NCBI GenBank assembly: GCA_965649765.1
Contig: OZ287753.1
Location: 13,888,001 to 13,952,000, forward strand
Direction of reading: 5' to 3'
Origin: Bispira polyomma
Lineage: Eukaryota
Length of the DNA stretch: 64,000 nucleotides
This document shows, piece after piece, positions 1 through 64,000 of the stretch; position 1 is the stretch's first letter; each line of letters begins with the position of its first letter. The position numbers were made by a program, and so were the translations under genes. The notes beneath the pieces are model-generated. The model made no database searches. It worked only from the letters and a program-made list of their open reading frames with translations, and was not told the origin of the DNA.

Positions 1-629
1 ACTAAACATATCCACGACAGATCACACAACAAATCTAAGGAAACCCTTAGATTTAAGGAGCTCCTTTATCAAAGGAGGTTTGGTAAAACCGGCCCCTGGT
101 CTTTGGAGGTTTCCCATGTAGTTTTCGTGAAATACTAAGAAATTATATTAAAAATAAATATTTGGGAAATCATAACTGAAATAGCAGGATATAGCAAAAT
201 ATTAAACTGGGTTTTATTTACGTACATAAATCTTTAACATAAAATACTTTGTAAAAGACAGATTTAAAAAAGATTTTATAAAAAAAACTTTCAAAAGTAC
301 TTTTTAAAACATTTTGTGCAAACTTTAATAAGTTTCAAATCAATTGATAATACAAAACAACCCTGTTAGTTGGTACAGAATAAGTCAGTTTTACTACAAA
401 GCGAACTGTTGCTACGAAATAAGTCAAAATTTAATACAGAATAAGTCATGTAATACAAAATAAGCAGCTATCACAAAATGATGCAGCACAAGCCCTCTGA
501 GAATGTCACGAACCTCAGTGCCACTATTGACTTCGCTTTCTCGTTTGATACACACATCAGCAACATTTTTTGCTCCTGTTACTATTATATACGTGATATT
601 AAAACAATCTGAAATCACTTGTCACTAGA

Positions 630-1010
630 TATTGCCATCAGTGTCACTAACTCAGCAGCCTTGACTAATGCAATTCATTTCTGTTTGTGATGAAAAAGTC
701 TTGCATAAAGAAGCTACAGTCTATTCAAAACTATCTGTGTAGAGTCATTTACTGTTTTGGGATACGTACTGATGTATCCCCTGTAAAATGTCATTGACTT
801 CTTATTCACTATCAAATTTTGTTTAAAATCCATATAACCACTTTCAAAGCTATTATTTTAAACAGTCCTCGTACCTTGCTTTTCACTTTGAGCAACCTTT
901 GTGTTTCCTCTGTAAAACCTACCAAGATGGCTGGATCCAGAGTGTTCTCTTTTGCTGCCCCTGTGTGATGGAATTGTCTCAGCACATTTGCAAATAAATC
1001 AAATAATTTC
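630..1010 (+). mobile_element. Highly decayed L2/CR1-group LINE, 3' end of RT
   Basis: Broken-frame remnants of the RT C-terminus (KLQSIQNYLCRV). 'tttcctctgtaaaacctaccaagatggctggatccaga' matches the LINE fragments at ~21900 and ~22520. Confidence 0.6.
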
Positions 1011-2086
1011 ACCCACACTTTGTAGTAATAGTAATAATTATGATGTCATACTTAACAACAAATTATGTTCTCAATACCAGCACTGTGACAAATTAAACTA
1101 GTTCTCATGTAAGATACTTTATGTTCTCTAGATTGAATCACTTAACCAATACCAAGTGCAAAACGCCAGGTAGTGAGGTAGGAGGTGGAGTGTGCAGTGA
1201 GGTCATTGAGGGGTTAAGCGATTTTGACGATTTGTTTCTATATCAATTGCAGACTCTAGTATAATTGACAGATTTGGTTATTATATTCAATTTATAAAAG
1301 ACAGAAAATAAAGGTTTATAGCTTTAGTCGTAGTGATCTGTTGTGGATATGTTTGGTTTTTTTAATGTAACTGTTTAAATAACAGAAAGATTATACTTTA
1401 TAAAAATAGCGGTTGTATAACTTATATGTATATTCTAGTCCATAGACAAACTGTACTTCCAGTGGCCATGGCCTAATTAATACGGCCATATATATAAATG
1501 TTGACTCAAACAGTTTCCGGATGTGTACATTTGTTTGACATGGGAACATCAGACAATTGTCTCCATGTTAGTTGATGATTCATTTTAAAAAAAGACAATA
1601 TTTACATAAATTAAAACTGTCACACTTCATAAAAAACATGTTATGTTATTTAAACAAACAAAAAGTGAGAAGTAATATATTTGTCTTAGTTTTATAAATT
1701 TGTTTATTCTTTTACAGGTTTAACGAAGAATGGTAGCCATATTTATTCATACTGTCTTGCAGATATATATAGTGATCTTTGTTATGTTGTCAGATGTAAA
1801 ATGGCTTGGCAGTTTGGAAATGGCTATTTTAGGATTTCAAATGTCAAAGAAATATATAGCTTTCAACAAATAATCTTTCTGTGTGTCTATTACACAAATA
1901 AATAAGTGGTACTGCATGTTGTCTTTCACAATGTTATGGGCAGAAACATTTTTTATTGTGAATAAAAAGTATAATTTGGTAAAAAATTTAGCTGTTTTAT
2001 TTAAAACTGTGGGAAAATTTATTCAAAGAAATTACTTTTAGATATGTAAGATAGGTAAATTGGCCTGATATATAATTTATTGTATC

Positions 2087-2126
2087 TATATATTTCGACC
2101 GTCTTATGGATTGAAGGTCTCATCAG
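2087..2126 (-). ncRNA. Second hammerhead-like motif (inverted copy)
   Basis: Minus strand reads CUGAUGA GACC...GGUC GAAA UAUA UA. Confidence 0.45.
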
Positions 2127-2387
2127 AGGCTGAGGTATATTGTCACTGACTCCTTAAAGTAGGTGATGGTAACCAACCTTAAGGTCAAAACATATTCCAA
2201 CTACCTACTGGGAATCCACACTATAGCATAAATTATAGGTTTTGGAGCACAAAAATCAATATCCAGCACATAGCCATAAATTGTATTGGAGGAGCTTGCT
2301 GGAGCCAAATAATGCACCTTAAGGAGCAGGAGCTTGCCGGAGCCAAATTATGTACTTTAAGGAGTCAGTGACAATATACCTCAGCCT

Positions 2388-2427
2388 CTGATGAGACCTT
2401 AAATCCATAAGAAGGTCGAAATATATA
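2388..2427 (+). ncRNA. Minimal type I hammerhead-ribozyme-like motif
   Basis: CUGAUGA (2388-94), stem II GACCUU/AAGGUC, GAAA (2418-21), palindromic UAUA loop, then UA. Stem I pairing is poor. Confidence 0.5.
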
Positions 2428-4261
2428 GATACAATAAATCAAAAATAAGGCCAATTTACCTATCTAACACAAAGACAACCCTTTTCTATTATTCTGAGGG
2501 CACCACCATGTCTATTAGTGTTAGCCAGGACACATTTGTTTCTGCCATTGGCACTCTTGGTGTAGAATCTGCCACCACATTAACAGCTTTAGTGTTGTTA
2601 AATGGTTAGGAAATCTTGATGGCCCAAAAGCTCAACTAAACCACAATAAGTGGAATTGAGCTATATTTGGAATATACCCTACCATTGCCTCTATAGGCAT
2701 TAACCAATATGCTGTAAAAATATTCCTCTTATTGTATAGGTTGTGCCCCTATACTCTCTTTTATGGCTGAATAATTTAATTTGGAATTAAACAATAACAT
2801 AATTATGTATTTTATTACGAATCATTAGGAGATACTTTTAAAATGTGACACAATCTGTAATTAGTTGTCTTATTTTGCAGGAGGACTTCCAACATAAAGA
2901 GTATCAAGGCCAAACAGTCTTCCCATGCAAAAAGGATGATGCGCCTGAAATGTATTTGCCATAAGCTGCATAAATCATCTCATGAAAAATTAAAATTCCG
3001 CTGATATATCCATATGACTCATTCACTAGAAAATTAAATTTTAATTAAATTTTTTTCTCATATTTATTAACCATTACCAGATATTTATTGTCCCCTTTAA
3101 ACCTTTTCTTGTCTGCCCAGGTACAACCAACCAACATCAGAAACTGTCATTCACCTACCTAAACAGAAAAAAACAAATCAATGTTAAACCAATGGCGACA
3201 GCCAATGAAATTGTGTCTTTTGAACAGATTAAAAAAAAAAGCCACCATATTGTCTCACAAATAGACAGTTATGCCTGTGATATGACATACATACAATTAT
3301 CAAATATAATTAATCAGAGGATATATAATTAGTGTGTGGTAGTTAAAAGCGGCTTCCACTTTCACGTCGGAATTGCGATTTTGGCTGCTTACCTGTTGGG
3401 CTAAAAATATATGTTAATCGCCAATCAAATCCACTTTTAAGTCGCAGTGAGCTTTTCAAATATGGTCATGCCGTGTATGAGGGAAAGTGTAACACGACCA
3501 TAAAATGATGGTTGTGAAGCTACACGTCCCTACAAAAGTAAATATATAAGGATCCCATATTTTATATGATCTTTGTGGGTATACAGTACATATCTTGTTT
3601 GATCATTACAGGGTTTGTGTTTATTATGCTTACCTTGTACGTGCCTTGTGCAAACTAAATCCTCTTTGCAGATCAGCAGGGTTCCTAGTCATGATCCTGA
3701 CATATCCTGAGATATTTGACAGATCTACTCCTTCATGCTCTGCAGCTGCTCCTCCTCCCAAATGGAACAGTCGGCTGACCTTAGGCCCCTAAGACTCACC
3801 GCTTCAAATCTGCCTTCAATCAAAATATTGCACCTACAAAGCAGTAGATTAGATTGGACTTACTGCTGCTGTTGTTAGGACACAGGGTTAAAGACTTGGG
3901 GTCGGCCTTTGTCACATTGCCCAGCCGAGAAAAGTCACATTGCCCAGGCTGGATGGACGAGGAGACAAGCTCTATGTCAGGGTTATCAGGCTCCCGTGAG
4001 GCATGTAGCGGCTTCCCCAGCTGTAACAACAAAGATTGTATAACAACAATAAGTTGTAAAATAATATAAAAAAACAAAAAATCCAATTGTCTTATCTAAA
4101 AATAAAGAAGTTTAATAAAATATGTCTGCACCAGCTTGGAATTAATGCGTATTAAAATTGACAATCATATTACATGTACTATTTAAATTATACAATTACA
4201 TCACCATTACATTATATATTACATTTCTTAGTACAATATCACAACTGACAATAACAAGATA

Positions 4262-4407
4262 ATTTTTTTTTTTAATTTGGATATTTTAACGTCCACTCTA
4301 GTACCTGTTTAGGTTATATTGGGATGGGTAGTTGGAAACGCTGGAGGAAACACTGCATACAGTTGATCAAGGTTCTGCACTGAAACCAGCGGCCCATAGT
4401 AAGGAAC
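4262..4407 (-). mobile_element. 5'-truncated copy of the tRNA-derived SINE
   Basis: Reverse complement of the SINE 3' half. 13-bp TSD CAATAACAAGATA at 4249-4261 and 4408-4420. Confidence 0.9.
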
Positions 4408-4519
4408 CAATAACAAGATATATACCAATATATATATACCAATATCCTACATACGATATACTAAGTATTAACTTCTATATATATCTTACTACAGAAACGA
4501 TAAATGAAAAGATACTTAC

Positions 4520-4803
4520 AACGCAGCTCAACTGCCATGATATTCCCCTTCAGGAAATTGAAGTTCTTCAGTATCCATTTGTCCCTCTCTGTGCGCTATA
4601 TGGTCCCCGCTCCAGAAGCCATCTTTGTCAGCTTTGTGTAATTGGTCCTGATGGAGAGCCACTAGATGTCCAGTTTGGCAGGCATCCTGTTGATCTTACT
4701 TGTCTGGATGGTCCACAACCATTTTATCTTTTGTATGTCCTTGTATTCTTTGAGGCCCTTTCTGTAGCAGATCTACTGCTCCCTCACTCCCAAAAATTGT
4801 TCT
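4520..4803 (-). pseudogene. Decayed MADF/Myb-SANT domain typical of the PIF/Harbinger DNA-binding ORF
   Basis: Minus-strand translation VREQ*ICYRKGLKEYKDIQKIKWLW...*WLSIRTNYTKLTKMASGAG...TERDKWILKNFNFLKGNI has 3 in-frame stops and ends at a GTAAGT donor (4519). Pattern recognised by eye. Confidence 0.65.
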
Positions 4804-4812
4804 CAGATCCTT

Positions 4813-5451
4813 GAACAGCTTCCTAGTTGTCTGTCTTCGATAGAATCTTGGATGAGTAATTCAAAACTTAAACTCAACCCTGACAAAACAGAATTCCTAC
4901 TTATTAGCTCCAAACATCAGAGGGAAAAGGTCCCTGACTTCTTCCCTGCTACTCTCCTTGGTAACACCACTGTTCCTGCTGATAGTGCGAAGAACCTAGG
5001 AGTTACTTTTGACTCCGACTTCTCCTTTAAAAAACATGTTTCGAATATCTGTCGTTCCTGCTATGGCAACATCCGTGACTTTCGCAGGATTCGACGACAT
5101 TTAACCCAAGAAAATGCCATTGCAGTGGCAAATGCCCTGGTATCAAGTCGGCTAGATTATTGTAACTCACTACTATATGGAATTGGAAAGGGCCAAATAA
5201 ACAAACTACAGAAAATACAAAATAACCTGTGCAGAATAGTAAGCCATGCTGGCCCTCACACTCACACTACTCCCCTGCTGAAACAATTACATTGGTTACC
5301 TATTGAGTTTCGTATTAAATTTAAGGTAATTGTCCTCATTTTTAAGACAGTCCATGTACATCAACCTGCCTACTTATCATCTATGCTGTCTTTTAGCAAT
5401 CTCACCAGAGGCAATCGTCTCTCCACCTCTGGTTTCCTACCAAAAAAAACA
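4813..5451 (+). mobile_element. L2/CR1-group LINE fragment (RT C-terminus)
   Basis: ORF 4852..: KLKLNPDKTEFL, NLGVTFDSDFSF, ALVSSRLDYCNSLL, LHWLPI. Truncated at both ends. Confidence 0.9.
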
Positions 5452-5463
5452 AAAGAATTTAAG

Positions 5464-5812
5464 ATGCCTCCAAAGTCATTGGGAGTGAGGTTGAAAAAAC
5501 CCAGAAGAGGGCTCAGCCTGTGGTGTTAGTTGATTTGCCTGTCATTGAGCATGTCATTGAGGAGGAGGAGTTGGAAGAGGAGGAGGAGGAGGAGAAGAAA
5601 GCTAAACTTGTTTCTTTATCTGCTGCATCTGCTGCTCTTTCTGCTGCTCCCAAATCGGTAAACAGTCTGAGAGGAAGCTGGAGAGCTTTGCAGTGGACGG
5701 TTATAGGGACGGCCTTCCAACGCTTATTGTCAGTGGCAAGAGGAAGAGGAAGCTGAAGACACATATCAGCCTGGGGGATGAGGCTGAGGATATGATGGCA
5801 AAATTCCTCATA
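5464..5812 (+). pseudogene. Frameshifted acidic/NLS-containing fragment, possibly the N-terminus of a Harbinger Myb-like ORF
   Basis: MPPK start, poly-E tract, GKRKRK, then LGDEAEDMMAKFL (resembles the first MADF helix). The pieces lie in different frames. Confidence 0.35.
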
Positions 5813-5939
5813 TACACAAGAGTGATACAGCCAAAAAGATATAAAAACCATATTAAAGAAACAGCTCTAGAGCACTGTACGGTAGTTAATATTTCTATGT
5901 CTAGTTAATTTACTAGAATTCAAGAAATAGCTCAGAAAA

Positions 5940-6432
5940 TTCAAACACAACACAGCATTCCCGACCAAGCAGAGTGGACGCCAGTACAGCCAAAAAGAAA
6001 AAAAAAACAGTCACAGAATTCTGTAAAACAAATCTACAGCACATCCGACCAAGTGGAGAGAGCAATAATATGGTTTAATATTTGGTGGGAAAAATTGAAG
6101 AAAACAACTTCAAAAAAAATTCAGACACAACACAGCACTCCTGAACAAGCAGAGTGAATGAGTAAAAATGGCTATAATGACAAAGAAGTGATCAGTATCA
6201 CCTATAAATTATTTACAGTGACAGATATAAAAAATACTATAAAAATGAAATGATCAATAACACTCCCGCCAACACTCCCGAACAAGCAGAGTGGACGAGT
6301 GAATCAGTATGAATGGCTATAATGACAAAGAAGTGATCAGTAATACCTAAAAAACACAACTTTGTACAGTGACAGATATAAAAAATACTATAAAAATGAC
6401 ATGATCAATAACACTCCCGCCAAATGGAGTGG
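5940..6432. repeat. Local tandem duplications
   Basis: 'aatggctataatgacaaagaagtgatcagta...aacactcccgcca' occurs at ~6167-6271 and ~6312-6422. Variants of 'cccgaccaagcagagtggacg' recur 4-5 times. Confidence 0.8.
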
Positions 6433-7139
6433 GCGATAATATAATTTTTAACAGTGAATTTTTGCGAGACGTCCATTGATGGTCACAACTAAACTCTATT
6501 TACAGTGACAGATAAACGTGCTAACATCCGAACACCATCATGACCCATAAGCAATAAACGTGCCAGGTACATACAACACACTCACGAGATGCACAATTTG
6601 CACAATATTCATCTATACATAATATACAATAATTAAATATTTGACCAGAATGAACCAAATGTATGCTAGGAAGCCACAGGGTACATAATAAACAGGGAAA
6701 ACGTGCGACACTAAACAAATATATGACCGTGATGGTTGCATAAAAGCACAATACACGCCTTCTGAAATTATAGATAAGAGCTATATGGACTGGTATATAT
6801 AAGGTAAGTACAGCATACATACCAGCATCACCTGCGCACAGCTGGATAATATTAAAGAAAAATCATGCCACATTATAGGCTTATGTTCTAGGTATTTATC
6901 ATGTGTGAAAGTTATTGCCTATGACTGTGTATGAGCGTGTGACCTCCACTGTGAAACGAGTATTGTCAAAATTTAGGTTTTTCTAAATTATCGTAATGGC
7001 CTTGGAAATTCACACTTGCCCAGAATTTCAAACAGAAATCACTGTGGGTGCAATATCTTATCCAGAGAAGTTACTGCGACCAGCTAATCACCAAAAAAGC
7101 ACAAGCATCATTTTTCTAGCTCGCTAAAGTGGGAGCCAG

Positions 7140-7250
7140 ACATTAGCCAGCCTTCAGCCTACTGCCAAGTTTTCCACATAAATGCCAGGGCTGAGATTCA
7201 AGCATACGACTACACAGGTGAGAGGCGAGTGTGTTATCACACCCTTAAGG
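7140..7250 (-). mobile_element. Old, diverged tRNA-derived SINE head
   Basis: Minus strand 'acactcgcctctcacc...ttgaatctc...atgtggaaaacttggcagt' resembles the 5' part of the young SINE. Confidence 0.4.
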
Positions 7251-7401
7251 CCCCCTATTTTATTTTAACTGATATTTTCATTCTAATTTAACAAAATCTT
7301 TAATTGATTTGGCAGATATCTGTGGTTCTTAAAACATATGAATATATTTTCAGTGAACCATATCAAATCATGGTTGGACATGACAGTGCAACGCTTGAAA
7401 A

Positions 7402-7657
7402 GAGGCCGTGGTGGCCTAGTGATTAGCAAGCATTGCGCTTCACAATCACTGGTCTCTCACCTCTGGGCGGCGTGAGTTCGAATCCCGTCGATGCCTATGT
7501 GGGAAAGGTGGTAGTTCCTTACTGTGGGCCGCTGGTTTCTCTGCAGAACCTTGATCGACTGTATGCAGTGTTTCCTCCAGCGTTTCCAACTACCCGTCCC
7601 AATATAACCTACTAAAAGGTACTAGAGTGGACATTAAATATCCAAATTCAAATTCAC
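7402..7657 (+). mobile_element. tRNA-derived SINE, full length
   Basis: A box TGGCCTAGTG, B box GAGTTCGAATCC, (AATTCA)n tail. 14-bp TSD GCAACGCTTGAAAA (7388-7401, 7658-7671). Confidence 0.95.
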
Positions 7658-8146
7658 GCAACGCTTGAAAACTAATGCAGTCACAATTACAGATTGGTGT
7701 GGGGTTTAGAAAGAAACTTGCATACCAAATTTCAACCCCAGACAACAAACCCTTCCCAAAATGTCTTACAAAAAATGTATTTTTAATTTTAATGACACTT
7801 GAAAATGTTAAAATTTAACCCATATAAAAATGTGTACTCCAACATTATAAATAATAAATAGTCTCAGTGGTATCCTGCATGTTAAAGCTATATACACATT
7901 TGTGGAGACCCTATTATGGTTGATTTAACTCTACTTTAAGCTTAACAACATTTCAACAACTGCGTATTATTATCAGAGTGTGCATTGTACTGGTTGCGGA
8001 AGAAAATCAATATTATTGCTCATAATATCCTGAACTGCAAGTTTTAAGTCTGCTGCAGATGTTTAAAAAAGAAACTACTCAATATTTAGAAAAGCTCCAC
8101 ACACCTTCAGACTATGAAATTGTATTGGTTAATAATTGTATTATAT

Positions 8147-8824
8147 TGTAGTGTGACAAGGGTCTGGTGGTCAGTGATTGTAAATATTTGAGTTATTGCA
8201 TATAAAATATAGTACAGGAAAACATTGAAACAACAAACTGTCAGACATATAAGTTTAATCAATCATAAGTTTCTACAAACAAATTAAACACATCCAGTCT
8301 AAGTCTAAAACTGGCAAAATATAAACCTCAAGCAATACAAGGTAATGAAATACTAACTATTTATTAATAAAGCAAGCAAATCTATGCAAGTCAAACAAAC
8401 ATTTAAAGCAGTAGACTAACCTAGCTATCAAAACAAAATGCTAAGTCCTACTAAGTAAATACAGTCAACTTCAGAGAATGATAAATTTAGTGGTGTGTAT
8501 CCTGAACTAGGTAAATGAATTAGTTGAGCTGTTAAATTCCAATGGCTACAGATCTAAAGGTGTCTAGATTTCTCACGTGTAAACTGCCTATTAGACTCTG
8601 AAATCCTAACAGATTAACATTATACTGGCTGTATGTAACTAATCATTCCGTCAGTTGGATGTGTATTCCTACCTAGACCTTTCTCTGTCCACCTTACAGT
8701 ATATGATGGCTGATGTAGGTTGATGTTGGTGGGCTGGTTCTCTCTCTAAAATTGCAGCCCTGAGCCCTGTTTGTGTACCCTTTTATACTACCCAAATCTC
8801 GCCGACGAATGAGATCTCGTAACA
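8147..8824 (-). repeat. 3' LTR of Gypsy element 1
   Basis: Minus strand TGTTAC...CTACA. Direct repeat of 15239-15976. A purine tract (GAAGGGTGAG) lies just upstream on the minus strand. Confidence 0.9.
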
Positions 8825-9517
8825 AAATCTCACCCTTCAAGATTTCATTCCAAAATGGCGAAATGTAGCAAGTACCACGATGATCAATACTCAGAAAACA
8901 TGACTCCAACTATTTTAGGGTGTTTTGTTCCCAAACAAGAAAGAACACAACAACAGTAAACTTTAACATCTTTATTACATAATCTATACAAAAATCCAAA
9001 TACAAAAATAAAACAAATCAAATGCAAAAATGCAATACAAATCAAACAGTTCTCATTAAGACTGTGAAAAAACAAACAAACTTGTAAACAAAAGATCATT
9101 AGTGCTATCATCAGTCAGTTCACTTCACTCTAAATGTGTTTGGGCTTCTTTAGAATTAAACATCTATCCTGGGGTTGCATCCCTTTGATACTTTGCCTTA
9201 CAGGGTCAATTTCAACAAGTTGATAGACAATATCCACAGCATATCTAGCATCCACTACATCTATTCCTGGATCTGGGACAGGACTTGGCTACTGGGGTAC
9301 TGAAGCCTTTCTGGAAAGGATAACTTTAGCACATTTGATCTTATCTCTCTTGTTTACCAGGGGTGAAAAAGGCTGTCTGACATCAAATTTGAGCTCTGAC
9401 CGCTCCCTAGGAGGTGTCACAGGTAGTGGACTTAAACATCCCGCTGCAAGTAATTCCTTCATGATTTTTTTTAATGTCTAACTCTTCCTCATTCTCTGAT
9501 AGCCCTGAAGAATCAAC

Positions 9518-9815
9518 TTACTCCACATTCTCTGGGTGAAGTTTGGCCTGTTCGGCAATATCCATGGGTTCACGTGTAGTTGGTAGGATGATAGCATTCT
9601 CATCTTCTCTTAGTGGCTTGGTAGCTAATCCTTCTCTGAACACAGCCCCATGTTGTGCTACTATGTGACGTATGTATACATAGGCTCCAGAGGTAGGATA
9701 ATCAAAATTACATCTATGGCCACACCACAATCTTTCTCCATGCTCTACAGCTAAGTGCATCCTATATTGGGAAACATTTTTGGTAGAACATTTGCACACT
9801 GAGCATGTTCGTGCT
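9518..9815 (-). CDS. Env-position ORF with two C2H2 zinc fingers (probably decayed; may have continued to ~9200)
   Basis: CSVC-x12-H-x4-H then CGHRC-x14-H-x4-H. Preceded on the minus strand by the acceptor TTGTTTTGTTTTCAG (AG at 9817-9816). Confidence 0.6.
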
Positions 9816-9863
9816 CTGAAAACAAAACAATTTTAACATCTAAAAACTATAATATTGTTGTAT

Positions 9864-12760
9864 TTACTTTGGAGGTCTTGTTGTTATACCTGACTTAGTA
9901 GTACTGTTCTTAAATAATATATTCGTTGATTTTTCACCAAATGGTTGTTCAGGCTCTGTAGACTCATTCTGTTTTAAAATATTCTCAAATTTATTATTTT
10001 CCTTGACCAAAACATCGATTGACAGGTGACCTGCTATCTGTTCATCCTGAGTAAAATGGATGTCTTCTGAAAGGAATACCTGCTGATCATTAGTGCAATT
10101 CTTAACTAAAACTTCGGTGTCATTCTCTTCTAAAAGCAGAGGAACTTCATCAGTGACATCCCTTCTCTTTGTTGATCTCAGACAGGAGTGAAGCTTTTCA
10201 TGGGATGGTTTTAGTCTATCATGATGTACAACTTTTGGTTTTGCTGAAGGTCCACTTTGTATTTGATAAACCAAAACTGAAAACTTTCCATCACAAGAAT
10301 GAGACCTGTCCAATATGACCGTAGCTTTGGGGAATTTCCCTTTTTCCTGACTGGATTTACAGGAATACTGTACCCCCCTTCTCATACTTTTTCAAATTTT
10401 TCCGGTGATCAGAGGTGTTTTTTTTGACGATTGCTTGCATCTACCATCTTAGTACGAGCAATTTCATGAACCAGTTTCATTTTCTAACTGAGGTTATCTA
10501 CATATGAAGCAGCTAAATCTATAAGATCATCATTCTGTTCCTTTCGTCCTGTAACAAGATCAATTGGCAGAAGTGGTTCTCTCCCAAACATTATTCTATT
10601 TGGTGAATATCCAGTGGTTTCATGTTCAGCAGTTCGATGGGCCATTATCTAAGTAGGTTCTCCTACTTGATACTGTTTCATGGGTGCCCTTAGGGTTTTA
10701 TTTGGAGACTTCCTCTTATGGCAAGGGTTACACTTCCTACATCAGTGGATTACATTGGTCTTGTAACCTACCTAATAGGCTCTTCTCAGTTTTCCATTGT
10801 TTTCCTAATTCCAAGACGTCCTGAACAAATTGACTCAGGTAAACTTGTAGAGAACTCGGTCGCTAAATATTAGTATTATTACTATGGTACACGCATATGA
10901 TCCAAGTATCTGACTCCATCTATAAAGCTGACATTCTAACTCCTTGAAATTCATAAGCCATCTCAATGAACCGTGATCAGTTCTTATTTAAACGTGTACA
11001 CCATAGATGTATGGATGAAAATGGGTAACAGCTTCTTTAATTGCAAGTAATTCATGTCTGGTGACAATATAATTGCGTTCTGCCTTAGTCAACACCCTGC
11101 TGTAATATCCTATGACTTTTTCTGTTCCTTCTTGCACTTGTGATAAAATGGCTCCAATGCCAGTTCCACTTGCATCTGTGTCAAGTATAAAATCACCTTT
11201 TGGATCAGGGTAAGTCAGAATAGGAGTTGTTGTCGGTCGATATTTCAGTTGGTCAAATGCATCATGACACTACTGATTCCATCCAATGTCTGTGATTTTT
11301 CAGTTAGTCTATGCAAAGGTTTGGCAATACTTGCGAAGGACTTGATGAATTTCCTATAGTATGAACATACACCCAAGAAACTTCTGACTTCTTTAACAGA
11401 TTTTGGTTGTGGCCAATCTTTGACCACATTGGTTTTATTTGGATCAGTGGCAATCTCATCCTTTGAAACAATGTGTCCTAAAAATTTTACTTGTGGCTTC
11501 ACAATAATATCATCCAAATATATCAGACATGTATCAAACTGTAGTCCCGCTAAAATTCTTTCCATCAAGCACTCAAAACTACTTGGCGCATTTGTCAACC
11601 CAAAAGGAAGTACTTTGATTTGATAGAGGCCACTGTGACAGGTGAAGGCTGTTTTATCTCTATCATCAGGATGGACTTCCATATGCCAATAACCACTTGC
11701 AAGATCTAATGTGGAAAACCACTTACCTCCACGTATTGAGTCTAAACAGTCATCAATCCTGGGTAAAGGATCCAAATCCTTTAAAGTGACACTGTTGAGG
11801 TTCCTGTAAAATTCTAACATTTTTTGTATTTCGTCCCTCTTAGCTTGTCTCTTTGACAAGGGAAATTGATGTGGTTGTTGCTTCATTGGTTGGACACTAC
11901 CTGTATCAATTCTATGCTCTATAAGCGTTGTATGTCCTAAATCAGACTTTGATTTTGCAAAAATGTCAGAAAATTAATTTAATAATTTCCCTACTTGTGT
12001 TAATTGTTGTGCATTCAATTGATCCTTGCAGGCTGACCAGATGGTATTCAAATGCTCAGAAATAACGGCTGAGGAGGCCTGCTTAATACTGCAACATTTC
12101 CCGTCAACTGCTGGAGATGTATTGTCAATTTTGTCAACACAATGACCTATTCCTAAAATATTTTCTCTAATAAAATGGACCTCTTTGTCACGTGGATTGA
12201 AAACTTGAACAGGAACATTTCTGGAACTTGTATCTACTAATACTCTTGCCAATACAATACCCTTTGTCTTAATAAGCCTATCTTTTCCCTGTACCATTAA
12301 AAACTTTGGAAGGATGGATGACTCGTCACTCTGTAGGTAGGCTAGTAGAATCATTTCACAACTTGGTGGAATGGTTGTGTCTGAACATTATGTAATTGTA
12401 AAGATGGATAGTAGTTCGTTCTCAAGATGACAAGGAACATCCTTTCCTTTGATGCGCACCACTCTATTTCCTACATCAATAGTACAATCATTTTCAAACA
12501 GAAAATCATTCCCTAAAACTAAAGGTTCTTCAATTTCAGCGACTATCACCTGTTTTTGAAAGATCCTAGAACTAAAACTAAGTGGTAAAATCACTTCTCC
12601 TAGTGGTTGAATTCTGTTTCCATTTGCTACTTCGATGTTCTGATTGTCGGTTGCAAACTTGGTCGTCTGGAATTTGGTATACTATAGTATTTGCTTGAAT
12701 GCAAGATACTCCTGTTAGCACCTGGATCAAGTAAACAATTAATTAATGTTTCCTATTCTA
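9864..12760 (-). pseudogene. pol: Gypsy pol (protease, RT, RNase H, partly deleted integrase)
   Basis: LLDPGA (protease), PLPRIDD, LDLASGYW, PFGLTNAP, YLDD, FILDTDASG (RNase H), KVVHHDRLKP (integrase C-terminus). Confidence 0.9.
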
Positions 12761-12830
12761 GCTTTCATGTATAAACCTCCATTCCAAAACAAGTTAGGTC
12801 TTCCTTCTTCCTCCGCTGATGTACGACTTT

Positions 12831-14200
12831 CTACCTCAGCTCTTTCTGGTTTAAAGGTGGAGTCGTTGAATTTTCTTTTAAATCCTTCTTGCACTTGAAA
12901 TAGTCCCTTTTGAAATGGCCTAATTTTCCACTATAAAAACATTTTATCTTTGACTTGTCCAACTTGTAAGTAGCCTTATTTTTAGATGGTTGTTTTTGTT
13001 TTTGAATCCACAAACATATTTCATCTAATTTCTGTTCAATGGGTGAATCAGTTTGAACCATTGTGTCCCCAGTGCACTGCTCCCATAAGTTTAATATCGG
13101 AAATTTCCGTTGTCTACTCATCCTGAAGGCTTCCAATTCGATGGAAACCCATAAAGCATCATTCAGATTTCTGGCTTGACTATAAAAAACTGCCAACTCA
13201 ATTTCTCTATCATTAAGGGAATCTAAGAAACTATCTTTTGCCAAAGTTTCCCTTATATCACTTGTAGTTGGATTTGATAATCTTCCCAATTTCCTGATGT
13301 CTTGCACCAGCTCAGGTAATGATTTATTTACCTTTCTAATTCTGTTCTTCAATTGTGCCCTGTAAAGTTGTGTTTAGTTGTCTGGCTCAAACCTTACTTT
13401 CACGGCAAACAACAAATTATCATAAATTCTTCTTTCTGTTGGCCGACGGTCACTCAAAACAGCAACAGCTGAACCACGCAAACAAGCAGCAAGCTCTTTA
13501 GTCATGGTATTTCTATCCTAACTATTCATTTCTGAAACTAATTCAAATTGAACCAAAAATTAATGGAAACATCCAGATTTGTAGGAGCAAAACTTGCCCA
13601 TATATTGGTTGGCTGTTCTATTTTTCCGTTTTGATTGTCTCAAAATGTTTCCGTAGGTTGGATGTCTTGCAGATCAGGCATAATGTTAATTGAAAATCCC
13701 CTAGGGGATGTGTACATCTGCTGACCAGGAGACATGCTCCTACAATGATCAGAATACCTGCCAAAATCCATACCACGCCGATCACAATCTAGAAGTGGTG
13801 TCTGAACCCAATGACCCTCTGTACATTCAAAAGAATGTGGCGTAAACTCCTCTGAATGGGCATTACCCTTGTAAGGAGTACTGTGTACCTGAACATAACC
13901 CTTACCAGCTAACTCCCTGATTATCTCAAAATCTCTACTAGGATTCTCTAGCCTGTATCCAGTTTCTGTAAAACCAACATGTCTCTGGTAGTTTTTATCC
14001 CTATGGTTAAAAACTAAATCCCTATTTACAGCAGCAAGTGTGACATTAGGATGAGCTGACCGAACCATGGGTTTGCTTCGGTCCCCTGCTACATTGCCTC
14101 TGTTAACACTAAAACAATCATCTTTAGCATCCTCTAATATATTCATGTTAACAACAAAATCTGAGGACTGTGATTCTAATTTCATGCTGTTTCTAAACAA
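12831..14200 (-). pseudogene. gag: Gypsy gag (disrupted)
   Basis: ORFs 13640-14200 and 12831-13352; LAKDSFLDSL; degenerate knuckle CFYSGKLGHFKRDY. Confidence 0.8.
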
Positions 14201-15217
14201 AACTTATCTACATTAAAAAAAATATACAATATCTGCAAGAAAATAAACAACAGGAGAATGGCCTGGCGGCCATATCATGATAATGCCACTAAAAGCAAGT
14301 TACTGACCACTCTTATCTTGTTCATATTGTGACACATATAGCTTCTGTAACTTTTATCCTTTAAAATACTCCAGTTAACCTGTATGCAATATATTGGGTT
14401 CACAATATTTTTTTCCTCAGCTTGATACAGTAAGTATTCTAAAATTTGCTCCTGTATCTAAAATTTGCCACCCTTAAAATTTAAGGCAAATAAATAAAAA
14501 CTGGAAAAAAATAACTGGTAAGGAAGGCAAATATTAGTCATAAAAATATCAATTGAAGCAAATATTAACCACAATTCTACCCAAAACACAATATTTTCTA
14601 GGTGGCGAATTTCAGATGGTGGCAAATTTTATATTCCTTACAGCTACAACCACCAATCAACCAAAGTATGTATATATATATATATATATATATCTTCCCA
14701 AACCTAATGTTTGTCATATACTGTATATATATTCCTTTTGAAACCATTTGAAATGGGCGGTAATAGACCCTTTAATCAAATCTGAGGCTCCCAATATATA
14801 AAACTTGAATAACTTCTACTATACTGCACATAATCACACCAAATTCATTTTGGACCAACTAGAGACAATAGAGTGTATATATACTAAATATAAGAGCACA
14901 ACTCCCTACAGATTCAGAGATTACCCTGGTGACACGTCGTAACCATGTGTAACCAAGGGTCTTCCACTATCTCCTTCTTTCTCCAGGAAAACATGATTAT
15001 GCCAATAAGCATTGGCATAATCATGCAAAAAAGTTACCTTTATTTGCAATAAATATCAATTCCAAAATATAAATATATTTTGTTCTAACTCTGGTGAAAT
15101 CTCAGTTAAAGCTGGATGATCTTTCACATATAATGTTGGTTGTTCAACTTCGAGTTGGTTGAAAGGATCAACTTCTAGTTGGCTGATAGATTCTATGAGT
15201 CTTGGTAGACCAGTTAA

Positions 15218-15234
15218 TCCCAGCACTGCCACCA
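15218..15234 (-). promoter_or_regulatory. Primer-binding site, tRNA-Leu-like
   Basis: TGGTGGCAGTGCTGGGA lies 4 nt inside the 5' LTR boundary and is complementary to a tRNA-Leu-type 3' end. Confidence 0.8.
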
Positions 15235-15238
15235 AATA

Positions 15239-15976
15239 TGTAGCGTGCCAAGGGTCTGGTGGTCCGTGAATGTGAATATTTAATAGTTATTGCATATAAT
15301 ATACAGTACAGGAAAACATTGAAACAACAAACTCTAAGACATGTCAGTTTAATTAATCATAAGTTGCTACAAACAAATTAAACACATCCAGTCTAAGTCT
15401 AAAACAGGAAAAATATAAATCTCAAGCAATACAAGTTAATAAAACACTAAGTATGTATTAGTAAAGCAAGCAAATCTATGCAAGTCAAACAAAGATTTAA
15501 AGCAGTAGACTAACCTAGCTATCAAAATAAAATGCTAAGTCCTACTAATTAATTACAGTCAACTAGTTGCTACAAACTATGTTCATTCCCAGATGACCGG
15601 ACTGACATCTTCAGAGAGTGATAAATTTAGTGGTGTGTATCCTAAACTACGTAAATATAATTATTTGAGATGTTAAATTCCAATGGCTACAAATCTAAAG
15701 GTGTCTAGATTCCTAAAGTGTAAACTGCCTATTAGACTCTGAATTCTTAGCAGGTTTACATTAAACTGCCTCTATGTAACTAAACATTCTGTCCGTTGGA
15801 TTAGTATTCCTACCTAAACCTTTCTCTGTCCATCTTGCAGTATATAATGGCTGATGTAGGTTGATCTAGGTTGATGTTGGTGGGTTGGTCTTCTCTCTAA
15901 AAATGCAACATTGAGCCCTGTTTTGTGTACCCTTTTATACTACCCAAATCTCGCCAACGAACAAGATCTAGTAACC
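15239..15976 (-). repeat. 5' LTR of Gypsy element 1
   Basis: Roughly 90% similar by eye to 8147-8824, with an extra ~47-bp segment near 15564-15610. Confidence 0.9.
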
Positions 15977-16420
15977 ACCCCCCCCCCCTCCCACACACAC
16001 ACAGCCCACCCTCACCCCTACCCTACATACACACACACACGAATTGAATTTTTGGTATAACAAAAAAAACACCCCTGTTAGTGTTTTTATCCAGTAAATA
16101 AGACTATACTAGTTTTATAGCCAGTAAATTTTGCCAACTCATAAGTTTATATATTTCGACACCTGAAATAAAGCATATTTATCAACCGTTTTTATTACAC
16201 CATTTAATGAATACAAAGAATAGCCTACATATGCATAACGGTTTAACACTTGTTAATTGATTCTATTTCAGGTAATTAATAATGGCATGCCTTGTCAACG
16301 AAACGGTGAAATGGTGAAGTATTTTATATGTAATTCTTATTTCGGTGTCAAAATTGCTTCCCCTGAATAGGGTGCCGTTTTTAAACGGTTCCTGGTGTTG
16401 ACGGCGTGTAGACGTCTTAA

Positions 16421-17707
16421 GGGGTGAATATACATGTCTGATTTTGCTACCAAATCCATCATCCGATGTCCGTTTCCGTCATCCCAAAAAATAAAATCAA
16501 AGAAAACTGAAAAGTAAGATACTCCTGGTCAACATTACCTCCACATTAGGAGCCAAATGTTCAAAATCGGTCCAAGACCGTTTTTTTTTTCAGATGACGG
16601 ACGAACGAGAAGGTAAAAGTAATTTTGTGATTTTTTTTCAAAACATGACTGTCCCACAAAAAATATCACAAAGAGAAGATGACCAGTTCCTACCCAACTC
16701 TGTTCCAAGCCAAAACAACCCTAAACACTCAGTCAAGTTCAAATCTTTATTTTCCAATGTGATGTCGGTATGACGTTTTCAAGGTTGATACAGGCTCGGG
16801 TGATACAATGAACCGTGAATACGTATATGAAAACTGTTGTAGTTTTTCAATGTAGTAGAATTTTCAATGTTCTTAGTGTCAATTTTATATAATATTTACA
16901 ATCACTGGTCTCTCACCTCTGGCATCGGCTGGCATAATATTCAAGACAGAAAGCTGTTAAAAGGTGTGATAAACGTAAACTATGGACCTTACACAACATA
17001 GTGGTATATTGAACTAGATTTTAGTGCTTTATAAATACGACTTTGAAGTTAATTCTTTGATGTGCCAACTCTGTATATTTTGGCTTTCAGATTTGCATTG
17101 TCACGTAAAAATGGAAGGTTTTGAAACGAAAACAAAGACTATATAGAGTTTGGGGTAGTTTAATATTGTAATAGTAAACAAATTAATACATCAATTGTTT
17201 ACAATTTAGATACATATAAAATATAAGAATTATACAATATTATTGTGTACAAAACCCGATTTTTAGAGAGGTAGAAGTTTGAAGTTGAAGCCAATTCTTT
17301 AAGGTGACAAGTCAGTACTTTTTTTTTATTTTGCCATGAATTTTCAATATGACTAAAGAAGATAAGAAGCACAATACTCGCCCCACTCTTTCGTCATATA
17401 TGTTTAAATATGCACCACTCGTGTAGTTTTACTATTATATCAAATCTATATATATGTATATATATCTATGTATCTTCAGTGTCATTATCATAAGATTATT
17501 TAATATATAAAATACATATTTTGTAATCCCTGCTAACAACTATGTAACGTACAACACGTACACAATATTATTTACATTCGAACACTAGTAAAAGAAATCA
17601 ATACTAAAAAAAAACAAAAACGGCCAGTTTTTCTGATGTCGTGTATCAGCAAATTCGGACGTCGGATGACGGATTCGGGAGCCAAATCGGACATGTATAT
17701 TCTCCCC
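16421..17707. mobile_element. Non-autonomous DNA transposon with ~52-bp TIRs, Kolobok-like termini
   Basis: GGGGTGAATATACATGTC.. at 16421 is the inverse of ..GACATGTATATTCTCCCC ending at 17707. Flanks are TTAA / TTTA. Most mismatches between TIRs are at CpGs. Confidence 0.7.
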
Positions 17708-18480
17708 TTTACTTGTACATGGTGCCTTGTACATATATGGATTGAATACTGTCGCAGGAAAAATATACCCAGGGCCACTTTGTTGAGATTGTGTAATCAA
17801 AGCCACATGTTCATTGTTGCATAAAAATAGAGAGCATTGTTAGACACATTTACACACGGCCACATACAGGTATGTATTGTCACATAGAATGCAGTACTCA
17901 CAAAGGAATTTGTGTCTCTGAAGGTAAAATCAAATAGACGTGGATATTTGTGTGGATAAAAAGAACAAAATATATTTAAAAGTGGGTGTGGGAAAAAGAG
18001 CTACTTTACCCAGATATTGTTGTAAGATATTGAGCTTTATTTTGTAAATTACTATCTTATATTTTCTGGGTGGTGTGTTTATACAATTTAGGGCCAAACT
18101 TTACAATAACAACAGTAAACATGTCTCTGGCCAGTTATTTTACCGATTTTTACCGGTTTTGACATATAATTAATAAGAACGGAGTCGTAATAAGAAAACC
18201 TTAAGGGCTGTATTTAAAAAGTATCTTTAGTCTTAAGTTAGTGTTAATAAGCTTAACCTCTAGGTCTGAAATATTTTAGACTGACTACTGTTAGTCTTAA
18301 TATTAAGTGCAAAGTTATCACTATGCAAAGATCTTTTCTTACACCGGTGGACAGTCATACGAATGGGCCAGTCATACCGGACATAAATTGCTTGATGAAC
18401 AAAGGTTAACTACAAATACATACATTGACTATTTTATACTAGATATATGGTCTTAGTTGGGAACTAGACCTGTCCGTGCT

Positions 18481-19423
18481 TACCCGCACCCGTGTCCGTA
18501 CCCGTGTATATTTTCACGGGTGACAACCAGACATTTGACCACACATACAGCAAAAATAATCGATTTACGTCGTTCCCGTCCGCATCCGTAGAAAAAGGCT
18601 TTGGAAGCTTTCTTTATGGATGCGGGTGGAAATGGTTAACTACATAGCTTTCACCCGTGAATTTTTACACGGGTGCGGATTAAAATTCTAATCTCGCCTA
18701 GGCAAAATCAAATTTTAATCTTGCCTAGGCAGATTTAAAATCCGCCTAGACCAAATTAAAATTTTGATTTTGTCTAGGTGGATTTAAAATCCGACTGCGC
18801 GAGATTAAAATAAGGAAAATTAAAATTTTAGATTGAGGCAAATTTTAATTAGTTTATTTATGTATGCAGTAAATGTATGGATAACAACCTTAACATTAAA
18901 CTTATTTTATTTCTTTTTAAAGCACTTTCCATTCATGGTTCAAAGCATTAATTCATACATGGAATATTATAGTACCTGCATTAATTAAAATGCTGTATAC
19001 CTAGGTAAAATTTAAACTTGACCACACCAATAATTTATTTTGTTTTGTTTACCCTAAACTACATTAAAATCCAATGTTTTTTACTGGCTTAATATGTATT
19101 ATTAGTGTATTATCTGTGTAATATTTCCTTATTAGGGGTAGTATATGGGTTTCAAAAGGTTTGGAATTGTATTTATTGGTAAAGTACTGAAGTATACAAC
19201 ACAAAGGATTATTGAAATAATTAAATTAATATTATTTATAGTGTGTCTATTGTTGTCTGTCTGTTATTTGTTTTACCTTTTTGACCACCTATTGTTAATT
19301 GTCATTAATTGGTTTAGCAATTGTCTTTATCTCAGTACCTCCCCTGATTTGTATACTGCCCTGATCAATTTCAATTTGCTCTGGGCAGATTTTAAATCCG
19401 CCCAGGCGAGATTAAAATTCTAT
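18481..19423. repeat. Cluster of short palindromic/inverted repeats (MITE remnants)
   Basis: 18496-18523 is inverted at 18652-18680. Repeated 'atctcgcctaggc' / 'gatttaaaatccgcc' units at 18681-18830 have an inverted counterpart at 19381-19423. Confidence 0.6.
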
Positions 19424-19732
19424 TAAGATAAACTTGGAAATATTGATTTCGCCTTGGCCTGGATTTTAATATATATATATATGAAATAATAAATTAAATA
19501 TTTATAACACATTAATTTCTTTGATTTTTATGCCAGTGCTCCCCCAAGATTAACCTACATGACACTTAACGTCATCATGAGGTCATCAAAAGATGTAAGC
19601 TAGTAAACTATGGGATATTTACGAATAAATATTTATTTAAAATTTGCTTTTAACACATAATTCTTCCGCTTACTCTTTGTATATTATTTCGATAGCAGTG
19701 TCCATAATGACTGTCCACTTCATATTGAAAAT

Positions 19733-20107
19733 TAGACTCAGTTTTCTGTCCTCGGCAATGCTTTGATTTACCGATGTACCCATATCGGGGGACAGAGTGG
19801 TCTACTATAGCAAATCATTGTAAATGTGTAACGGCACATATACCAGACAAAATCAATAATGTTTCTATGTAGTTTGTGGTTATATTGATAAATATAATAG
19901 CTGTATATATATAACTTATGGGCAACTACAAGGACTTGATTAAATAAATATCCTTATTGGAAAATATTGACGTATATTTGTATATATTGTATAGTATATA
20001 GTAAACTACCGTTACAGATTTATAACGATTTGCTATAGTAAGCAACTCTGTCCCTCGCCGTGCCGTCAGTTATTTAAAGCATCAGCGAGGACAGAAAACT
20101 CGGTCTA
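19733..20107. mobile_element. MITE with ~105-bp TIRs and 9-bp TSD (AcademH- or MULE-like)
   Basis: TAGAC...GTCTA termini. ATTGAAAAT at 19724-19732 and 20108-20116. Confidence 0.8.
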
Positions 20108-20595
20108 ATTGAAAATCTTCCTATGTACATACAATGAATTTTGTGCAGTTAATAGTCACAATTAATTATTGCCTCTGCTTCTCATTACTTAAAGTTTATA
20201 CTATTATATGAAATGTTACCTCTAATTTTAGTAGTTCATTTCATGGTATGTTTTTAAGAATAACTTATATCTGTCACGTTTCTACAGCAGCATTTTAAGG
20301 GCGTCACATGATTTTTGTTTACATCAATACCCCATTTCTGGTACAGATTCACGTATGACGTGGCCTTAGTATGTAAGTGGTGACACTTATCTATTTTCTT
20401 ATTGTTTAAGTCATATAATTGTAACAAAGATTGTGTAAAGAAATGGTAAAATATATACATCACCTTGCTGAGTTTTAGTTTCTAATTGTGTGTAATAGAG
20501 ATACGACAGACCTGTTTAATACACAAGCCAATGTCAATCCTCTTCTTTGTGCCTTTATATAGGTTGCCATTTTATCTGTGTTTACTAACGTACCA

Positions 20596-20856
20596 GGGCC
20601 GCGGTGGCCTAGTGGTTAGCAAGCATTGCGCTTCACAATCACTGGTCTCTCACCTCTGGGTGGTGTGAGTTCGACTCCCGTCAATGTCTATGTGGGAAAG
20701 TTGGTAGTTCCTTACTGTGGGCCACTGGTTTCAGTGCAGAACCTTGATTAACTGTATGCAGTGTTTCCTCCAGCGTTTCCAACTACCCGTCCCACTATAA
20801 CCTAAAACAGGTACTAGAGTGGACATTAAATATCCGAATTCAAAAAAAAAAAAAAA
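20596..20856 (+). mobile_element. tRNA-derived SINE, full length
   Basis: Same family as 7402, with a poly-A tail. 14-bp TSD TTACTAACGTACCA. Confidence 0.95.
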
Positions 20857-21739
20857 TTACTAACGTACCACGAAACCTCTACTTCTTTGATGTGTGCATT
20901 ATCTCTGCAACGTATTTGTTACGGTAACGTTTTATGCATATGTGAGTTGCAAACGTAGCACAAACCCTCTCTAATATATTGCCTCTCTTTTCCTTTATTC
21001 GATAAAAATATCCAAATGACTGTCCACCCCTATACTGTCACTGGGACTAACATCAAAATCCTAACCTTCTAGGGCCAAAATCAATAAGCAAAATCTTAAA
21101 AGTTAAGAGTTAGTTGACCCCATGACCTTTTGTGAATGTGACCCAAGTTAGTTAACAAAATAATAAATATACTTATTACTTTGGGAAAGTGGTATGACCT
21201 TGCTAGACATTTTTGCCAAGATGATATTTTTGGCATCAGCACAATGACATACTTTTAACCAAAGCAAAGACGTGGGAATGTTTGATAAAAAGTCTAGCTG
21301 TACGAATAATACCAAAGCATAGTAGTCTATTCAATTTAAAGACGTATAAAGACTTTTTTTAATATATTAAACAAATTCAACTGGGATACCAGAGTTTCCA
21401 TATGCCTTATGTCATCTGACAAAAACTTCTAATGTACACAAACTTTCGACAAGCTTTGCACTAATGTGTTGGTGAAGATCTTTTAATATAATCTTGGTTA
21501 ATGCATTGAGATGAATTATTTGTGATTTTTACTCTGCTTGTAATGTTTGCTGTAATTGTCCAAGTGCTGTCCTCCTGTATGTGTTCTATTAATGCTTCAT
21601 CAAAATAAAAATATGGAACAAACCATGCATATAGTATTGTAATTTGTATTTTTAACAACATACTGATGCAAGGCATCTTCTAAGCACAACAACAGAATCA
21701 ATCATTGTAGAAGTCCAAAAAACAAAGCCAGGTCATAAG

Positions 21740-22285
21740 AAAGGATGTGTAGGTGTACAGGGAGGGACTTAATGGGGGTAAGCAATTTTGAATAAATGTG
21801 TTTTAAGTTTTCTCCGAAACCTAGAAAGTGTTTCTAGCGATCTAAGCTTAACTGGGAGACCATTCCATGATGTAGGGGGAGTGATTGAGAAAGCTCTAGA
21901 TCCAGCCTTCTTGGTGGGTTTAACAGAGGAAACAGGGGGCCGCGGTGGCCTAGTGGTTAGCAAGCATTGCGCTTCACAATCACTGGTCTCTCACCTCTGG
22001 GCGGCGTGAGTTCGAATCCCGTCGACGCCTATGTGGGAAAGGTGGTAGTTCCTTACTGTGAGCCGCTGGTTTCTCTGCAGAACCTTGACCGACTGTATGC
22101 AGTGTTTCCTCCAGCGTTTCCAACTACCCGTCCCAATATAACCTACTAAAAGGTACTAGAGTGGACGTTAAATATCCAAATTCATTAATCATTAACAGAG
22201 GAAACAGAAAGTCGCTTTCCTCTCTTTAGGTTACTGAAGGAAAGAACAGTAGCAAGGTAGGAGGACTGTTGGGAGTCAACTGCCA
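21740..22285 (-). mobile_element. L2-group LINE 3' end, interrupted by a SINE
   Basis: AGSRAFSITPPTSWNGLP...FRRKLKTHLFKIAYP. The LINE resumes after the SINE TSD at 22208. Confidence 0.85.
21936..22191 (+). mobile_element. tRNA-derived SINE inserted in a LINE fragment
   Basis: 16-bp TSD TTAACAGAGGAAACAG (21920-21935, 22192-22207). Confidence 0.95.
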
Positions 22286-22953
22286 GAAAAAGACGTGACA
22301 TGGATTTTAAAGAGAATTAGGTAATAAATAATATACTCTTGCTTTTAATTCCCTGTTTGACATATATGTGGTATGGTAAGCGGTACCAGTAACTTATCTT
22401 TCCACCTGTTAAATCGACTGCTCCATCTTGGGGAACTATATTGCATGAGTTTGAAGAGATACGTGTAAAGTTCTTTCTGTAACACAGAAACTGTTTCTAG
22501 TGATTAAGAAAGCGCCAGATCCAGCCATCTTAGTAGGTTTTACAGAGGAAATGCTAGGAAGAGTTACAGTAGTGAAAATAGTTGTAAATGGACGGAAACA
22601 GCCGATTACTGGACAGAAGAGTTACAGTAGTAATTCGGCGACACTCGGAAACTGGCAGAAGCACTTTACCGTCTTTTATCCACCTTGGTGAGGAGGACGT
22701 TTTGACCCTTCCCACAACTTCTACCTCACACTCCACAGATTTGACTTCGGAGCTCATTTGTTAAGTTGCCTCTTCTCACAAGTGGATTTAGAGCGACATA
22801 TAATTTCTGTCCACATAACAGATGGTATGGGAGGGTATATAACTTCTATCATATTATACTTAACTTGTATCTTTAGACACATCAAAGTTTGGGTAACATG
22901 TAAATAGATTTTTGCATGTATCAGTATTTGATTATATGTTTGCAGGCTCAAGA

Positions 22954-23056
22954 ATGTTTAAGACAGAGACATATAGACTTGCCTTTGTGTTGATAATGTG
23001 CTTGGCAATATGCTGTGGAATATTCCTACCTAGATTAGTCTTGCATTTAAATAGAG
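22954..23056 (+). CDS. Sulfotransferase exon with start codon and transmembrane anchor
   Basis: Acceptor TTTGCAG (22945); MFKTETYRLAFVLIMCLAICCGIFLPRLVLHLNR; donor AG|GTAAAT; phase 1. Confidence 0.7.
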
Positions 23057-26000
23057 GTAAATATTTTATAATGTTGCTCAGTATCTTTCAAACCATTGGT
23101 TTTGCATCTTCCCACCAGAAGAGTTAATGTTTAAGGTACTTCTTCTTTCAAGAACTATAGAACCAAATCACATGAAATATGTGATTTTCTGTGAATTGTA
23201 TTATTTTTGTGCAGGGTGTCTGCTGTCTGCTGGCTTTGAATTATGGTTTGTGTTTATTTAAAGAAAAAATATTGCAGGTATTATCACTAAATTATATATG
23301 GAGGTGTATTAGTTCAGTAGCGTGCGTGGTATTAAATTTGAGCCCATTTCAAAATACAAAATAGCAGCCATCAGCAAAGTCGTAAAAACTGTTTCTGCTC
23401 ATTTTAAGAACTATTGCAGATAGCATCACCATATTTTATATGGAGGTATATTAGGTCAGTGGTAGCGTCATCGGTAATGATTTTGGACCCATTTCAAAAA
23501 ACAAGATGGCCCGCACTGTCTAACAACCCAAACTGAAGGAAGTTTGATGGTGAACTATTGCAGAACTATCATCAAATTTTATATGTAGGTGTATTGGTCC
23601 ACTGAATCTGGATAAACTTCCCCCACTACATACTTTAATTTTGATAAAGATAAACAAATTAAACCAAATATTAAAAAAGACTGCATGTTCAATATTTCAA
23701 GGATATTTTTTCATTTAACACCATTTATTCTGTTTCTTGACATATTTTACTTAATTTTAATATATTTACTTCGGACGTGTCATTTTTGTTTACAAATACA
23801 GTTTTCTAGTTTATTGTTATAATTAGTGCAGAACATATTTAGTTAGGTATAGCACTAGGGTGGGACCCCATTAGAAAGTTCACACATGTCTGAGTTAATA
23901 AATTCAGCAATCAACATTAGTTACATCAGTCTTTCAGCTTAGTTAAAGTTTATGTTACACACTAAAGGTTCTCAAATGATATACCACATCTGATAGTAGA
24001 CACTCTCATGTTAGATCTCTCAAAGCTCTAATCAATTAACAAGTGTTTCGGTATAGTTACATCCAAGAAGCCAAACCATATTATAACAAGCATTCAGTGA
24101 GAGCTGAATGGTCGCATATCTCTTGTCATCAGACAAAATCTACTTTATGATATGAACAAGAATCTAGTGACCGCTGACGTAGTCAGAAATCGAATATTGT
24201 TCAAGCGAACAAACCAAATAACAAAAATGAAAATATAAACTAGCTGAGAATTATAGCTAGCTATTTTGTATGTAATTTTGCTTTAAAACCTTATAAAAAC
24301 GATTTAATTTCTTGCCGATAATTTAATAGTTTAATGAATTTCCTGAATTGCCGAACACGTGAGTTGACCAAATCGGCTTCAAATCCCATTTTCAAAAGCT
24401 GTACTGACCAAACTTTTGATCTGCATTGACTGGTAATAGTAAGCTAAAAAAAATCTTATTATCGCCCACGTCTTAAATTTTTGCGAACCATGAGACAAAA
24501 TCTTATCAAAACAATCGCATTAAACAAATTTTTAGTTAATTTTAGGGTAAAATATTTTGTATTTTGACAACTTCATTGCGATTATTAATGGGTCTGTTAA
24601 TATGCCTAGATTTCATTGGTTACTGTGTTAGCGATTCTAATGGCTGACCACACATGCAGCTGTGACAATTCAAAAATATTGCGTAGATAAGCTAAAATTA
24701 TGATATATTTTATTATTTAATGGAAATTTAATCCATCTTGCTTTCCTAAAAATAATAAAGCATTTCTGTAACCACCTACTTTTTGTGATACATACATCTC
24801 CTTCAATACCCAGGCCTCCACGTAAGAAGAACATCACAACGTTTTGAGTAGATTAGAGGTGATGTCTCAATTGTAAAGGAAATAAAAAAAGATTAAAAAA
24901 TAAGGCTGACTGCCTCATCATAAGGATGCAAAAAAGACTGACTGCCTCATCTTTAGCCACAAGCCATCCAAACTCCCTAAAATTAAGATTGAATTGTCAA
25001 CAAAAATTCTAGAAAGTGCAGTCTTTTTGCACAATTTGGCCAAAATGATGGCAACATCTCTTGTCAAACATTCGAGATAATAAAACATCTAATCAATCAA
25101 ATTTCTTAATTGAGCCTTAGTTACTCACTGACTGATGATTTAGTTAATATTAGTTAGTTTTTCAATCATTTATTGATTAACATTAAAAGACTTTTATATT
25201 GCTAAATTAGAAACATATTAGTAAACACACAAATTAGGAATAGATAAATGCAGAAATGTGTTTAAAACGACGAATGCAGTGTGAATACTTGTTTGGGGTG
25301 AAAAATATAGTAAGGGAGTGTAAAATGTGACAGGGGTTGCACAGTATGGCAAATATGGCAAGAGATTTTTTTAATATTTGTATTGATTTTTCCCTTTATA
25401 TTGTAGATATTTCGAGTACAGCTCCCACGTTACTGGCCTCCCTGGATAAGAATCAAGGTACATACTGTTCATATGTAGAATTTTAACTGCCGCACATTTT
25501 GACGAATCTTTTTCTTGTATTAATAACAAGTACCCTGAGACATTCTTTTTGATTTGTGTGTCCTTTAAATTTTCAAAACTTTTTCTCATATTCATTCAAT
25601 ACAAGGTCTCGTCCTCAACTCTTACTACTGCCACGAAATGATTAAATGACAGAGAAATGATAAGGTTAGTCCCACAGTTGACTTGAATATTAAGCAATCT
25701 TTGGCAGCCATATTAGGTCAAATGGGCTTGTTCTCAAATAGACTAAACGCTATTGAGACAGCATCACTAGACTTGACACCAAAGCAATCTTCAGATGGGC
25801 CTCTGGCTGTCATTGGCACCGAGGTACCCATCTCATCTCAACAGGAAGTGATGGATCTAGAGAGCAGAATATAGATGTGCCTTTGGTTGTCACTGGCACT
25901 CAACAGACGAACAAGTGAGCAGAAGATCCGACTGTAATATAGAGGTCCCGAAGATCACTCCACTAGTACAAGTTCTAGCTTGTCCAGGGGCAAGTGCTAC

Positions 26001-29000
26001 GGACGATGTAAACAGAGCATCAGTACCCCCTAAAATATCAATATTGAGGCTAGGCAGAAGTTTTTAGATGTATACGGCTGTGAATGCTGACAATGCGCAA
26101 CACTTCTCCGAAGAATGTTACTGAAAATGGTCATCAGCCACTACCGAGTTATGCGAAGACTTTACATTGAAGACATTGCTGACTATTTCTTGACTTAATT
26201 TATTATGCAGCCTTTGGCAGTCATCTTAAGTCACTAGGAAGCTTCAGGACTACACAAAATATCAGTAATTGAGGCGAAACAGATTTTTGGAGGTTACTCT
26301 TTTTAAAAGATTACCATAGATGTGACATCTCAATCACAGTATTACCACCAGCTCGAAATTGGAGGAAGCTGTGTAGTTTTTAAGGAGTTTCAGCCTTGAG
26401 AACTCCTTGACTGAGGGCAGCTATACTGGTTCATTTCAGCTATACCACATCGATTGCTGACATTTAGAAGAGTAGGCTTGAGCTTAAGTCAGTGGACTTA
26501 GAAGAAGACAGCGTTCCGATGACTGTATTCAGTTACGGCTTCTATTGGGCAAAGGGATGTTCACTTTGATGGAAACTTCAATGTCTGAGAGCAAATATGT
26601 GTTTTCTGTAAGTAGAAAGGCATTTTTTCCTGAAGTTGTGTTCCAAGATGTCAATGAGGATGATTCACAGAAGCTGACAATTTTATCCTTCATACAGAAT
26701 GTTTTGTTCCTGTGTAGAAGTTACCTGAGATTCAACAAAACTTACATGTGAATAGAGATGCTGCTACTTCACATGAGGACAGCACACTTTCTTCTTTTAT
26801 GTATACTCACTCTGAAGTAAGGATATCTCTTCAACCAGGGAATCTTTCAGGTGTTGCAGATGTATCAGAAGGAAGTCATTATCAGCCAGGAGGCATTTTG
26901 TCCATTTTTTGGCAGGCACGGCAGCAATGAAATTGGAAGAATGTGCCTGGGAAATTTTGTATAAGTACTGCAAATTTTGAAGGAAGAATATTGCATGAAA
27001 TTCAACATTTTTATTCTTGAAAAATTATGTGAGAATTTCAAAAAGATATTTTGGTCGAGACAAACAGCGATTTAGATGAAAGCCGTTTGCCAAATGATCA
27101 ACAATAATGCAATACTTCCGGTATAGAAGAGCATTGTCTAGTTTTGTTTCAAAAACCTGCCAGGAAATGGGGGACATTGGCAGATTTTAAGCCAGGTAAT
27201 CCAGTACTTTCTTCTTTCGACTATCTTGATGGAAACTGCGGAAATATTTTGGAATACATCGAAAATACCAAAGATATCACTTCTATGTAGATGAAAGGTC
27301 TTACTGGTTAACCTCACTACCATTTGAAGGTTTTATATCCCAGTACATACACGATTACCTGTTAACATCCAAAACAAGGCAAGAAGTTGATAGCAGTCGA
27401 TTACTAAGGGCTGGTACATCTTCTTCAGAAGTTAGGATGGGTGATCTGTTGTACTTACAGAGTAGGTTTTTCAACTTAAGGAAAGATCGATTTGTTATAA
27501 GGAAATAATCATTCCATGTTGAAATTTTTTTGCATATGTCTCCCATTGGGCGAATGGCTTCAGTGGAGTACACCATACTACACAGTTCCCAGGAACCAGA
27601 GTAAAGCTATGAGATTTTAATATGTAATACAGAAAAAGGCTGTGGTTCACAAGTTTATTAGTATACTAGCATGTTAGACAACTACTATATACAGTTAGTG
27701 AAGGGGCATAAGGTGACATTAAGTTAAGATAAGTTGGGGTAACCCTAAGGTGAGTATAAGTTAAGAAAGGAAGGTTACCATAAATTAAGTTCTTAAACTG
27801 GAGTTAAGGTGACCATAATTCTGAAGAGGAAAGAGGTGACCCTAACTTGAATTTAAAAGTTCAGTTTAAGAATTGAAGATTTAAATTAAAGTCGATAAAT
27901 TTAAGATTTTGAAGAGAGATTAGAATTTAGAAATTTTAATAAGTGATGTGTAAGAGTACATAACGTACTCCCCAAAATAAGTTGACGTTAGCGTGGTATA
28001 ACGGGGTATTTTTAATAGCGTATACTCCACCACAAGTCTTTTAGTATAGGGTAACCGACCCGGGTAGATGGTAAGGCAGCCATCTTGTAAAGTTTTTTAA
28101 ACTCAGAATTTCCCCTCTCTAGCTCTACTGCGACAGTCTTAAATGATTGAGCAATACAACCCCTTAATAACATTTTACAGTTGGTGGAAAATAATTAACT
28201 ACTAAATTAAACACTTTAACAAAACAGCAGTATCCAGACATCAAGATAATACACCACAGCAGGAATCTCCAGGTCACAATCTGTCTAAAGTTCGTCATAG
28301 CCCCAAAACACAGAGCCTAGAATGGTAAACTATACATCCCATCTTGCATCCGACCAGGAGTACTGTGGTGACGAGCCCAGACACAAGGTCCGAACGAGCC
28401 TGCGGCTTATACTAGCACAACATGGCTTGACATGGTCACTGCTGCTCTGTAGATGACCTTGTAAGCATCTGAAACTAGTACAAGAGTTAAACAGGGCAGA
28501 GGAGGGTGGGTATTTTGAAGTTGTTCTTGTGCTGACGGTTGATGAAAAGGAGGGAGATTTGAATTTTCCTGCCTTTTATAGTATAACGCAGCCAGGCGTG
28601 ACCAACAGTCTGGTACCCCGAACTAAACCCACCAACGCTAGGGCGTTGCCTTGTACAGTTCCCAGGAGCCAGAGCAAAGCTATGAGATTTTAATATGTAA
28701 TACAGAAAAAGGCTGCGGTTCACAAGTTTATTAGTATACTAGCTTGTTAGACAACTACTATATACAGTTAGTGAAGGGGCATAAGGTGACTTTGAGTTAA
28801 GATAAGTTGGGGTAACCCTAAGGTGAGTATAAGTTAAGAAAGTAAGGTTACCATAAATTAAGTTCTTAAACTGGAGTTAAGGTGACCATAATTTTGAAGA
28901 GGAAAGAGGTGACCCTAACTTGAATTTAAAAAGTTCAGTTTAAGAATTGAAGATTTAAATTAAAGTCGATAAATTTAAGATTTTGAAGAGAGATTAGAAT

Positions 29001-32000
29001 TTCGAAATTTTAATAAGTGATGTGTAAGAGTACATAATGTACTCCCCTAAATAAGGTGACCTTATGCCCCAAGTACTGTGATTCTTTATTTATTGACCTT
29101 TGGTATTTCTTTATTATTTAACAGATAAAATTTTAAAGTTTGAGGTGAGAAGAGATATCCCAAACCACCAAGCCCAAATCTTTCTAGGGGGTAGTTTGTA
29201 GGGCCGTAGCAAAGGAATCAGCCACTTGAGTGCCTACCTGAGCAGAATCGGTAATATATCGCCACACGCAATCCGACGTCTAGGTGCCATGCCGCTGAAT
29301 GTCCTGCAGACGAACATTGTTATAAAAGCGAACGTGGCCTCTGAACGCCGGAATGCATGAAAGGTTAAATTTGAATGCTGCATATCCATTAAAGCCAGAA
29401 CATTCTTGAGTTGGCGTCTCACCCGATTATTCGTCATTGGAACCCAAGAACTATTAATCTTATACTGAAATAAAGGGTCGTTCTTGCCAGGGAGAGACAC
29501 AGCTAGTACAGCTTTTAGGGCCCTGACTGGGCACAATTTAGAAGAGGGGAGAGCTGGTAATGACAAAAGCCTCACTGCATCATTAGTTTGCAAAGTCTTG
29601 CTCCATTTAACCAAAAGAAGAACATAGCCAGGTTTAAACAAAACGTTTAAGGGACGAGAACGCCGCCTTAGAGTGGGGGCACAAATTAGATAAACGGAGA
29701 AAGCTGAAAAAACTTGTTACATACATAGCTTTAAAAATAAGACCCATATAGGTGGATTCACATTTTTCTACTACTTTTAACATGAGAGGAATGTCAAACA
29801 CACTTTTTAACTTGACCTGAAGTGGTCTATTAACCAGGAGAGCCCTAGTATACTAAGAAATCCTAGGGTCAGAGAAAGCTTGGATATCCATATGGAATAG
29901 AATTCATTTAGCTTTTACAGCCGACAAGTAATTGGCAATTTGAGAAGAAGACACACTGTTATAGCTTAAAAATTCTAGAAAAGTAAGAATATGGAACACA
30001 TTCACCTGGGAGGCTGGCCAAGCCATAAAAATGCTGAAAGTTGTAAAAAGCCTAAACATGCTATCATAAGCAGCAGTGGTAGAGGCAGCTAGAGCAGTGT
30101 GCATCCTCTTGCAGGCCAGACTTGTCAGCAAATTTTCAATAGGATTACTTCCTGAAAATAAAACAAAAATTTTGTTAAATATCAATATCTATTTCCAATA
30201 ACGCTTCATCAGTCGGAAGCCATTTTACAGGGCCTACCCATTCATGCAACAACTGCACATTATTTTTTGTCTTATCCCACCTGGATAGGAGGTCGGCAAC
30301 CTTATTTTTGCCACCAAGTATGTGAATAACTTTAATGTCTATGTCGAACTGACTGACCCACATATACATATTTCTAGTGTAGGTTGCCAGGACCAGGTCC
30401 TGGGTGCGACCACTGGTCAGAACGCTAACGACGGCCTGATTGTTGCATTTAAATAATACTCGTTTACCTTGCCAATTACTGGTCCATAACTTTATAGCCA
30501 CAAGGATATTGATCATTTCCAAATATGCAATATTATGTTGAGACATATTCTGTGGGACAGTTAACTTGTACACTTGCTCATCATATATACCCCCCATGCC
30601 AGTCAGACAAGCGTCCAGTTCCACCTGGGCATTAATTGGTCTATGGGCAAAGAAACTAGTACCATTGAATTGCTGCATAAATGTGCTAAACCAGTTAAGA
30701 TCTCTTTTGAATTCGGTAGTAATTGAGAATCTTTTCTTGCTATGGTTATCTCTTAAGAACTGTAACATTCTGTTAAGGTATACCTGAGCATACTTGATAC
30801 ATTTCGAGACGTATAAAAGGGACCCAAGCAATGACTGCAATTCTTTTTAGTACAACTTTGCTTATTCTCCCATACTTGACATAATTTTTTAATTTTGTCC
30901 ATTGTCTCTACAGGAATCGAAGTGGTAAAGTCCACTGTGTTAATTAAGATGCCTAGGCATACTACCCTTGTGTCAGGAGGAACTAGCTTTTTGGGGCTGA
31001 CCTAATTCACCCAAAAGAGTCTGTCATATATAGTAGTGATTTGACTCGGAAGAGCTACACATAAAAAATCATCGATGTAGGCATGGATGTGAAATCCCTC
31101 CTGTAACATAATAAATCGAACCGCATCCGAAATTCTCTGAAAAATAGTGGATCCGTTCTGAAAGCCGAACGGGAGAGATCTATCCAGATATTAGGAATCC
31201 CACTTTAAACCCAACAAATCTACGTCGCCTGGATCAATAGGCACGTGCCTGAATGCGCGACTTATGTCCACCTTGAATATCTGACAACCTCTGCCTAATT
31301 TTTGGACTTCATTGGTGAGATTATCAACTGAAGGATAGGATAATATAAATTCTGTAGCAAGATATTTGTTGGAAAAAGCCCCCAAATTTACCGACTCGCC
31401 AATTGGCCAGCTAAGGTCAACAATGACCCGCCTATTACTCGAGCTGGATTCATTGCGCGTCATCATGGGGGAAAAATGCATTTTTTCTATTGGTGGGCTA
31501 CGAAACGGGCCCAATATAGCACCATGCTTACATTCTTCTTTTAAATAAAGGTCTACGTGTTCTGGAAAGACATTGGCTGAGCTGTGATTGGAGCCATCCG
31601 ATTGACTAATGTTTTCACGAATCACATCAAACTACTGAACTTTATTCTGGGTACGCCATTCACAATACGTGGGGTTATTTTTAGCCCTTTTTAAAAGCTC
31701 TTTTTTGTTGATTTTTTGCTTTAATTCTAAAGCATATTTATCACTGACTACAGTGTCCTCAGTATCCACTGGTTTTGTTTTATGCCAAATACTAGCACGT
31801 ATATCAACAGTATTGCGTCGCACTGAGCTACTATTTTTTTCTTCTATGTATCTGTTTGCATCACATTATTTGTGTTGACAGAGTCGGTCGAATCTGAAAA
31901 AGCTCGTAAATTGAACCTATTGTGTACAGATACTGGGCTAGGGTCACACATTTTAAATTCTTTACAACTTTTGACTCCCCTTCTCTGTCTATACTCAGCC

Positions 32001-35000
32001 TCGCCCTCAGCAGTGCTTTCCCCCCCACTAGTCTTGCCCTTGTGGGGGGTAGTACCGCATGGGTCTGGCCCGAGATTGACAATAGGGTGTTTGCTTTTGT
32101 TTCTATAATATGTGTGACTTTCGCTAATATATGCTGACTGTTTATTTGTGTTATACACAATACTGGAGCCAGCTTGATTTGCGTCCCAAGAAATACCTTG
32201 CCGAGGTTTTTTAATCACTTCACTATAGCACCTCTGTTGTACTGACACATTTTTGTAGCGATATTTCTGTCTAATAATTCAAAATTTTTAAAACCTGTCC
32301 TGTAGAAATGTCTACTAGAACCTTTCTTGTCGCCCACTGCATTGCTGCAGTGGGCTCCTAGTTTTTTGCCAATTTTCGGTTACAATTGCTGCTTTTATGT
32401 GCCCCAGCACAAGTTTCACATACATGCTTAAAAAAGGTATTTCCGCTCTTGTGGCTTGAAGGAAATTTGCACGTGCCTTCTTGATAAAACTTGCAGTTGG
32501 CAGAGCCCTGCTTCCCCATCCCCACAGTCTTGTTACTACTACTGCCACTACGAGTACTATTATAGCTACTGCTACTACTAATGACATGTCTCTGGGCATG
32601 AGCTCACCTCAACCGGTCTAATTTTTCGACTTCCGTCCATTGAAGTTTGTCAATTTCCATCGTGGTAAACTCGACCGCATGGCAGGCTTTGGCTGCCTCC
32701 CAGGAAAAATCCTGAGAGTCCTCCATTAAGCCTGCCATATAATCTAACATGATTTCCGGCTTTTTCTCGTCTTGAATTATTCTGGTAAACCCACAGACCC
32801 ACTGGCTAAGGGATAGATTATCATAACTCAGACGTGTTTTAAAATTGCCTGACAGAACATGATTTTGAGGCCATTCGACCACCCTTTTAACAAGCACGTC
32901 GACCCCCCCCCCTTTCTCTGGGACTTAATCTTGCCTTTTTTCGGGTTTTCATTGATTCCTTAAGCTTGACTAGCCACTGCTCGACCTGGATCTGTATGCA
33001 GGTATTTTTCTTCAAGAACTCGATGCTAGGAATCACATTATCATCACTTATAGTATTGACCTATTCAACCGAAGCAGTCACTGGACTAGCGTTGGAAATC
33101 GAACTGTCCTGAGTTTTAGTAGAGTTCGTGCTCAGAGCCGCCTCCGTGATCAAAACACGCTTGTCAAGTCGTTCCATCATCTGGCCCATACTTTCTAATT
33201 TCAACAGTATTTTACTAGAGACAATGGCCAGACTATCAGGAGCTTTGGACACTGCCCCCACGTGCAACACCCGGTTACATTTGTTACCAACTGGCCTAGC
33301 GTGTTTTCCCATACATTTTGCACAACTATAGACTTTAATTCGTGGCATTATGAGAGAGGTTAGTTACACTAAAAATCTTAAATTGTAAAAATAGTAAAAT
33401 ATAAAAATGTAAAACACAAAACAAAGACTCTCTGCCAAACCCTTCAGGTTATTCTATTTTGAAGTTGTTCTTCTGCTGACGGTTGATGAAAAGGAGGGAG
33501 ATTTGAATTTTCCTGCCTTTTATATGCAGCCAGGCGTGACCAACAGTCTGGTACCCCAAACTGAACCCACCAACGCTAGGGCGTTGCCTTGTAGAGTCGC
33601 CTGCTTAGGAGGCTGTACCAGTGGTATCTCAAGATGAATTGGAAGTTTCCTCAGTCGCTGAATATTTCAATTTCTGGACGATTGTGGCATGAACGAATGC
33701 CACAGTCATCTAGATAACAGCCTAGCATATTCCAGGGGATTTGAATGTTTTGGCAGATGCTCAATCTTACAGAGACAGGTTGATTCAGACAAAATGGTTT
33801 CTAAATCCTCATGTTGCATGATTATTCATTGTTGATATCAACATGTGGTTGATTTGTTTGCGCTAGATCATAATTTCAAGCTGCCACGTTCTGTCTCCTC
33901 TGTCTTGAACAATCAAGCTTGTATATACCCATTGGCTGGTTAAGGTAGTGATATACCTTTTAAATTCGCATGTCTGCGTTGGCTAATGGGTTGGATGGCT
34001 CCAACATAAAGCAATATTAGGAAATGTATTTCTAATAAAAAATTTAATTGACAATTAAATTTTTGAAATTTGCAAAAAACGTTTCGGGATAAATACGCAT
34101 TAGTTAAACTCTGATATCTGCACATTTACTTAAGGTAACAATATAAAATAAATGTTCTGAAAAAGCAATAATACACTTTCTCACGCTTTTACATCAATAG
34201 TAGCAGTCTTTGATAGAATTTTCAAATTTTTGCTTCATCACCATTTATTGTTTTCTCGACAAGAAAGTGAAAAAGCAGCAATTTAATTTTTATAGACCTC
34301 ACTATGTTGGGCTGTGGTCGTATTTAATGGCTGTTTTGTAAACGACAAAATCTACACAACAAAAATGGCAACTATGTGGGGGGATATTGGAAATTTTAAG
34401 GAAAACTTATATTAGCTGTAAGAATTAGACCTCACTTATCGTCTGTATTTGTTTTTTGGGTTTACATGCAAGAACTTGTGTGATTAATAGCACAACTATA
34501 TGTACAACTATATGTAAGCCTGAATTGTAAGTTCCAACTCCAGTTTTCATCACCGACACATTGAAATGAGTATTGGCGTCCATTTTTGTTGTCAGTTACA
34601 CAACATACACTTTACAAAAAAAAGATATACAACAGTCTTCTTAACCAATGAAATCACTTCATACTAACAGACCTTGACCTAAGCAGTGCTGTTATAAACA
34701 TCTTAATCGTGGTCTCTGATCTTAATAAAATTTTCAAAATACAAAATATTTTACCCTCAAATTAAATAATGTGTTTGTTAGGTTGTCAGACCCTGGAGCT
34801 TTTATCTCTGAAGAGGTTGCTGTTGTAATTTTTTTTATGAATTAATTGGCTTTAACTGAGCCATAATAAGTCATTTACCTTACCCTTACTTTTGGCCAGC
34901 TCAAGATTGTGACCCTTTACCGATCACTGGCTTCATGTTACTATTTGTAATAATTTTTTTTAAAAACATTAATATTTGTAGTGATTTTTTCCCCTTTACC

Positions 35001-38000
35001 TTGTAGATATTTCGAGTACAGCTCCGAGGTTCCAAGCCTCTCTGGATAAGAATCAAGGTACATAGTTTGCACATGTAGAATTTGTAACTGCAATACAGTT
35101 TTTGCAATTTCGATCTTGTGTGTGTAATTCCTTTAATGAAGTCATCGGCTTTTGTGAGTGAAAGTATAAGATGTTTACTTTAACTACTAGTGCTGGGATG
35201 ACATTTGAGATATATGACCCATTTTGTAGAAATGTTTGAAATACAGCCAATTAATATATCAGGCGTCACTGACAACCTGATACTATTTGTACTCATATAT
35301 TTTTTGGAAATTACTGTTTGTACGGATTTATTTTTTTTATTCTTGTAGATATTTCGAGTACATCTCCCAAGTCCCTTGCCTCCCTGGATATGAATAAAGG
35401 TACAACATGTTCATATGTAGACATTTTGACTGCAATAAAGTTTGAACAATTTGAACTTGAAAAATGGCCAAGGGACCTAGTGGTTAGCAAGCATTGCGCT
35501 TCACAATCACTGGTCTCTCACCTCTGGGCGGCGTGAGTTCGACTCCCGTCGATGCCTATGTGGGAAAGGTGATAGTTCCTTACTGTGGGCTGCTGGTATC
35601 AGTGCAGAACCTTGATCAACTGTATGCAGTGTTTCCTCCAGCGTTTCCAACTACCCGTCCCAATATAACCTAAAACAGGTAATAGAGTGGACGTTAAATA
35701 TCCCAATTTAAATTCAAATTGAAAAATGGCCAGTTTTACTTGAAATGAAAATTGATCTAAAATTAAGTTCACTTTATGTTTCTTATCAGCCGCAGCTGAT
35801 ATTGTTTCAATTCTGAAACGGGTATTCATTAGAATATATTTTGACAAATATTTTATATTCCTAAATGAAAAAGATACAAGGAATTAGTTTATAAAACTCT
35901 CCACAAGCAACTTGTTTTGTAACTGCTTGTCTTCTTTTGTTCATATAATCAAATAATACAGACCACTTGTAAAGTTATTATTTTGTATTGTACCATTCTT
36001 CCAGATACTAACAGTGATATAGTAACAACCTGCACCTCAAGATTGACAGGTAAATCTCTTGGATGTTAATAATCTATATTAATAAGATGAATGTTAATTC
36101 ATTACCAAACTCTTTCTGGTATATATATGAATAAATATGTCAGTTTGAGGAGAAAGCTAATGAAAACACATACTTCATACAACTATTCTATTAGAAACAA
36201 CATCCGGGTTCTACACAAACACATATCCTCGATCAATCTACTCTCCGGTATATATGCCACTGTTAGAGTATTACTGCATATTGGTACATCCCTTCTCTTT
36301 CAAAAGAAAAATTACAGGACACTCATTTAACTATAAATTAAATAAATCCACCTGGACTATAACTGATGTGAGTTATATTGATTTTGTTTCACAGACTTTT
36401 TGTACAGTTAAGGAACATTTAACTACCTATAAAACTTGAAAATAATAGCTAGCAAATTTGTTCTTTGAAGAAACAGTCTAACTGTAAATAAAAACAAATT
36501 ACACAACCGAAAATAACTAAATTTAAACATATTGCATTATAAAGAAAGAGGTGTCAACAACAACAAAATTCTTAGATTACCATGAAGTAATTATTAATTA
36601 ATATGAGCATGTAAAGAAACTAACAAAAAGTCTAAAAATATACATTTGTAAGTCATATATAATATATTAAGAAAGTCAAACATTATATTTCACATATTCA
36701 CATAGAGCCATAACATACATAACTTAAAGGCTATTGGGTAGTAATAATGTCTTTAACAGCATATTTTATATTTTAACAAGAATAGTTCTTTAGATATTCG
36801 GGAGCTTTGTGTTGTCTGTTAGAGCGTCGCACTCCAGGGCTGCTTTCTGGTTCCAAGCTGGTCTTTTCTGTGGAAACAACCTTATCTGGTTTCTGGTCAC
36901 ACTTGTTGTTATCGTTAACATTTGGCTCATTAGAAATCATTGCTTCATCCTGGTTGTGTACATTGGAAGTGTCATCACTTTTGTCGCGATCAACGTCTGC
37001 TTCGTTTGTGGTTTTAAGATCATGTCTTTTTCTGCGATAAACTGTAGCCTCAACCTCATATAAACGTTCGTCAAGTCTTTTGAGTAATTTAGCCTTTCTC
37101 CAGTCTTCTCGGTTGTTTACCAGTGGTCGCAATCTGACCACTTGACCATCACATAGAGGTCCCAGGTCTTTTGCATGTTTGTCGTAGTACCATTCCTTCC
37201 ACATATCTCGCAACATTTGATTCTTTTTTTACTGTTTTACTATCTTTCAACAGTTCATCTTTCACTGGCAATATTGTCCTTGTCATTCTTGTGAACATTT
37301 TTTGTGCAGGGCTGGAACCAGTATCTTGTGATGGTATATTTCTGTACTCTAAGATGGCTATGTGGGGATCTTGGTTATTTTTTACGTGTGTTCGTCAACA
37401 AATTGGCTTCCCAAAAATTGCTGTAATAGTCAACAGCGATCAAGCAGTATTGGTCTTCCAGATCAAATGGACCAATACTAACTTTTTTATAAGGTCTGTC
37501 TGTAAGTTTATATAAAATAAGAGTTTATTTTTGTTGCTTCATGTTATACATGTTACAGATTTAACACTGTTAGAAGTACTCCTTGAGGTCACTGTTCATT
37601 CCTGGCCAGAATACCCAGTCATGGGCTCTGCGTAAACATCGTCCAACACCTGTGTGTGTAACGTGAAGCCCCTTACGGATTTCTTTCCTCATAGCTGAGG
37701 GGACCACAATCTGGTTTGCTTTAAAAACTAAACTATTGTGCACAGTAAGTTCATCTCTTAAATGAAAATATGGCATGACCTCTAATGGCACTTGATTTTT
37801 TTTGTTCTGGCCAGCCAGTTCCGATTATATCCGCTAACCATAGAATCACTGGGTCTGACTGCGAAACCTCCTGAATAATCTTCAACCTTTCTTGTCTGAC
37901 AAGTGGATGTGCTAATTGGCTCACACAATCATTAGATTCTGGTCCTGTGGTGTCTTTTAAATAAGATCTAGACAAAAAATCAGCTATGTGCATTCCTTTA

Positions 38001-41000
38001 CCTGGTGTATACTGACTGTTTGTGTTGTACTGCAATTTCAAAATTATCCCTTGCAGTCGCTTCGGCGCAGAATGTAGTGGTTTATTCACTATTGTTTGTG
38101 GTCAGATAATATGGTAGCTTTTCTACCATATGTGTATTGGTGGAACTTTTGTATAGCAAAGATTACAGCCAACATCTCCTTTTCAATCTGGACGTATCTT
38201 CCTTCGGTTGAAGTCAACGCTTGGCTTGCATATGCAATTGGGCAATCATTCTGTAACAATACACATCCAAGTCCTGATTGGCTAGCATCACACTGTATCT
38301 AGAGTTCTTTAGATGGGCCATAGTACATCAGTACTGGACTTTTTGTTAACGGGTGTTTCACCTCAAGGAAAACCTTTTCCTGGTCCGGACTCTAAGTCCA
38401 CTGTGTATTTTTGAGTCAATTGTCTTGAAGGTTTCATCACGAGATAACTTTGGCGGGAATCTTGCCAGATAGTTTATTATCTCACCTAGACTTTGAATAT
38501 CAGCGACACATTTTGGGGTTTCCATTTTTATTATGGATTCAACTTTGTCTGGGTCCGCCGCTATACCTTCTCGACTGATTTTGTGTCCTAAGAACGTTAT
38601 CTCCCTAAACATGGTGCAGAGCCAAAATTCATTTCTCAAGTCAAATTTTGAAAATATGCGAGCACCTGTCATCTCTGAAGGTATGTCATCGATTATTGGC
38701 AATGGATGCATCTCCCTTTATAACACCTGGTTGAGGTATAATGGGTCAATGCATATCCTGATGTCATTATTTTTTTTTATTCCTGCAACTATTCTTGAAA
38801 CCCACTCTGTTAGCTCTTAGACTTTTACTATTATCTTTTCATTTTCCATTTGTTTAAGTTTTTTCTCGACCCGTTTTCTAATGCTGATAGGTATCCTGCA
38901 TGATGCAATAGCTGTTGGTAGTATCGATTTGCCCACTTCATCAGCAAGTATGTCCTTGAACTCTGACAATATACTATCAGTATGACATACTGCCTGAATG
39001 CTGTTATAATTCACTTTGATTAATTCCATCTGTTCACTGGCCTTTTTACACAAGATTGGGGTTATATTTTCTTTCACCACAATGAATTCCACATTGTACT
39101 TCTTTTGTGTTTTCGGGTTTCTAACAGTTATTCTACAGCTGCCTTTAACGTTCATTTTTGTGGAATCCCAAGTTATGTTTTATATCCGTAAGGAGCAGTG
39201 GTACATCCGGTATCGCTGAGCGTGAAAGAGCATTAACAGTTGCTCCAGTGTCTACTTGAAATAGTACTATTTCCTGTTTATCAACTAATTCCATATCAGC
39301 CAGTAATGATTTGTTATTCTTTTTCTCATCATTGACAGTCATAACATATTTCACCTCAGAACTAGATTCTGTTTCATCTCGTATAGCGTGTACCTAATTA
39401 TTCTTGAGTTTTCTTTTTATCACCGGTTTTGCATTTTACTGCATAGTGATTTCTTCCATGACATTTCGTGAAAGTCTTACCATAAACCAAGCAGTTGTTT
39501 TTGCCCCAGGCATGCTTTCTGCCACAAAAGTCACATTCCTTGTAGTGTTGTGAGATTCTGTCCCTACCGTGTCCCTACCGCATGCCACGATAGCTGTTAG
39601 GCCTACCTTTCTGTCTTGAATCCTGATGTTGTTGACCAGATACTGCATGTACTGAATCTTTAGTCTCATGAAACGAGGCTAACTGTCTTTTGGCTGACTG
39701 ATGGATCCCACAAATTTTAACAACTTTATCAAATGTAAATCGTTCAGGTTTTCTTTGTAGAACTTTTCACGGAGATTGTCCACTCTACAACCGAACACTA
39801 ATCTTTCTCTCGTTTGTGTCAATGCTTCTTCAACACTAAAATCACAATTTCTCACCATCGTGATAAACTGGTCTATGTTTTCGCCTTTTCTTTGGTTCAG
39901 CCCACTAAACGATTTTCGTGCACTCAGCTGATTATTCTTTGCATTGAAATATGCATCTAGTTTGGTAATAACTCTCATACACTTTTGATTCATCCGGAAC
40001 AGCTTCTGTTGTTGCTGCCTATGTGAGAGAATTATATATTGCTTTCAACTCACCACCGCCTAGATTTATCAGCAAGACTATTTTCTCTTCATCACTCTTG
40101 AATTTGAATCCAGCTGACAGCATAAAGATTGTGAAATCTTCCTTGAAGTTTCTCCACATTGCTTCATTATTTTCATCAATGGCACTTTTTCAGGGAGAAA
40201 GAGTCCTATAAGCTGAGCCATTATTTTGAATGTCAATATAGCATATAGTATTATAAATATATACCGGTACACACATCACACAAAGGTTTCACACAACAAC
40301 AAACCAGTATAATCACCACTACAGTAGGTACTTGTATATAAATAAAGCACCACCACCGCTGCACACCATGTATAAGTATGTCAGTTTGAGGGAAAAGCTA
40401 ATGAAAACACATGTACTTCATACAACTATTCTATTAGAAACAACATCCGGGTTCTACACAAACACATATCCTTGATCAATCTACTATGCGGTATACACGT
40501 CACTGTTAGAGTATTACAATATATTTGATTAAAAGGCATTAGGTAAAATGATAATCAGAATCGAAAATTTAAAAATTGATGAGATTGAAAAAAATTAACA
40601 TCAAAAGATCAACTGTTATCCAGGAGACAACGATGGAGCAAATACACAATTTCGCAAGTATGTTTTATTTAACAATGGAAAGAATGTAAGGTAGGAGCTA
40701 TCCTGGTGCAATGAGGTAAACTTCATTTTGTGGCTTTTCTCTCCTGGTATTATCACTGCATAGGGCAAAGTAAATAAAAAACTTGTAGCATTCAAAAATG
40801 TCACACCTGTGTCTAACAGAGGGCCAATTGAAATACTTTAGCAAGCATGTAAAAGCCTAGACAAACAACCAATTTTATTTGTGAAACTGCGAAACAGTGA
40901 ATTGCAATTATCAAGTTGGTACCAACAAGAGCATTGGCGGCTGTGATTGCAACATATTTTTTCTCTTCTGACTGCAAGACCTGCATATTGATCCCACGTG

Positions 41001-42602
41001 ACTAGAGTAGTCAATCAATTTATTTCCAGCAGGTGATAGTGATGTTCCAAGAGTATTGACTGGACTCCATAGCTGTCCCCTGGATATTAGTTGATCTTTC
41101 AATTAATTTGATAGATAATGATATCAATAATAGCCTGCTTCCCGGGGTACTTCAAGGTAATACATTTCGAATTTGATGTGGCAGTAGGCCCAGTCAAATA
41201 TTAATGCTACATTGCAAAACATACAATATATATTGTTTTATAGCATCAACATTTTTTTCCTATTTTTGTTTCTTTATTTAGAATACAACATTCAAAGAAA
41301 GAGATTAGAGAGAATATATTCATCATGTAGAAGATTGGGTAAATTATCAAATATAACAGAACAATATGAACATAAAATTTACAAAAGTCAAAAGAATATG
41401 ATCTTAGTGGATCAGAAGCACCACGTTACATTGCTTGGTTTACAAAAAGCTGGCTCTTCAACATGGAAATTGGCTTTGCTTAACAGCAGTGGAACACTTA
41501 AATCAGGCGATGTGAAAGGTATTCATACAACAGGCACCTTTAAGCGTGCCAAAGGAGTATACACAAATATGGCCTGCCTTATGGATCCTCAACTTGTTTT
41601 TACAGCACTGAGGAACGATTGTGTTATCTTAAATGTTCGGCATCCCTTTGACCGATTAGAGTCGGCATATGCAGATAAGGTTGTCGCAGAAAGACATGGT
41701 AGCGTTAGAACCACTATTCTAAAGAACAGAGGGCTGTCAGCCGAAGAAGTGGATAGGCTTAAAAACAATGGATCCAACATACAGTTCCACGAGTTTTTGC
41801 ATCACATCCTCTCTCACAATGACCATCATTGGGAGGCTCAGTTTAAGATCAGCTTTACTTGTGTTATTCCATACGGGTAAGTGTTTGTTTTATTTTACAT
41901 TTTGAACTAAATATGCACAGATTAAAATAATGTCAGAAGAATATAATGATTGGCCACTCTATGTAGCGATGATATGATCTACGCAACGTAAAACCAACAA
42001 AATTTTAAACAAAAGTCAAAGCAAACATGTCTGTAGTCATATTTGCATTTAGAATAGACGTTGATTGAAGAATATTCTACATAATTCATCAGCTGACTAT
42101 GGATGGAAAGATATATTTTAAATGAAGTCTCTCATTTTACTTAGATCACGATGGTAAAAATAAAGTTGCTCCTTATAATTTAATGCTGTCATCTGATGGT
42201 AGATAAAGTATTGTTTGCAATTTTTGTGATCATACTTACATTTTAGTTATCTAATATTTAAATCATTTTTTTCCTTGTTTTGATTACAGATATATTGCCA
42301 AATTAGAAACAATGACAAGGGATCTCAACATTGTTACTAATCAATTACTGTCAGGGTATGGCACAAACAAGAGATGGAATGTCAGGAGGAAAAACACAAC
42401 ACTCTCTACAACATACACAACAACACTTGGCCGTTATTTGCCTATTTTCTCAAAGTTGGAAAACAAGACGATGTGGGTAGACAAAATGGCAGAATACTAT
42501 AAATATGATCTTGAAGTGTTTGGTTACTCGTATTATTTTGACTCCAATGGAGATCTTTTTGCTACTTGTGTGGAGTATGATTCATTTGGCAACTGCATAT
42601 AG
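22954..42602 (+). CDS. Carbohydrate sulfotransferase (CHST8-14/Sulfotransfer_2 family), ~402 aa; join(22954..23056,25407..25457,35007..35057,35349..35399,36005..36049,41282..41876,42290..42602)
   Basis: All junctions are GT-AG and phase-compatible; 1209 nt open frame. N-terminal signal anchor, 5'-PSB LQKAGSSTWK, 3'-PB VRHPFDRLESAYADK, NDHHW, YIAKLETM, YKYDLEVFGY. Linking the 5' exons to the catalytic exons is inferred. Confidence 0.8.
25407..25457 (+). CDS. 51-nt stem microexon, copy 1
   Basis: TTGTAG|...AAG|GTACAT; (D/G)ISSTAPTLLASLDKNQ; phase 1-1. Confidence 0.7.
29200..30185 (-). pseudogene. Ngaro tyrosine recombinase
   Basis: FSFLRLSNL (~29690), WSKTLQ, CPVRAL, HAFRRS, and HG*TSDCVWRY in a shifted frame. 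Confidence 0.9.
30175..31830 (-). pseudogene. Ngaro RT/RNase H
   Basis: RRVIVDLSWP, KVDISRAFRHVPIDP, LPFG, YIDD (~31070), LDACLTGMGG, HNIAYLEMIN, NKVADLLSR. Confidence 0.92.
32300..33348 (-). pseudogene. Ngaro gag-like ORF1
   Basis: CAKCMGKHARPVGNKC; WPQNHVL..LSYDNLSLSQWVCGF..DFSWEAAKACHAV; frameshifted. Confidence 0.75.
35007..35057 (+). CDS. 51-nt stem microexon, copy 2
   Basis: TTGTAG|...AAG|GTACAT; DISSTAPRFQASLDKNQ. Confidence 0.7.
35349..35399 (+). CDS. 51-nt stem microexon, copy 3
   Basis: TTGTAG|...AAG|GTACAA; DISSTSPKSLASLDMNK. Confidence 0.7.
35471..35718 (+). mobile_element. tRNA-derived SINE, slightly 5'-shortened
   Basis: 14-bp TSD TTGAAAAATGGCCA (35457-35470, 35719-35732). 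Confidence 0.93.
36005..36049 (+). CDS. 45-nt stem exon
   Basis: TTCTTCCAG|...CAG|GTAAAT; DTNSDIVTTCTSRLT; phase 1-1. Confidence 0.6.
36128..40518 (-). mobile_element. Gypsy LTR retrotransposon of the Mag-like group, internally deleted, with short (~150-bp) LTRs
   Basis: LTRs at 36128-~36275 and 40369-40518. PBS TGGTGTGCAGCGGTGG abuts 40368; PPT at ~36289-36300. FQVDTGA, FSKFDL, APKRLQ, HTGVGRC..WPGM. Possible ATATA TSD. Confidence 0.9.
41282..41876 (+). CDS. Sulfotransferase catalytic exon
   Basis: Acceptor TTTCTTTATTTAG, both PAPS-binding motifs, donor GG|GTAAGT. Confidence 0.92.
42290..42602 (+). CDS. Sulfotransferase terminal coding exon
   Basis: Acceptor TTACAG. The phase-2 join gives CVIPYG-YIAKLETM, followed by YKYDLEVFGY and a TAG stop. 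Confidence 0.92.
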
Positions 42603-42856
42603 AACAGTTTTAATTTTTTTTATGTTTTTTTTTTAATATACACCACTTGGATAATTTTACTATTACATCAGCCTGTCATAAATTTAGACCAGTAGACTAT
42701 ACATTGCCAAAAATTTATTTTCTTGTAGGTTACATGTTTTTACATAATAGTGAACTGTTATACCAAGAATTATATTTTATCTGTACATTATAACATATAA
42801 ATTATTATTATATACAAACTTTTTGTGCACTTAATTTTGATGTATATCACATTCTA

Positions 42857-44020
42857 AGGCGAGATAAAACATAACAAGTAGCATAAGTTCGTGGGGAAAA
42901 AACGGGTCGGCATCAGAAAGCATTTGCGCAACCAGAGGAGAATGTGCTAACGGGGATAGGCTTCATGAAACAGGGGAGTCTTAAGCTCACGCCTGAAAGA
43001 TGAACGTGTGGGGGCAGGTCGTACAACAAGCGGGAGGCTGTTCCAATGTTTAGATCCGTCATTTGCAAATGATCTATCAAAGTGAGTTTTAAACTTATGA
43101 ATCCAAGGATTAAAGGTGGGAAGAATTAGGTATTTCTTTGTAGCAACAGTACGTCTGGTATTGACAGGATGTGTAGTAATTTATGTATTTATGGAAGTAC
43201 TGCAGCTGCCCAGAGTCCAAATGTCTGTAAATAAGGGTTGCAGTTTTGAAAGCAATTCTCTCATTAACTGGTAGCCAATGTGGGGACTTGAGCACTGGTG
43301 TAATGTGGGACCACTTGCGGAAACCTGTGACAACTCGTACCAACGCATTTTGCAGACACTGCAATCTTCTCAGGTTACCTTTGGATAAACCACGATATAG
43401 TGAATTGCAGTAGTTGAGTCTGCTACTGACAGGTGTGTTTGCCGCCGAGACGGCCATCGTCCTTGGTAGGTACTGCCTTGTTCTCCATACGTCTCGAAGT
43501 CCAACAAAACATGACCTGCAAACAGCATCCACCTGCTTTTTGAAAGAAAAATTGCAGTCGAATATGACACCCAGGTTCCGCACTGATTCAGCCGCCTCAA
43601 ACCTCTTGCCAAGTATGTGGGTTGGGAGTAGAGGTTCTAACCTCTTTCGCATGGCTACTGCTCCAAAAACCATAAACTCAGTCTTATAAGAATTAAGCTT
43701 GAGCTTGTTTGAATTCATCCGTGATTGGATCTCGCTTAGGCACCTCTCGAGATCTGAGTATCATCTGCATAAAAATGGTATTTCAGTGGTTTAAAGGCAG
43801 AGATGATTTTTTCTAGAGGTGTAGTGTACATAAAAACCAGATGGGGCCCAGAACTGATCCCTGTGGTACCCTGTACTTCAGGATACTTAGAACAGATATA
43901 GCGCTGCAAATCTTTATAGACTGACACCTATTTGACAGACATAAACCATTTGAGGGCAACACCTGATAAGCCATACATGTGTTTGAGGCGGCCCAGGAGA
44001 GTAGCATGGTAAATAGTGTC
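42857..44020 (-). mobile_element. L2/CR1-group LINE 3' fragment (mirror copy ~61814-62977, +)
   Basis: VPQGSVLGP, YADDTQI, KLKLNSYKTEF, SRLNYCNSL, HWLPV. Confidence 0.9.
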
Positions 44021-45275
44021 GACTATTTATTATAAATGGGCACTAAACATCAACAAATTATTTTGATTTTAATTAATATCATCTAATTCTTAATCCTTAA
44101 AATATATGCAATTTCCTTTCAAAAATATTGCAAAGTAAAAGTATAGAAATAAACTTTGTATTGTATGTTTTATCATTCAATGGAACTATAGCGAAAAACT
44201 ATTGTTTTTTCAAGCATTAGAGTTTACATGTTTATTAATTCAAGAACATTCTAGATTCCTACATTTGTTGCATATATCTTTTTGTAACTGTTATATAGCC
44301 TGCCTATATAACCTACATTTTAGTGGACAAAGTATATAATTAGTGTAAATTTTCTTCTGTGTCAAACTTTAAATGCATTTGGAACGCTTGTTTGTATACC
44401 GGAGAAAATTCATGCGGAAGGAACCGCAGGCTCCGCCGGCTCCCGCATTTTCTATTGGCTATAGCTCAGCAACCAATGGGCAGGTTCTTTTCAAATTTAG
44501 CACATGTGTCAGTAGCCCTGGGTAATTTTTGTGAATATGGTATCATTTCAACCAATCAGAGAAGTTACATGACCAAAAACAGGTTTTCTAAAAGGGTTTG
44601 ATTGTCTGGATGAAAACTTAAAAAGCACTTTATCTATTCTTATAAAATTTGGCAAGTAGATTTCATATATAGATATCTGGACAACATAAACTTTTGGATG
44701 TGATCCGATACAAAATGGCCAAATTATAACCTTGAATTAAACATGAACAATTTTTGAAACTATGAAAAAGAAAAATCCCATTGGGACGCTTTGTTTTTGC
44801 AGTGTAAAAACAATTTTTTTTTATTTACAAAGCAGTTCTCTAGTTTTTATTAAAAAAAAAACACGCACAAGGTACTTGCTTCTATTTGGTGTTTATGCCT
44901 TCTTTATTTAATGAATTTTTATATATTTCTAAGGAAAACGATATATCAAAAATCATATCTCAACAACCCACATTTCTGTTTGCAATGGAGCTAGAATTTT
45001 AAGATTCTATGAAGTTGAAGAATATGCAGTAAAATATGTAACATCACTTCACGATTCAGTTATAAAATAACAAAAGGTGAAAACCCCAAATAGAAGCAAG
45101 TACCATTTATTTAGGGAAAAAAAAAGAGAACCGTGAGTGATAATAGAAGTTACATTCTTTCCCCGACAATGCTTTCTGCTAGCAAATCTCCTATTTGGGG
45201 ATTTAGAAACAATGAAAATGAGGCCGAAAATGTAAACAGCATTCTCTGATATTCCTAATATTTTGTATTATCGCC

Positions 45276-45528
45276 GGGGCCGCAGTGGCCTAGTGGTTAG
45301 CAAGCATTGCGCTTCACAATCACTGGTCTCTCACCTCTGGGTGGCGTGAGTTCGAATGCCGCTGATGCCTATGTGGGAAAGGTGGTAGTTCCTTATTGTG
45401 GGCCGCTGGTTTCTCTGCAGAACCTTGACCGACTGTATGCAGTGTTTCCTCCAGCGTTTCCAACTACCCGTCCCAATATAACCTGCTAAAAGGTACTAGA
45501 GTGGACGTTAAAAATATCCAAATTCAAA
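45276..45528 (+). mobile_element. tRNA-derived SINE (mirror copy ~60309-60561, -)
   Basis: Full-length family match. Partly decayed TSD TTGTATTATcgcc / TTGTATTATtacc. Confidence 0.93.
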
Positions 45529-46189
45529 TTGTATTATTACCAATGAAGACTGACCCTGTAGTGACTGTGTCCTTTTCAATTTGGACAGCTATATAGTTAC
45601 TGGTTCACTATTTTCAGACTTGTCAGTAACTTGTTTTGTAGTAGCATTATTATGAAATGGCCGCCAAGCCATTCTTCTGTTCAGAATATTTTTAATCAAA
45701 AGGAAATCAAGAAAAGGTAAATTTTGAAAGACGTGATGCTAATAAATTCACTACATATAAAGACTTTTTTCTCCTATTAAAACCTTAATAGTGTTTATCA
45801 ACATCTCATGTTGAGTGACTATTTCGTAAGTGCACTGTGTGGAGTTACTATTTGTGAATAGCCACTAGGTAGGGTTCTTGCTCTTCAAAGGTTAGTACAT
45901 TAAATTAGTTTAAATGTCATTTAGCCTTAACTGTAACATACGTAAATATACTGAATTAAATCAACAAATATGGAAGAATAGAAATACTAGCTTCATAATG
46001 GTGTATGATATAATAGATTTATAACATGCATAATTGATGCCAGGCATGTCCTAAAGTGTTAAGCTTATGAAACCAGTAAGTTTTCTGGGATCTTATATTG
46101 GTTGATAAATTGTTTCATAGCGTGGGTTCTGCAATTAACAAGGCATAGGATCCATTTTACCGGTGCTGGTACTGATATCAGAGACTGAG

Positions 46190-46350
46190 ATTCTGTTTCC
46201 CCTAGTAAGTCTGCTGAAAGACGGCATTGAGGCAAGATATTTGGGCTGACAAATGATGAGAGCTTTGTATGTAGTGACATTGGTCTTGAAGATGATGCGG
46301 TACTTGATAGGTAGCCAATGGAGCCTTTTGAAAAAAGGAGCCATACTGAC
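46190..46350 (-). mobile_element. Short LINE RT fragment (mirror ~59487-59647)
   Basis: KRLHWLPIKYRIIFK..QPKYLAS..LTRGNR. Confidence 0.8.
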
Positions 46351-47173
46351 GTAAGATCCGACATAGCACACAACAAATGATTCTGGCTTGGCTAAAACAT
46401 TTGCAACTGGTAGATACAGAAACCCCACAATCATTAGGTGAATTGAAAACCTGCCTTTTCCTAGCATACACCCCTATGGATATTTGGACTAAATATGTGA
46501 AAACAAAACCCCATATACTGTGGGGTAAAATGTGCAGATTTGGACTTCAAGTCAATCCCTCTTAATAGCACCTGGTCCACAAACAACGGGGATTATAATT
46601 TTTCTTTACTGGAACATTGCCGTTGTTGTCTGTGACTGTTTTGTCCTCACGCATTCTAAAATCTAAACACTATTTAGGGGAACTGGTTTTAGATAAATGA
46701 GGCTCTAGAATGTAAAAAACGTAATAAAATGTGGCATGTGGTTTTGCCGACAACAATTCCTCACACATACCGCTTGGAATTATAATCGATATAGTTGCAA
46801 CTAGTCTGTTATTGCAAGAAACTAAGATAAATATGTTGGAATAGTAAAAGATAAATACTTGATGTATACTAATTAATTTAATAACATGACCCCTCCATTG
46901 TGGTCTCCTAGGTATAATACAAGAAACACATCACAGCAATGCTTTGCGAATAAAAAATTTTTTTTTCACTTGAATGAAAAAAAAAATTGCATGCATCACT
47001 CGAAGTTGTGCTGCATCATTTAGTTAAGCTACATTAAAAAAAATTAAAATAAGATGACATCACATTTTGCAGCACAAATACATTGATTAATTTCATCCAC
47101 ACTTTGCCAATACAAAACAAGTTTTTTAGCCCAAATTATATGCACATATCCCCAGATTATAAGACACTTTATA

Positions 47174-47390
47174 CCTGGGCTTCCTTTCAGCCAATCCCGA
47201 CGTCGGCCGATCTATTCAAATCAGAGTCAAGCCGACATCAACCAATGTAGCGTTTACTTTCATCCGATTTAATCTGATGGTGGTACAGACATCTGCTCAC
47301 AATTGATGAAAATCTGATGAAAGGAAGCACTTCATAACATCAAATAGTGAACGACAAATTTGGCAAAAATAAGTTGAAAGGAAGCCTAGG
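47174..47390. mobile_element. Small MITE-like element with ~18-bp TIRs (mirror ~58447-58663)
   Basis: CCTGGGCTTCCTTTCAGC versus GTTGAAAGGAAGCCTAGG. Confidence 0.5.
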
Positions 47391-47709
47391 CTGAGTGTTC
47401 ATTTCCAGCATTATGCAAACAACTTTATGTTTTCTAGATTGTAGTATATTATTATTGATGCAAGGCTACTCCTAAAGAGTAACACGATAATCTATTAAGT
47501 CTACTAGTTCAGAAACATAACCTGGAAAACTTATGACAGTTACAGATCAACAGCTTGCATATTACATTATAACAGACTTTTTAATCCAATACATGTAAAC
47601 TTCCTTAAATACTGATTTGTCTGTCGACCATTATCTGCTCAAAATAATATTGATAATTTCATAATGTTCATTTACTTATTCAAAAGTTTAGACAATTTAA
47701 TTATTACTG

Positions 47710-48620
47710 GAACAGCTATCTAGCTGCCTGTCTTCGATTGAATCTTGGATGAATAATTCAAAATTGAAATTCAACCCTGACAAAACAGAATTCCTACTCA
47801 TTGGCTCAAAACATCAGAGAGAAAAGGTTCTTGACTTCTTCCCTGCTACTCTCCTTGGTAACGGCACTGTTCCTGCTGACAGTGCGAAGAACCTAGGAGT
47901 TACTTTTGACTCTGACTTCTCCTTCATAAAACATGTCTCGAATATCTGTCATTCCTGCTACGGCAACATCCGTGACTTCCGCAGGATTCGACGATATTTA
48001 ACCCAAGAAAATGCCATTGCAGTGGCAAATGCCCTGGTATCAAGTCGACTAGATTACTGTAACTCACTACTATATGGAATTGGAAAGGGCCAAAACTACA
48101 GAAAATACAAAATAACCTGTGCAGAATACTAAGCCATGCTGGCCCTCGCACTAACACTACTCCCCTGCTGAAACAATTACATTGGTTACCTATTGAGTTT
48201 TGCATTAACTTCAAATTGTCCTCATTTAAGACAGTCCATGTACATCAACCTGCCTACTTATCATCTATGCTGTCTCTCAGCAGTCTCACCAGATTCAATT
48301 GTCTCTCCACCTCTGGTTTCCAACCAAAAAAACAAGCTGGTTCAAAATCATTCGCAGTTGCAGCACCTGCTGAGTGGAATAGCCTCCCTATCAGTCTTCG
48401 GACTGAGACAAGCGTCATGGGTTTCAGAAAAAGGCTCAAAACACATTTGTATCAGCTCGCTTTTCCACCTTAGCATGCCATCTGATGGTCACGACTGAAG
48501 CTCCGATCACAAACCTTTTCTGTCTACCGGACTATGCTCTTGCACACTGACTAGGATATGCGCCACAGAGGATGCCTGGTCATTGATTGTGGCGCTATAG
48601 AAGTAAAACAATTAACATTC
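47710..48620 (+). mobile_element. 5'-truncated L2-group LINE with 3' UTR (mirror ~57217-58127, -)
   Basis: Same family as 4813. Ends RKRLKTHLYQLAFPP* with a GGCGCTATAGAA tail. Confidence 0.92.
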
Positions 48621-51600
48621 ATTTTTTTCTCTTTGCATTTGCTTTGATCTAGTTTAAAATCTATTATTCAATCAAAGTTTAACAAGGCATTCATATTGTT
48701 TCAGTCACCTTGTAATAAAAATTATGTACAGCACATTTAAAGCTGATTTTGTTCTGTCCTGTGTTTGCTACACCGAATGGCTAAATATTATATATATGGT
48801 AAATACTTAATGTAAAAGAAATAATTTACCAACGAAACTTTACATTTTTTATCTAGATGTTTATCATCTAGATTATGTGATTGTTTTTTTTTCAATTTTT
48901 AGGACAGCACTTTTGACTATTTCCTTACATTATTTTTACTTCATTTTTCGTAGTCAATACTGGTTGGTACCAAGGATGAGGAGCATCTTACAATATATTT
49001 ACTATTTCTTTTTTTTTTTGTTTGTTAAAGACATTTATTACTTTGGCCTCGTAATTACCGCATTTTTCCTCATCTTTCCACGCTTGGACAGACAAGTAAA
49101 CAAAGTTAGATATACAAGGAAAAGTATGGGTTTGAAGATATATATATGATATATATACACCTATACCGATGAGATACCTGTAAATTTCATGTAACTTGCT
49201 CCAAGTTGTGAGAACACACGCTTTTTCATTTTGGTTTTGACCACTAGACAGCGCAACACTACAGTGTTTTTTTATTATAGGTATTTCAGTACATAAAGTA
49301 AGTAAGTACATAAATTTCAACTACGTGTGTAGCAAAAACTGAAAAATGCTCCATTATTTGTAGGAAAGCAAGATGGATGGAAATCTCAATAGATGTACCC
49401 TTAAATGTATGTATATATATCTTGCCCCATATGCACATATAGTTGCTTTAATCTATCACAATTTGTTTAGTTTGCGAAAGTTCCTCCACAGCTTTCGAAA
49501 CTGATACATTTGTGGCATTAAATAATATGTAAACAACATTAAAAAATGGCCATCGACCAAGTTCAATCACACGAGTCAAAGGTCAGACCTCTTAGACGGG
49601 TTAATTGAAACGTCAACAAAAGTACCAAGTACCAACTTCCATATAAGGAAATTAAACTGTATATGGACCTACAAATAGGCCGTTGCATCAGTCTGCTGTA
49701 TACGTAAGATATATATAATTTCATATATTCACTATGTTTCTTCTTGTATATATCCTTGACTGGGGAACATATATTAGTATATGATATTTGAAAGAAGCAA
49801 TTAACAGAATCGACATATATACAGAGAAAATTAAAAACGAAGTTTGGATTTAAATATTATATGAGCACATTGTGTGAAGAATAAATGAAGCGTAGAAATG
49901 GTGTACAACGAGGCAGGGTTATTAAGTTAATTATATTAAAAAATAAATTGTTATAAAACGGGCAAAAAATTCTTTCATATATCTGTATCTATAAATGAAG
50001 GGGATATAAAGTATTTACCTGTAGATTAATCCCTTCAATTTTCGTGTAGTACTTAAGTACAGATAAACATGTGTTGATGAATCTTGTAATATACTTCATC
50101 CCTTTGAAGTAAAAATAGGGTCTCAGATGGGGCGAGTTCCTGATTGGCCAATTATAATATAGATATATATAGCATAAAATTGCCTTTGTAAACTGCTCAT
50201 TTGTATGTACTGCTGCTGTATATGGACAGTTTAATATCCTTATATGGAAGTTAGTATTTTAATCTTCTGTACTTTCTGCTCACTTGCTGCCGACTTTCTG
50301 ACATTTCTTGTAAGTCGCTATAACACACCACTTCTAACTTTGGTTTCGACCAATACACAGCGCCACACTACAGTCTTTTATTAGTGTACAAAGTACTTCA
50401 AAGCAATGCAGTGTAATATATAGGAAGTATTGTTACAACACATGATGATGGGATTGGCCGATAGATATATAACTAAAAAGCAAAATTGAAGGGAATCATA
50501 TACAGGTAAATACTTTATATTCCCTTCATTTTATAATACACTGTGTAATATTATTATGCTCCACTGTATATATTTTTAAGCAAGTTTCATCGATTTATAG
50601 ATTAATTAACTGACCTTGTTTTTTAGTACGTCTGTGGTTGATATATACATCGGAAGTGAAGCACATGTATGTGAACCATAATAAAGAGACGTCTTTGCAA
50701 GTTAGGCAATCACCTTAGAAAGCACCCAACCTCCATATAAGGATATTTAACTGTCTGAACTTACATTTAGACATATATACCTTGCCAGGAAGATAGACGT
50801 AGACAACAACTGATTATTGTTTACAAAAAAGACAGATGGACTTTTATATGTAGCAAACGCTTTAACATAAAATAAATACTTGCAAATAGACCCTTAAATG
50901 ATAAAATATAATGTAGTTTAAATATATGACTGAAATATATCCAGGTATATAACCACAATATACTAAAACAGTTTAGCATAACATGAAGCCGTTCTGTTAA
51001 TTGCTTCCTTCAAATATCATACACTAATGTATGTTCTGAATTCAAAGATCAAAGCCTCATTTGGGAAGTTTCGTTAATTGCTTCCTTCTAATATAGACGT
51101 TGGCATAATACACACACCATTTCTACGTATCAAGGTAATTCCTGTGAAGTACACAGATAGATATGCATGCATACTTGGGGTGAAGGTTGTTAGGTGCTTC
51201 ACGTCGTTGACAAATAGCAGCTTAAAATTATGGAATATATACTACAAGGAAGAAAAATGGAAAATTAGGTCCCGTATGAATAATAACGGCAAAATTCTAG
51301 AATATATGCTAGGAAGAAAAAAGCTATTAATAAAAAAAGACATACACAGATAGATATACACGTGTCATTTACTGGACAATGCTGAAGGAGGAGTAGTTCT
51401 GGTGTCCACAAACTATATTTATATACAACTACAAATATAACGAAAATAAAAGGATATATCAAGGGCAATATGCAGACAGCATCGTCATTCAAATATAAGT
51501 TTTCTCGACATATTTCCTGTGAAGTACACAGATGGATAGGGTGAAGGTCGTTGCAGAATAGTAAATAACGTGTCGTTGGATACCATTTCTACGCTTCAAT

Positions 51601-52938
51601 GTTTTCGTTTAAAATGAAAATTGAAAGGATCAATATATAGGTAAATCGCGATTTTTAAACCCCAAGTATATACATATCAATCTGTGTCCTTATACTGCAA
51701 GATTAGTTCTGGTGACGTTATTATGACGTTTCATATACAGGTGCTTCACGTTTTTGACAAATTACAGCTTTATATGATGGAATATATACTGCAAGGAAGA
51801 AAAATAGAAAATTAGGTCGCGTAATAATAATAATGGATAATAATGGCAAAATGCTAGAATATTTACAAGGAATAAAAAAAACTATTAATAAAAAAGAAGT
51901 ACACAGATAGATATACATGTGGTATTTACTAAACAATGCTAATGCAGAGTAGTTCTGATGACGTCATTATAACGTTTCATATAGAGTTTATAAAAATATA
52001 TACATCGAAATAAAACAAAAGGAAATGGATGGAAATCTGAAAAGAAGTAAGAAACAATATTTTGCCTTATATCTTCATGTTATTTCCATAATATTTTCTT
52101 GTTCTGCAAATGAGTAGTTCTGGTGACGTCAATATAACGTTTCATATACAGTGTATAAAAATATATACATCGAAATAAAACAAAAGGAAATGGATGGAAA
52201 TCTGAAAAGAAGTATGAAACAATATTTTGCATTATATCTTCATGTTATTTCCATAATATTTCCTTATTCTGCAAATGTAAAATATACTTGTAGTAACTCA
52301 AGTACATACACAGATTTTGACCGCTCAGATTATGTGCGTAATTTACAAAATATGGCTTCACAATTCCATTTCCTCAAATACCATTTAATTTATTTCTAAT
52401 TTCGAAGTAATAAAGCACTCTGCTCTGATTTCGAAACACAAGTAAGATATACTCTTTTTTTGCCATACAAATATATATAGCATTTTTAAAATTTACCTGT
52501 ATATTAATCCATTCAATTGGCATCCATTTTTGCTATGCAGAAGTCCATGTGTTTTTTTGTTAACAATAATCATCTGTTGATCACCGGAAATACCGTTTTA
52601 TAAAAAAATTGAAGATTGTGGCTTCACAATTAGATGCAATATCCTTAAATAAAACGTAAATAATATTTACCTTATGTATATCAGGCCTGCTTACACAGTT
52701 TTTGTTGCAATTATATGACTTAAACATATTAAACATAATTTAACAGTATAAACACCATTTTTTTTCAATATTTTGGTCACAATTATGGCAAAACTTCAAT
52801 AAAATCTCACCCTTTAACAAAAAGTAAATATAAATACTTTTGCATCTTCTGTCAAAATGTGAGGCCATTATTTAGATTAATAACTGTGAAATAGCATATT
52901 TTTCATCTCTTGGTATCTTGCAGAAGTTGCTTTGTTTA

Positions 52939-53046
52939 CCTACAACTCCATCTTGGGTGTTGATGGTCAATGTCTGTTTGTATGGAGCGCTTTCATTGGT
53001 TACTGTACCAGCTATTCTGATTGGCTGTTCACAGTCACGTGACGCT
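52939..53046 (-). promoter_or_regulatory. Candidate Pol II promoter / first exon in the palindrome loop
   Basis: Minus-strand order: GTCACGTGAC (53034-43), CCAAT (53020-24), CCAAT (52995-99), YY1-like CAAGATGG (52948-55), donor AG|GTAAAC (52939). Motif evidence only. Confidence 0.5.
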
Positions 53047-53107
53047 TCATAATAATAAATATTGCCTAATTAGAAGCACACAGAAATGAAGTAGCAAATT
53101 GAAGGGA

Positions 53108-56100
53108 TTAATATGTTTAAGTCATATAATTGCAACAAAAACTGTGTAAGCAGGCCTGATATACATAAGGTAAATATTATTTACGTTTTATTTAAGGATA
53201 TTGCATCTAATTGTGAAGCCACAATCTTCAATTTTTTTATAAAACGGTATTTCCGGTGATCAACAGATGATTATTGTTAACAAAAAAACACATGGACTTC
53301 TGCATAGCAAAAATGGATGCCAATTGAATGGATTAATATACAGGTAAATTTTAAAAATGCTATATATATTTGTATGGCAAAAAAAGAGTATATCTTACTT
53401 GTGTTTCGAAATCAGAGCAGAGTGCTTTATTACTTCGAAATTAGAAATAAATTAAATGGTATTTGAGGAAATGGAATTGTGAAGCCATATTTTGTAAATT
53501 ACGCACATAATCTGAGCGGTCAAAATCTGTGTATGTACTTGAGTTACTACAAGTATATTTTACATTTGCAGAATAAGGAAATATTATGGAAATAACATGA
53601 AGATATAATGCAAAATATTGTTTCATACTTCTTTTCAGATTTCCATCCATTTCCTTTTGTTTTATTTCGATGTATATATTTTTATACACTGTATATGAAA
53701 CGTTATATTGACGTCACCAGAACTACTCATTTGCAGAATAAGAAAATATTATGGAAATAACATGAAGATATAAGGCAAAATATTGTTTCTTACTTCTTTT
53801 CAGATTTCCATCCATTTCCTTTTGTTTTATTTCGATGTATATATTTTTATAAACTCTATATGAAACGTTATAATGACGTCATCAGAACTACTCTGCATTA
53901 GCATTGTTTAGTAAATACCACATGTATATCTATCTGTGTACTTCTTTTTTATTAATAGTTTTTTTATTCCTTGTAAATATTCTAGCATTTTGCCATTATT
54001 ATCCATTATTATTATTACGCGACCTAATTTTCTATTTTTCTTCCTTGCAGTATATATTCCATCATATAAAGCTGTAATTTGTCAAAAACGTGAAGCACCT
54101 GTATATGAAACGTCATAATAACGTCACCAGAACTAATCTTGCAGTATAAGGACACAGATTGATATGTATATACTTGGGGTTTAAAAATCGCGATTTACCT
54201 ATATATTGATCCCTTCAATTTTCATTTTAAATGAAAACATTGAAGCGTAGAAATGGTATCCAACGACACGTTATTTACTATTCTGCAACGACCTTCACCC
54301 TATCCATCTGTGTACTTCACAGGAAATATGTTGAGAAAACTTATATTTGAATGACGATGCTGTCTGCATATTGCCCTTGATATATCCTTTTATTTTCGTT
54401 ATATTTGTAGTTGTATATAAATATAGTTTGTGGACACCAGAACTACTCCTCCATCAGCATTGTCCAGTAAATGACACGTGTATATCTATCTGTGTATGTC
54501 TTTTTTTATTAATAGCTTTTTTCTTCCTAGCATATATTCTAGAATTTTGCCGTTATTATTCATACGGGACCTAATTTTCCATTTTTCTTCCTTGTAGTAT
54601 ATATTCCATAATTTTAAGCTGCTATTTGTCAACGACGTGAAGCACCTAACAACCTTCACCCCAAGTATGCATGCATATCTATCTGTGTACTTCACAGGAA
54701 TTACCTTGATACGTAGAAATGGTGTGTGTATTATGCCAACGTCTATATTAGAAGGAAGCAATTAACGAAACTTCCCAAATGAGGCTTTGATCTTTGAATT
54801 CAGAACATACATTAGTGTATGATATTTGAAGGAAGCAATTAACAGAACGGCTTCATGTTATGCTAAACTGTTTTAGTATATTGTGGTTATATACCTGGAT
54901 ATATTTCAGTCATATATTTAAACTACATTATATTTTATCATTTAAGGGTCTATTTGCAAGTATTTATTTTATGTTAAAGCGTTTGCTACATATAAAAGTC
55001 CATCTGTCTTTTTTGTAAACAATAATCAGCTGTTGTCTACGTCTATCTTCCTGGCAAGGTATATATGTCTAAATGTAAGTTCAGACAGTTAAATATCCTT
55101 ATATGGAGGTTGGGTGCTTTCTAAGGTGATTGCCTAACTTGCAAAGACGTCTCTTTATTATGGTTCACATACATGTGCTTCACTTCCGATGTATATATCA
55201 ACCACAGACGTACTAAAAAACAAGGTCAGTTAATTAATCTATAAATCGATGAAACTTGCTTAAAAATATATACAGTGGAGCATAATAATATTACACAGTG
55301 TATTATAAAATGAAGGGAATATAAAGTATTTACCTGTATATGATTCCCTTCAATTTTGCTTTTTAGTTATATATCTATCGGCCAATCCCATCATCATGTG
55401 TTGTAACAATACTTCCTATATATTACACTGCATTGCTTTGAAGTACTTTGTACACTAATAAAAGACTGTAGTGTGGCGCTGTGTAGCGGTCGAAACCAAA
55501 GTTAGAAGTGGTGTGTTATAGCGACTTACAAGAAATGTCAGAAAGTCGGCAGCAAGTGAGCAGAAAGTACAGAAGATTAAAATACTAACTTCCATATAAG
55601 GATATTAAACTGTCCATATACAGCAGCAGTACATACAAATGAGCAGTTTACAAAGGCAATTTTATGCTATATATATCTATATTATAATTGGCCAATCAGG
55701 AACTCGCCCCATCTGAGACCCTATTTTTACTTCAAAGGGATGAAGTATATTACAAGATTCATCAACACATGTTTATCTGTACTTATGTACTACACGAAAA
55801 TTGAAGGGATTAATCTACAGGTAAATACTTTATATCCCCTTCATTTATAGATACAGATATATGAAAGAATTTTTTGCCCGTTTTATAACAATTTATTTTT
55901 TAATATAATTAACTTAATAACCCTGCCTCGTTGTACACCATTTCTACGCTTCATTTATTCTTCACACAATGTGCTCATATAATATTTAAATCCAAACTTC
56001 GTTTTTAATTTTCTCTGTATATGTCGATTCTGTTAATTGCTTCTTTCAAATATCATATACTAATATATGTTCCCCAGTCAAGGATATATACAAGAAGAAA

Positions 56101-59100
56101 CATAGTGAATATATGAAATTATATATATCTTACGTATACAGCAGACTGATGCAACGGCCTATTTGTAGGTCCATATACAGTTTAATTTCCTTATATGGAA
56201 GTTGGTACTTGGTACTTTTGTTGACGTTTCAATTAACCCGTCTAAGAGGTCTGACCTTTGACTCGTGTGATTGAACTTGATCGATGGCCATTTTTTAATG
56301 TTGTTTACATATTATTTAATGCCACAAATGTATCAGTTTCGAAAGCTGTGGAGGAACTTTCGCAAACTAAACAAATTGTGATAGATTAAAGCAACTATAT
56401 GTGCATATGGGGCAAGATATATATACATACATTTAAGGGTACATCTATTGAGATTTCCATCCATCTTGCTTTCCTACAAATAATGGAGCATTTTTCAGTT
56501 TTTGCTACACACGTAGTTGAAATTTATGTACTTACTTACTTTATGTACTGAAATACCTATAATAAAAAAACACTGTAGTGTTGCGCTGTCTAGTGGTCAA
56601 AACCAAAATGAAAAAGCGTGTGTTCTCACAACTTGGAGCAAGTTACATGAAATTTACAGGTATCTCATCGGTATAGGTGTATATATATCATATATATATC
56701 TTCAAACCCATACTTTTCCTTGTATATCTAACTTTGTTTACTTGTCTGTCCAAGCGTGGAAAGATGAGGAAAAATGCGGTAATTACGAGGCCAAAGTAAT
56801 AAATGTCTTTAACAAACAAAAAAAAAAAGAAATAGTAAATATATTGTAAGATGCTCCTCATCCTTGGTACCAACCAGTATTGACTACGAAAAATGAAGTA
56901 AAAATAATGTAAGGAAATAGTCAAAAGTGCTGTCCTAAAAATTGAAAAAAAAACAATCACATAATCTAGATGATAAACATCTAGATAAAAAATGTAAAGT
57001 TTCGTTGGTAAATTATTTCTTTTACATTAAGTATTTACCATATATATAATATTTAGCCATTCGGTGTAGCAAACACAGGACAGAACAAAATCAGCTTTAA
57101 ATGTGCTGTACATAATTTTTATTACAAGGTGACTGAAACAATATGAATGCCTTGTTAAACTTTGATTGAATAATAGATTTTAAACTAGATCAAAGCAAAT
57201 GCAAAGAGAAAAAAATGAATGTTAATTGTTTTACTTCTATAGCGCCACAATCAATGACCAGGCATCCTCTGTGGCGCATATCCTAGTCAGTGTGCAAGAG
57301 CATAGTCCGGTAGACAGAAAAGGTTTGTGATCGGAGCTTCAGTCGTGACCATCAGATGGCATGCTAAGGTGGAAAAGCGAGCTGATACAAATGTGTTTTG
57401 AGCCTTTTTCTGAAACCCATGACGCTTGTCTCAGTCCGAAGACTGATAGGGAGGCTATTCCACTCAGCAGGTGCTGCAACTGCGAATGATTTTGAACCAG
57501 CTTGTTTTTTTGGTTGGAAACCAGAGGTGGAGAGACAATTGAATCTGGTGAGACTGCTGAGAGACAGCATAGATGATAAGTAGGCAGGTTGATGTACATG
57601 GACTGTCTTAAATGAGGACAATTTGAAGTTAATGCAAAACTCAATAGGTAACCAATGTAATTGTTTCAGCAGGGGAGTAGTGTTAGTGCGAGGGCCAGCA
57701 TGGCTTAGTATTCTGCACAGGTTATTTTGTATTTTCTGTAGTTTTGGCCCTTTCCAATTCCATATAGTAGTGAGTTACAGTAATCTAGTCGACTTGATAC
57801 CAGGGCATTTGCCACTGCAATGGCATTTTCTTGGGTTAAATATCGTCGAATCCTGCGGAAGTCACGGATGTTGCCGTAGCAGGAATGACAGATATTCGAG
57901 ACATGTTTTATGAAGGAGAAGTCAGAGTCAAAAGTAACTCCTAGGTTCTTCGCACTGTCAGCAGGAACAGTGCCGTTACCAAGGAGAGTAGCAGGGAAGA
58001 AGTCAAGAACCTTTTCTCTCTGATGTTTTGAGCCAATGAGTAGGAATTCTGTTTTGTCAGGGTTGAATTTCAATTTTGAATTATTCATCCAAGATTCAAT
58101 CGAAGACAGGCAGCTAGATAGCTGTTCCAGTAATAATTAAATTGTCTAAACTTTTGAATAAGTAAATGAACATTATGAAATTATCAATATTATTTTGAGC
58201 AGATAATGGTCGACAGACAAATCAGTATTTAAGGAAGTTTACATGTATTGGATTAAAAAGTCTGTTATAATGTAATATGCAAGCTGTTGATCTGTAACTG
58301 TCATAAGTTTTCCAGGTTATGTTTCTGAACTAGTAGACTTAATAGATTATCGTGTTACTCTTTAGGAGTAGCCTTGCATCAATAATAATATACTACAATC
58401 TAGAAAACATAAAGTTGTTTGCATAATGCTGGAAATGAACACTCAGCCTAGGCTTCCTTTCAACTTATTTTTGCCAAATTTGTCGTTCACTATTTGATGT
58501 TATGAAGTGCTTCCTTTCATCAGATTTTCATCAATTGTGAGCAGATGTCTGTACCACCATCAGATTAAATCGGATGAAAGTAAACGCTACATTGGTTGAT
58601 GTCGGCTTGACTCTGATTTGAATAGATCGGCCGACGTCGGGATTGGCTGAAAGGAAGCCCAGGTATAAAGTGTCTTATAATCTGGGGATATGTGCATATA
58701 ATTTGGGCTAAAAAACTTGTTTTGTATTGGCAAAGTGTGGATGAAATTAATCAATGTATTTGTGCTGCAAAATGTGATGTCATCTTATTTTAATTTTTTT
58801 TAATGTAGCTTAACTAAATGATGCAGCACAACTTCGAGTGATGCATGCAATTTTTTTTTTCATTCAAGTGAAAAAAAAAATTTTTATTCGCAAAGCATTG
58901 CTGTGATGTGTTTCTTGTATTATACCTAGGAGACCACAATGGAGGGGTCATGTTATTAAATTAATTAGTATACATCAAGTATTTATCTTTTACTATTCCA
59001 ACATATTTATCTTAGTTTCTTGCAATAACAGACTAGTTGCAACTATATCGATTATAATTCCAAGCGGTATGTGTGAGGAATTGTTGTCGGCAAAACCACA

Positions 59101-62100
59101 TGCCACATTTTATTACGTTTTTTACATTCTAGAGCCTCATTTATCTAAAACCAGTTCCCCTAAATAGTGTTTAGATTTTAGAATGCGTGAGGACAAAACA
59201 GTCACAGACAACAACGGCAATGTTCCAGTAAAGAAAAATTATAATCCCCGTTGTTTGTGGACCAGGTGCTATTAAGAGGGATTGACTTGAAGTCCAAATC
59301 TGCACATTTTACCCCACAGTATATGGGGTTTTGTTTTCACATATTTAGTCCAAATATCCATAGGGGTGTATGCTAGGAAAAGGCAGGTTTTCAATTCACC
59401 TAATGATTGTGGGGTTTCTGTATCTACCAGTTGCAAATGTTTTAGCCAAGCCAGAATCATTTGTTGTGTGCTATGTCGGATCTTACGTCAGTATGGCTCC
59501 TTTTTTCAAAAGGCTCCATTGGCTACCTATCAAGTACCGCATCATCTTCAAGACCAATGTCACTACATACAAAGCTCTCATCATTTGTCAGCCCAAATAT
59601 CTTGCCTCAATGCCGTCTTTCAGCAGACTTACTAGGGGAAACAGAATCTCAGTCTCTGATATCAGTACCAGCACCGGTAAAATGGATCCTATGCCTTGTT
59701 AATTGCAGAACCCACGCTATGAAACAATTTATCAACCAATATAAGATCCCAGAAAACTTACTGGTTTCATAAGCTTAACACTTTAGGACATGCCTGGCAT
59801 CAATTATGCATGTTATAAATCTATTATATCATACACCATTATGAAGCTAGTATTTCTATTCTTCCATATTTGTTGATTTAATTCAGTATATTTACGTATG
59901 TTACAGTTAAGGCTAAATGACATTTAAACTAATTTAATGTACTAACCTTTGAAGAGCAAGAACCCTACCTAGTGGCTATTCACAAATAGTAACTCCACAC
60001 AGTGCACTTACGAAATAGTCACTCAACATGAGATGTTGATAAACACTATTAAGGTTTTAATAGGAGAAAAAAGTCTTTATATGTAGTGAATTTATTAGCA
60101 TCCCGTCTTTCAAAATTTACCTTTTCTTGATTTCCTTTTGATTAAAAATATTCTGAACAGAAGAATGGCTTGGCGGCCATTTCATAATAATGCTACTACA
60201 AAACAAGTTACTGACAAGTCTGAAAATAGTGAACCAGTAACTATATAGCTGTCCAAATTGAAAAGGACACAGTCACTACAGGGTCAGTCTTCATTGGTAA
60301 TAATACAATTTGAATTTGGATATTTTTAACGTCCACTCTAGTACCTTTTAGCAGGTTATATTGGGACGGGTAGTTGGAAACGCTGGAGGAAACACTGCAT
60401 ACAGTCGGTCAAGGTTCTGCAGAGAAACCAGCGGCCCACAATAAGGAACTACCACCTTTCCCACATAGGCATCAGCGGCATTCGAACTCACGCCACCCAG
60501 AGGTGAGAGACAAGTGATTGTGAAGCGCAATGCTTGCTAACCACTAGGCCACTGCGGCCCCGGCGATAATACAAAATGTTAGGAATATCAGAGAATGCTG
60601 TTTACATTTTCGGCCTCATTTTCATTGTTTCTAAATCCCCAAATAGGAGATTTGCTAGCAGAAAGCATTGTCGGGGAAAGAATGTAACTTCTATTATCAC
60701 TCACGGTTCTCTTTTTTTTCCCTAAATAAATGGTACTTGCTTCTATTTGGGGTTTTCACCTTTTGTTATTTTATAACTGAATCGTGAAGTGATGTTACAT
60801 ATTTTACTGCATATTCTTCAACTTCATAGAATCTTAAAATTCTAGCTCCATTGCAAACAGAAATGTGGGTTGTTGAGATATGATTTTTGATATATCGTTT
60901 TCCTTAGAAATATATAAAAATTCATTAAATAAAGAAGGCATAAACACCAAATAGAAGCAAGTACCTTGTGCGTGTTTTTTTTAATAAAAACTAGAGAACT
61001 GCTTTGTAAATAAAAAAAAATTGTTATTACACTGCAAAAACAAAGCGTCCCAATGGGATTTTTCTTTTTCATAGTTTCAAAAATTGTTCATGTTTAATTC
61101 AAGGTTATAATTTGGCCATTTTGTATCGGATCACTTCCAAAAGTTTATGTTGTCCAGATATCTATATATGAAATCTACTTGCCAAATTTTATAAGAATAG
61201 ATAAAGTGCTTTTTAAGTTTTCATCCAGACAATCAAACCCTTTTAGAAAACCTGTTTTTGGTCATGTAACTTCTCTGATTGGTTGAAATGATACCATATT
61301 CACAAAAATTACCCAGGGCTACTGACACATGTGCTAAATTTGAAAAGAACCTTCCCATTGGTTGCTGAGCTATAGCCAATAGAAAATGCGGGAGCCGGCG
61401 GAGCCTGCGGTTCCTTCCGCATGAATTTTCTCCGGTATACAAACAAGCGTTCCAAATGCATTTAAAGTTTGACACAGAAGAAAATTTACACTAATTATAT
61501 ACTTTGTCCACTAAAATGTAGGTTATATAGGCAGGCTATATAACAGTTACAAAAAGATATATGCAACAAATGTAGGAATCTAGAATGTTCTTGAATTAAT
61601 AAACATGTAAACTCTAATGCTTGAAAAAACAATAGTTTTTCGCTATAGTTCCATTGAATGATAAAACATACAATACAAAGTTTATTTCTATACTTTTACT
61701 TTGCAATATTTTTGAAAGGAAATTGCATATATTTTAAGGATTAAGAATTAGATGATATTAATTAAAATCAAAATAATTTGTTGATGTTTAGTGCCCATTT
61801 ATAATAAATAGTCGACACTATTTACCATGCTACTCTCCTGGGCCGCCTCAAACACATGTATGGCTTATCAGGTGTTGCCCTCAAATGGTTTATGTCTGTC
61901 AAATAGGTGTCAGTCTATAAAGATTTGCAGCGCTATATCTGTTCTAAGTATCCTGAAGTACAGGGTACCACAGGGATCAGTTCTGGGCCCCATCTGGTTT
62001 TTATGTACACTACACCTCTAGAAAAAATCATCTCTGCCTTTAAACCACTGAAATACCATTTTTATGCAGATGATACTCAGATCTCGAGAGGTGCCTAAGC

Positions 62101-63885
62101 GAGATCCAATCACGGATGAATTCAAACAAGCTCAAGCTTAATTCTTATAAGACTGAGTTTATGGTTTTTGGAGCAGTAGCCATGCGAAAGAGGTTAGAAC
62201 CTCTACTCCCAACCCACATACTTGGCAAGAGGTTTGAGGCGGCTGAATCAGTGCGGAACCTGGGTGTCATATTCGACTGCAATTTTTCTTTCAAAAAGCA
62301 GGTGGATGCTGTTTGCAGGTCATGTTTTGTTGGACTTCGAGACGTATGGAGAACAAGGCAGTACCTACCAAGGACGATGGCCGTCTCGGCGGCAAACACA
62401 CCTGTCAGTAGCAGACTCAACTACTGCAATTCACTATATCGTGGTTTATCCAAAGGTAACCTGAGAAGATTGCAGTGTCTGCAAAATGCGTTGGTACGAG
62501 TTGTCACAGGTTTCCGCAAGTGGTCCCACATTACACCAGTGCTCAAGTCCCCACATTGGCTACCAGTTAATGAGAGAATTGCTTTCAAAACTGCAACCCT
62601 TATTTACAGACATTTGGACTCTGGGCAGCTGCAGTACTTCCATAAATACATAAATTACTACACATCCTGTCAATACCAGACGTACTGTTGCTACAAAGAA
62701 ATACCTAATTCTTCCCACCTTTAATCCTCGGATTCATAAGTTTAAAACTCACTTTGATCGATCATTTGCAAATGACGGATCTAAACATTGGAACAGCCTC
62801 CCGCTTGTTGTACGACCTGCCCCCACACGTTCATCTTTCAGGCGTGAGCTTAAGACTCCCCTGTTTCATGAAGCCTATCACCGTTAGCACATTCTCCTCT
62901 GGTTGCGCAAATGCTTTCTGATGCAGACCCGTTTTTTCCCCACGAACTTATGCTACTCATTATGTTTTATCTCGCCTTAGAATGTGATATACATCAAAAT
63001 TAAGTGCACAAAAAGTTTGTATATAATAATAATTTATATGTTATAATGTACAGATAAAATATAATTCTTGGTATAACAGTTCACTATTATGTAAAAACAT
63101 GTAACCTACAAGAAAATAAATTTTTGGCAATGTATAGTCTACTGGTCTAAATTTATGACAGGCTGATGTGTAATAGTAAAATTATCCAAGTGGTGTATAT
63201 TAAAAAAAAACATAAAAAAAATTAAAACTGTTCTATATGCAGTTGCCAAATGAATCATACTCCACACAAGTAGCAAAAAGATCTCCATTGGAGTCAAAAT
63301 AATACGAGTAACCAAACACTTCAAGATCATATTTATAGTATTCTGCCATTTTGTCTACCCACATCGTCTTGTTTTCCAACTTTGAGAAAATAGGCAAATA
63401 ACGGCCAAGTGTTGTTGTGTATGTTGTAGAGAGTGTTGTGTTTTTCCTCCTGACATTCCATCTCTTGTTTGTGCCATACCCTGACAGTAATTGATTAGTA
63501 ACAATGTTGAGATCCCCTGTCATTGTTTCTAATTTGGCAATATATCTGTAATCAAAACAAGGAAAAAAATGATTTAAATATTAGATAACTAAAATGTAAG
63601 TATGATCACAAAAATTGCAAACAATACTTTATCTACCATCAGATGACAGCATTAAATTATAAGGAGCAACTTTATTTTTACCATCGTGATCTAAGTAAAA
63701 TGAGAGACTTCATTTAAAATATATCTTTCCATCCATAGTCAGCTGATGAATTATGTAGAATATTCTTCAATCAACGTCTATTCTAAATGCAAATATGACT
63801 ACAGACATGTTTGCTTTAACTTTTGTTTAAAATTTTGTTGGTTTTACGTTGCGTAGATCATATCATCGCTACATAGAGTGGCCAA
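53108..63885 (-). repeat. Right arm of giant inverted repeat
   Basis: Reverse complement of 41950-52732. About 25-30 differences noticed by eye (not exhaustive). Confidence 0.98.
63233..63545 (-). pseudogene. Inverted duplicate of the sulfotransferase terminal exon (open frame, R>G change)
   Basis: Mirror of 42290-42602 with an intact acceptor. Upstream exons are not in the window, so it could belong to a complete paralog. Confidence 0.85.
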
Positions 63886-64000
63886 CTATTGAGTTTCGTA
63901 TTAAATTTAAGGTAATTGTCCTCACTTTTAAGACAGTTCATGTGCATCAACCTGCCTATTTATCTTCTATGCTGTCTCTTAGCGATCCCACCAGAGGCAA
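63886..64000 (+). mobile_element. L2-group LINE fragment starting exactly where right-arm homology stops
   Basis: CTATTGAGTTTCGTATTAAATTTAAGGTAATTGTCCTC.. matches 5300-5413. Confidence 0.9.

Follow-up and report, generated by a model that had tools for sequence, protein, structure and literature searches.

A conserved gene predicted to encode a two-zinc-finger protein occupies the env position of a Ty3/Gypsy retrotransposon

What does a Gypsy element gain from a reading frame that sits in the env position and spells out two zinc fingers? Most open reading frames in this position of LTR retrotransposons are, according to the relevant passages of PMC10309623, of no known function. Those of recognized kind comprise fusogens and enzymes, together with a single exporter of RNA. 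The locus considered here lies in a window, the whole stretch of 64,000 nucleotides that was analysed, in which an earlier note had proposed a spliced gene for tandem C2H2 fingers belonging to a Gypsy element.

Positions 8147-15976 (minus strand) are identified as a Ty3/Gypsy LTR retrotransposon by the presence of reverse transcriptase and RNase H domains, together with an integrase C-terminal domain, in Gypsy order. The broken pol region (9864..12780, minus strand) gave Pfam matches to PF00078 (E 6e-19), PF17919 (E 2e-31) and PF22938 (E 1e-7), in that order. On the same strand, the 5' LTR (15239..15976, 738 bp, with a TATA box at 15939) and the 3' LTR (8147..8824, 678 bp) stand in direct orientation and agree in 612 of the 678 ungapped columns of their alignment (90.3%). 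Four bases past the 5' LTR a primer binding site (15217..15234, minus strand) starts with TGG and, as we take it, resembles the 3' end of tRNA-Leu. The broken region at 12831..14203 (minus strand) is called gag from its position alone, and a Pfam search of it gave no noteworthy match. Numerous stops and frameshifts interrupt gag and pol, the integrase catalytic core appears to have been lost near 10655, and this copy is, judging by its reading frames, dead. Comparison of the element's flanks, of which the 5' one is a G/GT run, gave no matching target-site duplication.

Other copies were represented by the contig sets of three runs from one study (X1, X2 and X3), which possibly include the window's own source. 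Since contigs of all three carry a different letter there, the integrase stop at 9864 on which the earlier note had relied, although present in the window, probably interrupts the frame in this copy alone. The leader contains a very-high-copy repeat unrelated to the element (14246..15031), recognized by its depth, which exceeds 100,000 in four bins; it has loose ends at 14246 and 15031 and bears a terminal hairpin at 14992-15025, and contigs of all three runs skip it with a joint at 14231-15036. It resembles a Helentron-associated short element. Where the window has this repeat, other copies have 53 different letters, which may hold a small leader intron.

The frame of interest lies in the interval from pol to the 3' LTR on the sense strand of the element. 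Both finger motifs reported in the note are indeed present there, in one minus-strand frame (9832-9518), finger 1 being C-x2-C-x12-H-x4-H and finger 2 C-x3-C-x14-H-x4-H. A search of all six frames of the window with the tandem pattern, written after the motif had been seen, gave a single occurrence, and none of 200 base shuffles contained it. The gene had been placed at 9200..9830; the location holds and the extent does not, as it spans 9815 to about 9133 on the minus strand, starting at most about 50 bases from the end of pol. Its parts, all on that strand, begin with a polypyrimidine tract and AG acceptor (9816..9837), whose phase and position fit six of six N-terminally complete relatives. 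Next come the two C2H2 fingers in tandem, joined by an HGE-x-x-W linker (9628..9815; family profile E 5e-29 over 9823-9518), and then an acidic variable linker (9496..9627) that in the window's copy contains a stop (9520-9518) and a frameshift near 9495-9480. The middle block (9397..9495), in which an LxxLL-type helix precedes a Ser/Thr-Pro motif, was recognized from invariant columns of the family alignment and gave 45-63% identity by tblastn. The last part is a Pro/Ser/Thr-rich linker with a C-terminal motif (9130..9396; family profile E 1e-16 over 9495-9145), where this copy has a stop at 9291, a damaged last motif and the final stop at 9132-9130. Beyond the two profile intervals, no match to the family profile with E below 4 was found in the window.

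A tail containing LSPLPVTPP had been described as lying past a stop. It belongs to the same protein family, in a different frame from the fingers, and this change of frame is what places a frameshift at about 9495-9480, beside the stops at 9520 and 9291. Because one family profile maps both fingers and tail, in adjoining frames, we regard them as parts of one gene. Pfam applied to the window's fingers gave zf-met at E 0.0012, which does not pass the cut-off, and Rfam returned two matches, both far under threshold.

A phmmer search over 1.84 billion proteins produced nine matches, seven of them true relatives at 37-53% identity; the other two (P0002 and P0009) were dropped as repeat artefacts. 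With two members added by a cluster look-up and eight new ones by a profile search (15 matches; the new ones all from ENA assemblies), this unnamed family comprises 17 proteins, in about seven groups when grouped by eye. What they share is, in order, two fingers joined by an HG-acidic linker, then an acidic linker, then an L-x-x-L-L helix that precedes PPGCLSPLPxTPP, and, after a Pro/Ser/Thr-rich linker, a C-terminal motif some 45 residues long. The Cys/His spacing is kept in finger 1 of all six complete relatives and in finger 2 of all eight examined. The 36-residue finger block contains no indels and is 44-92% identical over 36 pairs, and the linkers vary from 51 to 90 and from 43 to 241 residues; an indel-free finger block with variable linkers is the pattern that would be expected under selection on protein function. 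L-x-x-L-L is invariant (13/13 alignment rows). Helix position 6 is Arg in 11 of 12 rows for finger 2, but Leu or Met for finger 1, where positions 2-3 vary. A basic patch is found in eight of nine relatives.

No membrane segment was detected in any of nine relatives, the maximum 19-residue Kyte-Doolittle hydropathy being 0.57-1.02 in a scan that left out the first 14 residues (intron-derived or unknown), and an identity as Env, which the note had already set aside, was rejected for lack of a transmembrane anchor. The protein is predicted to be soluble and about 220-400 residues long. Searches of Pfam, PDB sequences and the Atlas gave no match to the middle and C-terminal motifs. In the Atlas the whole protein retrieved generic C2H2 clusters and the C-terminal half no usable match, and the family's Pfam C2H2 matches are under the curated cut-offs. 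Word-index searches for longer or fused family forms found none, which is weak evidence. Taken as a sequence family, the frame is a conserved accessory gene, the third gene of a Gypsy element, in the env position and for a two-zinc-finger protein; on this point the note was borne out.

In one relative, P0005, an integrase C-terminal domain (PF22938, E 1.6e-15) runs straight into the family fingers, and this integrase end is 45% identical to that of the window's element. Scans of the JGI metagenome and IMG/VR collections for loci of relatives found none, and since three collection scans gave no locus, P0005 is the one relative seen in its genomic context. Linked to integrase both in the window and in P0005, the third gene appears to belong to the element. 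The segment is also carried by contigs of the three runs. Summed contig depth, which is not copy number, was 122, 543 and 122 over the fingers in X1, X2 and X3, against about six times less (19, 97 and 19) in the flank, the value in X1 being comparable to that of pol (about 95-120). Bin 9220-9503 had a depth of 44.7 in X2, below the X2 flank (96.7), and of 99.9 in X1 and 107.3 in X3. One diverged contig spans the end of pol and the fingers (9587-9973), with 22 letters different. Taken with due caution, these data indicate that the finger segment is present in other copies. The only repeats around it are A-rich ones, which stem from the pair of pyrimidine tracts, and a single additional 8-mer; in the absence of a distinct target-site repeat a separate insertion was rejected. 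The three findings that, according to the note, would overturn its reading (family copies without the segment, unconserved Cys/His spacing, a separate insertion with its own TSD) were looked for, and none was obtained.

Elsewhere in the window, a second, unrelated Gypsy-like remnant (36127-40525) has 158-bp terminal repeats that are 90.5% identical, and it gave no match to the zinc-finger family profile. A further remnant at 29234-32278, with RT-, RNase H- and recombinase-like frames, is DIRS-like by eye, Pfam giving RVT_3 alone. A sulfotransferase coding frame (41188-41880; PF03567, E 3e-17) lies beside a near-perfect palindrome of about 22 kb (41945-63890, arms 99-100% complementary, centre near 52920), which either arose by inverted duplication in recent times or is an artefact of the assembly.

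The strong acceptor announced in the note was found: it ends at 9816, so that 9815, the third base of a codon, is the first base of the exon, and with 9 pyrimidines in 12 positions it ranks by pyrimidine count among the best 14 of the element's 321 YAG sites. We compared the residues at -5/-4 before the first Cys of finger 1 (Cys1) in the six relatives that keep it (five groups) and in the window; the relatives have FS, FS, CR, FS, FS and FS, and the window FR. All seven of these N-terminally complete sequences fit a fixed YAG acceptor, in a single phase, followed by a free base, the swap of Ser and Arg at -4 being explained by a fixed AG and then a free base. Further upstream, relatives and window alike show Phe/Leu/Cys-rich stretches, which are accounted for by a pyrimidine tract read as codons. 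P0018 reads the acceptor region in a shifted frame and is compatible with P0001 over 14 codons; on the assumption that the two are near-identical copies, the two-frame deduction allows TTC AGT alone. There is no conserved start codon, the internal Met having been rejected as such because it is Leu in four of the six N-terminally complete relatives. This replacement, and the opening of the 9815 exon on the third base of a codon, argue that a 5' coding exon is needed. The acceptor phase conserved across six relatives and the window strongly implies that the third gene is expressed through splicing, as had been proposed. Probably, a spliced subgenomic RNA joins a short 5' coding exon, either an LTR mini-exon or the start of gag, to 9815.

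The donor suggested earlier, near 15037 (15032..15040), did not hold up. A donor after 15038 exists, adjoining the high-copy repeat at a point where other copies match only up to 15036, and it was rejected as the coding partner, with zero open codons upstream, in this copy, in the frame that the fingers need. Ten of the 34 donors scored have some in-phase upstream ATG, and the phase fit of a donor is for that reason weak evidence. Two donors are plausible, one after 15814 in the 5' LTR and one after 13758 in gag. The former would close a candidate coding mini-exon (15814..15833, minus strand) made up of an ATG at 15833, six codons in all and two bases, in the phase that the 9815 acceptor requires and with a score of 7.6 on a rough matrix. 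This ATG is the second after the TATA box, the first (15911) lying at the inferred start site, and because an ATG is missing from the corresponding position of the 3' LTR the mini-exon is to be taken as a candidate only. The latter donor also fits in phase, 142 codons past an ATG at 14185. Strong acceptors in the element are those at 15398, 14232, 9815 and 9061. The last (9061-9105) comes right after the third-gene stop, with a branch-point-like CTAAT, and may define a further spliced RNA.

The fold was modelled with AlphaFold2 (P0004, 13 sequences), which gave two C2H2-type hairpin-helix fingers with helices at residues 22-32 and 52-62 (pLDDT 65-93 by blocks over residues 1-70). The LxxLL block is modelled as a short helix, and confidence is low in the remainder (mean 55.9), the C-terminal motif included. 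Against solved structures the family profile matched CTCF best (E 7.6e-4), and VIA-align on the model gave YY1 (Z 3.9) and the RNA-binding finger complex 1un6 (Z 3.0). Foldseek had no match at E<=0.001 and VIA-align none at Z>=5; their lists, though weak, consist nearly entirely of C2H2 proteins. A C2H2 hairpin-plus-helix fold is thus predicted, with an interfinger linker that resembles the TGEKP type.

What might such a protein do for its element? We propose, giving the idea a little short of an even chance, that it is the element's own nuclear transcriptional activator, directed at the LTR. The pair of fingers would recognize a short LTR site, host co-activators would be recruited by the acidic linker together with the LxxLL helix, the basic patch would carry the protein into the nucleus, and the Ser/Thr-Pro block would act as a switch controlled by phosphorylation. 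In this scheme the spliced RNA would come early, and full-length transcription would then be stimulated in the manner of retroviral transactivators. That the protein is laid out like a small transcription factor is suggested by the near-canonical linker, the Arg of finger 2, the acidic linker, LxxLL, the SP/TP sites and the basic patch, and the meanings of LxxLL, acidic, basic-patch and SP/TP motifs are well established. The best solved-structure matches, CTCF and YY1, are likewise DNA-binding tandem fingers. However, the fold matches are weak and generic, C2H2 fingers bind RNA and protein as well, two fingers confer little specificity, finger 1 carries Leu/Met at its helix position 6 with positions 2-3 variable, and the 14-residue spacer of finger 2 is unusual. 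The context of the gene is seen in P0005 alone among relatives, and the favoured 5' ATG is missing from the 3' LTR. Moreover, the one well-studied spliced nuclear Gypsy protein in the env position, CERV, is described in the pertinent passages of PMC10309623 as exporting RNA and being dispensable for transcription. The more specific claim that an animal Ty3/Gypsy lineage encodes a C2H2 transcription factor of its own, sequence-specific and made from a spliced RNA with its start codon in the LTR, we consider possible though doubtful.

The spliced nuclear protein could instead act on RNA in the manner of Rev or CERV, its fingers binding a structure in the genomic RNA and its Leu-rich block linking to export, so that intron-containing unspliced RNA leaves the nucleus. 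This is unlikely, but several strong splice signals imply that the element faces a retention problem, 1un6 is among the weak fold matches, and CERV, as portrayed in parts of PMC10309623, offers a precedent that is in the env position, spliced, nuclear and phosphorylation-controlled, with a Cys-rich finger. Against it, prolines follow the Leu-rich block, and LxxLL fits better there than a classical export signal. Tandem C2H2 fingers with a canonical-type linker, moreover, mostly read DNA.

Quite unlikely, too, is a chromatin factor that marks copies of the element and counteracts their silencing by the host, or that anchors the integration complex at favoured sites. DNA-binding-type fingers with short conserved motifs in disordered linkers would suit an adaptor, and anti-silencing proteins encoded by plant transposons are known; yet no chromatin-reader or enzyme domain was detected in the family, and targeting would be achieved more simply by a fusion with integrase, an enzyme that already carries a C-terminal domain of its own.

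We think it very unlikely that the gene is real and unspliced, its translation beginning at a start codon of its own or depending on re-initiation or recoding past the pol stop. Gene callers set the start 8-13 residues before Cys1 in five relatives, and the gene opens close to the end of pol, within the 50 or so bases given above, but the called starts lie at differing distances, P0005 has Val in place of the Met of P0001, no in-frame start precedes Cys1 in the window, and the upstream Phe/Leu/Cys-rich residues look as if derived from a pyrimidine tract. Least likely is a captured host zinc-finger exon or a separate insertion, a passenger with no role for the element, for although an acceptor at the gene start is the expected remnant of exon capture and context is seen for few relatives, the gene is conserved across families with integrase ends only about 45% identical and other copies in the same organism carry the segment. 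The captured host exon of the note, if recent, is accordingly not supported; an ancient host origin of the fingers is possible.

If the activator proposal is true, the family would be a retrotransposon counterpart of the transactivators of complex retroviruses, using the very finger fold that hosts turn on retroelements. A conserved family with fingers of DNA-binding type suggests that some Gypsy elements control expression in trans, as complex retroviruses do. Intact natural relatives exist in public assemblies, so that location, binding site and reporter activity are testable.

Among known systems, the closest working analogue is CERV of Cer1, a Ty3/Gypsy element of C. elegans, which the relevant passages of PMC10309623 describe as spliced, nuclear, in the env position, sharing exons with gag and needed for export and not for transcription. 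CERV is 517 aa long, comprises H, M and G domains, may contain a C4 finger and, in those passages, has no obvious homology outside nematodes (PMC10309623). Compared by described architecture, the window's family differs in having two C2H2 fingers and mostly disordered linkers, and a gag donor after 13758 would parallel the gag-shared exons. Errantivirus Env, like the gene described here, is the third gene after pol in the portions of PMC3383448 and PMC13524379 that treat it, and spliced expression is stated for ORF3s generally in part of PMC5408684. Env is a transmembrane glycoprotein, whereas the window's family has no hydrophobic segment. The pertinent part of a 2012 review reports that accessory genes had not been shown for errantiviruses (PMC3383448). 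The ORF3s of bdelloid LTR elements, described in sections of PMC5408684 as fusogens, GDSL esterases, DEDDy exonucleases and TM proteins, are likewise captured accessory modules in the env position, but they are enzymes or membrane proteins, and the words zinc and finger are absent from the main text of that paper. The sORF2/FAST-like proteins of MDG1-group elements, membrane fusogens encoded downstream of pol in some Lepidoptera (PMC11952523, in the passages concerned), are accessory products as well, but small membrane proteins without fingers; the family lacks their single membrane segment. The word zinc is absent from the main text of surveys of mollusc, annelid and metazoan env genes (PMC6238403, PMC8556966, PMC13524379). 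Our literature search turned up no publication about a third ORF with C2H2 fingers in Gypsy elements, for which a Repbase, Dfam or GyDB entry is possible, and a zinc-finger third gene of a Gypsy lineage is apparently undescribed.

Foamy virus Tas, HTLV Tax and HIV Tat are retroviral transactivators. The proposed spliced nuclear activator of the LTR would resemble them in mode, with no homology expected, and we know of none among the three that uses tandem C2H2 fingers. With the host proteins CTCF, ZFAT and YY1 the window's family has the finger fold and the linker in common, whereas it differs from them in its two fingers, the 14-residue spacer of finger 2 and downstream motifs of its own.

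What the first reader, a model, noticed from the sequence alone, without database searches (positions are those of the whole stretch)
41950..63885. ~22-kb near-perfect palindrome that copies the 3' end of a sulfotransferase gene in antisense
Seen: two ~10.8-kb arms, >99% identical by eye, separated by only 375 bp. They carry the gene's last exon, 3' UTR, LINEs and a SINE. Differences include many substitutions rather than only homopolymer slips. At 42875-76 one arm has CA and the other TG, as expected from independent deamination of one ancestral CpG, which argues against a simple read fold-back artifact. Inference: a recent inverted duplication that could give tail-to-tail paralogs, long dsRNA on read-through (endo-siRNA source), or arm-to-arm gene conversion.
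Basis: partly seen in the sequence, partly recalled or inferred. Interest (0 to 1): 0.85.

Follow-up and report, generated by a model that had tools for sequence, protein, structure and literature searches.

The report
Young 22-kb palindrome beside sulfotransferase gene
An animal chromosome carries a 10.8-kb stretch, including the last exon of a sulfotransferase gene, copied back-to-front next to itself; this looks like an ordinary recent inverted duplication, and no public reads could be consulted to rule out an assembly error.

Summary
The arms are 41950-52732 and 53108-63885, separated by a 375-bp spacer. They differ by 25 substitutions and 6 indels (99.7% identity). The palindrome lies inside an 84-Mb contig, with no N and no further inverted homology within 114 kb.

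The left arm continues naturally from a Sulfotransfer_2 gene. The boundary is 70 bp into the last intron, so the right arm holds an orphan antisense copy of the last coding exon.

Both new joints are breaks inside dispersed repeats and are near-blunt:
- The inner joint (52732|ACA|52736) cuts an old ~1-kb repeat.
- The outer joint (63885|63886) abuts a 5'-truncated, 3'-intact young LINE copy.

Eight of the 25 substitutions sit at CpG sites, which make up 3.5% of bases. The differences are therefore real mutations, which rules out a single-molecule fold-back read.

Best reading (about 0.7): a real, young inverted segmental duplication made by end-joining or template switching, possibly LINE-associated, with no shown function.

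The scan's notes list other, smaller palindromes in this genome (6.8 kb, 2.66 kb, 599 bp). I did not check them.

Unexplained: DNA homology to an upstream paralog stops exactly at 41950.

The parts
41212..41880 (+). Large catalytic coding exon of a Sulfotransfer_2 (carbohydrate sulfotransferase-like) gene. It lies just outside the left arm and has a GTAAGT donor at 41881. There is no ATG ahead of its hydrophobic N-terminal stretch, so at least one further upstream exon is likely.
   Evidence: Pfam PF03567, E = 3e-17, profile positions 3-164 of 252. Translation and donor read. A paralogous exon (81% aa identity) lies at window -19284..-18673.
41950..52732 (+). Left arm of the palindrome (10,783 nt). 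On its outer side it is collinear with the gene: the rest of the last intron, the last exon, then downstream DNA.
   Evidence: The order and orientation match the upstream paralog, whose DNA homology resumes at 42113-42620.
41951..42112 (.). 162-nt intron segment found only in the two arms. It has no counterpart in the paralog's intron. Its left edge coincides with the arm boundary, which is unexplained.
   Evidence: Only two genomic copies. Paralog homology ends at 41950. Smith-Waterman against the paralog's 880-nt intron middle gives z = 1.3-1.4.
42290..42602 (+). Last coding exon of the sulfotransferase gene (acceptor AG at 42288-42289, stop codon at 42600-42602).
   Evidence: Pfam PF03567, profile positions 202-252 of 252, E = 0.0093, below the curated cut-off. 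74% aa identity to the paralog's last exon. The reading across the splice site is continuous.
42801..44020 (-). Old interspersed-repeat fragment, with genomic copies at 84-89% identity. It holds a 202-aa open frame that has no Pfam match.
47707..48619 (+). Young ~913-nt non-LTR retroelement 3' piece, with many genomic copies at 94-96% identity. It is present in both arms, so it predates the duplication.
   Evidence: It shares its 3' region with the element at 63886 at 82% identity.
52114..52732 (-). Inner end of the left arm: a reverse-complement partial copy of a ~1-kb dispersed repeat, cut off at 52732.
   Evidence: other copies align to 52114-52732 and, in the opposite sense, to 52736-53726.
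52733..52735 (.). Three inserted bases (ACA) at the new inner joint. No adapter-like sequence is present.
   Evidence: The left arm ends at 52732 and repeat homology starts at 52736. In other copies the repeat continues leftwards with a conserved sequence that is absent here.
52733..53107 (+). Spacer (375 nt). Bases 52736-53107 are the part of the same repeat copy that the left arm lacks. The spacer runs naturally into the right arm.
   Evidence: More than 40 genomic copies at 88-90% identity cover 52736-53140 and beyond.
53108..63885 (-). Right arm of the palindrome (10,778 nt), the reverse complement of the left arm.
63233..63545 (-). Orphan antisense copy of the last coding exon, with one amino-acid difference (Arg to Gly). 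No partner catalytic exon lies nearby.
   Evidence: tblastn 98.97%. Translation.
63886..64000 (+). Start of a 5'-truncated, 3'-intact copy of a young LINE family. It runs to 64357, beyond the window. It forms the outer joint of the right arm with no perfect microhomology (5 of 7 bases match imperfectly).
   Evidence: A longer family member has RVT_1, E = 4e-26. Only 2 private substitutions in 436 nt.

Best explanation
This is most likely a real, evolutionarily young inverted segmental duplication. A ~11.2-kb piece was copied: from 70 bp inside the sulfotransferase gene's last intron, through the last exon and downstream DNA, into an old dispersed repeat. The copy was set down head-to-head immediately after the original. 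That created two new joints, both inside interspersed repeats and both near-blunt. The inner joint (52732|ACA|52736) has three inserted bases. The outer joint (63885|63886) attaches the copy to a truncated LINE. Whatever originally followed the left arm (the rest of the repeat and beyond) was lost. This pattern fits double-strand-break repair by end joining, or replication template switching, between sister chromatids. A LINE insertion event may have bridged the outer joint. Shown: the structure and the joints. Inferred: the mechanism, a young age (0.23% divergence between arms, of the order of 10^5-10^6 generations if no gene conversion has acted), and the lack of function. The parent gene stays intact. 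The copy is an orphan antisense terminal exon with no shown role. I infer from general knowledge of palindrome stability that the 375-bp asymmetric spacer makes the palindrome tolerable.
For: The structure is exact. The palindrome is internal to an 84.5-Mb contig, with no N within -20 kb to +30 kb and a gap-free exit into flanking DNA. Each new joint occurs once in the assembly. Neither joint could come from a repeat-overlap mis-join. At the inner joint, two different internal positions of one repeat copy meet in opposite orientation with an ACA insertion. At the outer joint, the arm side is unique sequence. Two independent new joints 11 kb apart would need a doubly chimeric path to be an artefact. 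The arm differences are biological: 8 of 25 substitutions are in CpG context against 3.5% of bases (P = 1.5e-6), CpG o/e is 0.60, and there are two adjacent double changes. Left arm plus gene is collinear with the tandem paralog. The LINE copy at the outer joint is the youngest of 16 compared (2 private changes in 436 nt), which is compatible with the age of the arms (Poisson P = 0.10). Precedent for LINE-associated deletions, duplications and fold-back joints without target-site duplication: PMC7058536.
Against: An arm divergence of 0.23% is also a plausible allelic divergence, and I could not estimate heterozygosity because the unplaced contigs are satellites or GC-rich arrays. The transition:transversion ratio is only 13:12. 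A break inside a pre-existing LINE copy would look the same as a LINE-mediated joint, so the mechanism is not pinned down. The arm boundary coincides to the base with the end of paralog homology, and this model does not explain that.
Confidence: 0.7

Rival explanations
1. Assembly artefact. The true genome has one copy of the arm. A chimeric or fold-back long read, or a graph traversal that turned back along the other haplotype, produced the second arm, and the arm differences are allelic variants sorted at random between the two arms.
For: Fold-back reads are a documented artefact (about 0.6% of ONT genomic reads, PMC12870357). Whole-genome amplification makes palindromic chimeras (PMC6218980, title and abstract only). 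The 0.23% divergence with CpG-type changes fits alleles as well as paralogs. 4 of the 6 indels are homopolymer-length changes. No reads could be consulted.
Against: A single-molecule fold-back would give identical arms, and it turns within about 200 bp. Here the turn is 375 bp and the arms carry real mutations. The structure is not at a contig end or a gap, and it leaves the right arm through a second unique joint into 70 Mb of further chromosome. That needs two chimeric joints to be preferred over the well-covered true path. No repeat overlap is available at either joint. HiFi data show almost no fold-back reads, but the platform used for this assembly is unknown.
Confidence: 0.2
2. A real but older palindrome whose arms are kept 99.7% alike by continuing arm-to-arm gene conversion, as in sex-chromosome palindromes, so that the low divergence understates its age.
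For: The differences are unevenly spread. One 2.6-kb stretch has none (P about 0.01), there is a single difference between 45734 and 49557, and 9 events fall in the outermost 1.2 kb. That pattern would fit a recent conversion tract.
Against: The LINE copy at the outer joint has only 2 private changes in 436 nt, so nothing attached to the structure looks old. No outgroup or population data are available. The unevenness could equally come from local variation in mutation rate or coalescence time.
Confidence: 0.1
3. A functional hairpin-RNA (endo-siRNA) or antisense locus. Transcription through both arms, or from the flank into the right arm, makes double-stranded RNA against the sulfotransferase 3' end and regulates the gene or its paralog.
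For: An antisense copy of the terminal exon and downstream sequence exists. In Drosophila, young hpRNA loci derive from inverted copies of their target genes (PMC10317233 and PMC10292708, abstracts).
Against: The two exon copies are 20.6 kb apart, with 10-kb repeat-rich arms, unlike compact hpRNA hairpins. There is no evidence of transcription and no Rfam match. The first polyadenylation-like signal lies about 500 bp past the stop codon, so read-through of 20 kb is unlikely. The spacer is an internal piece of an old dispersed repeat, not a recognisable promoter.
Confidence: 0.05

Closest known systems
Large near-identical palindromes / inverted segmental duplications (for example primate X and Y palindromes)
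   Same: Two long arms in inverted orientation, more than 99% identical, around a unique spacer and carrying gene sequence.
   Different: The arms carry only a gene's terminal exon, not whole genes. The spacer is very short (375 bp). No evidence of long-term maintenance by gene conversion or of conservation across species. The type of chromosome is unknown.
Fold-back inversions, and inverted duplications from template switching or break repair
   Same: A head-to-head joint with a sub-kb asymmetric spacer, a short non-templated insertion at the joint, and loss of the sequence that originally followed.
   Different: The duplicated arm is only 10.8 kb and ends at a second joint back into the same chromosome. 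It is a small local insertion-deletion event, not a chromosome-arm-scale fold-back. The joints are near-blunt rather than microhomology-rich.
LINE-1-mediated rearrangements (deletions, duplications, fold-back bridges; PMC7058536)
   Same: A 5'-truncated, 3'-intact retroelement piece sits exactly at a rearrangement joint, no target-site duplication is seen, and sequence is lost next to it.
   Different: Here the element sits at the outer edge of one arm, not at the fold-back centre. It is a germline, invertebrate, non-L1 LINE family. A break inside a pre-existing copy would give the same picture.
Drosophila hpRNA loci
   Same: An inverted duplicate of part of a protein-coding gene that could in principle fold into double-stranded RNA against its parent.
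   Different: The arms are at least an order of magnitude longer (my recollection of hpRNA sizes), mostly repeat and intergenic DNA, and no transcription or small RNAs have been shown.
Fold-back read artefacts in long-read data (PMC12870357)
   Same: Two reverse-complementary halves that turn back close to the same genomic point.
   Different: The turn is 375 bp apart rather than within 200 bp. The arms differ by CpG-enriched mutations. The structure continues seamlessly into flanking chromosome.

Membership tests
Large genomic palindrome (inverted segmental duplication) | Two arms of several kb in inverted orientation with more than 99% identity | tested here: met
   10,783 and 10,778 nt, 99.685% identical.
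Large genomic palindrome (inverted segmental duplication) | A unique spacer between the arms | tested here: met
   375 nt at 52733-53107. The full joint-plus-spacer sequence occurs once in the assembly.
Large genomic palindrome (inverted segmental duplication) | Both copies present in the organism's DNA (spanning reads, doubled depth) | not testable with these tools
Exact-protein look-ups were empty.
Large genomic palindrome (inverted segmental duplication) | Arm identity maintained by gene conversion over evolutionary time | tested here: inconclusive
   Differences are uneven (maximum gap 2.6 kb, P about 0.01). There is no outgroup or population data.
Fold-back / template-switch inverted duplication | A head-to-head joint between nearby positions of the same locus, with a short insertion or microhomology | tested here: met
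   52732|ACA|52736 joins positions 375 nt apart of one repeat copy in opposite orientation.
Fold-back / template-switch inverted duplication | Loss of the sequence distal to the break | tested here: inconclusive
   The repeat is cut at 52736, although other copies continue. The original continuation is not present within 50 kb. The size of any deletion cannot be known without an ancestral allele.
LINE-mediated rearrangement | A retroelement piece with an intact 3' end and a truncated 5' end exactly at the joint | tested here: met
   63886-64357 aligns to the 3' 430 nt of the family, up to the common 3' end. Other copies extend variably upstream, and one carries RVT_1.
LINE-mediated rearrangement | No target-site duplication at the aberrant insertion, although normal copies have one | tested here: inconclusive
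   No duplication flanks the copy, but four other copies and the arm copy show none either, at the resolution of pairwise boundaries.
LINE-mediated rearrangement | The insertion is of the same age as the rearrangement | tested here: inconclusive
   2 private substitutions in 436 nt, against about 0.5 expected from the arm divergence (Poisson P = 0.10). Compatible, but not discriminating.
hpRNA / endo-siRNA locus | An inverted repeat homologous to a protein-coding target | tested here: met
   Antisense copy of the last exon at 63233-63545.
hpRNA / endo-siRNA locus | A single transcript spans both arms and yields about 21-nt siRNAs | not testable with these tools
   No RNA runs could be reached.
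Long-read fold-back artefact | Both halves derive from one molecule, so they are identical apart from read error | tested here: not met
   25 substitutions, 8 of them in CpG context (P = 1.5e-6).
Long-read fold-back artefact | The turn-back lies within about 200 bp, and the palindrome ends where the read ends | tested here: not met
   The turn is 375 nt. The right arm continues without a gap into unique and repeat DNA of the same 84-Mb contig. The 200-bp criterion is from PMC12870357.
Sulfotransfer_2 (PF03567) gene | A match to the family profile above the curated cut-off | tested here: met
   The large exon scores 64 bits against a cut-off of 22. The last exon alone scores 16.6 bits, below the cut-off, but covers the C-terminal profile positions 202-252. 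The exons were searched separately and the joined protein was not searched.

The most novel reading that the evidence does not exclude
The palindrome is real and was created in the germline in one step by an aberrant LINE integration: the element's cDNA bridged a broken sister-chromatid end. It is now a nascent hairpin or antisense locus against a carbohydrate sulfotransferase. That would be a caught-in-the-act example, outside Drosophila, of how gene-targeting inverted repeats are born.
Probability: 0.07. Interest if true: 0.6.

Novelty: new member of a known kind. Interest (0 to 1): 0.3.

Why it matters
If real, this is a cleanly resolved, very young autosome-scale palindrome with both breakpoints readable to the base. 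It would be a useful natural example of how inverted duplications arise in an invertebrate germline: near-blunt joints inside repeats, possibly with LINE involvement. It would also show how orphan antisense exons, the raw material for hairpin RNAs, are seeded. If it is an artefact, it flags a 10.8-kb false duplication in a chromosome-level assembly. In either case the sulfotransferase gene itself appears untouched, so no immediate functional consequence is evident.

Tried and rejected
- **Independent assemblies.** Exact look-ups of the ORF spanning the outer joint, and of the last-exon ORF, found no record.
- **Longer palindrome interrupted by an insertion.** Rejected. There is no inverted homology between -20 kb..41949 and 63886..+30 kb other than dispersed repeats.
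- **Spacer as a complete small transposon with terminal repeats, whose end sets the joint.** Rejected. Other copies of the repeat continue past 52736.
- **162-nt outer segment as a transposon end.** Rejected. It is unique to the two arms.
- **Tail-to-tail paralogs.** Rejected. There is no second catalytic exon to the right.
- **Repeat-overlap mis-join at either joint.** Rejected.
- **Estimating heterozygosity from unplaced contigs.** Failed. They are satellites or GC-51% arrays.
- **Species identification by protein homology.** Failed. Only four unnamed proteins matched, at 42-47% identity.
- **Rfam and tRNA scans of the arm.** Nothing found.
- **Polarising the exon difference with the paralog.** Only one site, so uninformative.
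Full report
**1. Observation**

The window is G000:C6:13888001-13952000 of a 1.035-Gb, 75-contig animal assembly. C6 is 84.5 Mb.

- An inverted-repeat scan and BLAST find one inverted pair: 41950-52732 and 53108-63885.
- A global alignment gives 10,783 and 10,778 nt. The arms differ by 25 substitutions (13 transitions, 12 transversions) and 6 indels. Four indels are homopolymer-length changes, plus one AC and one AT.
- The spacer is 375 nt.
- The CA/TG difference at 42875-76 is present.
- I joined the window to 20 kb on the left and 30 kb on the right. The joined 114 kb has no N and no further inverted homology beyond the arms, other than dispersed repeats.

**2. The gene**

- A 222-aa open frame at 41212-41880 matches Sulfotransfer_2 (PF03567, E = 3e-17). 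It ends at a GTAAGT donor.
- A second exon at 42290-42602 matches the C-terminal end of the same profile, but below the curated cut-off (E = 0.0093).
- I searched the exons separately. The joined protein was not searched.
- A tandem paralog with the same two-exon layout lies about 60 kb upstream (81% and 74% aa identity).
- The left arm starts 70 nt into the last intron, so the left arm is the gene's natural continuation.
- The right arm carries an antisense copy of the last exon with one Arg/Gly difference.
- No copy of the catalytic exon lies to its right. It is therefore an orphan exon, not a tail-to-tail paralog.

**3. The centre**

- The spacer and the first ~620 nt of the right arm form one copy of a ~1-kb dispersed repeat. 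More than 40 copies at 88-90% identity exist in the genome.
- In other copies the repeat continues leftwards past the position matching 52736, with a conserved sequence. Here it stops. After three extra bases (ACA), the left arm's inner end follows, which is the reverse complement of the same repeat copy from 53108 onward.
- The spacer therefore runs naturally into the right arm, and 52732|ACA|52736 is a new joint made by a break inside the repeat.
- Only three bases at the joint are unaccounted for, so there is no adapter sequence.

**4. The outer joint**

- To the right of 63885 lies a 472-nt element (63886-64357). It aligns to the 3' end of a young, abundant family, up to that family's common 3' terminus.
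- Other copies extend upstream to varying lengths, and one carries a reverse-transcriptase domain (RVT_1, E = 4e-26). The family is therefore a non-LTR retrotransposon, and this copy is 5'-truncated.
- At the joint only 5 of 7 bases match imperfectly between the arm end and the element's missing upstream part.
- The arm side is unique sequence.
- This copy has the fewest private substitutions of the 16 copies compared (2 in 436 nt). That is compatible with the age implied by the arms (Poisson P = 0.10).
- No target-site duplication is visible, but the family shows none clearly in other copies either.

**5. Nature of the arm differences**

- Only 3.5% of arm bases lie in CpG, and CpG o/e is 0.60. 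Even so, 8 of 25 substitutions are in CpG context, counting the inferred ancestral CpG at 42875-76 (binomial P = 1.5e-6). These are real mutations, not read or polishing noise.
- They are spread unevenly. One 2.6-kb interval has none (P about 0.01), and 9 events lie in the outermost 1.2 kb.

**6. Real or artefact**

- A single-molecule fold-back read is excluded by point 5. It is also disfavoured by geometry: such artefacts turn within about 200 bp (PMC12870357).
- A repeat-overlap mis-join is excluded at both joints.
- The palindrome is not at a contig end or a gap, and it needs two independent new joints 11 kb apart.
- What I cannot exclude is an artefact in which the two arms are the two alleles of a single-copy locus.
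  - Exact-protein look-ups in public assemblies were empty.
  - The unplaced contigs are satellites or GC-rich arrays, which gives no way to estimate heterozygosity.
- My estimate is about 0.7 that the structure is real as assembled and about 0.2 that it is an artefact.

**7. Mechanism (inferred)**

- Both joints are near-blunt: one has a 3-nt insertion, the other no perfect microhomology. This points to end joining of broken ends or template switching between sister chromatids.
- The net result is an inverted copy of about 11.2 kb, together with loss of whatever followed the left arm.
- A LINE-associated origin is possible. In that model the element's cDNA bridges a free end that corresponds to position 41950. 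It has precedent in L1-mediated deletions, duplications and fold-back bridges without target-site duplication (PMC7058536).
- A break inside a pre-existing LINE copy would look identical, so the LINE role is not established.
- The asymmetric 375-nt spacer would reduce hairpin or cruciform formation. This is from my general knowledge of palindrome stability and was not tested.

**8. Unexplained**

- DNA homology between this gene and its upstream paralog ends at 41950, the first base of the left arm. It resumes at 42113.
- The intervening 162 nt are unique to the two arms and show no similarity to the paralog's 880-nt intron middle (z = 1.3-1.4).
- A chance coincidence is roughly 1% by my own estimate.
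- It may mean that the gene-side boundary is itself a repaired break. For example, a piece bounded by 41950 and the repeat could have been excised, dimerised head-to-head and re-ligated. I could not test this.

**9. Function**

Nothing shows that the palindrome does anything.

- The two exon copies are 20.6 kb apart.
- The first polyadenylation-like signal is about 500 nt past the stop codon.
- There is no Rfam or tRNA match in the arm.
- The spacer is an internal piece of an old repeat rather than a recognisable promoter.
- The hpRNA analogy (PMC10317233 and PMC10292708, abstracts) remains a possibility with low probability.

**10. Verdict**

- Observation: confirmed.
- Interpretation: partly supported. 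A recent inverted duplication is supported. Its reality in the organism, and any dsRNA or gene-conversion role, are untested.
- Classification: a new member of a known kind (a young inverted segmental duplication).
- Interest: modest, mainly as a cleanly resolved breakpoint example or as an assembly-quality flag.

The scan's earlier notes mention other, smaller palindromes in this genome (6.8 kb, 2.66 kb, 599 bp). I did not examine them.

Noticed in passing
outside the window: window coordinates -19341..-17203 (L019:659-2797): A tandem paralog of the Sulfotransfer_2 gene with the same two-exon layout (81% and 74% aa identity). Its last intron is 1.19 kb and contains satellite-like units that also form a tandem array on C1 at about 49.07 Mb.
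   Followed up: partly
L024 (C9:56054771-56055671) and L026 (C9:63224993-63225893): Two loci 7 Mb apart on contig 9 are 99.3% identical over all 901 nt in inverted orientation, flanks included. This indicates another young inverted segmental duplication, of unknown extent.
   Followed up: no
L017:1-357 (window 64001-64357): The LINE copy at the outer joint carries a 37-nt insertion relative to 15 other copies. In translation it appears as a repeated short peptide stretch, which suggests a small internal tandem duplication.
   Followed up: no
window 53728-53894 (mirror 51946-52112): The far end of the ~1-kb repeat at the palindrome centre is followed by a second partial copy of its last ~170 nt.
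   Followed up: partly
G000 contigs C16, C30 (L034, L037) and C20, C25, C40-C70 (L035, L036, L038-L041): The unplaced contigs sampled are either highly repetitive satellite (GC 47%, compresses to about 6%) or GC-51% sequence unlike the 35% chromosomal background. The latter may be ribosomal or another array. None looks like a retained haplotig.
   Followed up: no
window 4810-5452 and 47707-48335: A further copy of the young LINE 3' family lies 43 kb upstream in the same orientation (91% identity). Together with reverse-transcriptase frames at 4768-5526 and 11248-11973, this shows a retroelement-rich neighbourhood.
   Followed up: partly
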